DNA of 64,000 nucleotides, taken from the NCBI GenBank assembly GCA_047495785.1, contig JBLDXI010000046.1, positions 744,001-808,000 on the forward strand, written 5' to 3'. Under the pieces are notes generated by a model. The model did no database searches. It was not told the origin of the DNA and saw only the letters and a program-made list of their open reading frames with translations. This DNA is from Lepidodermella squamata. Taxonomy: Eukaryota > Animalia > Gastrotricha. A program made the translations under genes and the position numbers. Shown here piece after piece: positions 1 to 64,000 of the stretch; the stretch's first letter is position 1, and each line of letters begins with the position of its first letter.

Positions 1-381
1 ACCGCCAAAACTGAGTAAACATGGATCTAGAGACGTGTCTTTTTTGCAAAAAAATATCACGAGTTGACGCATTCGTTCTAACACGAGTCGGTCCGGTAGC
101 TAAATTGTCAAGACTGTGCGAGAAGTGGTCGAAATCGTCCTATCGGCCCAGCTGATTTCAGGCGATTTTTTTAACACCCTGATTTCTACATCAGATGCTT
201 TTAACTTGGGATTTTCTGATTCTAAATTACTCCCGAGAGGTCGCTAACATCCCTCGTCACCGATGACACTGACAACAGCCAGCCTAGAAAGTTTTCAAAA
301 GTCAGTATTCAGATCAGAATTCAGCTTTCTGCGCGAGAGTTTTGAAGCTCAAGAACGCGCTCCGACTTTGTAAGTCTGGGC

Positions 382-790
382 CATAGAGAAAAAAATGACC
401 AGAGTAAGCACTCAAGCTAAAATTTTGATCTGCATTATTATAGAAGTGCTTTCTCAAAACGGATATCTCCGTTTTTCTCCAAATTTTGCGTGCCTGTAGA
501 ACGCGAGCTGCTCTTTCACGTGGTTTAAGATTTGAGGCGGGCGATTGCTGCTCAGTCTTGATCTCATCAAAATTAATGAAACCATAGTGAAAAAGAGGTT
601 TTTGTATCGTAACAACGGTTGGGTTGCCCACCTCAAATCTTATACAACGTGAAAGAGCAGCTCGCGTTCTATAGGCATGCAAAATTTGGAGAAAAACAGA
701 GATATCCATTTTGAGAAAGTCAACTTTGAATAAAAATGGAGATTTAGAAATTTTAGCTTGAGTGCTTACTCTGGTCATTTTTTCTCTATG
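382..790. mobile_element. Foldback/MITE-like long inverted repeat
   Basis: 382-545 is the reverse complement of about 625-790 (catagagaaaaaaatgaccagagtaagcactcaagctaaaattt vs aaattttagcttgagtgcttactctggtcattttttctctatg). Outer ends and TSD not resolved. Confidence 0.75.
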
Positions 791-1063
791 TTCTGGGCCT
801 ATTTCGACCATATAACTAAAATCAGGTTGGCGCTGTTATCTTTTGTCAAAAGCTGAAACAAATGTGCGCATTGTCAATGAGACTATGCCGGACTGCAGTA
901 TTTTTTTGTTTGACCAGATTATAAAATGGGGATACCTTAATTTAAATTTGAAAAAAATTGAGATTTCCCTCCTTTGGTTCAAAACGGTGTGAGATAACGG
1001 TCTGGTTGTTTAAAATTCTTGTCCATCTTAATATACTATTGGAATAATATTTGTTATTTTTAG

Positions 1064-2077
1064 GCTGATTCAGGACAAGGCTCTTCATCATCGAATTCAG
1101 CCGGAGGTTCGGACAAACCGGTTCGTTTTTTCTATTTTGACTTTTTTTTAAATTGTGTCACATTTCGAGACAAGTGCATGAAGTGGCCATGATATCTGGG
1201 GTCTATTGGTGGAAACATCAGAATGACGGAGATATCGTAGATAGAAGAGACAATGTTTGCTCATTTTGAGAAATATTTGAAATTTAAAAAAAAATTCGCC
1301 TAGAAAAAATAATTTGTAAACGTCATTGACGCAAACAATCGGAAGTTCTTTACGGCTATGCCCCTTCTAGAAAAGTTTGAATTTTCCAAGAATTATAGAA
1401 AGATTGTACGAATTGTAAATAATTCGCACGATGTTCCGGGATTGATCAATGATTATTTATCAATTCTAAGAAATCCAGACAGGCAAGAGTAAGCCTTGAG
1501 CTCGCTTTTCCCGTCGCTGCAAGTATCCGAAGGTTTCCGAAGATACACTATTTACTTTGCGGCGGTCATGTACCAGCGAGAGATCTTCTTGAAAAATTCG
1601 AAAGTTCGCTCTTTGCTAATGCCCTTATCTCTTTTTCAGGTAGGCGACTTCGATGAAGAATACGTGCACTACAGACTGCACCTTGAGGAATCTCCATCTC
1701 GTTTCTATCCACACACTTGTCTCATTTTGCCAATGATCCTCTTCCTGGCTCAACAAAAAAAGCTGAAGGATTTCTACTACAAAGAGATCCAGATGCTTGT
1801 CATAAAGATCGACAAATGTGTCAGGAAGAAGCACGGACAAAAGGAAGGCAAGGAGTACCCTGATTCGGCTTGCCTGCCCAAAGACATCAAGAAGTATTTC
1901 CCATCTCTGGCGGTTAGGGAAGCAAGAGGAACAGGTAAAATGGGTCCCGATACTTCGCGCCTGGCGAACATCGCTACTGATGAAATGATGGCTCAATATT
2001 TCAGCCAAACCAAAGACTACTGCCCAAAGTGCACCCCGAAATATTCGCCTAAAATCAAGCGAAAGAAGCACAGTTAA
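1064..2077 (+). CDS. Paralog P1 (5' partial): linker exon plus H..H..CxxC C-terminal domain
   Basis: Exon 1064-1120 (ADSGQGSSSSNSAGGSDKP, phase 0) and terminal exon 1640-2077 (VGDFDEEY...YPH...KKH...SQTKDYCPKC...KRKKHS*). Both are homologous to P2 and P4 exons. AATAAA near 2404. Confidence 0.8.
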
Positions 2078-2562
2078 TTTGCGCCGTTCGAAATATGCGC
2101 AAATCGAAAATCGCTAGCCTAGCTAGTTATTTTCAAATTTATGACATTTTTTAGTAACACGGCATTTGATTGGTTATGTTTTTTCACTACGAAGCCCGTG
2201 AAAGTTCGATACTTATTTCTTCAACTCGGTTCTAAATTTCAACTCGAACTTTATTTTGTTGTTCGATTGTATTAATTCGCCTTTTTTCTAGTTTTAACCA
2301 CCTCGTCTGAAAGACTTGTTCCAACTATTTTTGCGCAAATTGTTATCCGGTTGTGAAATTGTGAAACCAAAGGTGCCTAATTGACGATATTTTTCTTGCC
2401 TTCAATAAAAAAGACTATCCCTTTTTCATATTGTATTTTTTTTATTTTTAGAATTTTACATTGTGCGATGAATCGTTTACCCCAGTAAGCCACTGGCGAT
2501 TTGAGATCTCTTGATTGTAGCCGTAAAATTCTTGTGACTTGGTTTGAAATTATCCTGTTTAG

Positions 2563-2720
2563 GCATAGCTTAAAACATGATCGGCAACGGCCATTCGTAC
2601 ATGGTTACTTGTGAGGCGGGCGAAGACGTTAAAATAGCGGGCCTTTCAGGAAAAAAGTTGGTGAGCAAAATCAATTATTTCATCAATCGCCGTTTGATGC
2701 ATTGTGAACTAAATCAGATA
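2563..2720 (+). pseudogene. Orphan first beta-module exon (MIGNGHSYMVTCEAGEDVKIAGLSGKKL) cut off by retroelement DNA
   Basis: Near-identical to 10775-10932 and homologous to P4 exon 18890-18982 plus its intron. Homology stops near 2720. Confidence 0.65.
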
Positions 2721-2757
2721 AAGTCGGATGCCATAGCTGGCCGAACCTTCTCCACAG

Positions 2758-3300
2758 GTCATGGAGCTGCGTAAACATCATCCACCTGATCCCGTCATGC
2801 TGATCTTTGGTGACCGCACGCATCACGAAATCAATCGCGACGCAAAACGAGATCATGTGACAGGATGCAGCCATGCCTAACACCGGAATCGACTGAGAAA
2901 CTCTCGCTCTCCACTCCAGCCTCCATCAGTACTCTTCATTCAAAGCCAGTGTAAAACATGGCAATGAGTCGAGCAATTTTGTCCGGAATGCCGCAGTGAC
3001 GGAGGATTCTCCACAAGGTCTCGCGGTGAACGCTATCGAACGCCTTCTTGAAGACGACGAAGTTGATGAGCGCCGGCGAGTTCCATTGAAGGCATTGCTC
3101 CACGACGTTCCGCAGGGAAAAGATTTGGTCTATACACCCACGAAGCGAGCGAAAGCCAGCCTGTTCTTCGCGCAACGGCTTATCCACCTCGTCCCGTATG
3201 CGGCACAAGATGACCCGACAAAACACCTTGCTGGGAATAGAAAGAAGGGTGATACCACGCCAGTTGTCGCAGCTGGTCAGGTCCCCTTTTTTTAGGGCAG
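2758..3300 (-). mobile_element. RTE-clade non-LTR reverse transcriptase fragment
   Basis: KKGDLTSCDNWRGITLLSIPSKVF...EEQAGFR...KAFDSVHRETLW...GIPDK, then FCVAIDFVMR...GIRW..FTQLHDL. Contains a stop and frameshift and is truncated just before the (F/Y)ADD motif. Confidence 0.85.
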
Positions 3301-5790
3301 CTAGGCGGCCTGATCGGTACGACGATGTCCATGCTGAACAGCGCGAAGGCGCGTTGGCTTGCCGGATTGGGGCCAGTGGTACCGTGGTCGGCTGGTTGGT
3401 CGCCTTGCGATCCGCGCAGGTGCGGCAGTAGCGTCGGACGGCGCTGAAGCAGCTGGGGAAGCAGACGTAGGCTCTCACGCGCTCGAGCGTCTTGAGGCGG
3501 CCGAGGTGACCCACGGCGGGCGAGATGAGGCACAACCGAGGGAACAAGCGGTCCGATACCGACATGTAGAATACGCCGGCTTCGTCCCTCGAGACCGTGT
3601 CCTGTAGCTGTAACAGACGGGCCGAACCGGCCGAGAGCGGCTGAGGTAGAGGTTCGCCGAGGTCTAAGTGTCGCAGCACGGGGCCGATATTGGGCGGCGC
3701 GAAGGGCGGCGTGGTCGAGACGAAACGAGTCGGCAACCGACAGCGAGGCGGCACAGGTCGCGTCGGCTGCAGAGCTGTCGTTAGAGATGTAGCTGATATC
3801 GTCGGGCTCAGCGGATGGCTGCGAGAGGCCGTCGGCGAGCTTGAGGCAACCGGGACGGTGGACCAGTTCGAAAGGTAGTCGCCAGACACGATTGCTGGGA
3901 TCGCGGAGGGTCTGAAGCCACAGGAGCGCCTTGTGATTGGTTTCGAGGACGAACCTGGTGCCAAGTGCCAATCAGCTATTCGCGGAAACGTTCACACGAG
4001 AACACGATCGCAAGACACTCTTTCTCGAGGGCTTGGTACTTCCGCTCGGCGACTGCGCGAGCCTGTCGAGACCGTCGTCACCAGCATTTCAGCAAGCAGC
4101 TGCGGCCAACGGGCGAAATGGGCGTGCAACAAGACGCTGACTCGAAAATCGCGGAAACGCTCGAGGACGAGGCGCAAGTGGCGTAACAGCTCTGGGACAC
4201 TTCGATCAGGTCGCGTTCGCGAAGGAAACGCAGGTGCTTTCGAGGCTCGGCCTTCTTATGGGGCCCCTTGTAGCGGCGAGGCACACTGATCGGATGCGTA
4301 GCCGTTTTCTCGCTAAGGAGCGGCTGTTTCATCGAGCGATCGCTGGACACGGGTGACCAGTAATGCACGCATGGCTGCGGCATCGCCGTCGCCGAGGCCA
4401 GAAACTGAGCGCGAAATAGGATCCTTAGGAAACGCATCGGACGCGGACGGCGGGGCGAACGAGAGCGAGCCGGTGGCGAGGTTGAACTCAGCACGGTTCG
4501 CGAACAGCAGAGAGCCGTCGAGGACTAGGCGGTGCTCTTCGCCACTCACGACCAACACGGACAGGTCGGCCGCATGGGGCATGGGTCGCGGTGTGCAGGC
4601 GGTGCATTCGCACCCAACATCGACATGCAGGCGGGCGTAGCGATCGAGGTGGGCGAGCTGGTGCTGGCGCGAGCCGCTGTCATGCGACCGTTGACCAAGA
4701 CCTGGGCGTCGTAGAATGGCCGGCCATCGACGGAAACCGAGGCCCAGCGACGCCCGGCCGGCGGCGAAAGGCGGATCGGCAAGTTCCAGTCGAGGCCACG
4801 GAGGCGGAGCTGTCGCAGGTCGACCATACCGAGAACCGCGCGTGAGTCGGCAATCTGACCATCGGCGGTTCCCGTAGTGACAGGTGTGGGCAACGGGGTT
4901 CCTGGCAGTGCAGAGACGATAGTTGCATTAGCACCTGTATCGACAAGACCGGTAACGGGGGTCAGCGAGGTGGAAATCGCACAGGGCATCAACAGCGGCG
5001 GAAAGGTTGGCTAAGGCGGCGTCGGGAGGGCAAGAACGGGCGGTCACCTGGCCCGTCTGTCCTGTCAGTTTGACTGGTTGCTGTGAACTGGCGCCTGGGC
5101 GGCGCCTCGGAGCTGCGCCGACATCGACGGGCACCCCAGGTCGCGGAAGGCGAGGTCAGCAGCACCACACCACAAACAGATACCCAGCTAGTGGTAGAAC
5201 GCCAACTGGTCGATAGCCTCCAGCCATGGATCGCGGCGAGGTGGCCGGCGCGAATCATTCGCACGACATGGTGGCCGGTTGAGCGGCTGCTGCTGCCGCT
5301 GCTCGAAAGGCGGCCTGAGATTACAACGGCTTCGACGCAGGCTCGGAAGTCGCATAACGCTGGCGATGGCGATTGCAGCGGTCTTCTGCTTGGCCGCCTT
5401 GTCCTCCGGGGCGACGCTCGTTCGAAATTCGAAGCGTGGGCAAGGAGCACAGCCGACGGATCCGATTCGCCATGTAAGGTTCAGGCTTCTCGTCGCGCAG
5501 TGTAACGTGGCACTAAGCTCGCCAGGGCGTAGGCCAGCCAAGAAAAGGCGCGCGGCCAACTTGGCCTGGGTAGTGTTGCCGCGCGTGGCGTCGGCATGGC
5601 CGCCGAAGATCACAACGGCTTCGCCGGGCTGCTGTTTCGGTTCTTTGTCGACAGCCGTGCTCGGCACGCGGGGGGCCAAATCGTGCCGGCGGCCAGCAAT
5701 GCTACTGCTACCTTGCACGTGTCGTTAAACAAGCCGTGCAGCAGGTTCGCGAGGGCCGATATGTCGACCGTGGCTTTGATGGCGTTGATC
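3301..5790 (-). mobile_element. Degenerate Ty3/Gypsy LTR retrotransposon internal region (gag-PR-partial RT-RH-IN N-terminus)
   Basis: Protease LVDTGANAT (about 4950), RT N-terminus LRERDLIEVSQSCYA (about 4200), RNase H ...RFVLETNHKALLWL (about 3950), integrase zinc finger GHLGRLKTLERVR...YCRTC (about 3450). PR-RT-RH-IN order; many frameshifts; GC-rich; no LTRs found. Confidence 0.85.
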
Positions 5791-6740
5791 TAGCATCTCA
5801 ATCTTAAGCTCAAGAAGACCACCAGAAATGGTGAATGGGCTCTAGCCATCTTCAGCGTTTGGCTCGCTCGTATTACAGTCAGTACTCGCCATATTACACT
5901 CCGGTATAGGTATAGTACACTTTTCGCTTAGGTACACCTTTTTCTTGTCCCCCCGTGAAAGTGAACTAAAGCGAGTTCTGACTGTACATTCTCTAAAACA
6001 ATTTAGACGGTTACAATTAATATTTTTATTAATTGGGGCCTCGTCACACAATGGAGCCGAGCAATTTACCTGGACAATCGATTTATCCGAATGCAATGGT
6101 AAGCAACTTTCAATATTTGACATGCTATACCACGATGATTCATCTAATGGCTGGTCCTATCTAATTTATCATCTAATTTACTTCGACTGCCGGCGTATCA
6201 AGTAAGACCGCTGAATGTGCTTAGGTTAGACTGTCTGTTTTGTGATCTTCCAATCAAGGTATGCATGTACTTACGTAGTTCCTGCGGCAACTTTCTCAAT
6301 TTCTATCGAAAAATCTAATTGTTATCTACGCTTCTGACACAATTGAAATGACACAATTTTCGAGCTTCCCTCGACTAGTTTTATGTATCGCTTTCACCCG
6401 ACTAAATTGTCTGTATTTTGTTGAAGGACGTGGAATGGAAAGAGCAAGGCGGGCGGTTGATTTGCCGCGCTCATATCGCTGGCGAAATGGTTTGTGAAAT
6501 ATTATTTCTAGCCTTATAAAAGATTAGTTGAATTGCAATGGGTAAGGTTATATCTTCGGGCTCCTTTGATCATGTCGGAACCCATTCCAGTAAGCTCACA
6601 AATTCGCATGAGCCAATTCCTCTCCGTTAACGAGCCATCGTTGCTCAAAGTTAGAAAAGGCGAAAATTGTAAATCACTCGAGGGTGCTCTAACTTTTAAT
6701 TACCTACTACGAACTACAAATTAATCTGCTCCCGTTTATT

Positions 6741-6890
6741 GGGCAGACCGTCATAACAGCAAGTAGCCAAAACAGAAAAGCGACAAAACAGCGAATTTTT
6801 CACTTGCGACATAACAGCAGAAACATGATGCATCTTTCACATAGCAAGTTATCGCTGTTTTGTCGCGAAATATAATAGTTGCTGTTTTAG
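6741..6890 (+). repeat. Dispersed repeat family (AACAGC-rich MITE), partial copy
   Basis: gggcagaccgtcataacagc...tgcgacataacagcagaaac..gatgcatc is shared with 44575-44750 and, inverted, with 60289-60480. Confidence 0.7.
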
Positions 6891-7723
6891 AAAATCCACC
6901 ATTTTCCATATTTTTTGCCTACCGTAAAAGAAATTGTTTGAGACGTCTAAAAAATCGAAACATCTTTAAGCGGAACCAACTTTGAATTTTGCGGAGCCAA
7001 ACTCGAAATATGCCCAAAGTCACCTTTTGAATAATTCAACGAATTTTAGCCTGGTTTCTGAATTGAGGAAAAGTTTACTCTGAATTCACTGGTGATTTAT
7101 TATAATTATTGTGGTCAATCTTAACCCGCAAAAAATATCCGAAAAGTGATTTCAGGCCACTAGAAAATCCCAAAATCTGGTTCGGCTCACCGTTAAAGGA
7201 GGACCCCTAGAAAATAAGGAAACAAATCGAAAAAAATGAAGTATTTGGAGTTATCGATTTCGGATGGCTTCGAACATTTCTCTAACTTATGAATTTCATC
7301 TTGTTTTTATGAAATTAATTGTCCAAATGTAACCAGCGTCGCTGCAAGAGGCATTGTTACTTACGGGATCGCTTATCATTCTGTTTTACTTTCAGATTTA
7401 CTTGCGACGGTGTGAGTTGCTCAAGACTGAACAGTGTGAGTTGCACAAGGCTCGACTGGTTTCTTTAAATGCAGAGCTAAAGGTGATTTCAGTAAATAGC
7501 TCATGAAAGACTAATTTATTATCTTTATAGACCGTCGAAATACAAGAGTGGGAGAAGGGTCCTACGGACGTCTATCACTACAAGGAAACATCTGATACTC
7601 GGCAGGAGGTGAGTGCAAAGATTGTTTCTTTGCTTAGGTCCGAGCTACATTGTGCTCGACTCGAGGCGGAATTACGATCGAAACCAATTGTAACAATTGT
7701 ATAACAATTTAACATTTTATAAA

Positions 7724-8143
7724 CGAAGTGCACTTTTTTTAACTTTCATACAAAATTAACTTTCATACATATTTTTTTTCATAAAATCGTGTTTTTCAGC
7801 CAAACTGTGATTAGGAATTGGGGTTAGGGGTTAGGGGTAGGTGCCAGGGTTCGGGTTCGGGTTAGGTTTAGGGTTTGGTTAGGGTTCAGGATTAAGGTTA
7901 GGGTTAGGAAATTTCGAGTTTCGGGTTTCTACGAAGCTCGATTTTTGGGCCCTTGCGCTTCCCGAATAACCATTTTTCATGTGGAAAAAATTGACTACGC
8001 TTTCGGAACCCCGTTTTTCTTTTTCATAAACCGAAAACTAGTCATCTGGCATTTCCCTAATGTTTTCAGCTTGAATTTAATGAAAAAAAATATGTATGAA
8101 AGTTGAAAATTTCATACATATTTATGTATGAAAGTTGGCACCC
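7724..8143. mobile_element. MITE with 9-bp TSD (TTTTATAAA)
   Basis: TTTTATAAA at 7715-7723 and 8144-8152; inverted aactttcatacat/atgtatgaaagtt sub-repeats. Shorter relative at 25361-25512. Confidence 0.7.
7811..7908 (+). repeat. Degenerate telomere-like (GGGTTA)n tract inside the MITE
   Basis: ggggttaggggttaggggtagg...gggttcgggttcgggttaggtttagggtttggttagggttcagg...ggttagggttagg. Confidence 0.8.
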
Positions 8144-10239
8144 TTTTATAAATTGCTTAAATTGTTTAAAAATCGCTGTAAAATGCTTGTTACTTCCATG
8201 ATAGCAGCGTGATATTCCCGATCTGATGGACCAATTTATGCAATTTATGGCCAACGAACGTATTAGGATGGATCTCGAAACCTCGTCTACTTCTGGTGAC
8301 TGCCCTCTGTTGGCACCGCCACCCGTCGAGTGGAACCCTGATCAATCCGGACCGTCTAGCAAGTCTTCAACACCGCAGCACGGTATTGAATTTACCAAAA
8401 GCCCCACGAGCAATCAGGACTCTCATGAGTATCAATCGATGGCCGAGCCGATGTCTCACCCGCCTTCAACATCGCAATCAGGTCCGGAATCCCCCGAAAC
8501 CTCAATGAACAATTGCGAATCACGGTCTCAATTGAGGATCGACCAATCTGGACCGTCAACTAGCAAGCCTACAACATCGCAACCCGATGATGAATTCACT
8601 AAAAGCCTCACGAGCGATAGCTACTCTTTAGCAGAACTATTGACGCTCGAGACGCGATTATTTCTGCTCCCAACATTGCAACCTGTGATACATTCGTCGA
8701 GAGTCCCATGGGCTATTGCGACTCACATTTGCATGGGCCGCGCGAGCCGGTATCTCTTACGTCGCAACCTGGTCAGGCTTGCACCAGAAGCTTAGCGAGC
8801 AATTGCGAATCACTTTCCCAATTGAGGTCCGGGTCGAAATCTCACCCGCCTTCAACAACACGACAAGGCGGCAAACGGCCTAAGAAGGTTAAATTTCCTG
8901 TTCAACTTACTCATTTTAGTAATATTTGTTATATTTAGGCTGTACCAGGAAACGGCTCGGCATCATGGGATTCAACTTCACGGTACACGGTTCGTTCTTT
9001 GGATTTCGAAAATATATAGTGCATGGGCGTAAACCAGGTAGTCGTCGATCTGAGAGTGACATTTTTATTTTTTTCAGGAGAATCCAAGTTCGAAAAGTGC
9101 TGATTTTCAATAGGAAATATCGGTACTAATTTATGGCAATTTTGCGAAAATTTCCTCCTCGTGAAAATGTGTGCGATTTTTTAGAGAAAATATAGGCCGA
9201 AGAAGGGTTTTTTAGTTTTCAGTTTGGTAGTTGTGTGAACAACCAAAACCACCAGCAGCTGGTTACGCCACTGCTATTCAGAATATATTTGGCCTTCAAG
9301 TGGTGGGCTTTGGCGAATTTTCCGTATTTTGCACCAAATTGAAAAAGACGATTTTTGAAATCTAAGACGTTTTCTTCGGGATTTTAGACCTCTAAGATGC
9401 TCCCATCCTCCTTAACCTCAAAGGAATTGTCGATTGTGGTTTGTGTGGAGACGCCGGCTTGATTCCATGAAACATGTCGAATATCCAGCGATCGAGGACG
9501 ACCCAAGAAAGACTGGTCAAACTCGATTGAAGTAATAGTAGAAAACGTGGACTGGCGCGCCACAGAATTAACGGCAAAAAACGGTGTCAGAATTGGAAAA
9601 TTATGAATTTTATGGTATAAAAGCAAATTGCTAATTTTTTGCCTTTCCTTCGCCTTCCACAAAACTTGTGAGGGTATAGATACGCATAACTCGTGTGGAA
9701 GGAAAATAAAATCATTCATATTAATATTTTGTTTGAGAAAAAGATGACTCGGAAATTCTAGAATAATAAGATCCTCTTGACAAACTCGGAAATGTGTTCT
9801 GTTTAGTTAATCTCCATGTCTCGTTTTACAGGTTGCCATGTTCATGGAGGACAATAACATCTACCGTGAAAAATATAAACCTACGGATAAATCCATGATC
9901 CACCAGTCGCGCATGCTCCCAATTATTCTATTCCGTCTGGCTCTAGAAGGCCTGAAGGATTTCAGCAATTTGCAGATTAAGGCGCTTGACAAAAAAATTC
10001 AAAATTTCGCGGATGAGAAGCACGGAATAGGAGCTCGCAAATCGTTCGAGGAGTCTACATGGATTGCGACTATAATTAAAAGATATTTCAAATTGATGCC
10101 ATTTTACGAAACGAAAGGACCAGGTAATGTAATCGAAGACCTCCTAGCGAAGCACCCCGCCACTGCTGGTCTGCTTGCTGAATGTTTTGAGGAAACGAAG
10201 AATTTGTGCTCCATCTGCACCCCACCGCCTCCCGTCACC

Positions 10240-10935
10240 GACTCGCCTAAAAACAAGCGAAAGAAGCACCGTTAATTTGCGCCGTTCAGCTAAAACTAGC
10301 GCAAATCTCGAAAATCGCTAGCCTAACTAGTTATTTTCAAATTGATAAGCAGAAAGGAAGATTTTTTATTAACACGGCATTTGTTTAGTTACGTTCTTAA
10401 CGACCATTTTTTGTGCAATTTCGTTAATTACTTTTTGTTCGGTTTCAACTCAGTTCTAAATTTTGACTCGAATGAGGCTCTGTTTTATTGAATTATTTGA
10501 ATTATTGAATGATTATTGAATTATTTTTTCTAGTCTGAAAGAGTTGTGCCACTATTTTTTGCGCAAATAGTCCTGTTATCCGGTTGTGAAATTGAGAACC
10601 CAAAGGTGCCTAATTGACAATATTTTTCTTGCGTTAAATAAAAAAGACGCACTTTTTCATATTGTATTTTATTTTTATTTTTTGAATTTTAACTCTGCAA
10701 GCCACTGGCGATTTGAGAGCTCTTGATTGTAGCCGAAAAATGCTCGTGACTCGGTTTGAAATTATCCTGTTTAGGCATAGCTTAAAACATGATCGGCAAT
10801 GCGTACATGCGTACATGGTTACGTGTGAGGCGGGCGAAGACGTTAAAATACCGGGCCTTTCAGGAAACAATTTGGTGAGCAAAATCAATTATTTCATCAA
10901 TCGCCGTTTGATGCATTGTGAGCTAAATCAGATCT
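10240..10935 (+). repeat. Direct duplication of about 2040-2720 (gene end, 3'UTR and downstream orphan exon)
   Basis: Colinear identity from tcgcctaaaa..aagcgaaagaagcac..gttaatttgcgccgttc through ...gatgcattgtga.ctaaatcagat. Confidence 0.85.
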
Positions 10936-11860
10936 GGGCAATACCGATAGGTCAGCCGAACCGCATCAAGGTTTGTTTGAACTGAAATTTCGTCTTCAAT
11001 CCTCGAATATTCGGATATTTCTAAAAAATAGCTACAGATTAAGCAGGCTTAGGTAATACTCGGGGGATGTTGTATCGTGCTACTGTCCTTGCATTTCTTT
11101 CTTGCTATTTGTTGAATCAAGGGGTCCCCTACAGAGCAGCAGGCTTCAAAGCAGGATAAACTCAAAAAGCGGTGCAAACGCCACGCAACAATAAATCGAA
11201 TTAATTACGATAAAATTCGGCGTAGTTTTCTGAATATGGACTCATCATAACTTAAGTAGTCCGGCTTATGAATTTTGAAAAAATTTCGAAAAACGACTTT
11301 TTCGACCAAAGTGAGGTCTGAGTCACATTACGGAGGTTTGATGACTTATGTTCCTCAATTTTTGGTGTGAAAAGCTAGAATAGCTGAACATCATGTTAGT
11401 CGATTGGTTGAAAATCAGAGGCTAAGCCTGAGCGCTTGCTGAGAGGACTGTTTAGTGCGTTTTCCCTGCTTTGAAGCCTGCTGCTCTGTGGGGGACCCGA
11501 ATCAAGTGAATCGTTGATGGAATTTGTTATGATTGATACAAACGCCGGGCTTACAGTCTATATTGTCGTGTTGAGGAAAAAAGGTGTACACGTTATAGGA
11601 ACCGTTTGTTATTTTGTGATTGCATCGACTCGGTGCTAAATTTCGGCTCGACTCCTAGAGTTTTACCTATATTTTCAGCCGGCTTTTCACCTTTTACTCT
11701 ACTAATTGTTCCTACCAGTGACTTTGCGCATCTTTTTGCGCGTACGTGTGATACAGCCTGTTGCAATAATATATTTTATTGAGACGAAGTGATGCGTGAC
11801 TGCCGTTGTGCCGAACTTCGCGACTTTGTCAACGAATAAAATATGTCAAGTCTACATAAT
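10775..11860 (+). pseudogene. Deleted remnant of a P4-like paralog
   Basis: Copies of P4 exons 1-2 and introns (10775-11100 vs 18890-19200), followed by family 3'UTR blocks (11627, 11780) and AATAAA near 11835. No terminal coding exon. Confidence 0.6.
11122..11498. mobile_element. MITE with about 33-bp TIRs and 8-bp TSD (Merlin- or hAT-like)
   Basis: gggtcccctacagagcagcaggcttcaaagcagg ... cctgctttgaagcctgctgctctgtgggggaccc; GAATCAAG at 11114-11121 and 11499-11506. Confidence 0.85.
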
Positions 11861-13869
11861 TCTTTTTTTTTTAAATGTTATATGGGTTGGACGCAACCAT
11901 GGGCGCTTTCACAGCGAATTTCGGGAACGCTATTTGATCCAGCGTATGCAACTGATAGCTGAAATCCCAGTAAACCCGCTGGCTACCCACGATAAGGAAT
12001 TTGAGTTTCAGGTACCCGCGAAATAGGGCTTACTTTTCTAGTCTGAAATCAGCCTATTGCCGCTCGACATCACAGGTGTAACTACGTCAAGGACATTCGA
12101 ATCGTAGCGAAGCCATCATTCTCTTTTCCGCCTTGTTACTGTCGACCTCCAGGTAGTGATTGAATACATCGTTTCACGGTGATACATACTTTCAAGCGTT
12201 TTCAATAGTGGGACTGTTATCTGAAGCCTTTACCTGATTTTTCATTAATGTTAACGTGATCGGTTCATACTTATTTAGCCTATTGGCTAATCCGTGTCCC
12301 TAATTGGTGATATGATATTTTGCTGGATTTCATAAATTTGAAGTCAGAGGGATTTTTCAAAAAGATGTGGAATCGCTACCGTAGTTGCCGTAGTTGACCG
12401 TGCCGGCAGTACGGTGCGAGTGCTATTATTTTCGCCAACATTGGCAATATTTTACTGAAAGAAAGTAATGAATGACTGCTGAGCATGCCGATGTCCCAAA
12501 TAAAGTAATGCTGATCAACGCTGTTAATATATAAACATATTAAATAAATAAACAGCCAGTGCGAATTCGGTTGCCGATGACCACACAAGAAGTTCTGTTT
12601 GGTCACGACGCTGAATAAAGCCGCATCGAATTTCGGTGCGAGGTGGTCACTTCCAATGCCATTGCGACGGGTTTTTGGCGAGCGAGACGGGTCAGGAAAT
12701 GGGAACGCAAGCTCTCTTGCGAATGCAAGAAGGTGGCCATAGAATGTAAAGCCGGTGTAACTCGGGTAGTAAAACCTTAACTATGCACACCTGACTTTCT
12801 GTCATTGCAATTTCTTGTTGTGTACCAAAAATTGGTAAAATTTACGATTTTGTGGACTTTAGATGTGTATTGTAAACAATAAGCGCTTTAAAACGTGTAT
12901 TGTACACATTATATAGCGTGTGGTTATGTATTGTCGACAATACACAATTGTCGACTTCAGATGTGACATATGCAACGAGGCGGTGGTGTTTTACTACGCC
13001 GGAGCAAGCGATTTAAGAGCAATTGTTCATAAGAGCAATTAATGAATGATAAATCAAGGAAAAAAGGGCACGCGAATTGATTTTTTGCATTTCTCCATCA
13101 AGCGAATCTCGACCGATTAAACTGCCTGAATCACTGTTTAACCGGCTCCCGTATTCACTTGATCGCCTTCAGAAAAAAATCAAAACACGTGCCACTTTTC
13201 TCCTTGATTTTAAACTCTCACAAGTCTTATTTTTTGCGTAGAGCAGAATAATTTTTATGTGTTTGTTAAGAAGTGTTAAGAAGAGTCCATATTACTGCTA
13301 TTAGTCCCAATGTTGATATAGCTATGTGATTCACCACAGTGCACCCACTTATTGGTGACTTTGGGCTTGAATACCAATCGACTTTATGACTAAGTTCACT
13401 CTAATCGATGAAAACGTCCTCCAATAATGGCCAATTTGTCAGAGGTTTTCTTATCTCGAACCTCAAACCGTCACTGCTATCGGGAGGTTTCTATTAGCAC
13501 TCAGCACTTAGCATGACTTTAACACCGTATCCCCAAATCTATAGCCAGCTTCTATTATTAGTTAAGTATGATTTCTCAAGCAATGACCTCATTTGCGGCC
13601 TTCAATATTGTCTCTCTATTGACCTGACATTTTATCGAGCCTGACATTTGTTATTTCAAACGACCTCCAATCACTGAAATATGTTTGAAACATTTCAGTC
13701 GTTTTATTTTTAGACACCTGGCCATTATGGCTTGTAAAGTCGGCCGTGCTTTTCAAGCAAGTTTTCAACTTTTTCTAATACCCGAAATTGTACCAGGACT
13801 GACGATCTTCAATTTTAGAAAATCTTCTGGCTTGGGCCTCGCTGGGTCATTAGCAATCTGTTTCTGTGC

Positions 13870-15363
13870 ATGTCAATCCTCTCCAAACTCATCTTTCGTC
13901 CACTGTGGAAGGCGATTGCGAATTGTGGAGAAAAACGTCGTGCCGATGTTTGTCTAAATCAGCAATTAATCAATTTATTAATCAATAATTTCAGAAAACG
14001 TTGTTGTTGGTGTTGACCGGTTTCGTGGACAATCAGCGGATCGCAGATGCGTATATCGAAGCAGAAAATCCAAAACAAGTTAGTCTATTGTCGATTGCAT
14101 TTAATAAGTCTTTCAGTCTGATAACCTAATTATACTATCTAGATTCGTATTACCGGCTATGGCATTTATAAGCTGGTTTGCTTTGACAGAGATCGAGAGG
14201 TAATTTCAGGAAATTTTGATGGAAGACTGGCTTCATCAATTATAATTTAAATATTTATTTTTAGACTCTTGCAATTCCTTTCAAGGTGAATGGCGTGCTT
14301 TCAAGTATGTTTCTTAGTAACAGCTCAAAGTTATTCCCAGATATACGCGTAGTAAAAGGTTGCCATGGGGAAGCTATCTATCGGAAATCTTTTTATTTGT
14401 CCTTCACTTTCCTTGCGCAATTTTTCAATCAATTTAGAGGCAACAAACATCTATCTAACAATCAAAAGCAAAATCGATAATCAGTAATAATAGAAAAAGG
14501 ATTGTTTGTTTATCTTCGGTTTGTTTTATTTTCGCTCTTCTCCTTTAGATGTTTTCAGCTACAAAGAAGTCCCTGGTCCTCATCAGCCGGTGAGTTCAAA
14601 GTGTCTTTTCATAATCGGATTGCATTGCTGAGGTGATGCTCGCAACGTTTATGACCGATTAAGGCTCAACTTTGATTCAAGCGGATTATTGTTTCAGGTC
14701 AGCTATCACAATGCCGAAGAATCGAACGACTCTTCCTCATCGGTAAAAAAATGACATAAAATAGTGACTTTTTTACACGTTTGATTTGCAGACTTCGCTT
14801 CTTGATGTGGAACCAGAGGAAGAAATGGCTTTTGATAGCAAGTTGGATACCGAAACCTTGCCAACTCTGGTTTGTATTGCTGTGTTGCGTGTATGAGATA
14901 TCGTTTTATTACATACTTATCATATAGAGCGATCTATCCGACTCGGGGACGAACTCTGGTGGGTCTTACTTGCCTGAACTGTCTAGCTGTTCAAAATCTC
15001 AATCCGGTCAGCATGGAACGGTAGGCTTTCCCCATCGCACATGCATTATTTGCGGGTCAAAGATATCGGCCCGAGTATGGCTCAACTGCAATTCAAACTA
15101 AACAATTTTTTTTATAGGTTACCGAACTGGCCACCGAAGAATTTAAAAAGGACTGTGCAATTCAGACCACCGAAGTAGTTCGAGTCGACTGTGCAACTCA
15201 GGTCATCGAACAATTTCGAGTCGAACTGACGATGCAGGCGATTCAAGGCGCCGCATTGGCGTCACATGATGACATGTTCCCCATCAATGCCGAGCAAGCT
15301 GCGAATGGCGATCAACCACTTGCTAACATTTTGCTCGATGCGTTCCAAGATGAGGATGACTAG
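13870..15363 (+). CDS. Paralog P3: beta module, linker and acidic tail with TQT-like repeats
   Basis: Exons 13870-13947 (tentative start), 13995-14078, 14143-14199 (IRITGYGIYKLVCFDRDRE), 14265-14304, 14549-14589 (NVFSYKE), 14698-14742, 14792-14869, 14928-15020, 15118-15363. All GT-AG, frame open throughout. Confidence 0.75.
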
Positions 15364-15555
15364 CTGATGAATGAGTGATCTCGGCGGAACCAGTAAAACC
15401 ACTCCTTTCTGATTGGTCGAAAGTATTGAAAATTATAGTCCGGATATGCAGGATCAAAGTCCAACTTATTGATAGAAACAAGTTCGTGATTCCGTCATTT
15501 CGTCATCATCGTTAATCTTTAAAAAAAATAAAATTAAAAAAAAACTAGCCTAATG

Positions 15556-15622
15556 GAGGTGGGCTCGAACTATGGATCTTCTGAGATAGCGCATCACCGC
15601 TAACCGCACTTCGCTACCACGT
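15556..15622 (-). other. Degenerate tRNA-like Pol III element (SINE head or tRNA pseudogene)
   Basis: Minus strand GTGGTAGCGAAGTGCGGTTAGCG (A-box-like)...GTTCGAGCCC (B-box), followed by T-runs. The T-stem does not pair, so it is not a functional tRNA. Confidence 0.5.
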
Positions 15623-15744
15623 TCGTTAGAGAATAAGAGCCCATGGGGAAAGTCTATACCGTTCCATGCTGACCGGATTGAGATTTTGAACAGCTAGACA
15701 GTTCAGGTTGGCATATAGTCCGGATATGCAGGATCAAAGTCCAC

Positions 15745-17760
15745 AATGACGTGGGCATAGGGCAGATGGGCGCTTGCCACTGCAACTTGAGTGAAACGCA
15801 TGGAAATTTATCACTGACAGCGGAAGTGAACGCAGTTGAAATATAAGTCATTGGAGCCATTGGAAAAGTAAAACGGAATCACATATGTAAATTGTTTGAG
15901 GGGGCCCGGCGGCAGATGAGAATTTAGCAGCACCACAGGTTCAGACGTGGCGACGAGGCTGAATTGCTGAACTGCAGACGCCACATCCTCACACAGAGAG
16001 GCAAGACGTAGCGAGGAGCCAGCGTTACCAACATAGAGGCTTTGACACGTTTTGTAGGCTGGTAGCTCGTGTAGGCTGGGTAGGCTGGGCATGCGACAGC
16101 GTAGCTCAAGGGTGGAGATCCGGACACGGTCATCCATGCTCGGTGCTCCATGCTCGTGTAAAAATTCTCGGAGGCAATTGTTGGGAGCACTTCAAGACGC
16201 CGAAGCTGGGTATTGGTGGCAATGTCGAACGCAACAGACCCGAATGTGGCAATGAAGCGAGCGAGAGAATGTAGCACGGCACCAACGCGACAGCATAGGG
16301 CGGCGCACAACCATGTGAAAACACTACAAATTGCGACCATAGCGGTTGAGGACGCAATCGATGTGAGGGTTTCAGGTGAGCTTTTCGTCGAAGGAGAGAC
16401 CGAGAATTCGCAACGCAGGTATGGCGGTGTCCTGGAGCCGCCGAGAAAACGCGATAACTTAGCTTTTCGCAGCGTTGAATTGCTGGCGCCAATAGCAGGC
16501 CCAAGCGGCGATGCGGTCGACTTCTGCCTATGAGCGCGCGCTTCAGCCTCCGGGAAAGTAGCGCCCGTACCGACGAAGGTCAGATTATCGGCGTAGTCGG
16601 CCAGGGAGGTTCCAGAGGCACTCAGGGAGCATAGCCGGTCGCTAGTGTATATAATGTGGAGGGGCGGAGACAGCGGGGACCCTTGCGGAACACCACACTG
16701 TAATCGGACCTGCCGACTACGGAAACCGGCAGCACCTGGAGCTTACGATAGCGCAAGCATTCGGCGAGTTACCCAATGAGGTTACGCGGCAGGGGCAACT
16801 GGCCAAGCTTGTGGACCAATCCGAATCATAGGCGGCCTTCACATCGAGACCAACACCGACCATCTTCCGCTTGTCCGAGCAGCCCTGTTGCACGCGGTGG
16901 GAGTTACGAACTGGACGCCGTTACGAGCTATGGTATCTGACTTGGTATTGTGGTATCTGGCGCCAACAGCGTGGTGGGAAGCCGCGACGACGCCGTCTTG
17001 TCCGACTTGCGCACGTCCACGGCGACTGCCTCCTTCCAATCCGGTGTACTGGCTGCCGAGGCACATAAAGTAGAGCAGACGAAGGTGAGTCTGTGAAGGC
17101 ACATCGCCCCGCTTAGAATAGACGTCGATATCAGTAACCTTGCAAGGGGTCAGGTTATTAATTGCCCTCGCTGGCACACGCTGGCTTACACTGAATTCCT
17201 GCGTACCCGGTAGGCGAATCACGTCATTAGGCTGGAGGGCATCAAGGTCGGTTGACATAAGATTCTCGAGCTCGAGACACCGCTGACGGACAAGAGCGTC
17301 GACAGAAACGTCACAGTAAGGGTACATAGTAACGGTACAGCTCGTTGGCGAGATCGGGGTAAATGAGAGCCGTCGGACAAAGCCATAGGACCGGTCGAGC
17401 ATGCCCAGACGCACCCAGGCGTCACGGTAGCGCAGTTGTGCAGAGGGCCTCAGCTTGTCGCAGATTGGCTACAACGCGACCATACTCGTGTCGCTGCTTG
17501 GCACCACGAAATGCTGCATCGAGCCGCATGACTCCAGCCGCAAGAACTGGATCAACGTGATTGCCCAAGAACGCGTTCTGACTTGTAAGAGCCCGCATCT
17601 CAGGAGTCATGGATATTTTGCTCAGCACGCTGCGGTCACAAATAGGAAAGTGAAGGCGTCTTGCTCCTACGATGGCAGCGTTGATTGCAAGCAAAAGTCA
17701 TTGCGCCATCGATCGGAGATATACTTTTTGCACAAGAACCGTGGTCCATTTGATCAAGGA
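15745..17760 (-). mobile_element. Decayed LINE ORF2 related to the intact element at 38-43 kb
   Basis: Minus-strand frames give MTPEMRAL (cf. LTPEIATK), GLDVKAAYDS, CGVPQGSPLSPPLHIIYTSD, DYADNLTF and DKFP (cf. DKCP); many frameshifts. Confidence 0.85.
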
Positions 17761-18889
17761 CTTATCTATTCTTTTGGGGTGGGTAGTGGCAAAATAAGGA
17801 GTATAAAATTGATTTCAAAAGTTTAAAAATATAATGCTATAATGCTCGAAATTTGGAGTTGGGTTTTCCAATTTTGGGGATGGGTTGGGGGTATGGGTTG
17901 GGCATGGCGAGCTGAGAGCGCAACTACCTACCTCGTGAAACAACGACTAGGGAGCAGCTCACTCTCAAAAGACAAAAGACGAAGGCTGCACAGGGACCTG
18001 AGGATTTCCCGTTTCTTCGAACCCAGATTGCGGCTCGGCTAGAGCCGTTCCAGTAAGGCGGAGCTTGTGAGAAAATCGCGAGCTTACGCTCTAGCTCACC
18101 TCCATCACTATGGAAACGTGGGCTTTGTTGTTGCCATGGAGATTATTTATCAAAATAGTTTTCTCATAAATCATATTTGCATGCATTAAATTATTTGCGA
18201 AATTTTATATCGGTGACAACTTTCGGCGCGTATTATGTTTTTCATTTTCTGCTAAAGCTTGCAGCAGGCAAAAATCCAACAGGTTGATTCACTGATCATT
18301 ACTAATCCAACTAACTCAGTTGTGGGCAGCTGTATTGTGGTTTGTAAAAATTTGTCATAACCTCAACTTCCGAGCACCCAAGTTTCTCCAGGACACTCTG
18401 TAAGTTGCCCCACCGTTCAGATACGATGTTTTCACGTGAATCGAGCTGCCCAATGCTTGCATTGCTCAATACTCATTTTCAACCCGAAGAGTTATTCAAT
18501 GGCAATAGGCCGTAATTTATTCTTCCGTTCTAATTTTCTCAAACTGATGCGCCCAGGCATATCGTCGAGTGACTGGCGGTTGGGATTATTTATCCATCTC
18601 CACATTTATTCATTACATTCGTTATCATCATAGAGCAGATCACTGATGCGTGCGTCGAAATTAGCTGATAGATTACTATGAGAAGACACATTCGCATTCG
18701 TGCTTGATTTAATCTAATTTGGTCTCTGGGGATCTTTGGGTTTTCGGAAGTTGGAGATATTGCGAATTATCGAGCTCGAGGCTGCGATTTTTTGCATTAC
18801 ACCAATAATTAGAAGTTACCTTTTAGCAAATGACTCTTCTCATGGCTTGGTTACTTATCATGCTTTATTTTTCTTGACATTTCGTTTAG

Positions 18890-21800
18890 GCTAAAGTTAT
18901 GATCGGCAACGGGCATGCGTTTGTGGTTACCTGCGTGAAAGGTCAAGAAGTTTATCTTGCGGGCCTTTCAGGAAATAATTTGGTAAGTAAAATTAATCCC
19001 ATCAATTGTAATTAAATGCCCTGTGCGTCATAACAGATCTTGACAATACCAATAGATGAGCGTCGCCGTCTCAAGGTTTGTTTTAACAGTAGTTACTTCC
19101 TTAGCTTATTCAATCCTCGGGTATTCGGATTTTTCTATCAAACAGCTGCAGGTGAAGCTGTCATAAGTAAGGCTTAGGTAATACGCTGGGAATTTTGCAT
19201 CGTGTCGATGTCTTGTTATATCTGGCCTGTTCGCGTTCACTGTACTTCCTATTTACGTACAACTGATTTATTAGGATATGCTTGTTGATTGTGTTGCTAT
19301 CTGCTTAATTACTTTTTTCTAGCCGATATCGGTCATGGTCGAAGATGAGAGAAAGCAACTGCTCACAAGTAAGATTTTCGTAAAATTTCAAGAGCTTGTT
19401 TTTTACATTTCTAAAATTCAAGTACCACTTCAATTCCTGTTTGACAATGATGTTAATAAAGTAAGTAATTCCAAATCTGCTTGGATGTAGAACTCAAAGC
19501 TGATGTCTTTATTTCAGACTCGGCAAGGCATCAAGACTCACGAGCAACAGCAATTTGGAACTGCTCAGCCTCGAAACGATTCTCAGACCTCTGATGATTC
19601 TTGCCTGGTAGGGGCTGTCTTAATCAAATCGTATAGGGTTTGATTTTATCTTTTATTTTAGAATGGCATTCATGGACCGGTATGTTATGAGCTCCAGCTC
19701 CATATTTTAGACTTTCAACCCTTGCCTATGGTAGCTGGACGAAGAAATCGAGACGCTATCGAAACAAACTGGAGCGGTTTATGCTGTGGAAAGCCCGGTT
19801 GCACCCGGTAACTCGTCCTCGGTTAGTTTTCGTGCGATTTTTTTTGACAAATTTTGAGCACTAGTTTTAAACTTGCAGACTGACAATTCTCATGTGCTGC
19901 CGAATTCTCAGGGAATTGAATCGGTAATTTCAATTTTGTTCGTTGAATTTTATCCTAAATTTTTTAATTTTGCAGACAGAAAAGCACTGTGACCTCTTCG
20001 ATGATTTCGAGGTAGCTTGAATCTGGTTTCCTGGAGGCTGGTTTTATTTTCACAATTCTTATAGGAACCTGAAGATGGTGTAAAGCCAGTCGATCAGTCG
20101 AGCCCGGCCGATCCGTCAACCAGCTTTGAGGTACATTAAGCTTGACGTTTTAGCTAATCTTCAGATATTGAGGAATGAGAGAGCGAGCAAAAAATATTTA
20201 AGTTCATAAACCTACCGAAAATAGCGAATTATTAGGCATTGTCTCGTATATTTTTGGAATGATGCTCCAAGGAAATTTGACTTTTGGCCATGCCAATTGA
20301 CGAGATTAAAATAGCAAAATTAAAGGTTTGCAGGCGTTGAATTAAATTAAGCAGGCTGAATAAATATGAGCGCTGCTTCATAACTGTGAGATATCTGATT
20401 TTCCTAGAATTTGTGAGAATTTTTCTATTTTGCCACAAAGCGTTCTTGAGCTAACCTTGCAAAACTTGAGGGTAAGTTTGGCATTGAGATCTTTAAGATT
20501 CGCTATTGAAATTTGGGCCGAATTTTGAAGTAACAAATAACCTCTGTTAGTTCAATGACCCTCGATTCTTTGCGTTTTTTTTTCTAAAAAAAATGTATAA
20601 TTTTAATATTTTGGTAAACCAAAAACGTGATATTCAAAATCTTCGAAAATTCGCCGGAAATAAAAGCTAAATATATGGGGTAAATTTAATTCATCAGTAT
20701 AAGAATTTGAAAATTCTACGACCGATAACGAAAACAAATTTGTAAAAAATTGAATTGGCCATTTTCACTCTGGATTCAGCGATGGCATTGCTGTCCAATT
20801 AAAAAAAATGAAAAAGTTTCAATTAATTTCAGCTCGCCTTAAGTTTTGTATTCGTGGCGTCATAGTCAGGTAAACTTTGTATATATATCGCGTTTAAGAT
20901 TTTCGTGGAATATACCTAATAAATGATTTAGATCTTGAATCATAGTTAACTCATAGTTGGCTCGGTTAGATTTTCCAATTTTAACAAGTGGGTCGCGGCA
21001 ACCTCACAACTCTGCCTTGCGTGATGACACTTATTCTTTCCTAATTTTTCTATAGCCTCCATCAATGCAAGTTGGCGATGAGTCATTCAGCTATTCAGAG
21101 GCTGCTGATTCAGCATTTGAGACGACACTGTCAAATTCAACTGACCGAAACGAGTACATGGTTCGTTTGTTTGGCCTTGTAAAAATGTGAAAATATTAAG
21201 ACCCAATCGATATTATTTGCCTAATTACTTCAGAGCTAAGGTTAGGGTTGGGGTTGAAGCTCCAGCGGTAGATAATCCGGCTTTTTACTCGATTCGTTCT
21301 CCAAAACCAAGGACCTATCAGAACCCGCGTGTCCCATAAATTGCGCAACTCTATTTTTGGATTTTGTCCATTATATTTAAATAATATCTGAAATTAAAAT
21401 ACTGGGACAATCTTAATTAAAAGAAATTGAAAATTTACCGGAAAAAACCCGGAAACCCCCGATGCTAACTGGTTCGGTAAAATTTCGGTATTTTTCCCGG
21501 TTTAGCTGAATTTCTCCGGATTTTTAAGTGACATACCTGATTACTATTCTCATGAAATTTTCAATTTTTCCGGATTTCTGTGTTTTGGCCTAGTTTCAGA
21601 CACTACCAAATACGTCAAGCATAACACTGCCGATTAAGGTGAAGAACATCAGGTCAACCGTAACAAGGGCCAAATTCAGGAAAAAATCGTTATTCACGTG
21701 GTCAGCACTCAGCTTTAAAGTTTACCCTTAATATTCGGGTCGTTTTTTTAGGAAAATAGAAAATCGATGGCGTATCGTGCTTTCCGCTCGGGATTTGTTT

Positions 21801-22923
21801 GCCACCTCAATCTCAAAACATTGTTTGTAAATATAAATTTTTTAACCTCTGATAGAATGATTTAGTTTTATCCGACCAATGTTTTATTTCATCCGACAAC
21901 CAAACATGTGATTAAAATCATCCGAAATGAAAATATCAATTTTCTCAATTTTCCCCGAGTTCGATTTTTCCTCAGGGTTATGCACCCTATTTTGGCCCCT
22001 GAACCGGCAGAATTTTATGGTGAAAATTTATAGTGATTTATATTTTTTACGGTAATTTTTTGAAAATATGAAAAAGCAAGTCGGCAGGTTTTAGTCACAT
22101 TTAATCAAAGTAAGACATTGGTCGGATGAAAAAAAAATTCTCCGATTTAACTTGAATTTTTTAAATAATTTGACCGTGTCTCAGATGAATTTTTTTTCTT
22201 GTCCTACAGCCTTCATCATCCCAGGATGGCGATCGAGCTGAGTCGGTTAGCTTTCCTATGCAAATTTGGTTCATTTTTAGTAATCTTCTTCATTTTAGGC
22301 TGAATCGGGAATTGACGTTTCATCTCAGAATTCAGCTGAAATTGAGTACACGGTTCGTTTTTCTAATTTAAAAATGAAAAATTCAAAAATAATGAGATGA
22401 AAATTTCTCATTAATTATTCCCCGTCTCTTTTTACAGGAAGACGATTTCGAGAAGGACTTTGGGCGATATTGTGAGGAATCGAAGCCCCGCAAATATCAT
22501 CACACGTCTCCTATTCTGGCTAAAGTCCTCTTCCAAGCTCAAAGCAACGGCGAAAAGGATTTTTACAATCCTGAGATCCAGGCGCTGGCTGAGACAATAC
22601 AAAATGTTGTGTATGAAAAGCACAAACCAAAGATTGAACGATTTGTGAATAATCATAAAAATGACGGATCGGTTAAAGAGGAAGTGAAGTTTGTTGAGAA
22701 ATTTTTGAAAAAATTTGAATCACGCCCGAAATCTAAAGCCCTCTCTGACGAGATGAAAAACTACTTCCCGTCTCTGCCGTTCCAGAAAAACGAAGGGATA
22801 GGGAAGCTGCGCGGTAATACGAAGCGCTTAGCTGAGTTAGCTACCAATTCTTTGCTGAATGAACTGTATGATGAAACGAATGATCTGTGCAAGATTTGCA
22901 AAATTTGCAAAACCAGTGATTGA
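18890..22923 (+). CDS. Paralog P4: divergent beta module, micro-exon linker, H..H..CxxC domain
   Basis: Exons 18890-18982, 19037-19075, 19323-19368, 19423-19460, 19518-19607, 19662-19679, 19735-19821, 19879-19923, 19976-20011, 20065-20130, 21056-21160, 22210-22245, 22299-22352, 22438-22923 (...YHH...EKH...DETNDLCKICKIC). Frame open. Start exon and possible extra exons near 21600-21830 uncertain. Confidence 0.75.
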
Positions 22924-23700
22924 AACTCTGCCTTAATGCTATGCGCGGATGTTCACTCTGCTTCACGACTATCGCTGCTTAGAATAATTATCATGTTGTA
23001 TTTTTGTTTGAACTTCACGCACAGAAAACGAGATTTTCGACTGACAACGAAGTCGTTAACAGTTTAATCTTTTATCTATATTTAAATTTTTTTGGTTACG
23101 TTATTTTGTTGACAAAAAAATGACTGTCCTTAAACTATGACGCCCGAGTGAAACTTTGCATCTATTTCTTTCACGAGTTTTAATTCAACTCGGTTTTAAA
23201 TTTCGGGTCGAAAACGATGTTCGATGCTTTATTATTGTGTTTATTATTATTGTGTTTATTGTCTAGTCTGAAATCATTGAGTCTCGTTGTTACACTATTT
23301 TGTGCGCAAATTATCGTGTCTGGGTGATACCTGACTCGAGTGAACGGGTGTTGTAAATTATGGCCGGTTGCGAGACTGTGGTATATGTCTATGTTTCATA
23401 AAATGACGTTAAATACCGCTGAATACACCGATGTGCCCAAGTTGACGCGATATTATTCCTACCGCCAATACTTATAATCGAATAAAATACTTTCTCAAGA
23501 TTTGTTTTTTCTTTGGATTTTTTCAGAAATTTATTGGATAAATTTGAGAAGCTATGAACTTCCTTTGTAACCTGAACCTTTTTGCGATTTGAATGCTGAC
23601 TTGAATTTCCCTTGGTTTTACCGATTGAATGAGGATGTTGATGAAGTAGGCAATTTTGCTTATGTGGAAATGAAAAAGCTGAAAACGTCTTTTTATTCAG

Positions 23701-23883
23701 GCTCTGAATCCGACCCGAAGTTTCGAAAAATTTATTGGGAGCACTGCTTATGGAAGCGAAGGAGATGAATCGGTAAATTCAATACTCGAATTTGTTTGTA
23801 GGAATCGATTGATTTCGAAACTTTATCCTCCAAATTTTCGCCTTTGGAGGCAGAAAATGCGGGGACTTGTTGCTTAGTTATGA
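23701..23883 (+). pseudogene. Orphan P4-like linker exons downstream of P4
   Basis: Donor contexts gaatcg|gtaaattcaat and gag|gtagcttgaat match P4 junctions at 19923 and 20011. Confidence 0.4.
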
Positions 23884-24080
23884 GGTAGCTTGAATTTCGC
23901 TGATGCTGGTTAAATTTGGATGTTATGAAGATCGTTCGTTAGTCAACCATCAACTAGCCGTGGGGTATGTTGAACGGACGTCTAGCGCTTTTTGATTAAT
24001 TACCGTAAATATCGGTAGCTATCGAATAAATCGAATTCAGAACTCATGCTTCGCCTAGAATTCGTAGAATTATTCAAAAA

Positions 24081-24264
24081 GGTAAAGTGTAACTTCGTAC
24101 CCGCAATTTCATACCGCTGTCATTTCGTACCAAAAGCGGTAATCTTTTCATAACATTTTTTGTGATTTTTTTCATACCAAAAGCAATGCGAGGATTAGAA
24201 TCACGATGTCACTTGTACGAAATGACCACGATATGAATTTTCCGGTACGAACTTGCACTAAATC
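24081..24264. mobile_element. Small MITE, imperfect TIRs, 8-bp TSD
   Basis: ggtaaagtgtaacttcgtacc ... ggtacgaacttgcactaaatc, flanked by TTCAAAAA on both sides. Confidence 0.65.
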
Positions 24265-25267
24265 TTCAAAAAATGACTATTGGCATATGTCGACTTAGGT
24301 TCCGCTACAGCATATTTGGTTTCGCTAAAATATATTCTGTAATTTTACTTAATTTTCGGGTTAACCGTGTTTGACTAACCTTGGAGTTCCAAAGTTCGCC
24401 CTCGAAATTTAGGTGCAATATTGAATAGTGATGATGATGAATGGATTTAAAAAAAAAATGAAAAATTCCAAAATTGCCAAAAGTAGAGTGAAAAATTGAA
24501 AAAAATCGAATTTCGCGGTGGTGAATATACACGGCAAAATTTTCCGAATTTATACTTCTCGAACAGCAAAAATTCATATTTCGATCTCAGCTACATTTTT
24601 TAAATTTTTTTGTAATTTTAAGGGGGCTGGGATTCTGCATTTAGAAATTTCCCATGAAATAATTTAGTACATTTTATATATTAATCACTTATAATATTAC
24701 CAGTGTTATAAGCCTTATCAGCTCTGAAAACCTAAGTGCGTAATATTAAAAATCGGCGAAGTTTTCATTTAGCAAATTTAGGTATAAATGTACGATCAGA
24801 GCTCTCTAATTATTCCAGTTGAACAAAATTACTGAAACGCCTTGAAATATTCTGAGATTTGCGCGAATTGAGAATCTACTTCTCATCTATCATCCACCCT
24901 TTTCATATTATATTTCTCATTTTTCCCCAGAAAAATGCGATTATCCGGTTGTGAGTTATTTAAGCGATAAGCGCGATAATACGCCCACTGGAAAGCTGCT
25001 AGCTACTAGTTGCTAGCTTTTGGTTACTAGCAATTAGTCATAGATTACTACATTGTTCTACGCAGCTTATTTTTCTAATCTCGGTTTTGTGTCGTGAAAA
25101 ACATGACTTGTGATCAGCGGAATGCCATTGCAGCTTTACCTTTAGCCCAAAAATATCACCAGAAATGGCGATTGGGCTCTAACTCTGTCCGTCCTTCCAT
25201 CAGCGGCCTTTGACTTTTAATTTCTCTAAACGTTGATCAATTTAGATTTCGGCCTTTAGCGAGCACA

Positions 25268-26588
25268 ATGTTGCCAAGCTCGTCCCGCGCTGTTCCCTGG
25301 CCATCGATTGCAACAAATTTGATGGTAAGTAAAACTTTTGACTGTTGAAATTTTTCTATAGGGTGCCAACTTTCATACATATTTATGTTTGACAAAATCA
25401 CCTTTTATACCTATTTTGTTCATTCAACTCGAGCTGGAAACTTTATGAAAAATGAATATTTATGAAAGGTAAAAATGTCATAAACAAATAATATGTATGA
25501 AAGAGCACTTCGTTTATTTTTGTTATTTTTCAGCTTTTTACTTGGCCTAAATTTTTGTTATTGCTTTCAGGCAACAATCTTGACGTTGTACTTGGATGGG
25601 CGCCCAGTCGCCAACGCTCGTGTCGTAGGCAACACGGTTGGTCCACCTAAATTTTTTATGTCTAGTCTCTCTTAGCTAAAGAGGTCACTGTAGAGTAGTT
25701 TTTCCTTAAATAAACTAGCTTTTGTTTTCATAAGCTGAAACTCAATTTGTTGTACGCTTTCACCTGTAAAAATCGTTCAAATCTAATTGATTGCTTACGG
25801 GACTGCGACACAAGTCTGATATTTTTACATCACGCTCTAGATTTACATCGAAGGCTGGGGCGAGTATCCCATGGTTGCTCTGGATCCTGAACGGAAGGTA
25901 ATTTCGGAAGATACCCCACGATGGACTAATTCCATTGTTGAAAGAATTTCAGGTTCTAGTGATACGACAATGCACTGGCAGTTCAACATTATGTAAGGAT
26001 ATATGAATTTGTAATAAAATTTAATTCTGATTGATCGTGCGCCTTTAGATGTCTATGGCTTCGAAGAACCGGGTCCTCCTACTCAGGTGAGTGCCACTCG
26101 TTCGAAGCAAGTTTTGAGGTCCAAAGGTCCAAGGTGTAATACACTCGACCCGATTAAGGCGTAACTGTAATTCAAACTAATAAAAAGCATGTTTTTTAGC
26201 CACGCCAGAATCCCGGTGAAAATTCAGTCGCATTCCACAATGAAACCACCGATTTGGTAAAAAAAAATGAATTGCCTAAATATTACGTCTTAATGCAGGT
26301 TTTTTTGCAGGTTAACATTCCGAAGGTTTGTCTTATCAGCAATTAGTCTCAAAAGTGATATGAAAATGTCGATAACAGCTGGACAAGAATGTTCACCGGA
26401 TGACAAATGCATCTCAGACGATTGTTAGTGACGAAAGCGGGCTTGTAGTTGACGCCATTCGCTCAAACAGCGAGCCTTCCACATCTCGAGCCGATCAGCC
26501 TAGATCGGTGAGCTTATAGACATATTTCTGCAATTCTGGAGCCTGTAATATTCTTTATTTTTAGGTTAAACTTGCGAAAATCTCCAAG
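25268..26588 (+). CDS. Paralog P5 (3' end unresolved; may splice into P6)
   Basis: Exons 25268-25324 (MLPSSSRAVPWPSIATNLM, homologous to P8/P9 exon 1), 25571-25636, 25841-25897 (IYIEGWGEYPMVALDPERK), 25953-25992, 26049-26086, 26200-26256, 26311-26325, 26379-26507, 26565-26588. Confidence 0.7.
25361..25512. mobile_element. Short inverted copy of the 7724-8143 MITE family
   Basis: gggtgccaactttcatacatatttatg ... atgtatgaaagagcacttcg match the two ends of 7724-8143. Confidence 0.6.
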
Positions 26589-26644
26589 GTTTGTGTTACC
26601 ATACTGTGCGTGGCAATAGTTACGAGCAAATATATGCTAAATTA

Positions 26645-27368
26645 CTGTACAGCCCTCATTTCTCGCGCACCCCAAATTTTCACGCAAAAACCTATTTTCA
26701 CTCGGTTTCAATTTTCGCGCGATTGAAGGCTCACCTGCTTCGTAATTTAGATATGCGCAGCCAAAAAAAAATCGCACTAAAATTTGGTCTCGTGTCACAC
26801 CTCGTGTCACTCGAGAACGGTGATAGCTAGGAAGCAGCACTCAACGTTCATCAACGTGATGAGATCTACCTAGAAATGCATTCAGTTGGGTTATAGGTGA
26901 TACTTCGTGCAAAAAGCGATTTTCATGGTACATCATTACTGCAGTTTGGGGACAATCCCAAAACAGAATCCTAGCTTTTCACCAAACCGACGAGTCACTG
27001 GTCATTTATCCGTTTTCACCGAATTTATAAGATTTCCCAGCGCGGAGATATGCCTTTTAGGCAGCCTGGGGTTGTGGCCACCCTGCAGGATTTTTTAAAT
27101 GTAGGGCGGTCAAAAAAAGCTACCATTGGGTTCTAATAGGTTAACTTGGTTTGAAAATATAAAGGACAAGCCTCAACCCAATGATTAACCTTCAAGTCGA
27201 GGTCTCCCGACTGACTACGGTAACTAGTATTTCGGTAACTACCGGTAATTCTTCTCATAGTGTCTTCTCATATCATATTCTCTCAATTTATGCTTGCAGA
27301 GTCAAGTCGTAAATTTTCGTGCGAGAGGTATTGCGAGCGAAATTGCGCGAAAATTGAGGGTTAAACAG
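26645..27368. mobile_element. Tc1/mariner-type MITE (TA TSD)
   Basis: TA|ctgtacagccctcatttctcgcgca ... tgcgcgaaaattgagggttaaacag|TA. Confidence 0.6.
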
Positions 27369-27737
27369 TATAGTCTTCCGAGTCCTGAAAGCTGGTTAGA
27401 TAATAAGTAGTATAATTTATTTTCCCAGAGTCTATGATATGTCATAGCGCAACTGATTTATTCTCCATGCTGATCGGCATTTTTAAACGCCGAAGTGTTA
27501 AGTAAGACCAAACTGCATGTTGTAGGTTACTATTTGGCCATTTTGTGCTTTTGTTGCGATAAGCTGTCTATGTTTGAGATCATTTGGATTTTTCCATGTA
27601 CTTGTGCTATTATTTCGCAATTATACTTATGCACCACAGGATTAGCACTTCTTTTGGTTCAGTATGAATAATTCAGTTGTTTCTGTTTTTCGCTTCGGAA
27701 ATGTCACCCAATAATTTCATTTTTTCTTTTGTTGCAG

Positions 27738-29855
27738 GTCGTCGATTTGTACGACCGAAATGGGAAGTCATTCTCCCGCGCTCGCCTCGAAGGCAACAAA
27801 GTTTGTCAAATGCCCAACTTTTATAAGCATAGCCCTATGAGTAGGATTAACGATAACCTTGAATTACCTACTGAATGACTATCGAGAATCTTCAGAACTG
27901 CGAAAATTCTGCTATGAATGTAATTATTGAGCAGAGATGTGTATATTTAGATGGATTATTATTCCAAGTGATTGTTTATCAGACTGCGTTATTTATTTGA
28001 CTTCAGGTTTATTTGGAGAGCTACGGCTGGAGCGAGTTTCAACTGCTTTCTTTGAATGCTGAGGAAAAGGTGATTTCAAGAAATACCTCATATGAAAGAC
28101 CCATTTTATCTTTGAAAACATTTTCAGACAGTGGAAATAACACCATCGGACTTGACTACCATCTATGACTATAAGGAAGTATCTGTTACTCATCAGCAGG
28201 TGAGTGCTACTCGCTGAAAGCCTGTTTCTTTAATTGGATGCAAGATACAGACCTGATTAAGGCTAATGAATGCTGTTTAAATGATAAACACATGTTTCAT
28301 GTTTGCAGAGTGATATTCCCGTGTTGCTGCAGCCGATCATTAATAATTACGAGAACGACATTGAATCGGTTGTTATGGTGTATTGTACTGTTTTGTGTTG
28401 ACATTTCTTTTACTGTTATCTAGAATGAATCACTTAGCGACATCTTGTCGGACTCGGGCGAGTCCGACGTGCCTGGACCGTCAACAAGCAAGCGTCCAGC
28501 ATCTCAAAGCAGTCAGCCAGAGGTGGGCTTTGAAACGATTCTTCATCATTGCATTAAATATTATAAAATGTCGAGTTTTTCCGAACTTCGAGGGCCGATT
28601 TTTCTCTGACCATTAGTTATTTCCCATTTTATTTATGAGCCACGCTATTTGAAATGGATAATCTGATAAACTCCGATTTTAACGATTTCCAAATTTTAAA
28701 TTATAAAATGACCGGTAACAGGTGAAAAGTACGGATTGGCGTAATTTCTCTATTTTCCACAAAATCGCAAAACATTTGTTGACTTCAACTGGGTTTTTCT
28801 TGAGGATTTCGAATTTCCAAAATTCAGATATCTAGAAGGCTCCCATCCACCTTAAACGACGGGAGTGTCGTCGAAAAGGCTTATCGATATAGGTCGATAT
28901 AGTGTAAGCACTAGCTCGATTTCATCGAAAATTTCGAACATCCAGCGCGATTCTGCACTCCAGATCACCTTAAAAAAATCTAGACTGCGCAATAAAAAAT
29001 GACATCGGAATTTAGGAATTGAATTTTTAATTGATGCAATAAAATTGAATTTTTTGGGGGAGAATTAAAAAAAAATCCGCATTTTCCACGGTTACAATTT
29101 GAAGCCCATTTTCTCAGCAACCCTGATGGCTGTCGACCTCTTTTGATATCGTTCGACTCCTCGGTTATTGATCTTGAAAGCTACATCAAAACCTCGCAAT
29201 GTCAAACCCCACTTTTCAATTGTTAACGGTAAAATTGTTTTCGATAGTAGGACCTAGTTGAAAATTCTCACGTCTCGAGAAGTAAAGTTTTTCTTGTTAT
29301 TTTCAGCTTGTGCAGCTCTCGCACGAGAAATGCGAAGAAGGACGCTGCGACTTGCAGGTATTTTCGGCCAAGTTTGCTTACTTGTACGATATTGATGTTA
29401 ATTTTGAACAGAAAAAATGTTTGAGTAAATATGATGGTGAGCTGAAAGTTTTTTTGGCCGACTACAACCCTAAAGTGTACAACAAACACGTGACTCTTAC
29501 CGTCATCACCATCATACGTATGGCTGTTCAGCAATTCATGGGCAATTTTACGAACCAGACTATCAAAAACCTTGCTCTGGAAGTTTACAACATGCATCCG
29601 GAACATATGATTCACGTCGACGTAAGTGGCCGGTTTGCCCGGAAGCCGAAGTTAGACAAGTCGAATCAGTTTGCGACTAACTTGAAGAAAAAATTCCTGG
29701 CCGCTCGTTATACAGAGTGTCCGAAGAATAAGCCTGGGCCGGGAAAGTCTATAATCCCGTTCGCATCGGAACCAATCAGGGAGACAGCGTTTTCCGAGAC
29801 GAAAGACGGGTGCCAAATCTGCAAACTCCGTCGTGGTGTGGCAAAACAGCACTGA
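27738..29855 (+). CDS. Paralog P6: beta module, linker, extra H/C motif and H..H..CxxC domain
   Basis: Exons 27738-27800 (VVDLYDRNGKSFSRARLEGNK), 28007-28069, 28128-28199, 28309-28368, 28424-28522, 29307-29357, 29412-29855 (...NKH...PEHMIH...SETKDGCQIC). All phase 0. Confidence 0.8.
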
Positions 29856-31228
29856 TGGTAACACGTAACACGTAACACGTCTCTGGCTAATACCGTAAAA
29901 TTGGAACTAGAACATTGCTATTGCTGTTATGAAGATGTTATGAACATGTGTTTGATGAAGTTTTTATCAGTGCTGTTTTGTCAAATCGTGAATGGCACAT
30001 ATTACTGACTGATTGAAATTCATTTTTATTCCAGTTTGGTATGAATTGTTGCGCCTCGTGATTGTTTCCACTGCAAAATGGCGTACGGGTGATCAAACGA
30101 GTTTCCTTGTGTTTTGAATGTTAGCCCGTTGCAGTGCTAGATTTTATTTAAAGATGGCCATTTTGATGAGACGAAGAAGTGGTGCGTGACTGCTGATCAA
30201 ATCGATTTACCCAATTAAAGCGGTTTTATAATTAAAAAATAAAATATTTTATCTCTCAAACCTTTCTATTTAGGGTGTTTTTTTATTCCCCACTGCGCCC
30301 GGGAAGATCCGGCGGATTGTACGGGCGAGCAGTAAAAAAAATCCGGGCTTTGCGGGCGTGTGTGCATTTTTTTATTCCCCGGATTTTCCTTCCGGGCGGC
30401 GAGTCAAAATGGGCTCTTTTCGAAGGTGGATCAGACCTACATCCAAGCTGGCCAAATTTATAAAATTGGGATAAGACCGCTTTAGAACGTTCCCCAGTAT
30501 AGTTCAAACCCAATAGCATTCAAATTTGATTAAAAAATATTCAAATTTAATTGCGATTTAAAAATACAATATCTTCATTTTTTCGACGGTATTTGAGTGA
30601 CTTGGTGTAAGTTGAACCGATTGCGGAAAATTTGTCAAATTTTAGGCTCATTTGCATAAAGTCTCAACAAATTGCTATAGCCTCTAAAATTCCGAGAAGT
30701 ATTTGGATTTCTGGGGAAAAATCGCCTGTGATATAAATAATTTTAGTACAGTTATTGATGAAAAAAAATCAAGAATTAATTTGGCTAAAATTCAGCGGAG
30801 TTTTCGTGAATCACCTCGAAATCTTGAATTTTCCAGAAAATTAAGCTAAAATTATTCCGGGTTTCCCAACAAGAATTAATGTATTGTTCCCAGCTCCCTG
30901 TGTTCTCTGGGATCCTAGCTGTTAGTTGCATACTCTGGTACCCGCCCGCCATTCACCACCTGGTCACCCTGGATTCTCAAAGTTCCCCCAAAACATAGCA
31001 TTCTGGCTGATTTTAGAGTTTAGTTTCCATTTCCCGGGTTCCGGAGACTCACCCTCCCATCTCAGGTTGTCATGGTGCCCAAATAAGATTCCCCATGGTA
31101 TAAATTTTACTACAATTAACATATAGCACCCCTACTGCTCATGGAGTACTCAATATACATTCAGCCAATGATATTCAGCTAGGTACATGCTGAGTTCCTA
31201 AAACCTATCTAGCCTCACTATGTTTATA

Positions 31229-32030
31229 CAGTAAAACCTCCATAATTTAGACACCTTCCGTAGAGGCTTAAAACCGTCTAATACTGGAGCTGTCTAAGGT
31301 ACAGAAAGTCCGAACAAAAGTTATCTTTGTTACTCCATTTTAACAGAAAATGATTTAATTGTGATTCGTTTTTTGTTAACGCGACCGTAGACCCAATTTC
31401 GAAATCTAAAAAAGCCACATGTTTGACAAGTGTCGAATTTTCTTTATAATTAATGAATCAACGTTCGATTTTCAAAAATGCCCAAATAATCGATAAAATG
31501 CATTTAAGTTCGCTCTAACTATCAAATTGTAGAGCGCAATCTGGTTTACACGGACCACTAAAATACCGCTTCCATTTCGATTCAATTAGAGGTGTAAATC
31601 TATTTTTTCTGCATCAGTGACATTCTATTAATCTTTAATTTCAGTGGTTCATATTTGTCCTAAAATTAGCGGGCTAATGGACGATCTCTATTGAATGATG
31701 TCTATGAGCGACATAAACACCGCGGTTGGATGCCTGAATTGCAGTTCGGCGGTAGAAACAACAATTTGTTCCGCTTTTTTCGAGCCATCACTTGGAAAAA
31801 TTGGATAATTAGTTAATCTAGTCTGAATTAAAATTTAGTGTCTAACTTGTAGAAGTTTTTTTTACATTGATTAACCTATGCTGCGTGCCCGCATGCGCCC
31901 TGTCTAACGTGGAGTGTCTAATTTGGCTCGTGTCTAAATTATAGAAAGAGCACAACATGTGTTACACTCAGAAACGTCTAAACATGGAGGTGTCTAATTT
32001 ATAGACATCTAATTTATGGAGGTTTTACTG
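31229..32030. mobile_element. pogo/Tigger-like MITE, 802 bp
   Basis: TA|CAGTAAAACCTCCATAATTTAGA ... TCTAATTTATGGAGGTTTTACTG|TA, with subterminal GTCTAA repeats. Confidence 0.9.
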
Positions 32031-32698
32031 TAGTTTGTGACTTGGTTTCAGGTAGCCTACCCTCTATTCAGACATTGTCTACGTAAATTTGTGAAAATCC
32101 AATGTTTTTTCGATCTTTTTAAAAAATTTCATGCTCGCCGTAGCACCTAAAAGTGCTACGTAGTACTGTGATAGCACTGTAGTAGCACTCACCGTAGCTC
32201 TGCCGTAGTTGTGTTATATTTGTGCTACCAGTTTCGTATTATGGAGATTATTTATCCTGAGTAACATATTAGGGCAAAATTATGTTTAGGGTGTTCAAAA
32301 ATTTTATCGCCTCGAATTTCATCTTTCGGTAATTAGAAGCTTAAATTAAAATTTTTAGGCTATAATAGGAGGCTCCCAGGGTCCTAAATGCCCGAGTAAA
32401 AGTCGGTTAAATAGCAAATGAATTGCGACTTTTTTTATAGGGTGGATGTTCCTGAATGCTAAATAGCGAACTTTTTTGCAGTGCACTTCAATCCCGAGTG
32501 AAAATGACTCATTTTTATTTTCCGGTGTCTATTTTTTTCGGCCAAGAGAGGCATCTCGTTTTTTCTCTCACGCTGGTTGGCGAGGGGGAGCACAGGTTGG
32601 AGTTAATAAGCTTATCTACCAGGCCAAAAATGCAAGCCACGCAGACCCGCCACGCACTAACAGGTTTTTAATGCATTAATTAAACTCATCTGGGGATA

Positions 32699-34104
32699 TA
32701 TAATATTCATTTGACGCCGTTGGAATGTGTACCTAGTGTAGCTCGCGAGTGATGTTGGAGCGTCACGCCCTAAATTCGGCCATATTTGTTATTTGTTATT
32801 TTTATAGAAGTAAGCACTCGATTAAACCTGGTATACGTGAAATAAGCGGTCTGATGGGTAAGATCTCAGAAAAGCACGGTTCCTAAACTCGATTTTGAGC
32901 TTAAATTGTGACGGCTAATCGGGACGAAAAAGCCGTGGATAAGTTGTGGTGGTTCTTGCTGTTTTCTCTTGTAAAACCTTCTTCTCAATCTACTCTCCTA
33001 TTTGAATACAAAAACCTGTGGTGCAACCACGGGTTTTTTTCGAGAAAAGTGCGAGAAAAGATGCAAAATCCTCACTTATTCTTCGATTCGGACTTGATTC
33101 GGAAGTGTAGGGAAAGGACTGAAAAGCCGTGGATCAACACCGCATTTACTGGCGATTTCTTACTTCCTAAGTAAGATCTTGTTGTGCTCTACTAGAAAAC
33201 GTGAAAAAACTGTGGTAGAACTCATTCTGTTCCTTGCAGCAAAGCCCCAAATGACTCCAGGTCGTGCATTTTCGAGGTGTTGTGTCTGCCGTAGTGAGTG
33301 CTATTCAGGACGAAAAAGTCGTGGATAAGTTGGGGTGGATCTTGCTGTTTTCCCTGTTAAAACCTTCCTCCGAACACCTTCTGCTATTTGACTACAAAAA
33401 GCTATGGTGCACCCATGGGTTTTTTCGAGGTAAGAGCGACTAAAAACACCAAATTTTCACTTTGTCCTCGATTTGCAAGCTGAGAGGGAAAAGACTGAAA
33501 AGCCGTGGATAACCACCATATTAACTGGCTATTTCTTACTTCCTTGGTAAGCTCTTAATGTGCCCTACTCGAAAATGTGAAAAAACTGTGGTCGAACCTG
33601 TTTTGTTTCTTGAATCAGGGCCTTCAAAGACGCTAGGGGATGCATATTTCCTAGGTTTTTGCACTTTCAGGTCGCCTAGCGGTGAAAAATCCATGGTTGC
33701 CTATGCATTTCTATTCATTTTATGATACTTTCAACTATTCTCTATCATTTTAGCTGAAAAGTGCGCGGTAAAATCCGCAAAAAGTATGCAGTGAGCACCC
33801 CCGAATCGCGCGGTAACCCGCAACTTGAAATCAATTTTCCCTCAAATCGCATGCGGCAAAACTTTGCAATAAAATAAAAAATAAATTGGAGAATTGATAA
33901 TAAAAATAAGAATTTATCACAAAAATTATATTATTTTAGTTAAATAATTTATTTTTAACAGTTTTTCACAGCAGGAATTTTTATGGGAGGGCGGAGGGAC
34001 CGGACTTTTTTTGCTAAGTGTATAATATTCATTTGACGCCGTTGGAATGTGTACCTAGTGTAGCACGCGAGTGATGTTGGAGCGTCACGCCCTAAATTCG
34101 GCCA
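32699..34104. repeat. 84-bp direct repeats bracketing a 1.24-kb segment that contains a tandem duplication of about 386 bp
   Basis: 32699-32782 vs 34021-34104 (one mismatch); internal units start ggacgaaaaag.cgtggataagttg at about 32922 and 33308. Confidence 0.85.
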
Positions 34105-34638
34105 CTTTTTGGGTTTTTTCCTTCTTTACCAGCCAGGTGAATTTTCACAAAATATTCGGCGAATACAGAATTATGGTTGAGTTCTCAGCCTATCGAATGC
34201 CGGTTTCTGCAAATCCGGACGATTCTACTTTGATTTATCGCTAATTTTATAGTCACCTAGACTCTTGCCAAGAACTAGGTCCTAACTGGGTGTCCTAATT
34301 TCGGCCACCTCATCCAGTTCCGCTATAATGTTTAGTATTATATTTTGAAAACGTAATTCAAAGGAACAGCATTATAACGATATAATTGATTTCCTGAGGA
34401 TTGGAGCCAAGGTCGCAACAAATCAATGGTAAGTAACATTTGAATATTATTTTTTTTGCGAAATTCGCGAAAACCTAAAATTAATGTTTCAAAAATTTCA
34501 AAAAATGGCCGAAAATTACGAATTTTAGTTTCTACTTTGAAATGACCACTCGAAATAAAATCTGCCAAAGTCAGCTGCGTATTTTTTTTACCTTGAGAAG
34601 CTTCACCCGGCTGCATTGTCTGTCATTATTATTTCTAG

Positions 34639-37289
34639 GAAAAATTCTTGGATTTGTACTATGAAGATGGGCGCATGGCCTACTGTGGTGCTCGTGTCGT
34701 AGGTAACAAGGTTAGTCAACTAACTTTTACATGTCTATAGCCTCATTACAGCGTGTCCCATAGGTAAGTTGCGCAACTTTTTTGTACAAAATTCAACTAA
34801 TATTTTATTTTATCAAATTAAATTTACCGAGAGAATATTCCATCTTTTATCCGCGATTTAACCGAAGATATAAAAAATTTACCCGGAAAAAACCCGATGG
34901 TAACTGGTTCGGTAATTTTTGGTATTTTTCCCGTTGGACAATAATTTCCCAGACTTTTTTAATCCAATTGATCCAAAGTGACATATTTGATTACTTTTCT
35001 CGTGATTTTTTGAATTTTTCTGAAATTTTTCGGGCCTCCTATTTTCTTTGCTTGCGTTTATTATGGGACACACTGTATTAATCAAGTCGGATTAACGAAA
35101 TTTATTAAAAAATGTCCCAAGTTTTAAGAGAAGCTTAAAGTTTTAAGAGAGTAAAATGTCCCTTATAATCAAAATCGGAAAGCTAACAGGATCCGCAATT
35201 TATTAATAAAAAAATCGAAAATAAAAGATGCGGAAACCGGTCGAAATCAGTTTGTCCGAACTTGGGTCTAATCGATTTGCCATGGCAAGATGGGCCGGTG
35301 CGGCGAGATTCGAGTCCGTTGGCTGGCGCGGATCAGCTCAGGCAGTTTTGGTGATCCATCAGACGGTTTGAAAATACATATCAGAAATTTTTTCATCGGT
35401 ATATAATACGTTCACATGTAACTGATCGCCTATCAGAGACTGCTTCATAATCTTGCCATTGTACGATCTAGCTTCGTAACGGCTGGGGCGAGTTTGACTT
35501 GGTTTGTTTGGATCCAGAGCGGAAGGTGATTTCACGAGATATTTCATAAAAAAAAAGGACTAATTCCATCTTAACAACATTTTTAGACTCTGGTAATACG
35601 ATCGCTCGATCGCCGATTCCCGCAATTACGTGAGTAATTTTAGCGTCATTTTTACTGGTCTTATCCACGTTTTTAGACATCTACAACTTTGAGGAACCGG
35701 CTGCTCTTGTGAGTGCGATTAATTAATTAGAAATTAATTACAAATACTTGGTTTTTTTTAGCGCAGCATTGTTCAGGCTGAGCCAAACGGTGGAAGCTCG
35801 TCTTTGGTGATGAAAAATTGCTGAAAAATTGCTGTTAAACACATATTTATTGCACGTTTACAGAGTGTTATTTTCGATCTGTTGGAGCAATCTTTCGGTG
35901 CTCTTTCGGATACCGAAACCCCGTTGGTATGCAGTACGGTGATTGAGCCATCCGGCGAGGAGACGAATCCTGGCCAGCCCGGACCGTCAGCTAGCAAGCA
36001 GCCTTCAACATCTCAATCCGATCAGCCTGGATCGGTGGGTTTCTGAACAATTTTGATCATAAAATTTCACGTGGCGATTTTTTTTTGAGAAAATGTCAGC
36101 CAAATTTTTAGGTTTCAAAAATTGAAAAAAAATTGAAATAATATTTTTTTCCGACGGGTGTAATACCGATTGATTTTTCTATTTAAATTTTAAATCGCGC
36201 TGGTGAAATCGCGAATGAAGGATGGGAGGTGATCCTGGTAGGTTTTGTTATCAGAAAATATATACCGTAAATTCAGAAATACAAGCCCAGGCTCCTCTTT
36301 GTCGGACTTAGTAATGCCGCCTGGGCTTATATTTGAATATTTACGGTATAGCATTTTTGCGAAAATTAAAAAAAACGGTACGGAAATTTTAGGAAATTTA
36401 TATACAGTTTGACTTGATAAATTTGTTAGCTATTTTTTAAAATTTAAACCTGCCAAGGGAAGTCAGAGAAAAATCCGCTGATCATTGTTTTTTTACCAAT
36501 TGAAATCGGATTTCTTCGGATTTTTTATTCCTGTTATGAAATTTCATTGCTAATGTTATCATTTTTATACCATTCGATGTGTTGCCTAACACATTTTCAA
36601 TTAATTTTCGAAATTTCAAAGGTTAATATTTTCGACGGTAGAATTTAATTTTCAATAAACTGTTGAAATCGCCTATTTTAGTGGGTAAATGGTCGCTAAA
36701 AGTGGTTCGAGAAATGCATTTTTTATCAGAATTTTTTCAATTTTTCAGAGCGCTGTTGTTCCTGTGGTACTCTCGCACATGGCTTGCAAAATAGGAAGTT
36801 GCGACTGGCAGGTTATTTTCGACTGAAATTTGCTTCATTTTAGTAAATCAGTGTTGAATATAGGAATTGTGTTTAGAAAAATACCCTGGTGATCTGGACA
36901 ATTTTATGGCCGTCTACAAGCCAAGGTCGTACAACAAACACGTGGCTCTCGCGATCATCGCCATCATGCACCAGGCCGTTCAGCAATTCCACGGCGATTT
37001 CCAAGGCACGGATATTAAAAACCTGACCCTGAAAATTTGCGAGATGTATCCGGAACATAAGATTCACGTCGCCGAAAGCGGCCAGGCCTGGGAGCCGCAA
37101 TTTGACAACTCGAATCAGCTGGTGAAGATATTGAAAAAATTTCTGCGGCTCGCTCGTTTCAAAATTTGCCCGAAGAATAAACCCGCGTCGCCAATGTCTC
37201 TGGTTGCGTTAGCCTCTGAAAAAGTCGTTGAAACGGCGTTTTCCGAGACGAAGAGCGACTGCAAAATATGCGTGCCGGGGACGATTTAA
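34639..37289 (+). CDS. Paralog P7, closest to P6 in its C-terminal domain
   Basis: Exons 34639-34710, 35472-35525 (LRNGWGEFDLVCLDPERK), 35587-35629, 35677-35708, 35762-35806, 35864-36034, 36749-36811, 36864-37289 (...NKH...PEHKIH...SETKSDCKIC). Start exon not found. Confidence 0.8.
34749..35075. mobile_element. Tc1/mariner-type MITE, CAGCGTGTCCCATA family
   Basis: TA|cagcgtgtcccata ... tatgggacacactg|TA. Relatives at about 21330, 45793, 53973 and 55240. Confidence 0.85.
36265..36346. mobile_element. 82-bp mariner-type mini-MITE (hairpin)
   Basis: TA|ccgtaaattcagaaatacaagcccagg ... cctgggcttatatttgaatatttacgg|TA. Confidence 0.7.
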
Positions 37290-38668
37290 GCGCACTGGCC
37301 TTTTATTTTGCTGTCAAACTAGCCCTACAGCCATGAAACTTGCTTGTGATGAAATATCTTGATAATAGCTTCAACATTTGAAAATTAACGGCTCATTTTT
37401 TTAGCAGTTTCGTAACATTATTTATTATTCAGCTATAAGTTTGCTATAATTTTTTTGTTGTATTCAAAAGCGGCGGATGCTTGAAATTTGCTGATCATAT
37501 TCTTTCTTGATTAAATCAACTCGGTGATGAATTTCGGCCAGACTGTGAAGTATTGTGATTGCGTGTTCATTTGTTATTTTTCTTAGTCTGAATTGTTGCG
37601 TCCTATTAGTTTCCGCGAAATTCCGACCGGGTTATGATGTTGCCCCTTTAAATTACGACATTATTATTTTTGTTTAAAATCGGCAATATTTTATTGAAAA
37701 GTAATTTTTCATCTCGTGAAGATAGATTCAAATAAATAATACCACAGCCTACAATTGTACCTCGCCTGCAATAAACCCTCACTTTTCTCTTGGTTTGAAA
37801 CTATAAAAACACGGCGTGTAACGACATTTCAGAAATTTTGATCTGAAATGTCGCGACAATTCAGAACACGACACTTCAGAAAATTAATTAATGATTATTC
37901 TGAGCGTCATTTCAGAACACGAGGCGTCATTTCAGAATGAAAAACTCAAAATATATTTTTAATATAATTAATCCGAAAACTCCGAAAAATCAGAACATTA
38001 ATATTATTAACTCAGAAACTCAGAAATTTATATAAAAAACTCAGAAAACTCAGAAAACTCAGAATAATAATTACGTTTCTATATGCAGTGGGCTGTGGTC
38101 CGACTCAGACCAGCTCTGATGGGGCTTTATCACCTTCTCGTAACTCTGTCTCCACTTCTGAATCTGATGGGCCGTTGGCCGATTTCGGAAGCCAGAATTT
38201 CGGTCGTAGTCGGCCAAGCCTTGCAACGAAGGCTACGATGATTTACTTGGGGTTGCATCGGGGGGTTTCAAGGGCCATTTCAACGCATGGGCACACAGGG
38301 CACGTGCCCAGGGGCCCTTGCCTCAGTTTGTCAATTTTTCGAGGGTTTGGAGGGCTCACAAAAATGGCTGGTGTACCATGAACAGATGCAAATGTATAGA
38401 GGTCGCCAATTCTCTTATTCTCCCCGTTGAAAATGACCAAAATGCCCCTCTTAATTCGACAATTTTCCGCTGGCTACAACGATGATGATCTTCCGCCTCT
38501 TGGCATATTTCTGATTTTATTTTACTACCACCGCCTGTTACGGCGCTCTCGGCGCGATTACATAGCCTCATAGACTTAGAAATTAATGATGCAATCAACA
38601 ATGTAAAAAGGCGATATAAAATTAACGGTAGAAAAGATAATATGCCGTTTCTCTTAAAAGAGTGCTGG

Positions 38669-41578
38669 TTATAAAACGACGTGTAGCCAGTCCCGTGGGT
38701 CGTGTGAGAGGCTCAGCTGGCTAGGTTTTGAAACTTCACGTAAATGCCAAGCTGGGCACTTATCGGCAAGTACTTTGCGAGCGTCTTCTGACGTTGGGCG
38801 GATACCGCGGACGTAGTTGATGTAGTCCGCCGTATCTAGACCTGCTGCTAAGCAGCGTTCGCCATAGCGTTTGAAGGCACCAAGGAAGACATCCTCAATG
38901 GAGTCGACTCCGGCGTAAGCGATGACGTCAATTACTTCCGTTTCGAAGGGCAGATCAAACAAGGCTCGAAGGCAGTGGGCTTGGATTTCCAACAGTTTTC
39001 CAACCGAGGAGGGCGCAAGGCAACGAAGGGCAGGGGCTCCATAGGCAACCAAGGACTCCAGGACTGTTTTATAAAAGAGCACACAAAGGTTTTTAGGCAA
39101 AACATGCCGCTTGGCCAGGGCGTAGAGGGCGCCAAGGCGAGGCTTCAGTTTTGAGGCAATTATTTCAAGATGGTAATTCCAACTTAGCTGGGGTGTGAGG
39201 TAAATCCCGAGGTAGCGTGCGCGGTTGACCTGAGGCAGGGGCTGGCCATATAGCTCAAAGCGTACTTCAGGAGGCGAGTTGCCATATCTACCGAAGACGA
39301 TCACTTCACACTTTCCCGGGCTTAAGCGAAGCCGCCATTTGTTGCACCACACTTCGATTGAACGTAGGCGCTTTCTTAGCCTCGCGACGCTAGCTGCAAT
39401 CGAGTAGCCGAATGCCCAGATTAGGGAGTCGTCAGCAAATGTGCCTTTTGCGACAGATCTGGTGGCGTCTTGCGGCGAGGAACCTTTTGGCTGAATGTCC
39501 ATGGCATAAAAGATAAAAAGTAGAGGTGATAAAGGCGACCCCTGCGGTACGCCGCAAAAAATATCTCTGCTTGCACTGAGACTGCTGCCAACCCTTACTT
39601 GAAACGAGCGTTCTCTTAAGAAGTCCGAAATCCATCTTACCAATGGAATCGGCAAACCTGATTGTTTTAGTTTTAGCCGCAAGCCGTTATGCCATATAAC
39701 ATCAAATGCAGCCTTGAAATCCAAGAGAATAGCGACCAGCTTTTGTCGTTTTGATATGGCTAGACCGATGTCGCTGATGAACCGGAACACAGGGTCGATG
39801 GTTGACCTAAGAGACCTGAAACCATACTGGTGGGATGGAAGCAATTTGTTTATTTCGAGAAAACGATAGAGAAATTTCGCTACGATTACTTCGAGCCCTT
39901 TGCCGAGTGAAGGCAGAAGGGACACCGGTCGGTAAGAGTCTGGCAAACGTGAGTCCTTCCCCTCTTTGAGTATGGGCACTATAATCGCGATTTTCCAAGC
40001 ACGGGGTACATACCCGGAGTTCAAACTCACTTTGTAGAGATACCTTAGATGGCCTACCAGAGCTGAGCCGCCTTTCTTGAGCAAGATATTTGAGACATTG
40101 TCATGACCAGGGGCCTTCCATTTCAGCTGCCTGAGCATTTGCTTTACCGCCCATTTTGGGACTTTTATAGACTGATTTCGGGGCACTGTCGGAAAAGGTT
40201 TCATCGTTTCATCACTGGCCATTGCAGCATCTGTGTCATTCCAGAATTTGACATCTTCTGGCTTGGTGGACGTAGCTGGCGGGCCTTTCAGAACTTCGGA
40301 GAAAGTTTCGGCAAGTAACTCGCACTTTTCGCCGTCGTCGATGACATTTAGTCCTAGAGCGTTTCTCAGCACAGCGATCTTGCGATGGCGACGCCGCGAT
40401 GAGAGTTTGGAGTTCACAGCTTGCCACGCTGGTCTGGGCTTATTTTCCTCGAAAAGTCTTACCAGTCTTCTGAGGAAGAGTTCACATTGCTTGATTTTTT
40501 GAGCTATAATTAAGTGTTTAATCTGTTTATTTAACCTATTGCATTCAGTCTTGACTTGCGGGTCGCGAGTGCGATCATATAGCCTTTGCATTTTATTACG
40601 CTGTTCCAGCTTGGTAGCTATTTCTGGCGTTAAGCGCCAAGTAGGTAGAGATTTTTCGGTACAAGTTGGTATCGTTTCTTTGGCCGCCATGCTGATGGCT
40701 TCAATTATCGCGTTTAGGTATAAATCTATCTTACTTACCGGATCGCCGGGCATGGGCTTTAAAGGAAGAGCGAGAATTGATAATAAAACTTTTAATTTTT
40801 CGGAGAATTTTTTCCAATTGGCTTTATAGAAATTCAATCTCGGTTCATTACCGTTTGGCCGAGGGGGCTCCGAAGTGGTGCTGAAATCGACATTCAACAC
40901 TGTCGCACAGTGGTCGCTGCCAAACTTGTCCGCCACCGTGGGCGGATGGGTCAACATCGACAAGGCTGCCTGATTGGCGAGCCAAATGTCCAACTGCCGA
41001 CCTCGTCCCTGAGGTGAGAAATGCGTCGGCTGGCCGGAGCTGATAAGTGTGTGACCCTCGCGGTCTAGCCAGTCGACCATGACCGCCCCCGAGGCATTGA
41101 TCGAATCGTCCGGCCTGGAAAGCCGTGGGTGCCAACAGTTGAGGTCGCCAGCTAGCACGCATGGCTCGTCGGAGTCGACTACGCCACCTAGTGCTAAGGA
41201 GAGAAACGAAACGTCAAGTGGATAGCCGGGGGAGCTATACCCCGTTGCAACCGTTAGCGTTTTCCCGTGTTTGTTTACCAGTTTGAGAGCGAGCCATTCG
41301 CTATGTGTGGTGTTGTGTGAATAGAACTCACTTACCCTGATCGAGTTTTTGACCGCAATCGCAACTCCCCCGTAGGCTACGTTGTTGCCAGCTTTTTGTT
41401 CCCTATCTACACGAAAAATGACAAAGCCTGGGATTTCGAAATTATCATTAGATGAGAGCCACGTTTCATTGATAAGGACAATGTCTAGAAAGAGCGATTG
41501 GATAAGAAATAATAGTTCAACTAGTCTGTCTATGATTTTGGAACCGTGGCCTTTGTTCCACTGTCCTATCCTAAACAT
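38669..41578 (-). CDS. LINE ORF2: APE endonuclease plus reverse transcriptase, 969 aa
   Basis: QWN, NETW, AGDLN, GSDH (APE); YRPVSLL, QYGFR, LDFKAAFD, GVPQGSPLSPLLF, FADD, YLG (RT). No recognisable RNase H. Confidence 0.97.
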   Translation of the reverse strand: MFRIGQWNKGHGSKIIDRLVELLFLIQSLFLDIVLINETWLSSNDNFEIPGFVIFRVDREQKAGNNVAYGGVAIAVKNSIRVSEFYSHNTTHSEWLALKLVNKHGKTLTVATGYSSPGYPLDVSFLSLALGGVVDSDEPCVLAGDLNCWHPRLSRPDDSINASGAVMVDWLDREGHTLISSGQPTHFSPQGRGRQLDIWLANQAALSMLTHPPTVADKFGSDHCATVLNVDFSTTSEPPRPNGNEPRLNFYKANWKKFSEKLKVLLSILALPLKPMPGDPVSKIDLYLNAIIEAISMAAKETIPTCTEKSLPTWRLTPEIATKLEQRNKMQRLYDRTRDPQVKTECNRLNKQIKHLIIAQKIKQCELFLRRLVRLFEENKPRPAWQAVNSKLSSRRRHRKIAVLRNALGLNVIDDGEKCELLAETFSEVLKGPPATSTKPEDVKFWNDTDAAMASDETMKPFPTVPRNQSIKVPKWAVKQMLRQLKWKAPGHDNVSNILLKKGGSALVGHLRYLYKVSLNSGYVPRAWKIAIIVPILKEGKDSRLPDSYRPVSLLPSLGKGLEVIVAKFLYRFLEINKLLPSHQYGFRSLRSTIDPVFRFISDIGLAISKRQKLVAILLDFKAAFDVIWHNGLRLKLKQSGLPIPLVRWISDFLRERSFQVRVGSSLSASRDIFCGVPQGSPLSPLLFIFYAMDIQPKGSSPQDATRSVAKGTFADDSLIWAFGYSIAASVARLRKRLRSIEVWCNKWRLRLSPGKCEVIVFGRYGNSPPEVRFELYGQPLPQVNRARYLGIYLTPQLSWNYHLEIIASKLKPRLGALYALAKRHVLPKNLCVLFYKTVLESLVAYGAPALRCLAPSSVGKLLEIQAHCLRALFDLPFETEVIDVIAYAGVDSIEDVFLGAFKRYGERCLAAGLDTADYINYVRGIRPTSEDARKVLADKCPAWHLREVSKPSQLSLSHDPRDWLHVVL

Positions 41579-43193
41579 TGTTTAAATTTGACGATCTACC
41601 TTTGCCGTTTGGCTTCGAGCTGCTCTTGGAGTCGTCCTTGGCATGCTGCATGGGGACATCCTGGGCCGTTTCGGTGACTAGGTCGCCGTCGTTGATGCTC
41701 ACATGGACGAATGATTTGTTGCCCTTAAGCAGAGCTATGAGTTCCGTCATTTTGGTTTCTAGCGCTTCAATACGCTGAGCCTGCCTGGTAAGCACCTCGG
41801 CGATCACGGAGTCAACCTGAGTTTTCAACTTCTTTAGCACTGCGTTGGTGATCTGTTCGATTTTAGCATCATCAATCTGAACCAGAGACTCCTGTCCTGA
41901 GGGAGCTTGCGTGCTGGCAGCTGATGCCAGCTTGTTCGTCTTCACTTGCTGAAGCTCCAGCCATACGTTCTTGACAGGCGGAGGGGCAGCGACGGGCGTC
42001 GGCCTTGAACCGTCGGCTTGCTGCTGTGCTGTGTCGGACCCTAAAATTGTGTGGATTGCGGACCTATTCTTGGCTTCGAGTTTACTCCAAGCATCTCGTA
42101 CTGCCTTGCAGCCAAACCAGCCAGACGAGTGCAGACCATCGCAGTTCGCACACTTCCGGAAGGCTTCGTTGCCAGCTTTCTTACACTCATGAGTGATGTG
42201 GGCGCCAGCGCACCAGCCGCATTTAGCAGCCTTCGCCTTGCAGGCTGTTGTGAGATGCTCGAAGGATTGGCAGTAGTTGCACCTGGGCGGGTTGACCTTG
42301 GCTTTCATTTCTTTGCCGAAGATTTGCCATATTTTCTGCCAACGTAACCCATTGTTTAGCACATTCCAAGCTATAGCCTTAGATTTGAAAAAGCAGATAA
42401 CAGTTTGATGATCGTTTTTCGAGGTGACCACCACGTCCTCAACGTAATCTGACCAGTTGGCCTTGACTTCTTCAGCGCTCACTTCGTTCGGGAAATTAGT
42501 ACAGATCACAGCCCTGCCCTCGACGATTGCCTTTTGGTGGAGACTGGACGTGTCGTTCGCCGCGGCTGGGGGTGTTTCATTCGGGAAGATCTCGTAGTAT
42601 CGCTTGGATCTGTGGACCCTCGCTTTGCCACCGAAGAGCGTCGGCGGCCAGTCCCGCTTCTCCAGCGCGGCCTTCGCCATCTCGGCCTCAATGAATGTTA
42701 CCCGAATGCCACCTCTGGCTAATACCTTGATTTTGTAACACACGTAATTGCCCTCGGGGAGACGCTGAAGTTCGTCCTGAACCGCCTTCTGATCGATAAA
42801 GTTTGGCGGGACATTGTCAATCACAACAGTTCGCAGCTCTATTGCTTGATCACGTAGCAGGTTTTGGGCTTGCTTCACAGCGGTATTGGGCCCCTGTCCA
42901 TGTGGGACCTCCCGGCGAGTGGCCACCTTTCGGTTGCGGCCGGGGGTACTATCGGACCCGAACGAGGTGTTGCCCATTTCGGCTTCGCCTTCATTTCCGA
43001 GACGAAATTTCTTACCCTTTTTATTTGCGACCACCTGAAAATCGCTGTCGTCGGCTAGCCCGTCATCAGTTGATACCCTTGGCTCTTCGACAGACGCATC
43101 GAGGTCGATTTCAGTAGCTTGGCTTATTGATTCGGTGAGGTCGTGGAAGACCTCGCCGTCGTCGTCCGAAAAAGTTGACGGCTGAGCCATCAT
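41571..43193 (-). CDS. LINE ORF1 (gag-like nucleic-acid chaperone), 540 aa
   Basis: Three CCHC knuckles (CNYCQSFEHLTTAC, CGWCAGAHITHEC, CANCDGLHSSGWFGC), RRM-like segments upstream and a coiled-coil-like C-terminus; overlaps ORF2 by 8 nt. Confidence 0.95.
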   Translation of the reverse strand: MMAQPSTFSDDDGEVFHDLTESISQATEIDLDASVEEPRVSTDDGLADDSDFQVVANKKGKKFRLGNEGEAEMGNTSFGSDSTPGRNRKVATRREVPHGQGPNTAVKQAQNLLRDQAIELRTVVIDNVPPNFIDQKAVQDELQRLPEGNYVCYKIKVLARGGIRVTFIEAEMAKAALEKRDWPPTLFGGKARVHRSKRYYEIFPNETPPAAANDTSSLHQKAIVEGRAVICTNFPNEVSAEEVKANWSDYVEDVVVTSKNDHQTVICFFKSKAIAWNVLNNGLRWQKIWQIFGKEMKAKVNPPRCNYCQSFEHLTTACKAKAAKCGWCAGAHITHECKKAGNEAFRKCANCDGLHSSGWFGCKAVRDAWSKLEAKNRSAIHTILGSDTAQQQADGSRPTPVAAPPPVKNVWLELQQVKTNKLASAASTQAPSGQESLVQIDDAKIEQITNAVLKKLKTQVDSVIAEVLTRQAQRIEALETKMTELIALLKGNKSFVHVSINDGDLVTETAQDVPMQHAKDDSKSSSKPNGKGRSSNLNNV

Positions 43194-44574
43194 AGATGGA
43201 ATGTAATAGGGAACAAGCTGGGTTAAGCCCGGCTTGGAATTATTTAGAAGAGGTTGGGTAATTAGGAAATATAGATGATTAATTTATTGGCTTAGTGCCA
43301 GTATAGTAAATTGTAAGCTAAAGGGCTGAAAGAAAAGTCAAGTTAAGAAAAAAAGCGAGAAAAATCCACGTGCTTTTCAAAACGAAATTAAACGAAAAAA
43401 AACTTGACCAGGACACGGATGACGTGTTACATGGCAGTGGAGCGGGCGAGCGACAACCGGATAATTTTATTCGGCTCGCGAACACAAATTGGAACGGGTC
43501 AGAGGTCATCCCGATCTAGTGGCGGATGGGACCTATAAAAGTTGTCTTAGACTTTTAGAATAATTTTGTAAAATAATATTCGGAGTTTTCGGAGTTTTCA
43601 AAGTAAAATTCAAATATATTTCTGAGTTTTCTGAGTTAATTTTTAATTATTTCTGAGTTTACAAAATAAATAGAAAAATATTCGGAGTTTTCGGAGTTTT
43701 CGGAGTTATTTAAAATAATTACAAAATTCATTTTTCTGAGTTGAACGATTCTGAAATGACGCGTTGAGTACTGAAATGTCGCTAAAATAAAAATGATTTT
43801 AATTTTCTGAAGTGTCGCGTTCTGAAATGTACGTTCTGAAATGTCGATTTCTGAAATGTCTCTACTGAAATGACGTAGATCCAAACACGGCACCCAATTT
43901 CGGTTTTTACGGTAATTGGGAAACACGAGTTTAGCCTTGATCCTGCCAACAACGTGTTTCCCTTCTGGGTTAGGCGTTGGCGTAAAATACAGGTCGTGCT
44001 CGTCACCCTGCTGTTCTTCTTTCTTTAAACACCAGCTCACGCTTTTTATTACACAGCCGACAGCTAGCAGCTAACAGCCAACCACCAGCAAGCAGATTGC
44101 ATGATAGTTGTTCTCCGGAAAGTAGGAGATAGTAGGAGATAGTAGGAGAAAGTAGGAAAGTAGGCGGAACCCAAGCCGGCCGCATGTGAGGTTTGAGAAC
44201 TACTGAGATAAGGTATATATCTTGATGGAGAAAGGAATTCTGTGGAATTCCCCTTCGGAGTCGTAAGATTTTGTAGGTGATAATTTCTTATCATCGGCAC
44301 AATTTTCCTTATTTATAAAAGATTTTTCGTGCACTCTTCAGCAGTCTTGGATTCTGCATCTTACTACTGAAACACATTTTACCTCTGAGAAGAGATCCTT
44401 CAAAATCTCGATTCGGTTTCTATATTCTGTGCCATCCAAGACTGCTTAAATGCCTGCGCGTGTCATCGGGCTTCACAGGGGCCCTGGGAAGGAATACATT
44501 ATTCCCGGAATTTCTCAAGTAATTTCAACGAAAAATACACGCGAAGCGAGAAAATGTCGAAGATTTCCCACTTG

Positions 44575-44750
44575 CATAACAGCAAATACCCAAAACAGCA
44601 AACGCGACAAAACAGCAACTCTTTCAACTTGCGACATAACAGCAGAAACACGATGCATCTTTTACATAGTAAGTTTTCGCTGTTTTGTCGCGAAATTTGC
44701 TGTTTTGTCGCATTCGCTGTTTCGCGAAGATGCTGTTTTGTCGCCGTACC
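44575..44750 (+). repeat. AACAGC-rich MITE family copy
   Basis: Matches 6741-6890 and the reverse complement of 60289-60480. Confidence 0.75.
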
Positions 44751-45008
44751 ACCCTGCTTCAAAGCCAATTACAAAATAATCGGCTAAATTTCCATTTTCT
44801 TCCCAGCCCTCCGATTTATTTTCGTGACCCAAAATGGAAAATTTCGAATTTTTTTCTGCTAAATTAAAATTTTATTGCTCAAAGCCTAAAAGGTCTTCGA
44901 CGCTGTTCTAGGGGACTAAAATGTCTTTTTTTGCTAAAAATTTCCTGCCGAAATTTTTTACTAAATGAAGGTTGTGATTCTCAGCTTTGTTAACTTCAAG
45001 TTTGAGAA

Positions 45009-48000
45009 ATGAATGATCAATCCAACTACGCAAAAGCGCCGAGCTCGTTTGGCGATGTTCCCCAATCAACATCGACTGCAGCGAATTTTTGGGTAAGTGA
45101 ATTTTGATAATTTTTTTTAATTTGCTGATATTAATTATGGTTTACTAACTCAAATTTGAAAGATATCTTAAGCTAGCTTATCTAAAGGTATATTGAATGT
45201 TTCATGTTGTGGGTAGATGCTTGACGATATTTTGCTTTGGTTTCTATGAGCTGTCTAGTATTTTTTTACCCTTTGGATGTTTCCACTCACTCATTTACTT
45301 CCACTTCAGTATCAACATTTCTTTACTTCTTTCTGTAACTTTGAAAATTCACTCATTTCACTAACTAACTGTCATGAATTTCAGAAAACCCTGCAGTGGT
45401 TTTTCTGTTTCATCTGCAATCTGCGGAGCACTAGTGCGAATATCGAAGGAGAAGATCGTAATGAGGTTTGTCTAAAATGGCGATCCAGTTATATAGGTCA
45501 TCTTTGCTCAACTGCGAGATTTGTCATTTGCAGATTAAACTCAGTGATGTAGTTTTCGACCCGGAATTTTCGACTATTGGTGCAATCATCGTTACCGAAG
45601 ACGCTCAAGCTCTGGTTAGTATTGTTGTATTAGTGCGTTGTTGAGTTGAGAATTTGCTTGCTATGATGTAGGGTGGTCCATCAGTCTACCAGTCAACGAT
45701 CTCCGTTGCTTCGCAGCCGCCTGAGCCGCTAAAATCTCAATCCGGTTGGTCTGCAACGGTACGTTTTTGATCGAATTTCAATCATTTCATTACAGCGAGT
45801 CCCAGAATAAGTTACGCAGCTAATTCAACTTATTTTCTTTACAATTAAACCCACCGACAGAAAATGCTATCATTTATCTGCGATTTAACCGAAAAAAAAA
45901 TTATCGGATAAAACCCGAAAATTCCCGATTGCGACTGGTTTGGTTATTTTCGGTATGTTACCCGGTTGGAACAAATTTCTCCGGATCCCATTCACAAGTG
46001 GCATACTAGAAATTACTAATCTCGCGATTTTTTGAATTATTCTAAAAATTTTCTGGCCTTCGAGTTTCTGAACCCTTGCGATACATATGGGACACGCTGT
46101 ATAAAACTAGCTGTCATCAATTTTAGGAAACCTTGCGTCGATTGTTCTGTTTTTTGTGCGATCTGTGGAAAACGAGAGCGGACCCCGCTGAGCTTAAAGC
46201 GCCTGAACCGCCAAGCTGCATCACTGTAAAGTCTCAACCCGGCTTAGCTTTAACGGTAGGCTTTTTCGGATTTATTAAAATAGTCCAGAACTTGTTTTCG
46301 AGTATAACCGGTGTTTATTGTGGTAATTTATGGGACCAAAATTTTCCAAGGTGAGGTTTATTTTCCCAGCTTTGAATTGTGGATTTCTTGAGAAAATTAT
46401 GGATTCTGAGCTTATACAGGAAAATTTAGTTTCGGTAACAGAGGGGTCCTTGTAAAAAACTATACCTATCTACTTATATAATTTCAGTAGAAATCATCTA
46501 ATAATATTTAATAATTGATATTAATTTAATAATTAATATTAATTAATATTAATATTAATAATAGGTCGTGGCTAACAACACCCCCCGTAGTGGGTGTCAA
46601 TAAGTGACTATTTACACCCACTGGGTGTCAATAACTTGCTATTTACACCCAGTGGGTGTCTAATCCTTGCTATTTGCACCCACCTGCTGGGTCGCGTTAA
46701 CTTGCTATTTACACCCACTGGTTTTACCTTAGTTTTAGCTCAGAAAACAGTAAAAATTCAAGTTTTGAGGGTAATAAGGCATTAATGTTCATGAGAAATT
46801 GCGTTGCGGTGTTGAAATGGAAATAGCCTTAGTATTTGGACCATTATGAGCCCAACATAATTTGTGATTTTCAGCTTTCATAATATCATTTCAAGTAAAG
46901 TTGAGCTATTAGGTATGTGAGTAATTGGCTTTCCAAATCTGCTTTCCAAATAATTATCACAGCGACCAGCATCATTCACTACTTTGCGATTCTGTTATCT
47001 TGACGTCAAAAATCATATACACGTAACACATCGAGAGGAAGCAATAACCCGTATTGCCGGTTTCTTATTACATGCGATTAAATCAAAGTTTCACAAGTAG
47101 TCAATAGCCGAAATTCATAATTTCAACAAAAAATGAGAATCGCAGCATCTAACAGTTAGAATATACTGGCATAAGAAGTATCATGGATTTGCATGAATTT
47201 CGAATTCAAGTTCTTGACATTATTACACCAATTAAAACGCGCTGTTATAATTGCTGCCAAGGTGAAATTAGTCAACAAAAAACCTAATTGGATTAAAGAC
47301 AGTGAATCAAAGAAAATAACATTGCTCGCGGGCAATGCGAACATGTTTTTTAGAGCAGAAAACACATTTTAAATGAGGCGGTTTCAAGACTATCAATATT
47401 GCGCGGCACCCAGCTTTTATTCGCCTAAAATTCGCCAGGGATCAGAACGTTTTGGCGGGGTCATTGATCAGACGTCAGGGATGATGATCAGCCGTCTTCT
47501 CGATCAAAAATCGGTAAAATCAAAATCTATATTCCAGGGTTAGGGCAGCTTCGGAAACCTTATCAGAGAAAAATAGATGAATTGTAAGAATTTTCGTTGA
47601 AAAATTACACATGATGCGCATCACGTGAGACTTGACGTCATAGAGAACATAAGTAAAAGATGAGAAACTCACGCTAATAGAAACTTGAAACATCGGTTTT
47701 CTTTAAGCAGGACCTTTTCACAAAATGTGCACAAAATGCGCACTCTGCTCTCGCAAACCCACCAATTTTGGGCAAAGCTTTTCTCTGGTTGTACTACTTC
47801 GAATCGGACTCCCCTTTTTATGGTGAATAGACCTGATTTTGAACTTCAAAATTTACCCAACGTTTAAAGATATAGGTATGCAACGGCCAAGCCTTGACGC
47901 CCTCCTGAAGCTGAAAAATGTCGCGATACCGAAGCGAAAAATACCGAGCTCGCGCATTGTTATTGTCGTTGAACAACTCGGATTTAGGTTGTTTATTTTT

Positions 48001-49579
48001 TAGTTTCAAGATGACGTAAAAATTGCGTCAAATCGAAGCGAAAAATGCCACCTTTTACCTGTCACCCATCACCTACTGTTGCCATAGTTGCAATAAACTG
48101 AAGTATACTAAAAAAGCCTAAATCCGAGTCATCATTCAACGACGCTAACGATATGGCAATGCGACAAATAATTTCGCATATTTGGAAACCAGGTGCCTAT
48201 AGAGCTGTTCGTAAATTTATGAAGAATTATCAATGAGAAGAAATCGTAACCTAAATAAGACGGATGATGATTGAGGAGCTCTAAACTAATGTTAGATATG
48301 AAACAGGTACCACTTCCTGCTACAGGCATGTATCACATGGACTCTTTGAAGATGGACGAAATTTATCGCAATAACAAACAAAACCAAAAACGATAACAGT
48401 CTCTCTGAAAAGACAGCTTAAAATCATAGCCACCCTGTGTAAATAGCTGAAGATTAGCTATAAACTGGTGGGTGTAAATAGCAAGTTAATGCGACCCAGC
48501 AGGTGGGTGCAAATAGCAAGTTATTGACACCCAGTGGGTGTAAATAGTCAGTTATTGACACCCACTGGGGGGTGTAGATAGCCACTTCCTTAATAATAAA
48601 CCCAAATGAAAATACATACATTATTTTCCGGGTATTTCTGCCATAAATTTGAAATTTCCTAAAAATCCCTGAACAATGCCGGTAAAAAACCCTGAAAATA
48701 ACCTAAAATTCCTAAGCAATGCTCTGAACTTTGACCTCGAAAGCCTCGGACATTTTTAGAGCTTTCTGGCTTCTTAAATTAGCCATAAATCAAGGTAAAA
48801 TCGTCCGGACTTGCGGAAAGCGGCATTCGATACCCTAAGCACTCCCCTTTAATTCTGCTTTTGCCGAATATTTTCTAAAAATTCACCTGGCTGGCAAAGT
48901 AGGAAAAACCTGAAAAGCGGCCGAAATTAGGGTGGGGTCCTCTAACCGGAAAATAATGTATGAATTTTCGTTCGGATGTAAATTGAACTTACCGGGAGAA
49001 TATTTATCCGCGATTTTCCCGCGAAATCGAAAGCTCACCGGGGAAAATCCCGATGATAATTGATTTGGTATTTTACCAGGTTGGACCAGGTTGGATTTTC
49101 TTCTTTTTTCAAGAGATTTATAGTTGATGACTAATCTAGAGACATTTTATATTGAAATTGTGTTCTAGGTTCCCATCGTCGGCTATGGGACGTATGACCT
49201 GGTTCGTTTCGACCAAGAGGTGATTTTAGAAATTATACTTAAAATGGAACACTTATTTCATCACCTGAATATTTTCAGACTCTGGGAATCAAATTCGCAG
49301 TCGCTGGCATGCCAATGTCTCGTATGTCACATACTTATTTATATATGAAGTAGAAATCAATTTTGACTGGTTTTATTTTCGCCTTTAGACGTCTACAGCT
49401 ACAAGGAGGCCCCTATTCCTGTGCCTCAAATGGTGAGTGCGAAGTGTCATAACAGGCTCATCCAAAATATTTTTTTTTAGTTCACGGAACTGGCCATGGA
49501 AGGATTTGGGGAGAGCTGTGCGCATCAGGCCGACGCATTGGCTCCACTTGATGGCGATTCGGTTATTCTGGTGGAGTGA
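45009..49579 (+). CDS. Paralog P8 (shuffled architecture, short acidic tail)
   Basis: Exons 45009-45092, 45385-45465 (KTLQWFFCFICNL...), 45534-45614, 45672-45758, 46127-46255, 49169-49219, 49279-49321, 49389-49432 (HVYSYKE), 49481-49579. Open from ATG to TGA; exon boundaries mirrored in P9. Confidence 0.8.
45793..46099. mobile_element. CAGCGTGTCCCATA-family MITE in a P8 intron
   Basis: TA|cagcgagtccca ... tatgggacacgctg|TA. Confidence 0.8.
46564..48589. mobile_element. Non-autonomous Mutator/foldback-like element, 2026 bp
   Basis: GG...CC ends, 130-160 bp TIRs built of ctatttacacccac/gtgggtgt sub-repeats, perfect 9-bp TSD TTAATAATA (46555-46563 and 48590-48598); absent from the P9 duplicate. 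Confidence 0.9.
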
Positions 49580-50828
49580 CCTTCGCAGATTCACAATTTT
49601 CTGATTGGTTTGATCGAATTGAAATTAGTTGCATAAAAAGCTATTTTTTCATTTTTTCCACAAATTCTTCGCATTCGCGTTTCTTCTATAAAAAATGTCA
49701 ACCAATCAGAAAATTGTGGATTCACTGGTACCATGCTGAGATGACGAAAAATACCCATCCGGGTAAAACGGACATTATATAAAATGTATACCTTCGATTT
49801 ATATATCGTTGCTTTTAATATTATTGTTGGTGTAGGGCGCGTCTCATCATCGAAAAGAAATGATGTATAAAATTAGAAAATGAGCAGATTATTTATTATT
49901 ATTAGCAATATATATGCGAAAATCGTAGAAAGACGTATTTTCTGAGCCAGATATATTTGATATCAATTTTCTGAAGGAGGTCAGCCACTGTATTAACTCT
50001 GCTTTTCAAACCTGGTTTTGAACACTATTTCGTTGTTTTATTGCTGATGAAGAGGTTACGAACTCGCTTACAGTTGGAAAATACGGAAATCAATTTATTA
50101 TATTTTAATTAGTTTAGTATTAATGGCCAATTTAGTGACGTCTCACTCATGTGTGTTGTAATTTATAACTGCCTGTGAGACCATTTTTAGGTCTAAAATG
50201 AAATACCTGTTGCTCGTAAGACTTCGATCTACGTGATAAACAATAATATTATGTGCCAATATTATTCATATTTTTGCAATAGAAGGACTATCATCTTCTC
50301 TCTCCTCATACATCTTTCTCTTCTCGGTGGAACTACTGTGTCTCGTTAAAATGGAATCCAAAATGTGATAATGTATCCCGACTAGTCGATCTAAGCTTTT
50401 ACTGGTACGAACAAAAGCCAAATTACATCAAGTATTTGTAGTCATAATTAATAGAATTAACGGAAAATCGATTGAGTGGTTTATAGGTATAGATCATTTT
50501 CTCGCTCAAATCAATTGTAGAATTTGCGTCTGATCCAACTCTAAAAATTGAACCATGCCTTAATGAAATTAATTCGATGAATTATGCAGAACTGTTAGAA
50601 ATTGAATGGTGTCTATTCTTATTTATTTTTTATTATAATCATTGCCGATGCGCCCAGAGACCACCAGCGGCTCATGCAAATTGAGTAATTATTGTCAAAA
50701 TAAAAGACATGCTTGCTGAATCATCTTATGAAGAAAATAAATTCTATACTTAAATGTTTTTTTGTGATTTTTATATTTTTGCTAGGAATTTTTCCAGTAA
50801 CCAGGCATGAAATAATTGGGTCCTCCTG

Positions 50829-50920
50829 TTAGCGGAACCAAATTTACGGTGAGCGGAACCAAAAAGCAAATTTGGTTCCGCTACAGCAAATTCCGCTCAA
50901 CGTAAATTTGGTTCCGCTAA
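50829..50920. repeat. 92-nt near-perfect hairpin
   Basis: ttagcggaaccaaatttacggtgagcggaa pairs with ttccgctcaacgtaaatttggttccgctaa (one mismatch); related gcggaaccaa motifs at 6965-7200. Confidence 0.8.
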
Positions 50921-52717
50921 AAAACATTCCGGAAATAATTTTTCAACCTCGAAGTCGAAAATTTCCATTTCGAATAAGTCATGAAAACACGATAATAACC
51001 GGAGCATGACTGATCTCTGGATGTATTAACTCCGGGCTACAAATCGCTATAGAGCCTCTGAAAAATTTCGAGAAATATTTGAATCGTGGTTTCTTATTGC
51101 CGGTTATGTGTGGAAAAGATCGCGTTTTCTGCAATTATTGTTCAATGTAGATGATTGTGCCTTATCTCGGCGCAGTACCTATAGAGGCGAGAGAGGCAAT
51201 AATCGACAGATGAATACCTGCCTGCTTTGTTGCCAAGATATTCTAATATCTGCAAAATTCCCTATTTCCTTGAACAGTGAGATAATAGCGGCAAAGTAGG
51301 TGATGCAAATCGAATTCATGAGTACTTCTTCAACATTCGTTGATAGCAGTTTTATCTCTTGAGGTCTTTTCCCGTTATTCCGCGAAACAACTTGAAGCCA
51401 TTGGCTATTCCAGAACTTCGAGAGCTTTCACAGCGAATTTCGGGGACTTAATTTGTTTTCCGACTGATCAATTAATGAGACTGTTCACAAGAAAAGGGAA
51501 GAAAACTTGCACAATTGAGATCGGGCATCTCGAGAGAATCCATTAGGTATGCATTCTTCAACGTGTTCTTCCTTTTTCTATCGAACGGTTTCAATTGGTA
51601 CCAGAGTTTTCAACAGCGATAGGAAAAACATAAAATGACATATCCGGCTCTCTCAATGCAGGATCTGATTGGCTATATCCATCTGGCGACCTTATGGGCG
51701 CGAGCGTCGTTGTCATGGATATTGAAAACATTATTTTTTTAATTAATATAAAATTTTTGTTTTTGGCATGTAATTAATTGTTTTTTGTTTTTTCGGTCAT
51801 AACTTCAGGCGCGAATTACGTTTTCCATAAATAATGTTTTCTTCTGGTTCGCAAAACCGATACACTCGCAAAATTCCGATACGAAGGTGCCATCGTCAAA
51901 TCAGAGGTTGGCAATCATTGGTAAAACTCTCTTACTGACTCGGTCGAGCTCATGTCAACGGACCGTAAGCGTCTTTTTGATTTGGCAAGTCCGAAGGGTG
52001 CAAAACCCATAGGATGACGCTTCCTACAATACAAACTTCGACAATACAGCAAACTGATCGAACCTCACTGCTTACTGTCCTCCTTATTGTTGTACTTACT
52101 GTACTTTCCCGATCTTACTGTACTTCAAATGTATTCAAATGTATTCAAATGTAGCCGTTGAGGACCTTCTTTGTTTAGTAATATAGATGAGGTCACGCTT
52201 TTTATTACTCAGCCAGCAGCTAGCAGCTAACAACCAACCGCTTTCTCGTCCACACATAATGCAAGAGATAGGTGGAACCAAGCCTGCCGCCTGCCGCAAG
52301 CAAGGTTTGAGAACCTCTGCGATACGGCATATAGGTAACAAATCCTTCATAAGAAAGGAAAGGAATTCTAAGAAATTCCTCTTAAAAATGATGCCGAGTC
52401 ATAAGCGAAGCGAGGAAATGTCGAAGATTTCCTACTGAGCTAATCAAAATAGGCGGCTAAATTTTCATTTTCCATTCCGAAGTGAAGGGAAGAGGGCGAT
52501 CGCTTCATCCCCCTTGTTATCGCACATTAGGGCTTCACTAGCGTTCAACAAGTTACTGAAATCAGAAATCCTATATCCCACAGAAAAGATTTTGGTCGAC
52601 TCAGCGTCACGTGCCGAGTTCGAAAATATTCGAAAACTCCTGCCGAAAATTTTTGTTTCCTAAAAGTAAAGGTTATATTCTATGTGCTTCTAGTATTTTT
52701 AACTTCAAGTTTGAGAC

Positions 52718-55700
52718 ATGAATAGCCAATCCAACTGCACAAAGACGCCGGGCTCGCTTGACGAAGTTCCCCAATCATCGATTGCAGCGAATTTTCTGGT
52801 TTGAAATTTATTTTTTATCTGCTGATAATTGCGGTTTTCTGTGTTTATTTGGTTATGAATTTATGAATTTGATTTTGACATGGGGAATTAAGCAATCTTG
52901 GATGGGTCAGAATACAGAAACACTTTTCTTGTACGAATGACTGTATGAATCGAGGTTCCGCAGGAACCGAAGATGAATACAGTCATGAGTAAATTAAATT
53001 TACAAAACAGTCAATTACATTTTTAAGGTGGGGTTTTTATTCCAACATTTTGTGCTATTTTCGCAAGCCTCTTGTTAAGCCCACAAAGTGGCTGCAGATA
53101 GTGCGCATGTAAGCATAGGATTACGATATGCCTAGCCTATTATTTCTTTTATCTCTGACTTTTTGAATCTCAGAAAACCTTGCAATGGCTTTTCTGTTTC
53201 ATCTGCAACCTGTGGAGCACGAATGCGAATATCGAAGGAGAAGACGATCGTAATGAGGTTTGTCTAGACTGCCGATCACGTTCTATCGGGTTGCGGCTCA
53301 ACTGTGTGATCTTTGTCATTTGCAGGTTGATCTTTGCGAAGTGGATATCGACCCGGAATTTACGGCTACTGGAGCAATGGTCGATACTGAAAGCGCTCAA
53401 GCTCTCGTTAGTATTGTTATTTTAGGGGGGTTTTTCGTTTGAGACTTCGTTTGCTATATGATATAGGGCGGTCCAACAGTCGATCAGCCGACGATCCCTG
53501 TTGCGTCTAACCTGCCTGAGCCGCCGAAATGTCAGTCCGGTTGGCCTGGAATGGTACGTTTTTTGGTTGAATTTGTCCCAAGAATCAAGACGGCTCATTA
53601 GAAAGGCCCATTCGAAAGGATGGTCGCTTATAGGGTAATGCCGGCCTACGAAGAGATTCGTCATGAGTAACTGAATACACCAAATTTTTGACACTTTGAG
53701 CGATTATTGACTCGAGTTTCTAATTTATTTTTACATCGAAATGAGCGTCTCTACGAAAATAATCTTATAGTGCAAAAAATTGGGAAGTCAGGCCTGCCGG
53801 GGGGTCAACAAATCGAATTGCGGAAATCGAGTTTTTCAGAGTCATTTGACCTTGACATAAATTACTAATTTTAATTTTGGAATTTACATTAAAATTTGGG
53901 AAATATTCCAGCATGCCGAAATTTATTATTTTTTTTTGCTGCAGGAATTTTACTAGTTTTGAGCCATGTGACACAGCGTATCCCAGAACTAATTCAACCA
54001 TTTTTTTTAATTTAACCTACCCTGAGAAAATTGCATCTTTTATCCGCGATTATACGGAAGAAATTGAAAATATTGATTTTTCTACAAATTTCTGGCCTCG
54101 AGAGTTGCTGGTCATTTTTCCGTATTTTCATTTGTTTTTGCTCCTACTGTTACTTATGCAGCTGTCATTAATTTTAGGAAACCTTGCGGCGTTTGTGCTG
54201 TTTTATTTGCGATCTGTGGAAAACGAGAGCGAAGCGCGGTGAGCCTGAACTGCCTGAACTGCCAAGCTGCGTCGCTTCAACATCTCAACCTGCTGGCTTG
54301 CCTTTAACGGTATTCATCTCATTTTTGAGGTGGACCGAATATCCACAATTTTCCAAATATTTTTCGTTTGGCTTGGAATTGTGAACTTTGTGAGAAATTT
54401 CGTGATTTTGATATTTATATTTTCTGATACTGTCTAATACTTGCTGTCATTTATTTTAGGATCCCCTGTCGTTGTTGTTGTACGATCGCACCAGTGGAAG
54501 ACAGGTAGCTTATATCGAACCTAAGGATAATAACAAGGTTTGTTCTCTGTCGATACTAAAAGTCTTGGTCTCATAGGCGAAAATTGGTCCTGAAAGAGTG
54601 TACAATCACTCGGCGAGTAATAATTTCGCTGTAGGACCAATAAGTAGCTCTCTTTTCTACCGTCTATAAAAATGCTGCCGTAAAAAAATATTTGAAAATG
54701 TAAAAATTATTAGCCGGATTTTTTTTATACTTCAAAGTGCCCATTATGAACACTATTTTTAATGCGGAACCAAATTCATCTTGTGGACTCAAAATTGATT
54801 TTTAAATAATTCCAAGAATTTCGGGCGACATTATGATTTCTTAGGTGAAATTTTATACGCTGAATTTTAAAATATTTTCTTTTTGATGTTCCGACAGGCG
54901 GTTTCGGGCTCCACGAATATTCCAAAATTTAGAGAAAATATACCTCAATTTTTAAAATTATCCAAAGTAAAAAAGTGCATTATAGCGGATCCGATACGTT
55001 GTTATAACAATTTGTAATTTTGCATTTTTTTGGGGGAGATTTTAACTATTTTCGGGGCATTTTATAATTGGCATTGTGTTCTAGGTAACCATCGTCAGCA
55101 ATGGCACTTATGACCTGGTTTGCTTCGACCATGCGGTGAGTTTAGAAATTATACTTCATGGAACACAAATGTCATCATTTGAATATTTTCAGACTCTGGA
55201 AATCAAAGTCGCTTCACTGTCACGTATGTTACATACTTACAGCGTGTCCCGTAAGTGCCGCAAACAATGAAAATGCACGATAAAAAAGAATCCCTAGCTC
55301 CGACATGAGAGACGAAGTCGCATCTCGTGGCCAGAAAATTCTTAGTAGGCTCTAAAATGCAATGAAAATACTAATACTAAGAATGATGTCTCACCCCGTA
55401 TCGGATCGGATCGGGTCCGGGTTTGGGATTCCGAAGTCCGAAGGACAACTCTGTAATGTCTCTTGTTAATGGGATTAATAAAGCCCGGAAAAATTTGGTC
55501 CAACCGGGTAAAATACCGAAAATTACCGAACCACTTACCATCTGTGCTTTCCGGGTTGTCTCCGGTAAATTTTTAATTTCTTCGGTAAAATCTCCATGGA
55601 AGGAGTGAAAAATTCTCCATATGGGCTTTATTTCCAAACAAATTTTAGTTTAATTTTAATTTTTTTCGAAATGGTTGCGCAACTTATGGGACATGAATCA

Positions 55701-55926
55701 TATTTTAGCTTTGACTGGTTTTATTTTCGCCTTCAGATGTTTACAGCTACAAGGCCCTTGGTCCGGTTACTCAACTGGTGAGTACAAAGTGTCCTTGCAT
55801 AATCAGCTCATCTAATTAAAAAAAATGGTTTTATTTTAGTTCACGGGACTGGCCTCTGAAGAATTTGGAGAGAGCCGTGGAAATCAGGCCGACGCTCCAC
55901 TTGATTCGGTTATTATGGTGGAGTGA
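52718..55926 (+). CDS. Paralog P9 (duplicate of P8)
   Basis: Exons 52718-52798, 53174-53257, 53326-53406, 53467-53553, 54178-54309, 54460-54537, 55085-55135, 55193-55223, 55737-55777, 55840-55926. Open from ATG to TGA. Confidence 0.8.
55240..55693. mobile_element. CAGCGTGTCCC-family MITE in a P9 intron
   Basis: TA|cagcgtgtcccgtaag ... gttgcgcaacttatgggaca; absent from the equivalent short P8 intron. Confidence 0.7.
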
Positions 55927-57774
55927 CCTTACTAAATCCACAGTTTTCTGATTGGTTTTGGAAGAATTGAAACCTGGCCATTTTTTTCCACCTCTCGCAC
56001 ACTTCTTCGCCCCGCGTGTCTTCTTAAACATGTTCAAACCATCAGAAAATTGTGGAATCACTGGTCCCGCACGGAGATGGTGAAAAATACCCATTCGTGT
56101 AACTGACTTATATACATTTGATTGATAAGTATATCGTTGCTTCTAATATAATATCGTTGCTGTAGGCCGCATCTCGAAGAGAAATTATGTAAAATTATGA
56201 GCATAATATTATTTATTTCACGTTGAGGCAAAAATCGTAAACATATTTACCTGATGAGCCAAATATATTTGATGCGAATATTTATCAATTTAATGCGAAT
56301 GCGGCTTGAATCTGATTTTCAAACATGGGTTTGAACAATTTATCATTGCTTTATTCCACGTAAACCCGCTATAGTTGCAAAATGTGACTCTTCTTGAATT
56401 AGGAAGCCCTCGATAGTTTTATGGCCAATTTGGTAACGTCTCGCGCGTGTGTTTTGCATTGTGAGACTTTTTTCGGTCTAAAAATGAAAAAATACCTGTT
56501 GCTCGTACGACTTGCTGGTGCTGTTGCATCTAAGTGATAATAATATTATATGCCAATATTTAATTATATTTTTTGCAATGGAAGAACCATCTTCTCACTC
56601 CTCATACATCTTTCTCTTTCCTCGGTGGAACTGCTGTGTCTCGATGAAATTGAACCCAAAATGTGATTTATGTATCTCGACTAGTCGATCTAAGCTTCTG
56701 CTGATAGTAACAAAGGTGGATTAGAACAATGAATTTATGGAATTTTATAGAAATATTTTCTTAGGTATACAGGAGATTATTTTATCGCTCAAATCATTTG
56801 TAACAATTTTCGTCTGAAAAATTATATCACATACCCTGGTGAAATTTATTCGATGAATTATGCGGAGTTGTGAGAAATTAAATATTGTATATTCCTATTT
56901 ATCTATTTATCCCAGCAGAGACCACCCGCGGCCGATATAAACAATTATTTAATAATTATTATCACGATGAGAGATATGATTGCTGTATCATCTTATTAAG
57001 GAAATAAATTGCACTCTGATTATACGGTTTTTTTGTGATTTTCTATCAATTTTGCTAGGATTTTTTTCAGAAAGCTTGATGGGAACCAGCAAGATACAGC
57101 TGTAACCAGGCAGGAAGTAATTTTTGAACCTCGAGGTAGGAAATTTGCGGGATTTTCCATTTCGAAATCATAAAATTGCGAAAATTGCATGCTGATCTCT
57201 CGCCGGACTCGCTTCGGGGTTTTAGATCGGGAGGAAATTCGAATTCTCCATAGAGTAACCCTATTCCTAATACATGCACACTATCTGGAGCCCCTTTTTG
57301 GGGTGTTAAAGAGGCATACCACTGAAAATAGCATAAAAAATTGAAATGAATATTCCGCCAAATTGATTCAATTTGATTGAGCATAAAAAATTTGAATAAA
57401 AAGCCGCCTTAAAAATTATTCAGATATAAAAAATGAATCATACCTGCAATAAACATTGAATTCGCCTTGAAAATAAATCGATTATGCACGAATTGTTTGT
57501 TTATCTGAGATCTAAAACGTCAATTCTGTGAATAATGGCTTGTAGAAATGTTTGGGCTCAGCCGGTTCGTGACGTTAGAAATCTGCGGGGTAGCGTTCAT
57601 TTCGTGACCGGCGTGTTTTTTGCCGCCTCAACGGCACTACGGCGATGACCCCATTCGAGAGTGCAAAAACACCTGAGTCAAGGCCATCGTCGCATCATCT
57701 CACCAGAAAAAACAGCTACTATATAAAATTGTCTAAAACCTCCATTCTATTCATTCAATATTTTCGCATCTCAC

Positions 57775-60700
57775 ATGAATTTGACAATTTTTCTCAGTGT
57801 TTTTTCGACATTACTTCTCGCCGTTTCGATCGAGGCATCGGGCGAGAAGGACCTGGCCTGGTATGCCGGGTTGAACCGCCGCGACCCAGAGTCGGATAAT
57901 ATCATCCCGATGACAGTGCTCAACATTTCGACATCGCTGAGTATCACCGGCTGGGCGGTTGATGTCGAGGCGAACATCACGTATTTCCTCGAGGATGGCA
58001 TGTCTGAATCTGAGGCGGAATTCGTTTTCCCCATCGAGGCAAGCGCGGCCGTCTATCGGCTCGAGGCCGATGTGGCTGGCCGGCGAATCATCGGCAAGGT
58101 GAAGCGGCGCGAGGAAGCTAGAGCTCTCTATGAGTAAGTCAAACTTCAAGATTTTCATCAAAATTGAAATTGAAATTTCATTGAAATTTGAATAAAAAAT
58201 TGAAATTTAAAATTCATTGAAATTTGAATAAAATATTGAAATTTAAATTTTGAAGTGAAAAAATTTTAAAATTTGAATTTAAAATAAAAAAGAAAATAGT
58301 TTGAAATTTTGACAAAATTTAATATAGTGGGGAAATAGCGCTTTTTTGCTTTTTTAACCGAAATTGAAGTTTGCTTTAATTCTCATCATTTTTAAAATAA
58401 TTTTTTTGAATTTTTTAGACAAGCTGTGGCTGAAGGCAAACGGGCGTTTTTCCTGGAAAATCAAGCCGACGCCACTGACGTGTTCCGCCTGCTAGTCGGG
58501 TCGATCAAGCCCAACGACCTGGTGACAGTCACCATCCGCTACGCCGCGCCCATCGAACGCGACCGAATCAACGGCGATTTACGCTACACCCTGCCCATCG
58601 TCCTGTGCCCGCGCCACCCGCTCGGCCCGTCCGAACTCGACCCAGTCCTGCATAAAACCCAGTTCCATCTCGGCTCGTCCTGGGTGGGTTACGCCCCGAA
58701 TCAGTACTCGATGGCTATCAACGCGGATATCAACATCGGAAATGTTGGGCAAATCGCTAAAATTTGGCCGACCGACAAACGCGACGATTCGATTTTGGAC
58801 ATCAAAATTTTCGCGAATAAAACACGCGCGACCGTTCGAATGACCGGCGAATTTGTTCAGGACCACGATTTTGGCTTGATTATCCGCCTCGAGTCTTGCA
58901 TGGAGCCTGAGGTCTACATCGAGCCTGGCCGGCCTTTGGATGGCGATGTGAAGTGGAATCAGTACATAGTCGCAGCGGCGTGGTTTGACAATCAAATGGC
59001 GGCGATTACGGCGAATACGACCCAGAAGAATGAGTATTGGTTCATGGTCGATAGATCCAGGTCCATGTTGGATGATTTCAAACAGGAAAAGGCGAAACAG
59101 GTGCTGGAAATGTTGGTTCGAGCCCTGCCGCGGAATAGCAAGTTCAATATTGTTGGATTTGGTGGCAATTTGAACATCACCAAAACTTACGAATCGCTCT
59201 TCTTCGAGTAAGCTTAATTTTGAAATTTTAATTTTTGAAATTTAAAAATTTTGAATTTTGAGAATTAAAATTAAAATTTGCAAATAATTATCGAAATTTA
59301 AAAAATTTAAAATTTGTACCGCGACGAGTTGGGGCCAAGTTCGATTTTTTTTTGATAATTTTCTAATTTTGTATATAAATTTTACCATTTTTTAGGGCGG
59401 TTGAGAATAATAAGCTCAATTACGATGTCGCTATGGCTGCGATTCCTCGCATGGATGCCAATATTTGGGGCAATACGTATTTCGACCCGGCTCTGGATTT
59501 CATTTTCGGCCAGAGACTCGAGCGAAATGCGACTCGATTTTTGTTCATTCTAACCGATGGCGAGGTCAGCAATATCAATGGAACAATCCAGAAGGTGGGC
59601 CAAAATCGAAATACGACCCGCGTTTTCTCGATTGGCATCGGCAATGGCGCCAGTTCAGCTTTCATTCAGGTAAAAAAAATTGAAAAAAATCGAAAAATGT
59701 TGAAATTGAAAATTTAATTATTTTTAAATAGCGAAAATTCATGATTTATTGAAATTAAAAATTCAATTATTTTTTGTCTAATTTTTCAATTTGTTCCCAA
59801 TTTTTTAGGGAGTTGCGCTTGCTACAAATGGTGCTTTTGAAATGATTCGTGAAAAGTACAACACTGTTGAAAAGCGAATGCTGGCCATGATGCGGTACAC
59901 CACGCTGCCGATTATTGACGACATCAAACTGCAGTTCGACATTGACAGTGCCCGCAATCAGGCGTGGATGAATGACGACTTGCGAGCCCCTCGCACCCTG
60001 CCCGTTTCAGCACTGTCCGGTCGCTCTATCGGCCAATTTGTCATGATTCAGCGCAAGAGTGATGATGTCGAAGTTCGCGGCCGTGTATCAATCACAGGCA
60101 AAGTTGGACCAACTGTGTTGTCGAAATCACTCAGTTTCAAGGTAGGGATAATAAGGCTAAGGCTACGAGTCTCTAAAAAAAAATAAAAAAAATGGGAAAT
60201 TATTCAAAAAAGTTTGAAAATTCTTTCGCCTATAATAAATTTCGAAAAACAGATTGTAAATCCTGAAAAATTGAAATTTTCGAATTTTGGTACGGCGACA
60301 AAACAGCAACTGCGCAGAACAGCGAATGCGACGAAACAGCAACTTTTTTATTTCGCGACAAAAAAATCGAAAACTTACTGTGTAAACAATGCATCGTGTT
60401 TCTGCTGTTATGTCGCAAAAAATTTGCTGTTATGTCGCGTTTGCTGTTTTTGGGTATTTGCTGTTATGACGGTCTGCCCCAATTTTCAATGACTAATTTT
60501 TACATTTCGCATCGAGTCATTTTCAAAGATTATAATTTGAAAATATTCCAGAAAAACCCGGAAAATATTGCTCGAAGTTTTTCTCTTTTTTAAATTTTTT
60601 TTAAATTTTAAACTTTAACCAACTGCCGAATTTTGCTTCAAATGTTACTGATGGCTTTAATATGGTTTTTATTTATTTTTTTTGCTAATTTTTTATAGGT

Positions 60701-61349
60701 TGATGCTGGCCTCACAGCGCCGCCATTTCCAAGCGCCGTTCCGCTTCACCGACTCGCGGCGAAAGCGCGCCTGCTCGACCTGGTCACCGACTACAACGTG
60801 TTCCAGCGCGCCGCCGACCGCGAGGCCGCAATCGCACTCTCCATCGAATCTGGCGTCATGTGCGAATTCACGGCGCTCATCGCCGTCGACGAGGAAAGCG
60901 GCACCGAACGCGTGCCCGGCTGCTACGAAGGCCGCGATAACACCGGGACGGAGCGCAGTTTCGGCGGCGACGACGACGATTCCAAGCCGAAACGAGCGGC
61001 TAGCAACTTCACAGCGCTGTACCGCCTTCAAGACTTCGACGGGTCCTACCCGTTGAATGCCGGCCTGATCGCGGCGTTGAACAGCTCGGCCTTCGACATG
61101 GTTGATAAGCTACGCGACGCGTTGAAATCTGCGGTGGCGAAATCGTCGGAAGTCGCGGTTGAGAGTGATTCGGCGCTCGCCGCCTTGTTGGCAATTTCGA
61201 TTTATCAACTGCAGTTTCCGGGCGATTTCGACTCGTGGGAGTTGTTTGTCGATAAAACTGTGGGCTATTTGACTGATATGTACCCGGCTATGTCGCCGCG
61301 TGATGTTGCTGTGGTTGTCAAGGCAATTGGAGATACGATTAATCTCTAA
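57775..61349 (+). CDS. VIT plus von Willebrand A domain protein (VWA5A-like), 801 aa, predicted signal peptide
   Basis: Exons 57775-58133, 58419-59207, 59396-59669, 59809-60141, 60699-61349 sum to 2406 nt in frame. VIT (EAEFVFPIEASAAVY...IIGKVKRREEA), MIDAS DRSRS, FNIVGFG, ILTDGEV, RVFSIGIG, and C-terminal LHRLAAK/FTALIAVD/LQDFDGSY typical of VWA5A/PARP4-type proteins. Confidence 0.92.
60289..60480 (-). mobile_element. AACAGC-rich MITE family, apparently complete copy in the VWA gene intron
   Basis: AATTTT|ggtacggcgac ... gacggtctgcccc|AATTTT (6-bp flanking duplication). Confidence 0.7.
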
Positions 61350-62712
61350 CCTGATTTTTAGCGGTCATTCGAAAAATTTTCATTTTATTTTTCAATATTT
61401 TTACTACTCTGTTATTTTTATTCGTACCTAGAAATTCGCACCGCTGTGTAATTTCGGCATGAGAAATAAAAAAAAAACATTTTAGGTGGAATTTTTATTC
61501 ATACATTTTTTCGGGATTTTTTTTTTCATGAAATCAAGGTGATTAAACGGCAATCGTCATAAATCACTGTTCGATAGCGCATAACAATGTGGCCGAGTCC
61601 GTTTACCTTGAAAAACTTGGTCGAAAAACGCATTTTGCAGGTAATCTAGGGGCGAGACCACTAAAAGATACTAAACGTCTGAGTTGAATGAGATGCAAAA
61701 ATCTGGATAAACCAAGACTCCATCTCGGTCTGCGGATTTCCGATAGGGATCTATAAATTCACGAAATGCCAGGTCCAAAGTGGACCACCATGCCTCACAG
61801 TCTTGTGAGAAAGGCCAAAGGTCCACCATCACGGTCCTACTTTTTCCGACAGACTGGCGCGTTGGCTTTGCGCTTTGGCGTATACTTCATCGAAGTTCAA
61901 TCGCAATCAGGAGGATGCCTGCTCTATTACCGTTGATTTCTAGTGATCATTTCAGTTGAAAATGTTGAAAAAGGAGCAACATATGGTTGGTTGTAAGCTC
62001 GGTTTATTCTCTGTACTCGGGAAGTAAGGTACTAGTACAGCTTGTACAGCTTGTATCTTGTATGAATTAAACATGACAGGAAATAAGTGAAAAGTGGGGT
62101 TTAGTGAAAATTGTTATACATCGTGAGATTTTGATGCCGCTTTCAAAATCAATTAACGAGGAGTCGATCGATATAAAAAATAGGTTGATATTCATCAGGG
62201 TTGCAGAGAAAAATGGGTATCAACATTTCGGGGTGAAAATGTCAAATTACGAAAAATCCCTTAAAATAGTTGAGTTTTCATTATGTATATTAAAAATCCC
62301 TCGCGAATATATTGCAATGTTTTTATGCGCTGTCGACAATTCTAAGAGTAATCTGTGAGGTGAGGAAACTTGCTATAATATTCAAAATTTTGCTGGGAAC
62401 AAGCCAGTGTCCCTAGGACAACCTGAATCAGTGGATCCAGGCAGGGCATCTCTGATGTTTTTTTCCGTAAGGCGGAGTTTTTAAGGCGGAAGAGAGCCTC
62501 CTGGAGGTCTGAAATTTGAAAATTCAAAATCCTCAAGAGTGTGAGCATATTGAATTGAAAAAATCAAGCCATCACACTTTTTGTGATTTGCTGGGAAATA
62601 AAGAAAATTCGCCAGACGACACTTTTTACTGATTTCCGGTCACATCATAGTCATTAAATAAAGATAACAGCAACAGCAGTGCTCACGTCTCACTCGAACA
62701 GACGAACGTCCG

Positions 62713-63213
62713 TTATTCATCATAAGTTTCGCAAACTCCGTATAAGACGAAGGCCGAAATTTCGAATTGACACAAATCAGAAATCATGCGAGCAAGATTC
62801 TTTGCAAAAGCCGTGCACAAATTAGAATCTCTGTCGTGAAAAAACAGAGCTTGATCGAATACAAAATCTGAACCGTCCGACCATTTCTGGTCGCCAGGAG
62901 AAAGACCCACGTAGCCATATGTTATTGTGCTATGGGGTAACAGGTCACCAATCAGGGCTGCATCAGAAGCCGTTTTGACTGTTGCCAAGATACCATCCAC
63001 TCCCGAGCAGGCTTCGACTGCAGCCTGATAAGAATAACCAGACGAGCCATTGCCAACCAAAATCAGAGTTTTCCGAGCGTTTTGACACTGCGATTCGCCA
63101 CTGAACATAACGTTTCTTGGAAATCGTTTCTCCGTGTTGGCGTCACATCCGACAGCGCTCGGGCGGCAGGTTACTGAACCGTCGTCAGTTCGCAGGCATC
63201 GATGGTAAGTTAT
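62713..63213 (-). CDS. Terminal exon of a C-type lectin-like domain protein (5' partial)
   Basis: Acceptor ttttatag ends at 63214 and the frame is open to the stop; SYQAAVEACSGVDGILATV, YVGL, KWSDGS, LCTAF, DLC, GVCE follow the CTLD pattern. Confidence 0.75.
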   Translation of the reverse strand: MTYHRCLRTDDGSVTCRPSAVGCDANTEKRFPRNVMFSGESQCQNARKTLILVGNGSSGYSYQAAVEACSGVDGILATVKTASDAALIGDLLPHSTITYGYVGLSPGDQKWSDGSDFVFDQALFFHDRDSNLCTAFAKNLARMISDLCQFEISAFVLYGVCETYDE

Positions 63214-64000
63214 CTATAAACATATAGACTCAACATGTTGTCTAGGTTTCGCATATTATGAGACAGAGCGAGATAAAAAGAGTGTGGTTTCTCCTCTGGA
63301 AAGATAATTTCTGGGTTTGCGCTCCGATTTCTGATTGAATCATTGTATGAATGATTCATATATGAACCTGAGTTCAAACACCGTATTTTATCGAATAATA
63401 AATAACCTTGGATACTATTTGTTTCCGAACTCGAGAAATACCGTCATTTGGGGTAATCTGGGTCATTGGGGCTATTCGGGCGGATGTTCATGAAAACAGG
63501 GGAATGAGCATGGCTCAAAAACTACCCGGCCGTTAGCAATGACTTTTTGCACGGAGTTAGGTGGAAAGACGACCCACATACCGTAAAAATTCTATGGCCT
63601 GAGAATAAGTGGTTGTGAATTTGTGAGTTAACCGAATGGTTTTTGATTATAGGTTAAAAAACTAACTAAACTATAACCATCGATATGCACTGCATACGAA
63701 TAATTGCAAAAGATGCCAACTTTTGTTTCGAAAAAAGTGTTTAGTGACCTGGACTGGAACACTCGTTTTGCACTTCGAACACCTACGTCCATGGGTCGGG
63801 TGCCTACTTTGAGGTCAAATATCTCGAGTTGTATTCCAAAGCCCTTCGAGAGACCTATACCATCTGATAGAGGATAGAGCACATCCCTAACTTCAATTTT
63901 TGAAAAGCGCAGCCAAAACCCTGACCCTTTATCGAAATATAACAGATTAAGTTTCGCAAAACAGAAAAATAGAAAAATAGCGGAAACGCAACCCACGTTA

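Follow-up and report, generated by a model that had tools for sequence, protein, structure and literature searches.

Five terminal exons on the same strand (P1, P2, P4, P6 and P7) code for one homologous helical domain of ~125-130 residues. All lie in the window, meaning the whole 64,000-nucleotide stretch of DNA analysed here. Two histidines and two cysteines of this domain (H24, H64, C126 and C129 in the numbering of the P2 domain) make up a candidate zinc site, which is a reasonable guess from the sequences. The reading we favor, and to which we give about an even chance of being right, is that these genes form a lineage-restricted tandem family of nuclear type, with a new basic five-helix domain that holds one structural Zn(II) and acts as the binding end of the protein.

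Each of the five terminal exons runs from a canonical AG acceptor to a stop in an uninterrupted frame (5/5, + strand). By sequence comparison, homology among the five domains is above chance. Inside the window, tblastn connects P1 with P4 (3e-22), P1 with P2 (3e-16), P6 with P7 (3e-42) and P2 with P6/P7 (~1e-3). A profile HMM made from the MAFFT alignment of the five copies (A2) was run against the six-frame translation of the window and found the five copies only, at E ~1e-56 to 1e-58, with the next best at E >1. Pairwise identity among the copies is 20-50%, and only 20-25% between subfamilies. The pairs P1-P2 and P6-P7 have dN/dS values of 0.62 and 0.63, the remaining pairs being saturated, and on these values (~0.6) the domain family is fast-evolving. 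The domain is basic in charge, with a pI of 8.3-9.7.

Table. Exons of the family in the window, with the codons of the candidate zinc ligands.
Feature	Positions	Strand	Content and basis	His codons	Cys codons
P1 penultimate small exon ADSGQGSSSSNSAGGSDKP	1064..1120	+	Homologous to P2 8939-8989 and P4 22299-22352		
P1 terminal exon	1640..2077	+	C-terminal domain, tail SPKIKRKKHS; ORF and frame, A2, codon positions	1712, 1832	2021, 2030
P2 5' exon	6432..6489	+	ATG 6487-6489 at its end; loose end of RNA contig maps exactly		
P2 coding exon 2 IYLRRCELLKTEQCELHKARLVSLNAELK	7396..7482	+	N-terminal module, part 1; GT..AG joints in RNA contigs (X1), translation		
P2 coding exon 3 TVEIQEWEKGPTDVYHYKETSDTRQE	7531..7608	+	N-terminal module, part 2; X1 joints 7482/7531, 7608/8208		
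P2 long exon	8208..8887	+	RDIPDL motif, Ser/Thr/Pro-rich disordered region with internal repeat, GGKRPKK end; X1 joints		
P2 small exon AVPGNGSASWDSTSRYT	8939..8989	+	X1 joints 8887/8939, 8989/9832		
P2 terminal exon	9832..10275	+	C-terminal domain, tail SPKNKRKKHR; RNA contig spliced onto 9832, A2, AF2 model	9901, 10021	10207, 10216
P3 N-terminal-module exons only	14155-14208, 14530-14586	+	tblastn with N-terminal exons		
P4 further candidate exon	22210-22245	+	Upstream of 22299-22352		
P4 penultimate small exon AESGIDVSSQNSAEIEYT	22299..22352	+	Inferred from splice sites and likeness to P1/P2 exons		
P4 terminal exon	22438..22923	+	Domain with ~25 aa charged insertion after second His	22501, 22621	22888, 22897, then a third Cys (CKICKIC)
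P5 N-terminal-module exon and Ser-rich exon	25853..26522 (25853-25906, ~26463-26522)	+			
P6 upstream exons (inferred)	28007-28069, 28128-28199, 28309-28368, 28424-28522	+	Homologous to P2 exons; N-terminal module and short acidic/Ser-rich linker (28007..28522)		
P6 mini exon LVQLSHEKCEEGRCDLQ	29307..29357	+	tblastx match to 36764-36814 (P7)		
P6 terminal exon	29412..29855	+	Domain; A2, codon positions, AF2 model	29487, 29604	29811, 29820
P7 first N-terminal-module exon LRNGWGEFDLVCLDPERK	35472..35525	+			
P7 mini exon SAVVPVVLSHMACKIGSCDWQ	36749..36811	+			
P7 terminal exon	36864..37289	+	Domain; A2	36939, 37056	37260, 37269
P8 N-terminal-module exons (GYGTYDLVRFDQE; PLDVYSYKE)	49181..49408	+	tblastn with N-terminal exons		
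P9 N-terminal-module exons (GTYDLVCFD; PSDVYSYKALGPVTQ)	55103..55774	+	tblastn with N-terminal exons		

Eleven of the 127 ungapped columns of the five-copy alignment are invariant: H24, F44, I49, L52, H64, S75, K83, A110, T122, C126 and C129. The initial annotation had placed two His and two Cys among the few invariant residues, and the four candidate ligands are indeed 4 of these 11 columns, unchanged in 5/5 copies and in both subfamilies. His and Cys are invariant at four of the six ungapped P2 columns that hold them, vs 11/127 overall (hypergeometric p = 4e-4, in a post-hoc test). Synonymous codons differ between copies at most of the invariant residues, so conservation acts on the amino acid, and against a background dN/dS of ~0.6 the invariant residues stand out. 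The sample is five sequences, all paralogues of one genome, and "invariant" therefore carries the weight of few independent lineages.

The motif described in the initial annotation agrees with the alignment throughout, and the interpretation given there is supported in part. The H-x19-F-x4-I-x2-L-x11-H spacing is exact, with x10 in P6 and P7, and the stretch from the first His through L52 is free of gaps in all five copies. The endings are SQTKDYCPKC, EETKNLCSIC, DETNDLCKIC, SETKDGCQIC and SETKSDCKIC, as had been reported. The charged insertion of ~25 residues claimed for P4 is real, as 35 residues separate the second His from the invariant Ser there vs 10 in P2; in the predicted structure it falls in the loop that follows helix 3. 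The second His comes 39-40 residues after the first, and the distance from the second His to the first Cys is 61 residues in P2, reaching as much as 86 in P4. We rejected prenylation of CaaX or Rab type for the two terminal Cys, because the CxxC has another 5-18 residues after it.

Among the family members, P2 is the one for which transcription and splicing were seen. Splicing at four GT..AG introns gives a single open frame that leads into the domain and a protein of ~447 residues. These joints occur in the RNA contigs (X1) only, and the DNA contigs (X2) continue through the introns. There is an in-frame stop upstream of the P2 start and no earlier ATG, and the 3'UTR extends to ~10526. In the long exon, both read sets have a G after 8684 that the window copy lacks, a 1-base frameshift, and we translated this exon with X at that site. 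The protein begins with the short N-terminal module, continues through a long disordered region rich in Ser, Thr and Pro and then through NLS-like basic clusters, and finishes with the basic C-terminal domain. Contigs over 10146-10377 diverge ~8-10% from P2. P1 transcripts were rejected as their source, since indels separate P1 there, and the divergent contigs therefore represent another allele or a paralogue that was not seen.

The other members have comparable parts. The small exon of P1 has the splice sites ttttag/gttcgtt in common with P2 and is 74% identical to it in DNA; the earlier exons of P1 fall ahead of the window start. The inferred exon model of P6 is all phase 0, with AG/GT sites and an open joined frame. 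Its mini exon, together with the start of the exon after it, spells H-x2-C-x4-C-x5-C, common to P7 only. In P2 and P1, the domain has basic clusters (KRPKK and KNKRKKHR/KIKRKKHS) on its flanks. From their composition, these clusters may serve as NLSs, and we infer a nuclear location for the proteins. A role in binding DNA is likewise suggested by composition, and the domain may bind nucleic acid, chromatin or a partner protein.

Several neighboring copies have the N-terminal module and not the terminal domain. With the A2 HMM, the domain was not found downstream of P3 as far as a transposon, ahead of P6 in the case of P5, or for P8 and P9 in the six-frame translation of the window. The P3 exons could be 5' exons of P4. 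Transposons are abundant around the gene cluster. A transposon-borne ORF was rejected as the origin of the copies, which are 20-50% identical and multi-exonic, with intron positions in common.

Decay or loss of function of the duplicates, with the conserved residues reflecting shared ancestry and not function, is highly improbable. None of the five terminal exons has lost its reading frame, P2 yields a spliced transcript, the introns have stayed at their positions and in their phases, and the motif survives despite saturated synonymous sites between the subfamilies. Decay would nevertheless fit the high dN/dS of ~0.6, the domain-less P3, P5, P8 and P9 nearby, the frameshift in the P2 copy of the window and the transposon-rich surroundings.

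AF2 models of the domain were built from a five-row MSA. The P2 model (pLDDT 79.7, pTM 0.74) has five predicted helices, at residues 2-14, 20-38, 46-64, 77-85 and 109-125. In this model H24, H64 and C126/C129 fall at the ends of helices, and the blocks that contain them have a pLDDT of 86, 81 and 88. The P6 model is poor (pLDDT 60.4) and has the same order of helices. On a helical wheel, the angles from the hydrophobic moment are -129 degrees for H24 (helix 2), +76 for H64, +63 for C126 and +3 for C129, and only C129 of the four is clearly core-facing.

This geometry bears on an alternative that we consider possible, if on the unlikely side: a genuine new domain in which the four residues do not form one intramolecular site. 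The CxxC would then act alone, either as half of an intermolecular zinc bridge or through redox activity or a disulfide between its Cys, and the His would be kept for other reasons, such as helix capping or contact with a ligand or partner. The zinc hook of Rad50 is an intermolecular bridge of this kind, to which each of two chains contributes one CxxC. H24 does not sit on the hydrophobic face of its helix, and the CxxC sits just beyond the last helix, ahead of a low-confidence tail (pLDDT 66 then 51), as a CxxC acting alone might; yet the CxxC block itself (residues 121-130) is confidently placed, with a pLDDT of 88. Self-association could be provided by the N-terminal module, but a reducing nuclear location speaks against the disulfide version. 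P4 has C-x2-C-x2-C, and P6 and P7 have extra His and Cys nearby (H-x2-C-x4-C-x5-C), so other ligand sets are possible. The joint invariance of the four residues in both very diverged subfamilies argues for the single site.

On the single-site reading, the family would have arisen by tandem duplication and be restricted to its lineage. Each member would have a conserved short N-terminal module, a variable disordered linker that is Ser/Thr/Pro-rich or acidic, NLS-like basic clusters and the domain in its last exon. Fast drift of the domain would spare a small hydrophobic core together with His24, His64 and Cys126-x2-Cys129. These four would be the ligands of one structural Zn(II), and this zinc would tie the tail that comes after helix 5 to the points where helix 2 begins and helix 3 ends. 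The folded basic domain would then be the end of the protein that binds nucleic acid, chromatin or a partner protein.

Searches for relatives agreed with the proposal of a new domain. For the five terminal exons, Pfam hmmscan (E up to 10) yielded nothing beyond four chance matches below threshold, all for P4, and the individual upstream exons had no Pfam match. A profile HMM of the five domains had 0 matches at E up to 1e-3 among 1.84 billion (1.84e9) representative proteins, and the best hit of an HMM search of PDB sequences had an E of 0.66. A word-index protein search with P2 gave no match, the P2 ORF had no identical sequence on record, and feature searches of the ESM Atlas, made with P2, P1 and P6, produced no usable match. 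Two scans of metagenome contigs, one with just P2 and one with an alignment of P6 and P7, did not find relatives. The fold comparison suggested as a check was also made, and no known fold was matched convincingly (Foldseek PDB, VIA-align wide, VIA second look, Atlas and BFVD). Among the weak structural matches, the commonest theme was of cyclin-box/TFIIB type, which resembles our domain in its five helices, these being of similar length. We consider it unlikely that the domain is an extreme divergent of a known helical fold, such as a cyclin/TFIIB-type five-helix box or a transposase-type helix-turn-helix, with the His and Cys as a lineage-specific embellishment.

Closing a helical bundle with a long-range HHCC site, as the initial annotation proposed, is not new as a principle, since Vpx/Vpr, the ZAS anti-sigma factors and the integrase N-terminal domain are already known. 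The integrase domain, found in retroviruses and retrotransposons, is a bundle of three helices and ~50 residues in a nucleic-acid-handling protein, with His2Cys2 ligands in the order H-x3-7-H-x23-32-C-x2-C. Our domain resembles it in a His2Cys2 set that ends in CxxC. The earlier statement that integrase spacing does not fit holds, given 39-40 residues from His to His, 61-86 from the second His to the first Cys and a domain of ~130 residues; Pfam Integrase_Zn had no match (0/5 copies, E up to 10).

In lentiviral Vpx, residues 39, 82, 87 and 89 hold one zinc, which is needed for stability and partner binding (PMC11360348). Vpx/Vpr is also a small helical bundle, with a His in an early helix and then a His and two Cys near the C-terminal end. 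It is viral and has three helices and H-x42-H-x4-C-x-C, whereas the domain described here is animal, with five predicted helices and H-x39/40-H-x61-86-C-x2-C. We do not place it in Vpr/Vpx, as there was no BFVD fold match and no Pfam match, and its Cys pair is C-x2-C, at least 61 residues from the second His. The ZAS motif is H-x3-C-x2-C, preceded by a fourth ligand at a distance of 23-26 residues, and its zinc is structural (PMC4960319). In ZAS proteins (ChrR, RsiW, RslA), a helical domain again has zinc held by a distant His and an H/C/C cluster at helix ends. These domains are bacterial and bind a sigma factor, and the domain described here is without the ZAS motif: T, K, N or D, and not His, lies three residues before the CxxC in A2, and there was no Pfam or fold match.

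It is tempting to speculate that the domain is a new zinc-stabilized fold that reads DNA or chromatin, and that the proteins are fast-evolving lineage-specific regulators that act, for instance, in the control of transposons or the germline. We think this unlikely; if true, the family would be a functional analogue of other rapidly diversifying DNA-binding families on an unrelated scaffold. If the zinc site is not real, this is one more orphan family from a poorly sampled animal group, and such families are common. If the His2Cys2 site is real, the few scaffolds on which a long-range zinc closes a helical bundle (Vpx/Vpr, ZAS and the integrase N-terminal domain) would gain a new one, and the site would give a handle on an opaque family of nuclear proteins specific to an animal lineage.

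The terminal exons of five neighbouring plus-strand genes (P1, P2, P4, P6 and P7) encode the same C-terminal domain and are, on their sequence, homologous. Inside the window, tblastn gives 3e-22 for P1-P4, 3e-16 for P1-P2, 3e-42 for P6-P7 and about 1e-3 for P2 with P6/P7. An HMM built from a MAFFT alignment of the five domains, searched against the six-frame translation of the window, finds the five known places and none besides. The alignment bears out the H-x19-F-x4-I-x2-L-x10/11-H spacing, the T[KN]xxCxxC endings and the P4 insertion described in the initial annotation. Eleven of its 127 ungapped columns are invariant (H24, F44, I49, L52, H64, S75, K83, A110, T122, C126 and C129, in P2-domain numbering), and two His and two Cys are indeed among them, making up four of the 11. 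Of the six His/Cys that P2 has in ungapped columns, four are invariant (hypergeometric p = 4e-4, tested post hoc) in this set, which consists of five paralogues and contains no orthologue. Synonymous codons differ between copies at most invariant residues.

By the Nei-Gojobori method, P1-P2 has a dN/dS of 0.62 and P6-P7 one of 0.63, with synonymous sites saturated in every inter-subfamily pair. The domain drifts fast; the exceptions are the His/His/Cys/Cys set and a small number of hydrophobic positions. P1 (2045-2719) and P2 (10243-10933) have a 721-bp block in common, 79% identical as DNA, which runs from the last ~10 codons (SPKxKRKKH tail) through the 3′UTR and further downstream. The domain-coding DNA immediately before it is too divergent for blastn, and its distal part is found again at 18899-19230. 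The block has the look of a gene-conversion tract, or else of a repeat common to both genes that is the source of the basic tail and 3′ end.

Positions of family exons, motif stretches and neighbouring elements in the window
Feature	Position	Strand	Remark
P1 terminal exon	1640-2077	+	open, canonical acceptor to stop
P2 terminal exon	9832-10275	+	open, canonical acceptor to stop
P4 terminal exon	22438-22923	+	open, canonical acceptor to stop
P6 terminal exon	29412-29855	+	open, canonical acceptor to stop
P7 terminal exon	36864-37289	+	open, canonical acceptor to stop
P3 N-terminal module	14155/14530		span 14155-14586
P5 N-terminal module	25853		span 25853-26522
P8 N-terminal module	49181/49382		span 49181-49408
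P9 N-terminal module	55103/55730		span 55103-55774
P6 H-x2-C-x4-C-x5-C stretch	29307-29357 + 29412-29420
P7 H-x2-C-x4-C-x5-C stretch	36749-36811 + 36864-36872
LTR-element RT fragment	2936-3971	-
Non-LTR retrotransposon, APE+RT	38669-43193	-	complete, apparently intact
von Willebrand A gene	57775-61349	+	multi-exon; VIT-like start by eye
C-type lectin exon	62713-63108	-

The feature is real and the family is expressed; P2 is the one member whose gene model was checked with reads. Contigs of one read set skip 7483-7530, 7609-8207, 8888-8938 and 8990-9831, all with GT..AG ends. Contigs of the second set contain none of the joints and continue across the final two introns, so the first set is RNA-derived and the second is DNA. 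The ATG at 6487-6489 comes from a fifth, upstream exon that ends at 6489. Together the exons make a single open frame of ~447 residues: M plus IYLRRCELLK...LNAELK; TVEIQEWEKGPTDVYHYKETSDTRQE; a Ser/Thr/Pro-rich exon of 227 residues, starting RDIPDL and ending GGKRPKK; a 17-residue exon; and the terminal exon, 147 residues ending KNKRKKHR. This frame is read on through a frameshift site at 8684, translated as X. In both read sets an additional G follows 8684, so the window copy is frameshifted in the long exon and would stop at 8795; the cause is either an error in the assembly or a null allele specific to the strain.

Two further observations concern this locus. Over 10146-10377 (P2 domain end and 3′UTR), both runs hold a second, expressed contig, gapless and ~8-10% different; it is not P1, and represents a divergent allele or else a close, unseen paralogue. 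In the DNA run, the summed depth of contigs over parts of the P2 introns (7127-7253 and 7635-8142) comes to 6,000-9,000, against ~80 for the exons, and many joints there are rearranged, which points to a high-copy, MITE-like short repeat.

By analogy, a P6 gene can be predicted: it would have six phase-0 exons with canonical sites, and its open frame would be 262 residues long, not counting the start. A small penultimate exon, with the same splice sites, is common to P1, P2 and P4. The N-terminal module reads GxGxYxLVxxDxExK, then ..DVYxYKE...Q, then xDIPxL. Four further loci (P3, P5, P8 and P9) have module exons with no detectable C-terminal domain copy downstream; these could be copies that were cut short or members that end differently, and P3 could instead be the 5′ portion of P4, with a transposon lying between the two. 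The downstream parts of P8 and P9 are alike (ELAMEGFGES.. / GLASEEFGES..). The setting is animal DNA of ~40% G+C, with short introns (~50 bp), TTTCAG-type acceptors and several retrotransposons. ORF2 of the non-LTR element (969 aa) has APE endonuclease and RT domains; its Cys/His-rich ORF1 (540 aa) had no Pfam match, and by eye several motifs of CxxC type can be made out in it. The von Willebrand A gene and the lectin exon lie downstream of the array.

We are moderately confident that the C-terminal domain is helical. The AlphaFold2 model of the P2 domain, made with the five-row alignment (mean pLDDT 79.7, pTM 0.74), has helices at 2-14, 20-38, 46-64, 77-85 and 109-125, and the loop that follows helix 3 is where the P4 insertion lies. 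For P6 the helix order is the same, though in a poor model (pLDDT 60.4). The domain is basic in all five copies (pI 8.3-9.7).

The domain counts as new to the extent that the searches turned up neither a relative nor a fold match. Four of the five copies had no match in Pfam, and P4 had sub-threshold chance matches (E 0.05-0.09), none credible. A word search of proteins found nothing, and the profile, searched against 1.84 billion representative proteins, had 0 matches at E up to 1e-3. PDB sequences, ESM Atlas feature searches and two metagenome scans held no relative of it. Foldseek, one of the fold checks named in the initial annotation, gave no match below E = 2 in PDB or BFVD, and the best hit of the Atlas fold search reached TM 0.41, no fold match. 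The weak fold rows fall into two themes, neither prominent: cyclin/TFIIB-type boxes and assorted helix-turn-helix DNA-binding domains.

Zinc binding through H24, H64, C126 and C129 is the most likely reading, at or a little under an even chance. Indirectly in its favour, the four candidate ligands are jointly invariant. In the P2 model H24 is residue 5 of helix 2, H64 is the final residue of helix 3, and C126 and C129 directly follow helix 5, predicted positions at helix termini like those in other helical zinc domains; the 10-residue blocks that hold them are modelled confidently (pLDDT 86, 81 and 88). If successive helices are antiparallel, we would infer that the start of helix 2 and the ends of helices 3 and 5 lie at one pole. 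Against the site, or neutral to it, are the restriction of the conservation set to paralogues and a helical-wheel calculation on alignment-averaged hydrophobicity: H24 is -129 degrees away from helix 2's hydrophobic moment, and the angles for H64, C126 and C129 are +76, +63 and +3, leaving the second Cys alone clearly core-facing. P6 and P7 alone share H-x2-C-x4-C-x5-C, spanning the preceding mini exon and the terminal-exon start. The stretch may form an additional small metal knuckle before helix 1, would be consistent with a metal-binding theme, and makes other ligand combinations possible.

The integrase N-terminal domain has a long-range HHCC site that closes a helical bundle. Vpx/Vpr close theirs in the same manner (Vpx residues 39, 82, 87 and 89; PMC11360348), and HHCC-type ZAS anti-sigma domains follow H-x23-26-H-x3-C-x2-C (PMC4960319). 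The domain described here lacks the defining spacing of each and has no profile or fold match to any, and belongs to none of the three; the initial annotation was right to separate it from integrase HHCC. An interaction module, disordered linker, basic clusters and basic folded end together point to a nuclear binding protein. If zinc is bound, the C-terminal domain would work like those of Vpx/Vpr, ZAS and integrase without being a member of any of them.

Follow-up and report, generated by a model that had tools for sequence, protein, structure and literature searches.

A tandem array of paralogous genes for an apparently undescribed modular protein family in the gastrotrich Lepidodermella squamata

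The window (the whole stretch of 64,000 nucleotides that was analysed) contains an array of paralogous gene models, all on the forward strand, spanning positions 1064-55926. Self-comparison of the DNA and of its six-frame segments, a splice-site scan and translation of the coordinates show that the exons are homologous and their boundaries conserved. The splice-site scan and translation gave open models for C, D (alone or with E), FG, H, I and J, a partial model for A and a broken one for B. The six complete models have 60 introns, 54 of them in phase 0, with a median length of 64 nt; of their 66 exons, 57 do not exceed 100 nt. Introns of the window are very short, and its GC content outside mobile elements is about 0.39. 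Gypsy-type and LINE pieces are interspersed among the genes. The array comprises the following features:

1064-2077 (+): gene A, 3' part (exons 1064-1120, 1640-2077); end of the linker and helical C-terminal domain (C-domain) with His, His and CxxC, KRKKH tail
2577-2740 (+): remnant, first module exon of D type, cut by a gypsy-type insertion
about 2.9-5.7 kb: gypsy-type remnant interrupting the array
6427-10275 (+): gene B (exons 6427-6489, 7396-7482, 7531-7608, 8208-8887, 8939-8989, 9832-10275)
10776-10969 (+): D-type module remnant, two exons, frameshifted
13870-15363 (+): gene C, acidic-tail class (exons 13870-13947, 13995-14078, 14143-14199, 14265-14304, 14549-14589, 14698-14742, 14792-14869, 15118-15363)
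15.8-17.5 kb: LINE fragment interrupting the array
18899-20139 (+): gene D, divergent module and acidic linker with PSTS
21056-22923 (+): segment E (exons 21056-21160, 22210-22245, 22299-22352, 22438-22923), linker and C-domain with no module of its own
23701-23772 (+): exon of a decayed D-type copy, joined to the 5' end of the FG transcript
25268-29855 (+): gene FG, 444 aa, 16 coding exons
34426-37289 (+): gene H, 302 aa (exons 34426-28, 34639-34710, 35472-35525, 35587-35629, 35677-35708, 35762-35806, 35864-36034, 36749-36811, 36864-37289)
38672-43283 (-): two-ORF LINE interrupting the array; ORF1 open (570 aa), ORF2 endonuclease-reverse transcriptase (970 aa)
45009-49579 (+): gene I (232 aa), of the acidic-tail class; degenerate, Cys-rich module exons precede module exons b-d
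52718-55926 (+): gene J, acidic-tail class, 250 aa; complete module at 54460-55777

Gene D could end at its own stop (20137-20139), 3' of which poly(A) signals are located, or be spliced in frame at 20130 to the module-less segment E, giving a predicted open protein of 409 aa. The total is therefore eight genes if D and E are joined and nine if they are separate, plus three remnants at about 2.57 kb, 10.78 kb and 23.5-24.0 kb. The first-pass annotation counted nine same-strand models and three remnants; the array, its short homologous exons and their boundaries, conserved despite strong divergence, are borne out, and the count becomes eight or nine. An assembly artefact was rejected, the paralogs being far diverged and the DNA run, which may come from the source sample, forming long single paths with even depth over FG.

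The 5' exons of gene A were not found within the window. The remnant at 2577-2740 belongs to a duplicated block (2045-2719 / 10243-10933). Gene B encodes a module, a repetitive Ser/Pro linker with two PSTS motifs and a C-domain; KRKKH tails terminate both A and B (exons 1640-2077 and 9832-10275), as had been noticed at first pass. The linker exon of B is frameshifted near 8600-8635 unless an unusual intron is used, and this could represent a broken allele, an assembly error or such an intron. Inside an intron of B, at 7703-8166, a degenerate (GGGTTA)n telomere-like run (7821-7908) lies between inverted repeats. Gene C, the start codon of which is uncertain, encodes at least 222 aa (pI 4.5); near its end, beside the LINE fragment, lie a 30-bp exact direct repeat (15434-15463 / 15714-15743) and an inverted repeat (14973-15035 / 15643-15707). 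Gene H combines an F-like module, a linker with PGPS and PSTS and a G-like C-domain. Gene I is devoid of module exon a, lost under an insertion at 46.4-49.1 kb; an element with terminal inverted repeats of about 130 bp made of 31-bp units (46553-48598) is situated within the replacing block. Gene J is a recent duplicate of gene I. Genes C, I and J end in acidic tails (pI 4.4-4.5), in agreement with the tails first reported for some members.

Several other elements were observed in the window. A stretch of about 365 bp is tandemly duplicated at 32908-33648, with coding-like similarity between the copies and no Pfam match, and a near-identical repeat of 84 bp lies on either side of the duplication (32699/34021). 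The two-ORF LINE, whose ORF1 gave no match in a Pfam search, sits between inverted repeats (37823-38056 / 43619-43860). Downstream of the array, a VIT and VWA gene of VWA5A/ITIH-like layout (57775-61346, +) starts at 57.7 kb; its exon 1 opens with a hydrophobic, signal-peptide-like stretch, and a word search gave no homologue at E 1e-10. A neighbouring gene has an exon that encodes a C-type lectin domain (62716-63213, -).

Splicing was demonstrated for FG, with which the contigs of one RNA run were compared. Ten joints were found, eight of them listed as GT-AG in one RNA record of 1234 nt (26506/26564, 26586/27736, 27800/28007, 28067/28126, 28195/28305, 28367/28423, 28520/29305, 29354/29409); further joints are 25897/25954 and those across a 15-nt mini-exon at 26311. 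The models at 25 kb and 28 kb, previously taken to be separate, are joined by the junction 26586/27736 and therefore encode a single 444-aa protein with the order module F (25571-26086), PSTS linker, module G (27738-28199), PGPSTS linker, His/Cys exon (29307-29357) and C-domain (29412-29855). The loose 5' end of an RNA contig at 25245-25323 matches 23743-23772 with one mismatch; thus FG has at its 5' end an exon spliced from the decayed D-like copy, which was annotated before as a remnant; this exon is probably mostly 5' UTR. All four coding differences of the RNA run in FG are nonsynonymous (a small sample), three of them being present also in the DNA run. One change in the RNA contig, 29590 A>G (Asn to Ser in the C-domain), is absent from the DNA run and could be a strain difference or editing.

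The N-terminal module (about 70 aa) is divided by introns in a pattern common to the genes (a|b|c|d; phases 0, 0, 1), with the c-d intron missing in B and G. Copies from B, C, F, G, H, I and J are mutually homologous (25-52 bits by leave-one-out HMM; none of 2000 shuffles reaches these scores or exceeds 7 bits). The module of gene D scores 3 bits, which 20 of 2000 shuffles equal, and it is possibly a distant, weakly related copy. B, F, G and H have a short amphipathic helix after the module, and additional Cys-rich, degenerate copies of exon a are found in I and J. Amphipathic segments, which in I and J are rich in Cys, are present on the N-terminal side of C, I and J (13819-13947, 45385-45465, 46127-46255, 53174-53257, 54178-54309) and might serve as membrane or lipid-anchor motifs. 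The layout of an N-terminal module followed by a Ser/Pro/acidic linker stands as first described; the presumed beta nature of the module is suggested by sequence pattern, D is related weakly and I has lost exon a.

Searches with the module were performed exon by exon against Pfam and PDB, so their blank results are weak. No described family was matched, except weakly the tachylectin-2 propeller 5C2M by exon b (E 0.0033 for gene H, summed over repeats, with a best single repeat of E 4.4; E 0.067 for the exon-b profile). At this level exon a gave no such match, Pfam gave no ZAD, KRAB or Tachylectin, and no conserved Cys was found; one or two modules per gene stand against five blades of about 47 aa. 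Bacterial tachylectin reference blades sought by pattern were chance matches only. Resemblances to the TDP-43 N-terminal domain, PB1, Sm, SAMD3-like and BEN domains were dropped, as neither the exon-level searches (weak) nor fold searches supported them.

The C-domain is encoded by a single exon in five genes, with 20-51% identity and pI 8.3-9.8, and the stop codon directly follows its CxxC tail. Invariant residues are H26, F46, I51, L54, H65, S84, K92, A118, T130, C134 and C137, including T-x3-CxxC; four are His or Cys (H, H, C, C), with one CxxC per domain. The earlier description as a putative zinc-binding helical domain holds for the homology and the invariant residues, and zinc held by His, His and CxxC probably clamps the last helix. 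Modelling gives a confident predicted fold with no clear structural match, in which the three central helices would be arranged HTH-like. They overlay CENP-B residues 70-131 with an rmsd of 2.2-2.6 A, the second CENP-B HTH being wholly covered in both models; fold matches of equal Z include non-DNA-binding helical bundles.

None of the five C-domains matched Pfam (positive controls, 61-70 bits), and no match was found among PDB sequences, in viral and metagenome contigs, by Foldseek against PDB and viral structures or in the VIA second search. A five-sequence profile found no match in 1.84 billion representatives, nor did a word search in a 5.8-billion set covering proteins of 104-330 aa. A feature search of the ESM Atlas gave unnamed top scores of 0.81-0.83, which serve as leads only; the top Atlas row is HTH_Tnp_Tc5. 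CENP-B/Tc5 homology was rejected at the sequence level after comparison with 21 HTH sequences, Pfam being blank and hhalign giving a probability of 0.07 for HTH_Tnp_Tc5 (PF03221). The 21 sequences were fetched by DNA pattern from JGI records, with ENA/GenBank gut assemblies of unclear host left out. Thus no described family accounts for both modules, the N-terminal one having been searched exon by exon.

Ser, Pro, Thr, Asp and Glu make up 0.39-0.55 of the linkers. The linkers of B, D, F, G and H contain six copies of PSTS, where shuffled sequences give 0.14, and four of GPS[TAS][SK], where shuffled sequences give 0.06. In six frames of the whole window, six of nine PSTS and all four GPS motifs fall in these linkers, and a seventh PSTS lies in a D-like remnant; C, I and J have neither motif, and the linker of A lies mostly outside the window. 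PSTS is the motif by which Hdm2 and MCM-BP occupy the USP7 TRAF pocket, and AGPS or EGPS is used by USP11, TPP1 and EBNA1 (PMC6203733). PSTS motifs can be inert, as that of DDX24 was. Since the copies share ancestry and such motifs are sometimes inert, docking of USP7-type enzymes, which the linkers could perform, is a prediction. The SPOP MATH domain is presumably an alternative reader.

Module trees place C, I and J apart from B, F, G and H (96/93, long branches), a split that matches acidic tail versus helical domain; the C-domain tree separates G and H from A, B and E (100/100). The combination of an F-like module with a G-like domain in H indicates that phase-0 exon shuffling has added or removed entire modules. 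The comparison of dN/dS among paralogs, proposed at first pass, gave 0.3-0.76 between comparable pairs: the G-H domain stands at 0.64 and the I-J 5' exons at 0.66, and modules range over 0.57-0.76 in class 1 and 0.31-0.41 in class 2 (C, I, J), with dS saturated between subfamilies. These values could reflect weak purifying selection or a mixture with positive selection. Together with the remnants, the exon-level shuffling and the lack of homologues anywhere searched, they support the original proposal of an undescribed, fast-evolving, lineage-specific birth-and-death family, as judged from sequence.

The array may encode regulators that act inside the cell, probably in the nucleus, and belong to a lineage-specific tandem family formed from duplicated phase-0 exons, a reading with about an even chance of being right. 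Class-1 proteins (A, B, DE, FG, H) would consist of one or two modules, a disordered linker and the basic helical domain. The helical domain would bind DNA or chromatin, the module would oligomerise or bind partners, and linker PSTS/GPS would dock in the TRAF/MATH pocket of a USP7-type deubiquitinase, thereby recruiting it. Class-2 proteins, with a distinct module version, an acidic tail and neither helical domain nor motif, could, in the manner of ZAD-only proteins, serve as adaptors or competitors. A nuclear role is indirectly supported by the basic C-domain, the K-R-K-K tails, the HTH-like helices, the USP7-type motifs and the absence of signal or transmembrane segments from the proteins; a secreted or membrane role was rejected for class 1. 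The likeness to nuclear regulators drawn at first pass is retained on these indirect signs, but not as membership of ZAD-ZNF or KRAB-ZNF, for which a C2H2 array and, by Pfam, ZAD or KRAB are missing. A bolder version, an independent gastrotrich-lineage system of KRAB/ZAD type in which a new zinc-clamped helical DNA-binding fold and a new oligomerising module recruit USP7 to targets (possibly transposons) and module-only proteins act as tuners, is unlikely. Beyond analogy, the analysis gives no support for transposon control, and the density of mobile elements around the array would be no evidence for it.

A more specific origin with the same nuclear role is that the C-domain is a domesticated, diverged DNA-binding domain of a pogo/Tc5 (CENP-B-type) transposase, acquired by a host module in the form of a single captured exon. 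The single exon, the complete coverage of the second CENP-B HTH and the top Atlas row agree with it, and both lineage-specific expansions of CENPB-type factors (PMC10027918) and transposase capture (10.1101/2020.05.07.082677) are documented; we nevertheless regard it as decidedly unlikely. Equally improbable is a family for defence or recognition located in the cytoplasm or at membranes, in which a tachylectin-2-like propeller-blade module oligomerises to bind ligands, the Cys-rich amphipathic N-terminal helices of C, I and J serve as membrane anchors and the helical domain acts as an effector in signalling. The exon-b match, the ability of a single tachylectin repeat to multimerise (PMC8458387), the fast evolution and the nonsynonymous FG variants fit this explanation, but the best single repeat is insignificant, exon a and Pfam give no such match, and the basic domain, KRKK tails and USP7-type motifs suit the nucleus better.

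Less probable again is binding of proteins or RNA, not DNA, by the zinc-helical domain (e.g., in ubiquitin or small-RNA pathways), the family then being USP7/MATH adaptors. The linker motifs and the non-DNA-binding bundles among the fold matches are compatible with this, but four invariant His/Cys do not make a RING/PHD-like ligand count, and the net basic charge and HTH-like arrangement point the other way. Finally, the array could consist mostly of redundant, weakly constrained duplicates that drift, in which case one or two genes would be functional and no special system would exist. The dN/dS of 0.55-0.76 in several pairs, the frameshift in B, the lost exon in I, the three remnants and RNA shown for FG alone could be so explained. 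However, reading frames persist where dS is saturated, as do splice sites and His/Cys residues, C/I/J modules show dN/dS of 0.31-0.41 and FG is spliced, and we consider this the least probable explanation. The value of the array would then be limited to annotation, as gene finders would miss or split such genes.

The two orphan domains are candidate new folds, the C-domain having no relatives among billions of proteins searched and the module having been searched exon by exon. Should the proteins prove to be nuclear regulators, a further independent route to a fast-evolving regulator array would be added to those of KRAB-ZNF and ZAD-ZNF, and from a phylum with no such families described; the USP7-type motif provides a concrete effector prediction.

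Among known systems, the ligands of the USP7 TRAF pocket share with the family an identical PSTS (Hdm2, MCM-BP) and a similar xGPS (AGPS of USP11 and TPP1, EGPS of EBNA1) in disordered linkers, whereas the host proteins are unrelated and binding by the motifs of the family is a prediction. The five-bladed tachylectin-2 propeller (5C2M) has a GW-x-x-F ... D-P-E stretch resembling exon b; it differs from the family, which has one or two modules, no signal peptide and a per-repeat match that is not significant. CENP-B and HTH_Tnp_Tc5 resemble the C-domain in the three-helix overlay, basic character, single exon and lineage-specific expansion, but profiles do not match, and a DDE_1 catalytic domain and transposon ends are lacking here. 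The ZAD-ZNF of insects and KRAB-ZNF of tetrapods differ in their C2H2 arrays, replaced here by one helical domain with a single CxxC, and in their ZAD or KRAB; the module has no conserved zinc cysteines and can be doubled. They are similar in combining an N-terminal interaction module, a variable disordered linker and a basic metal-binding C-terminus in tandem clusters with a common exon structure and members devoid of the DNA-binding part (PMC7655104), and the array likewise shows variable disordered linkers in clustered genes of fast turnover.
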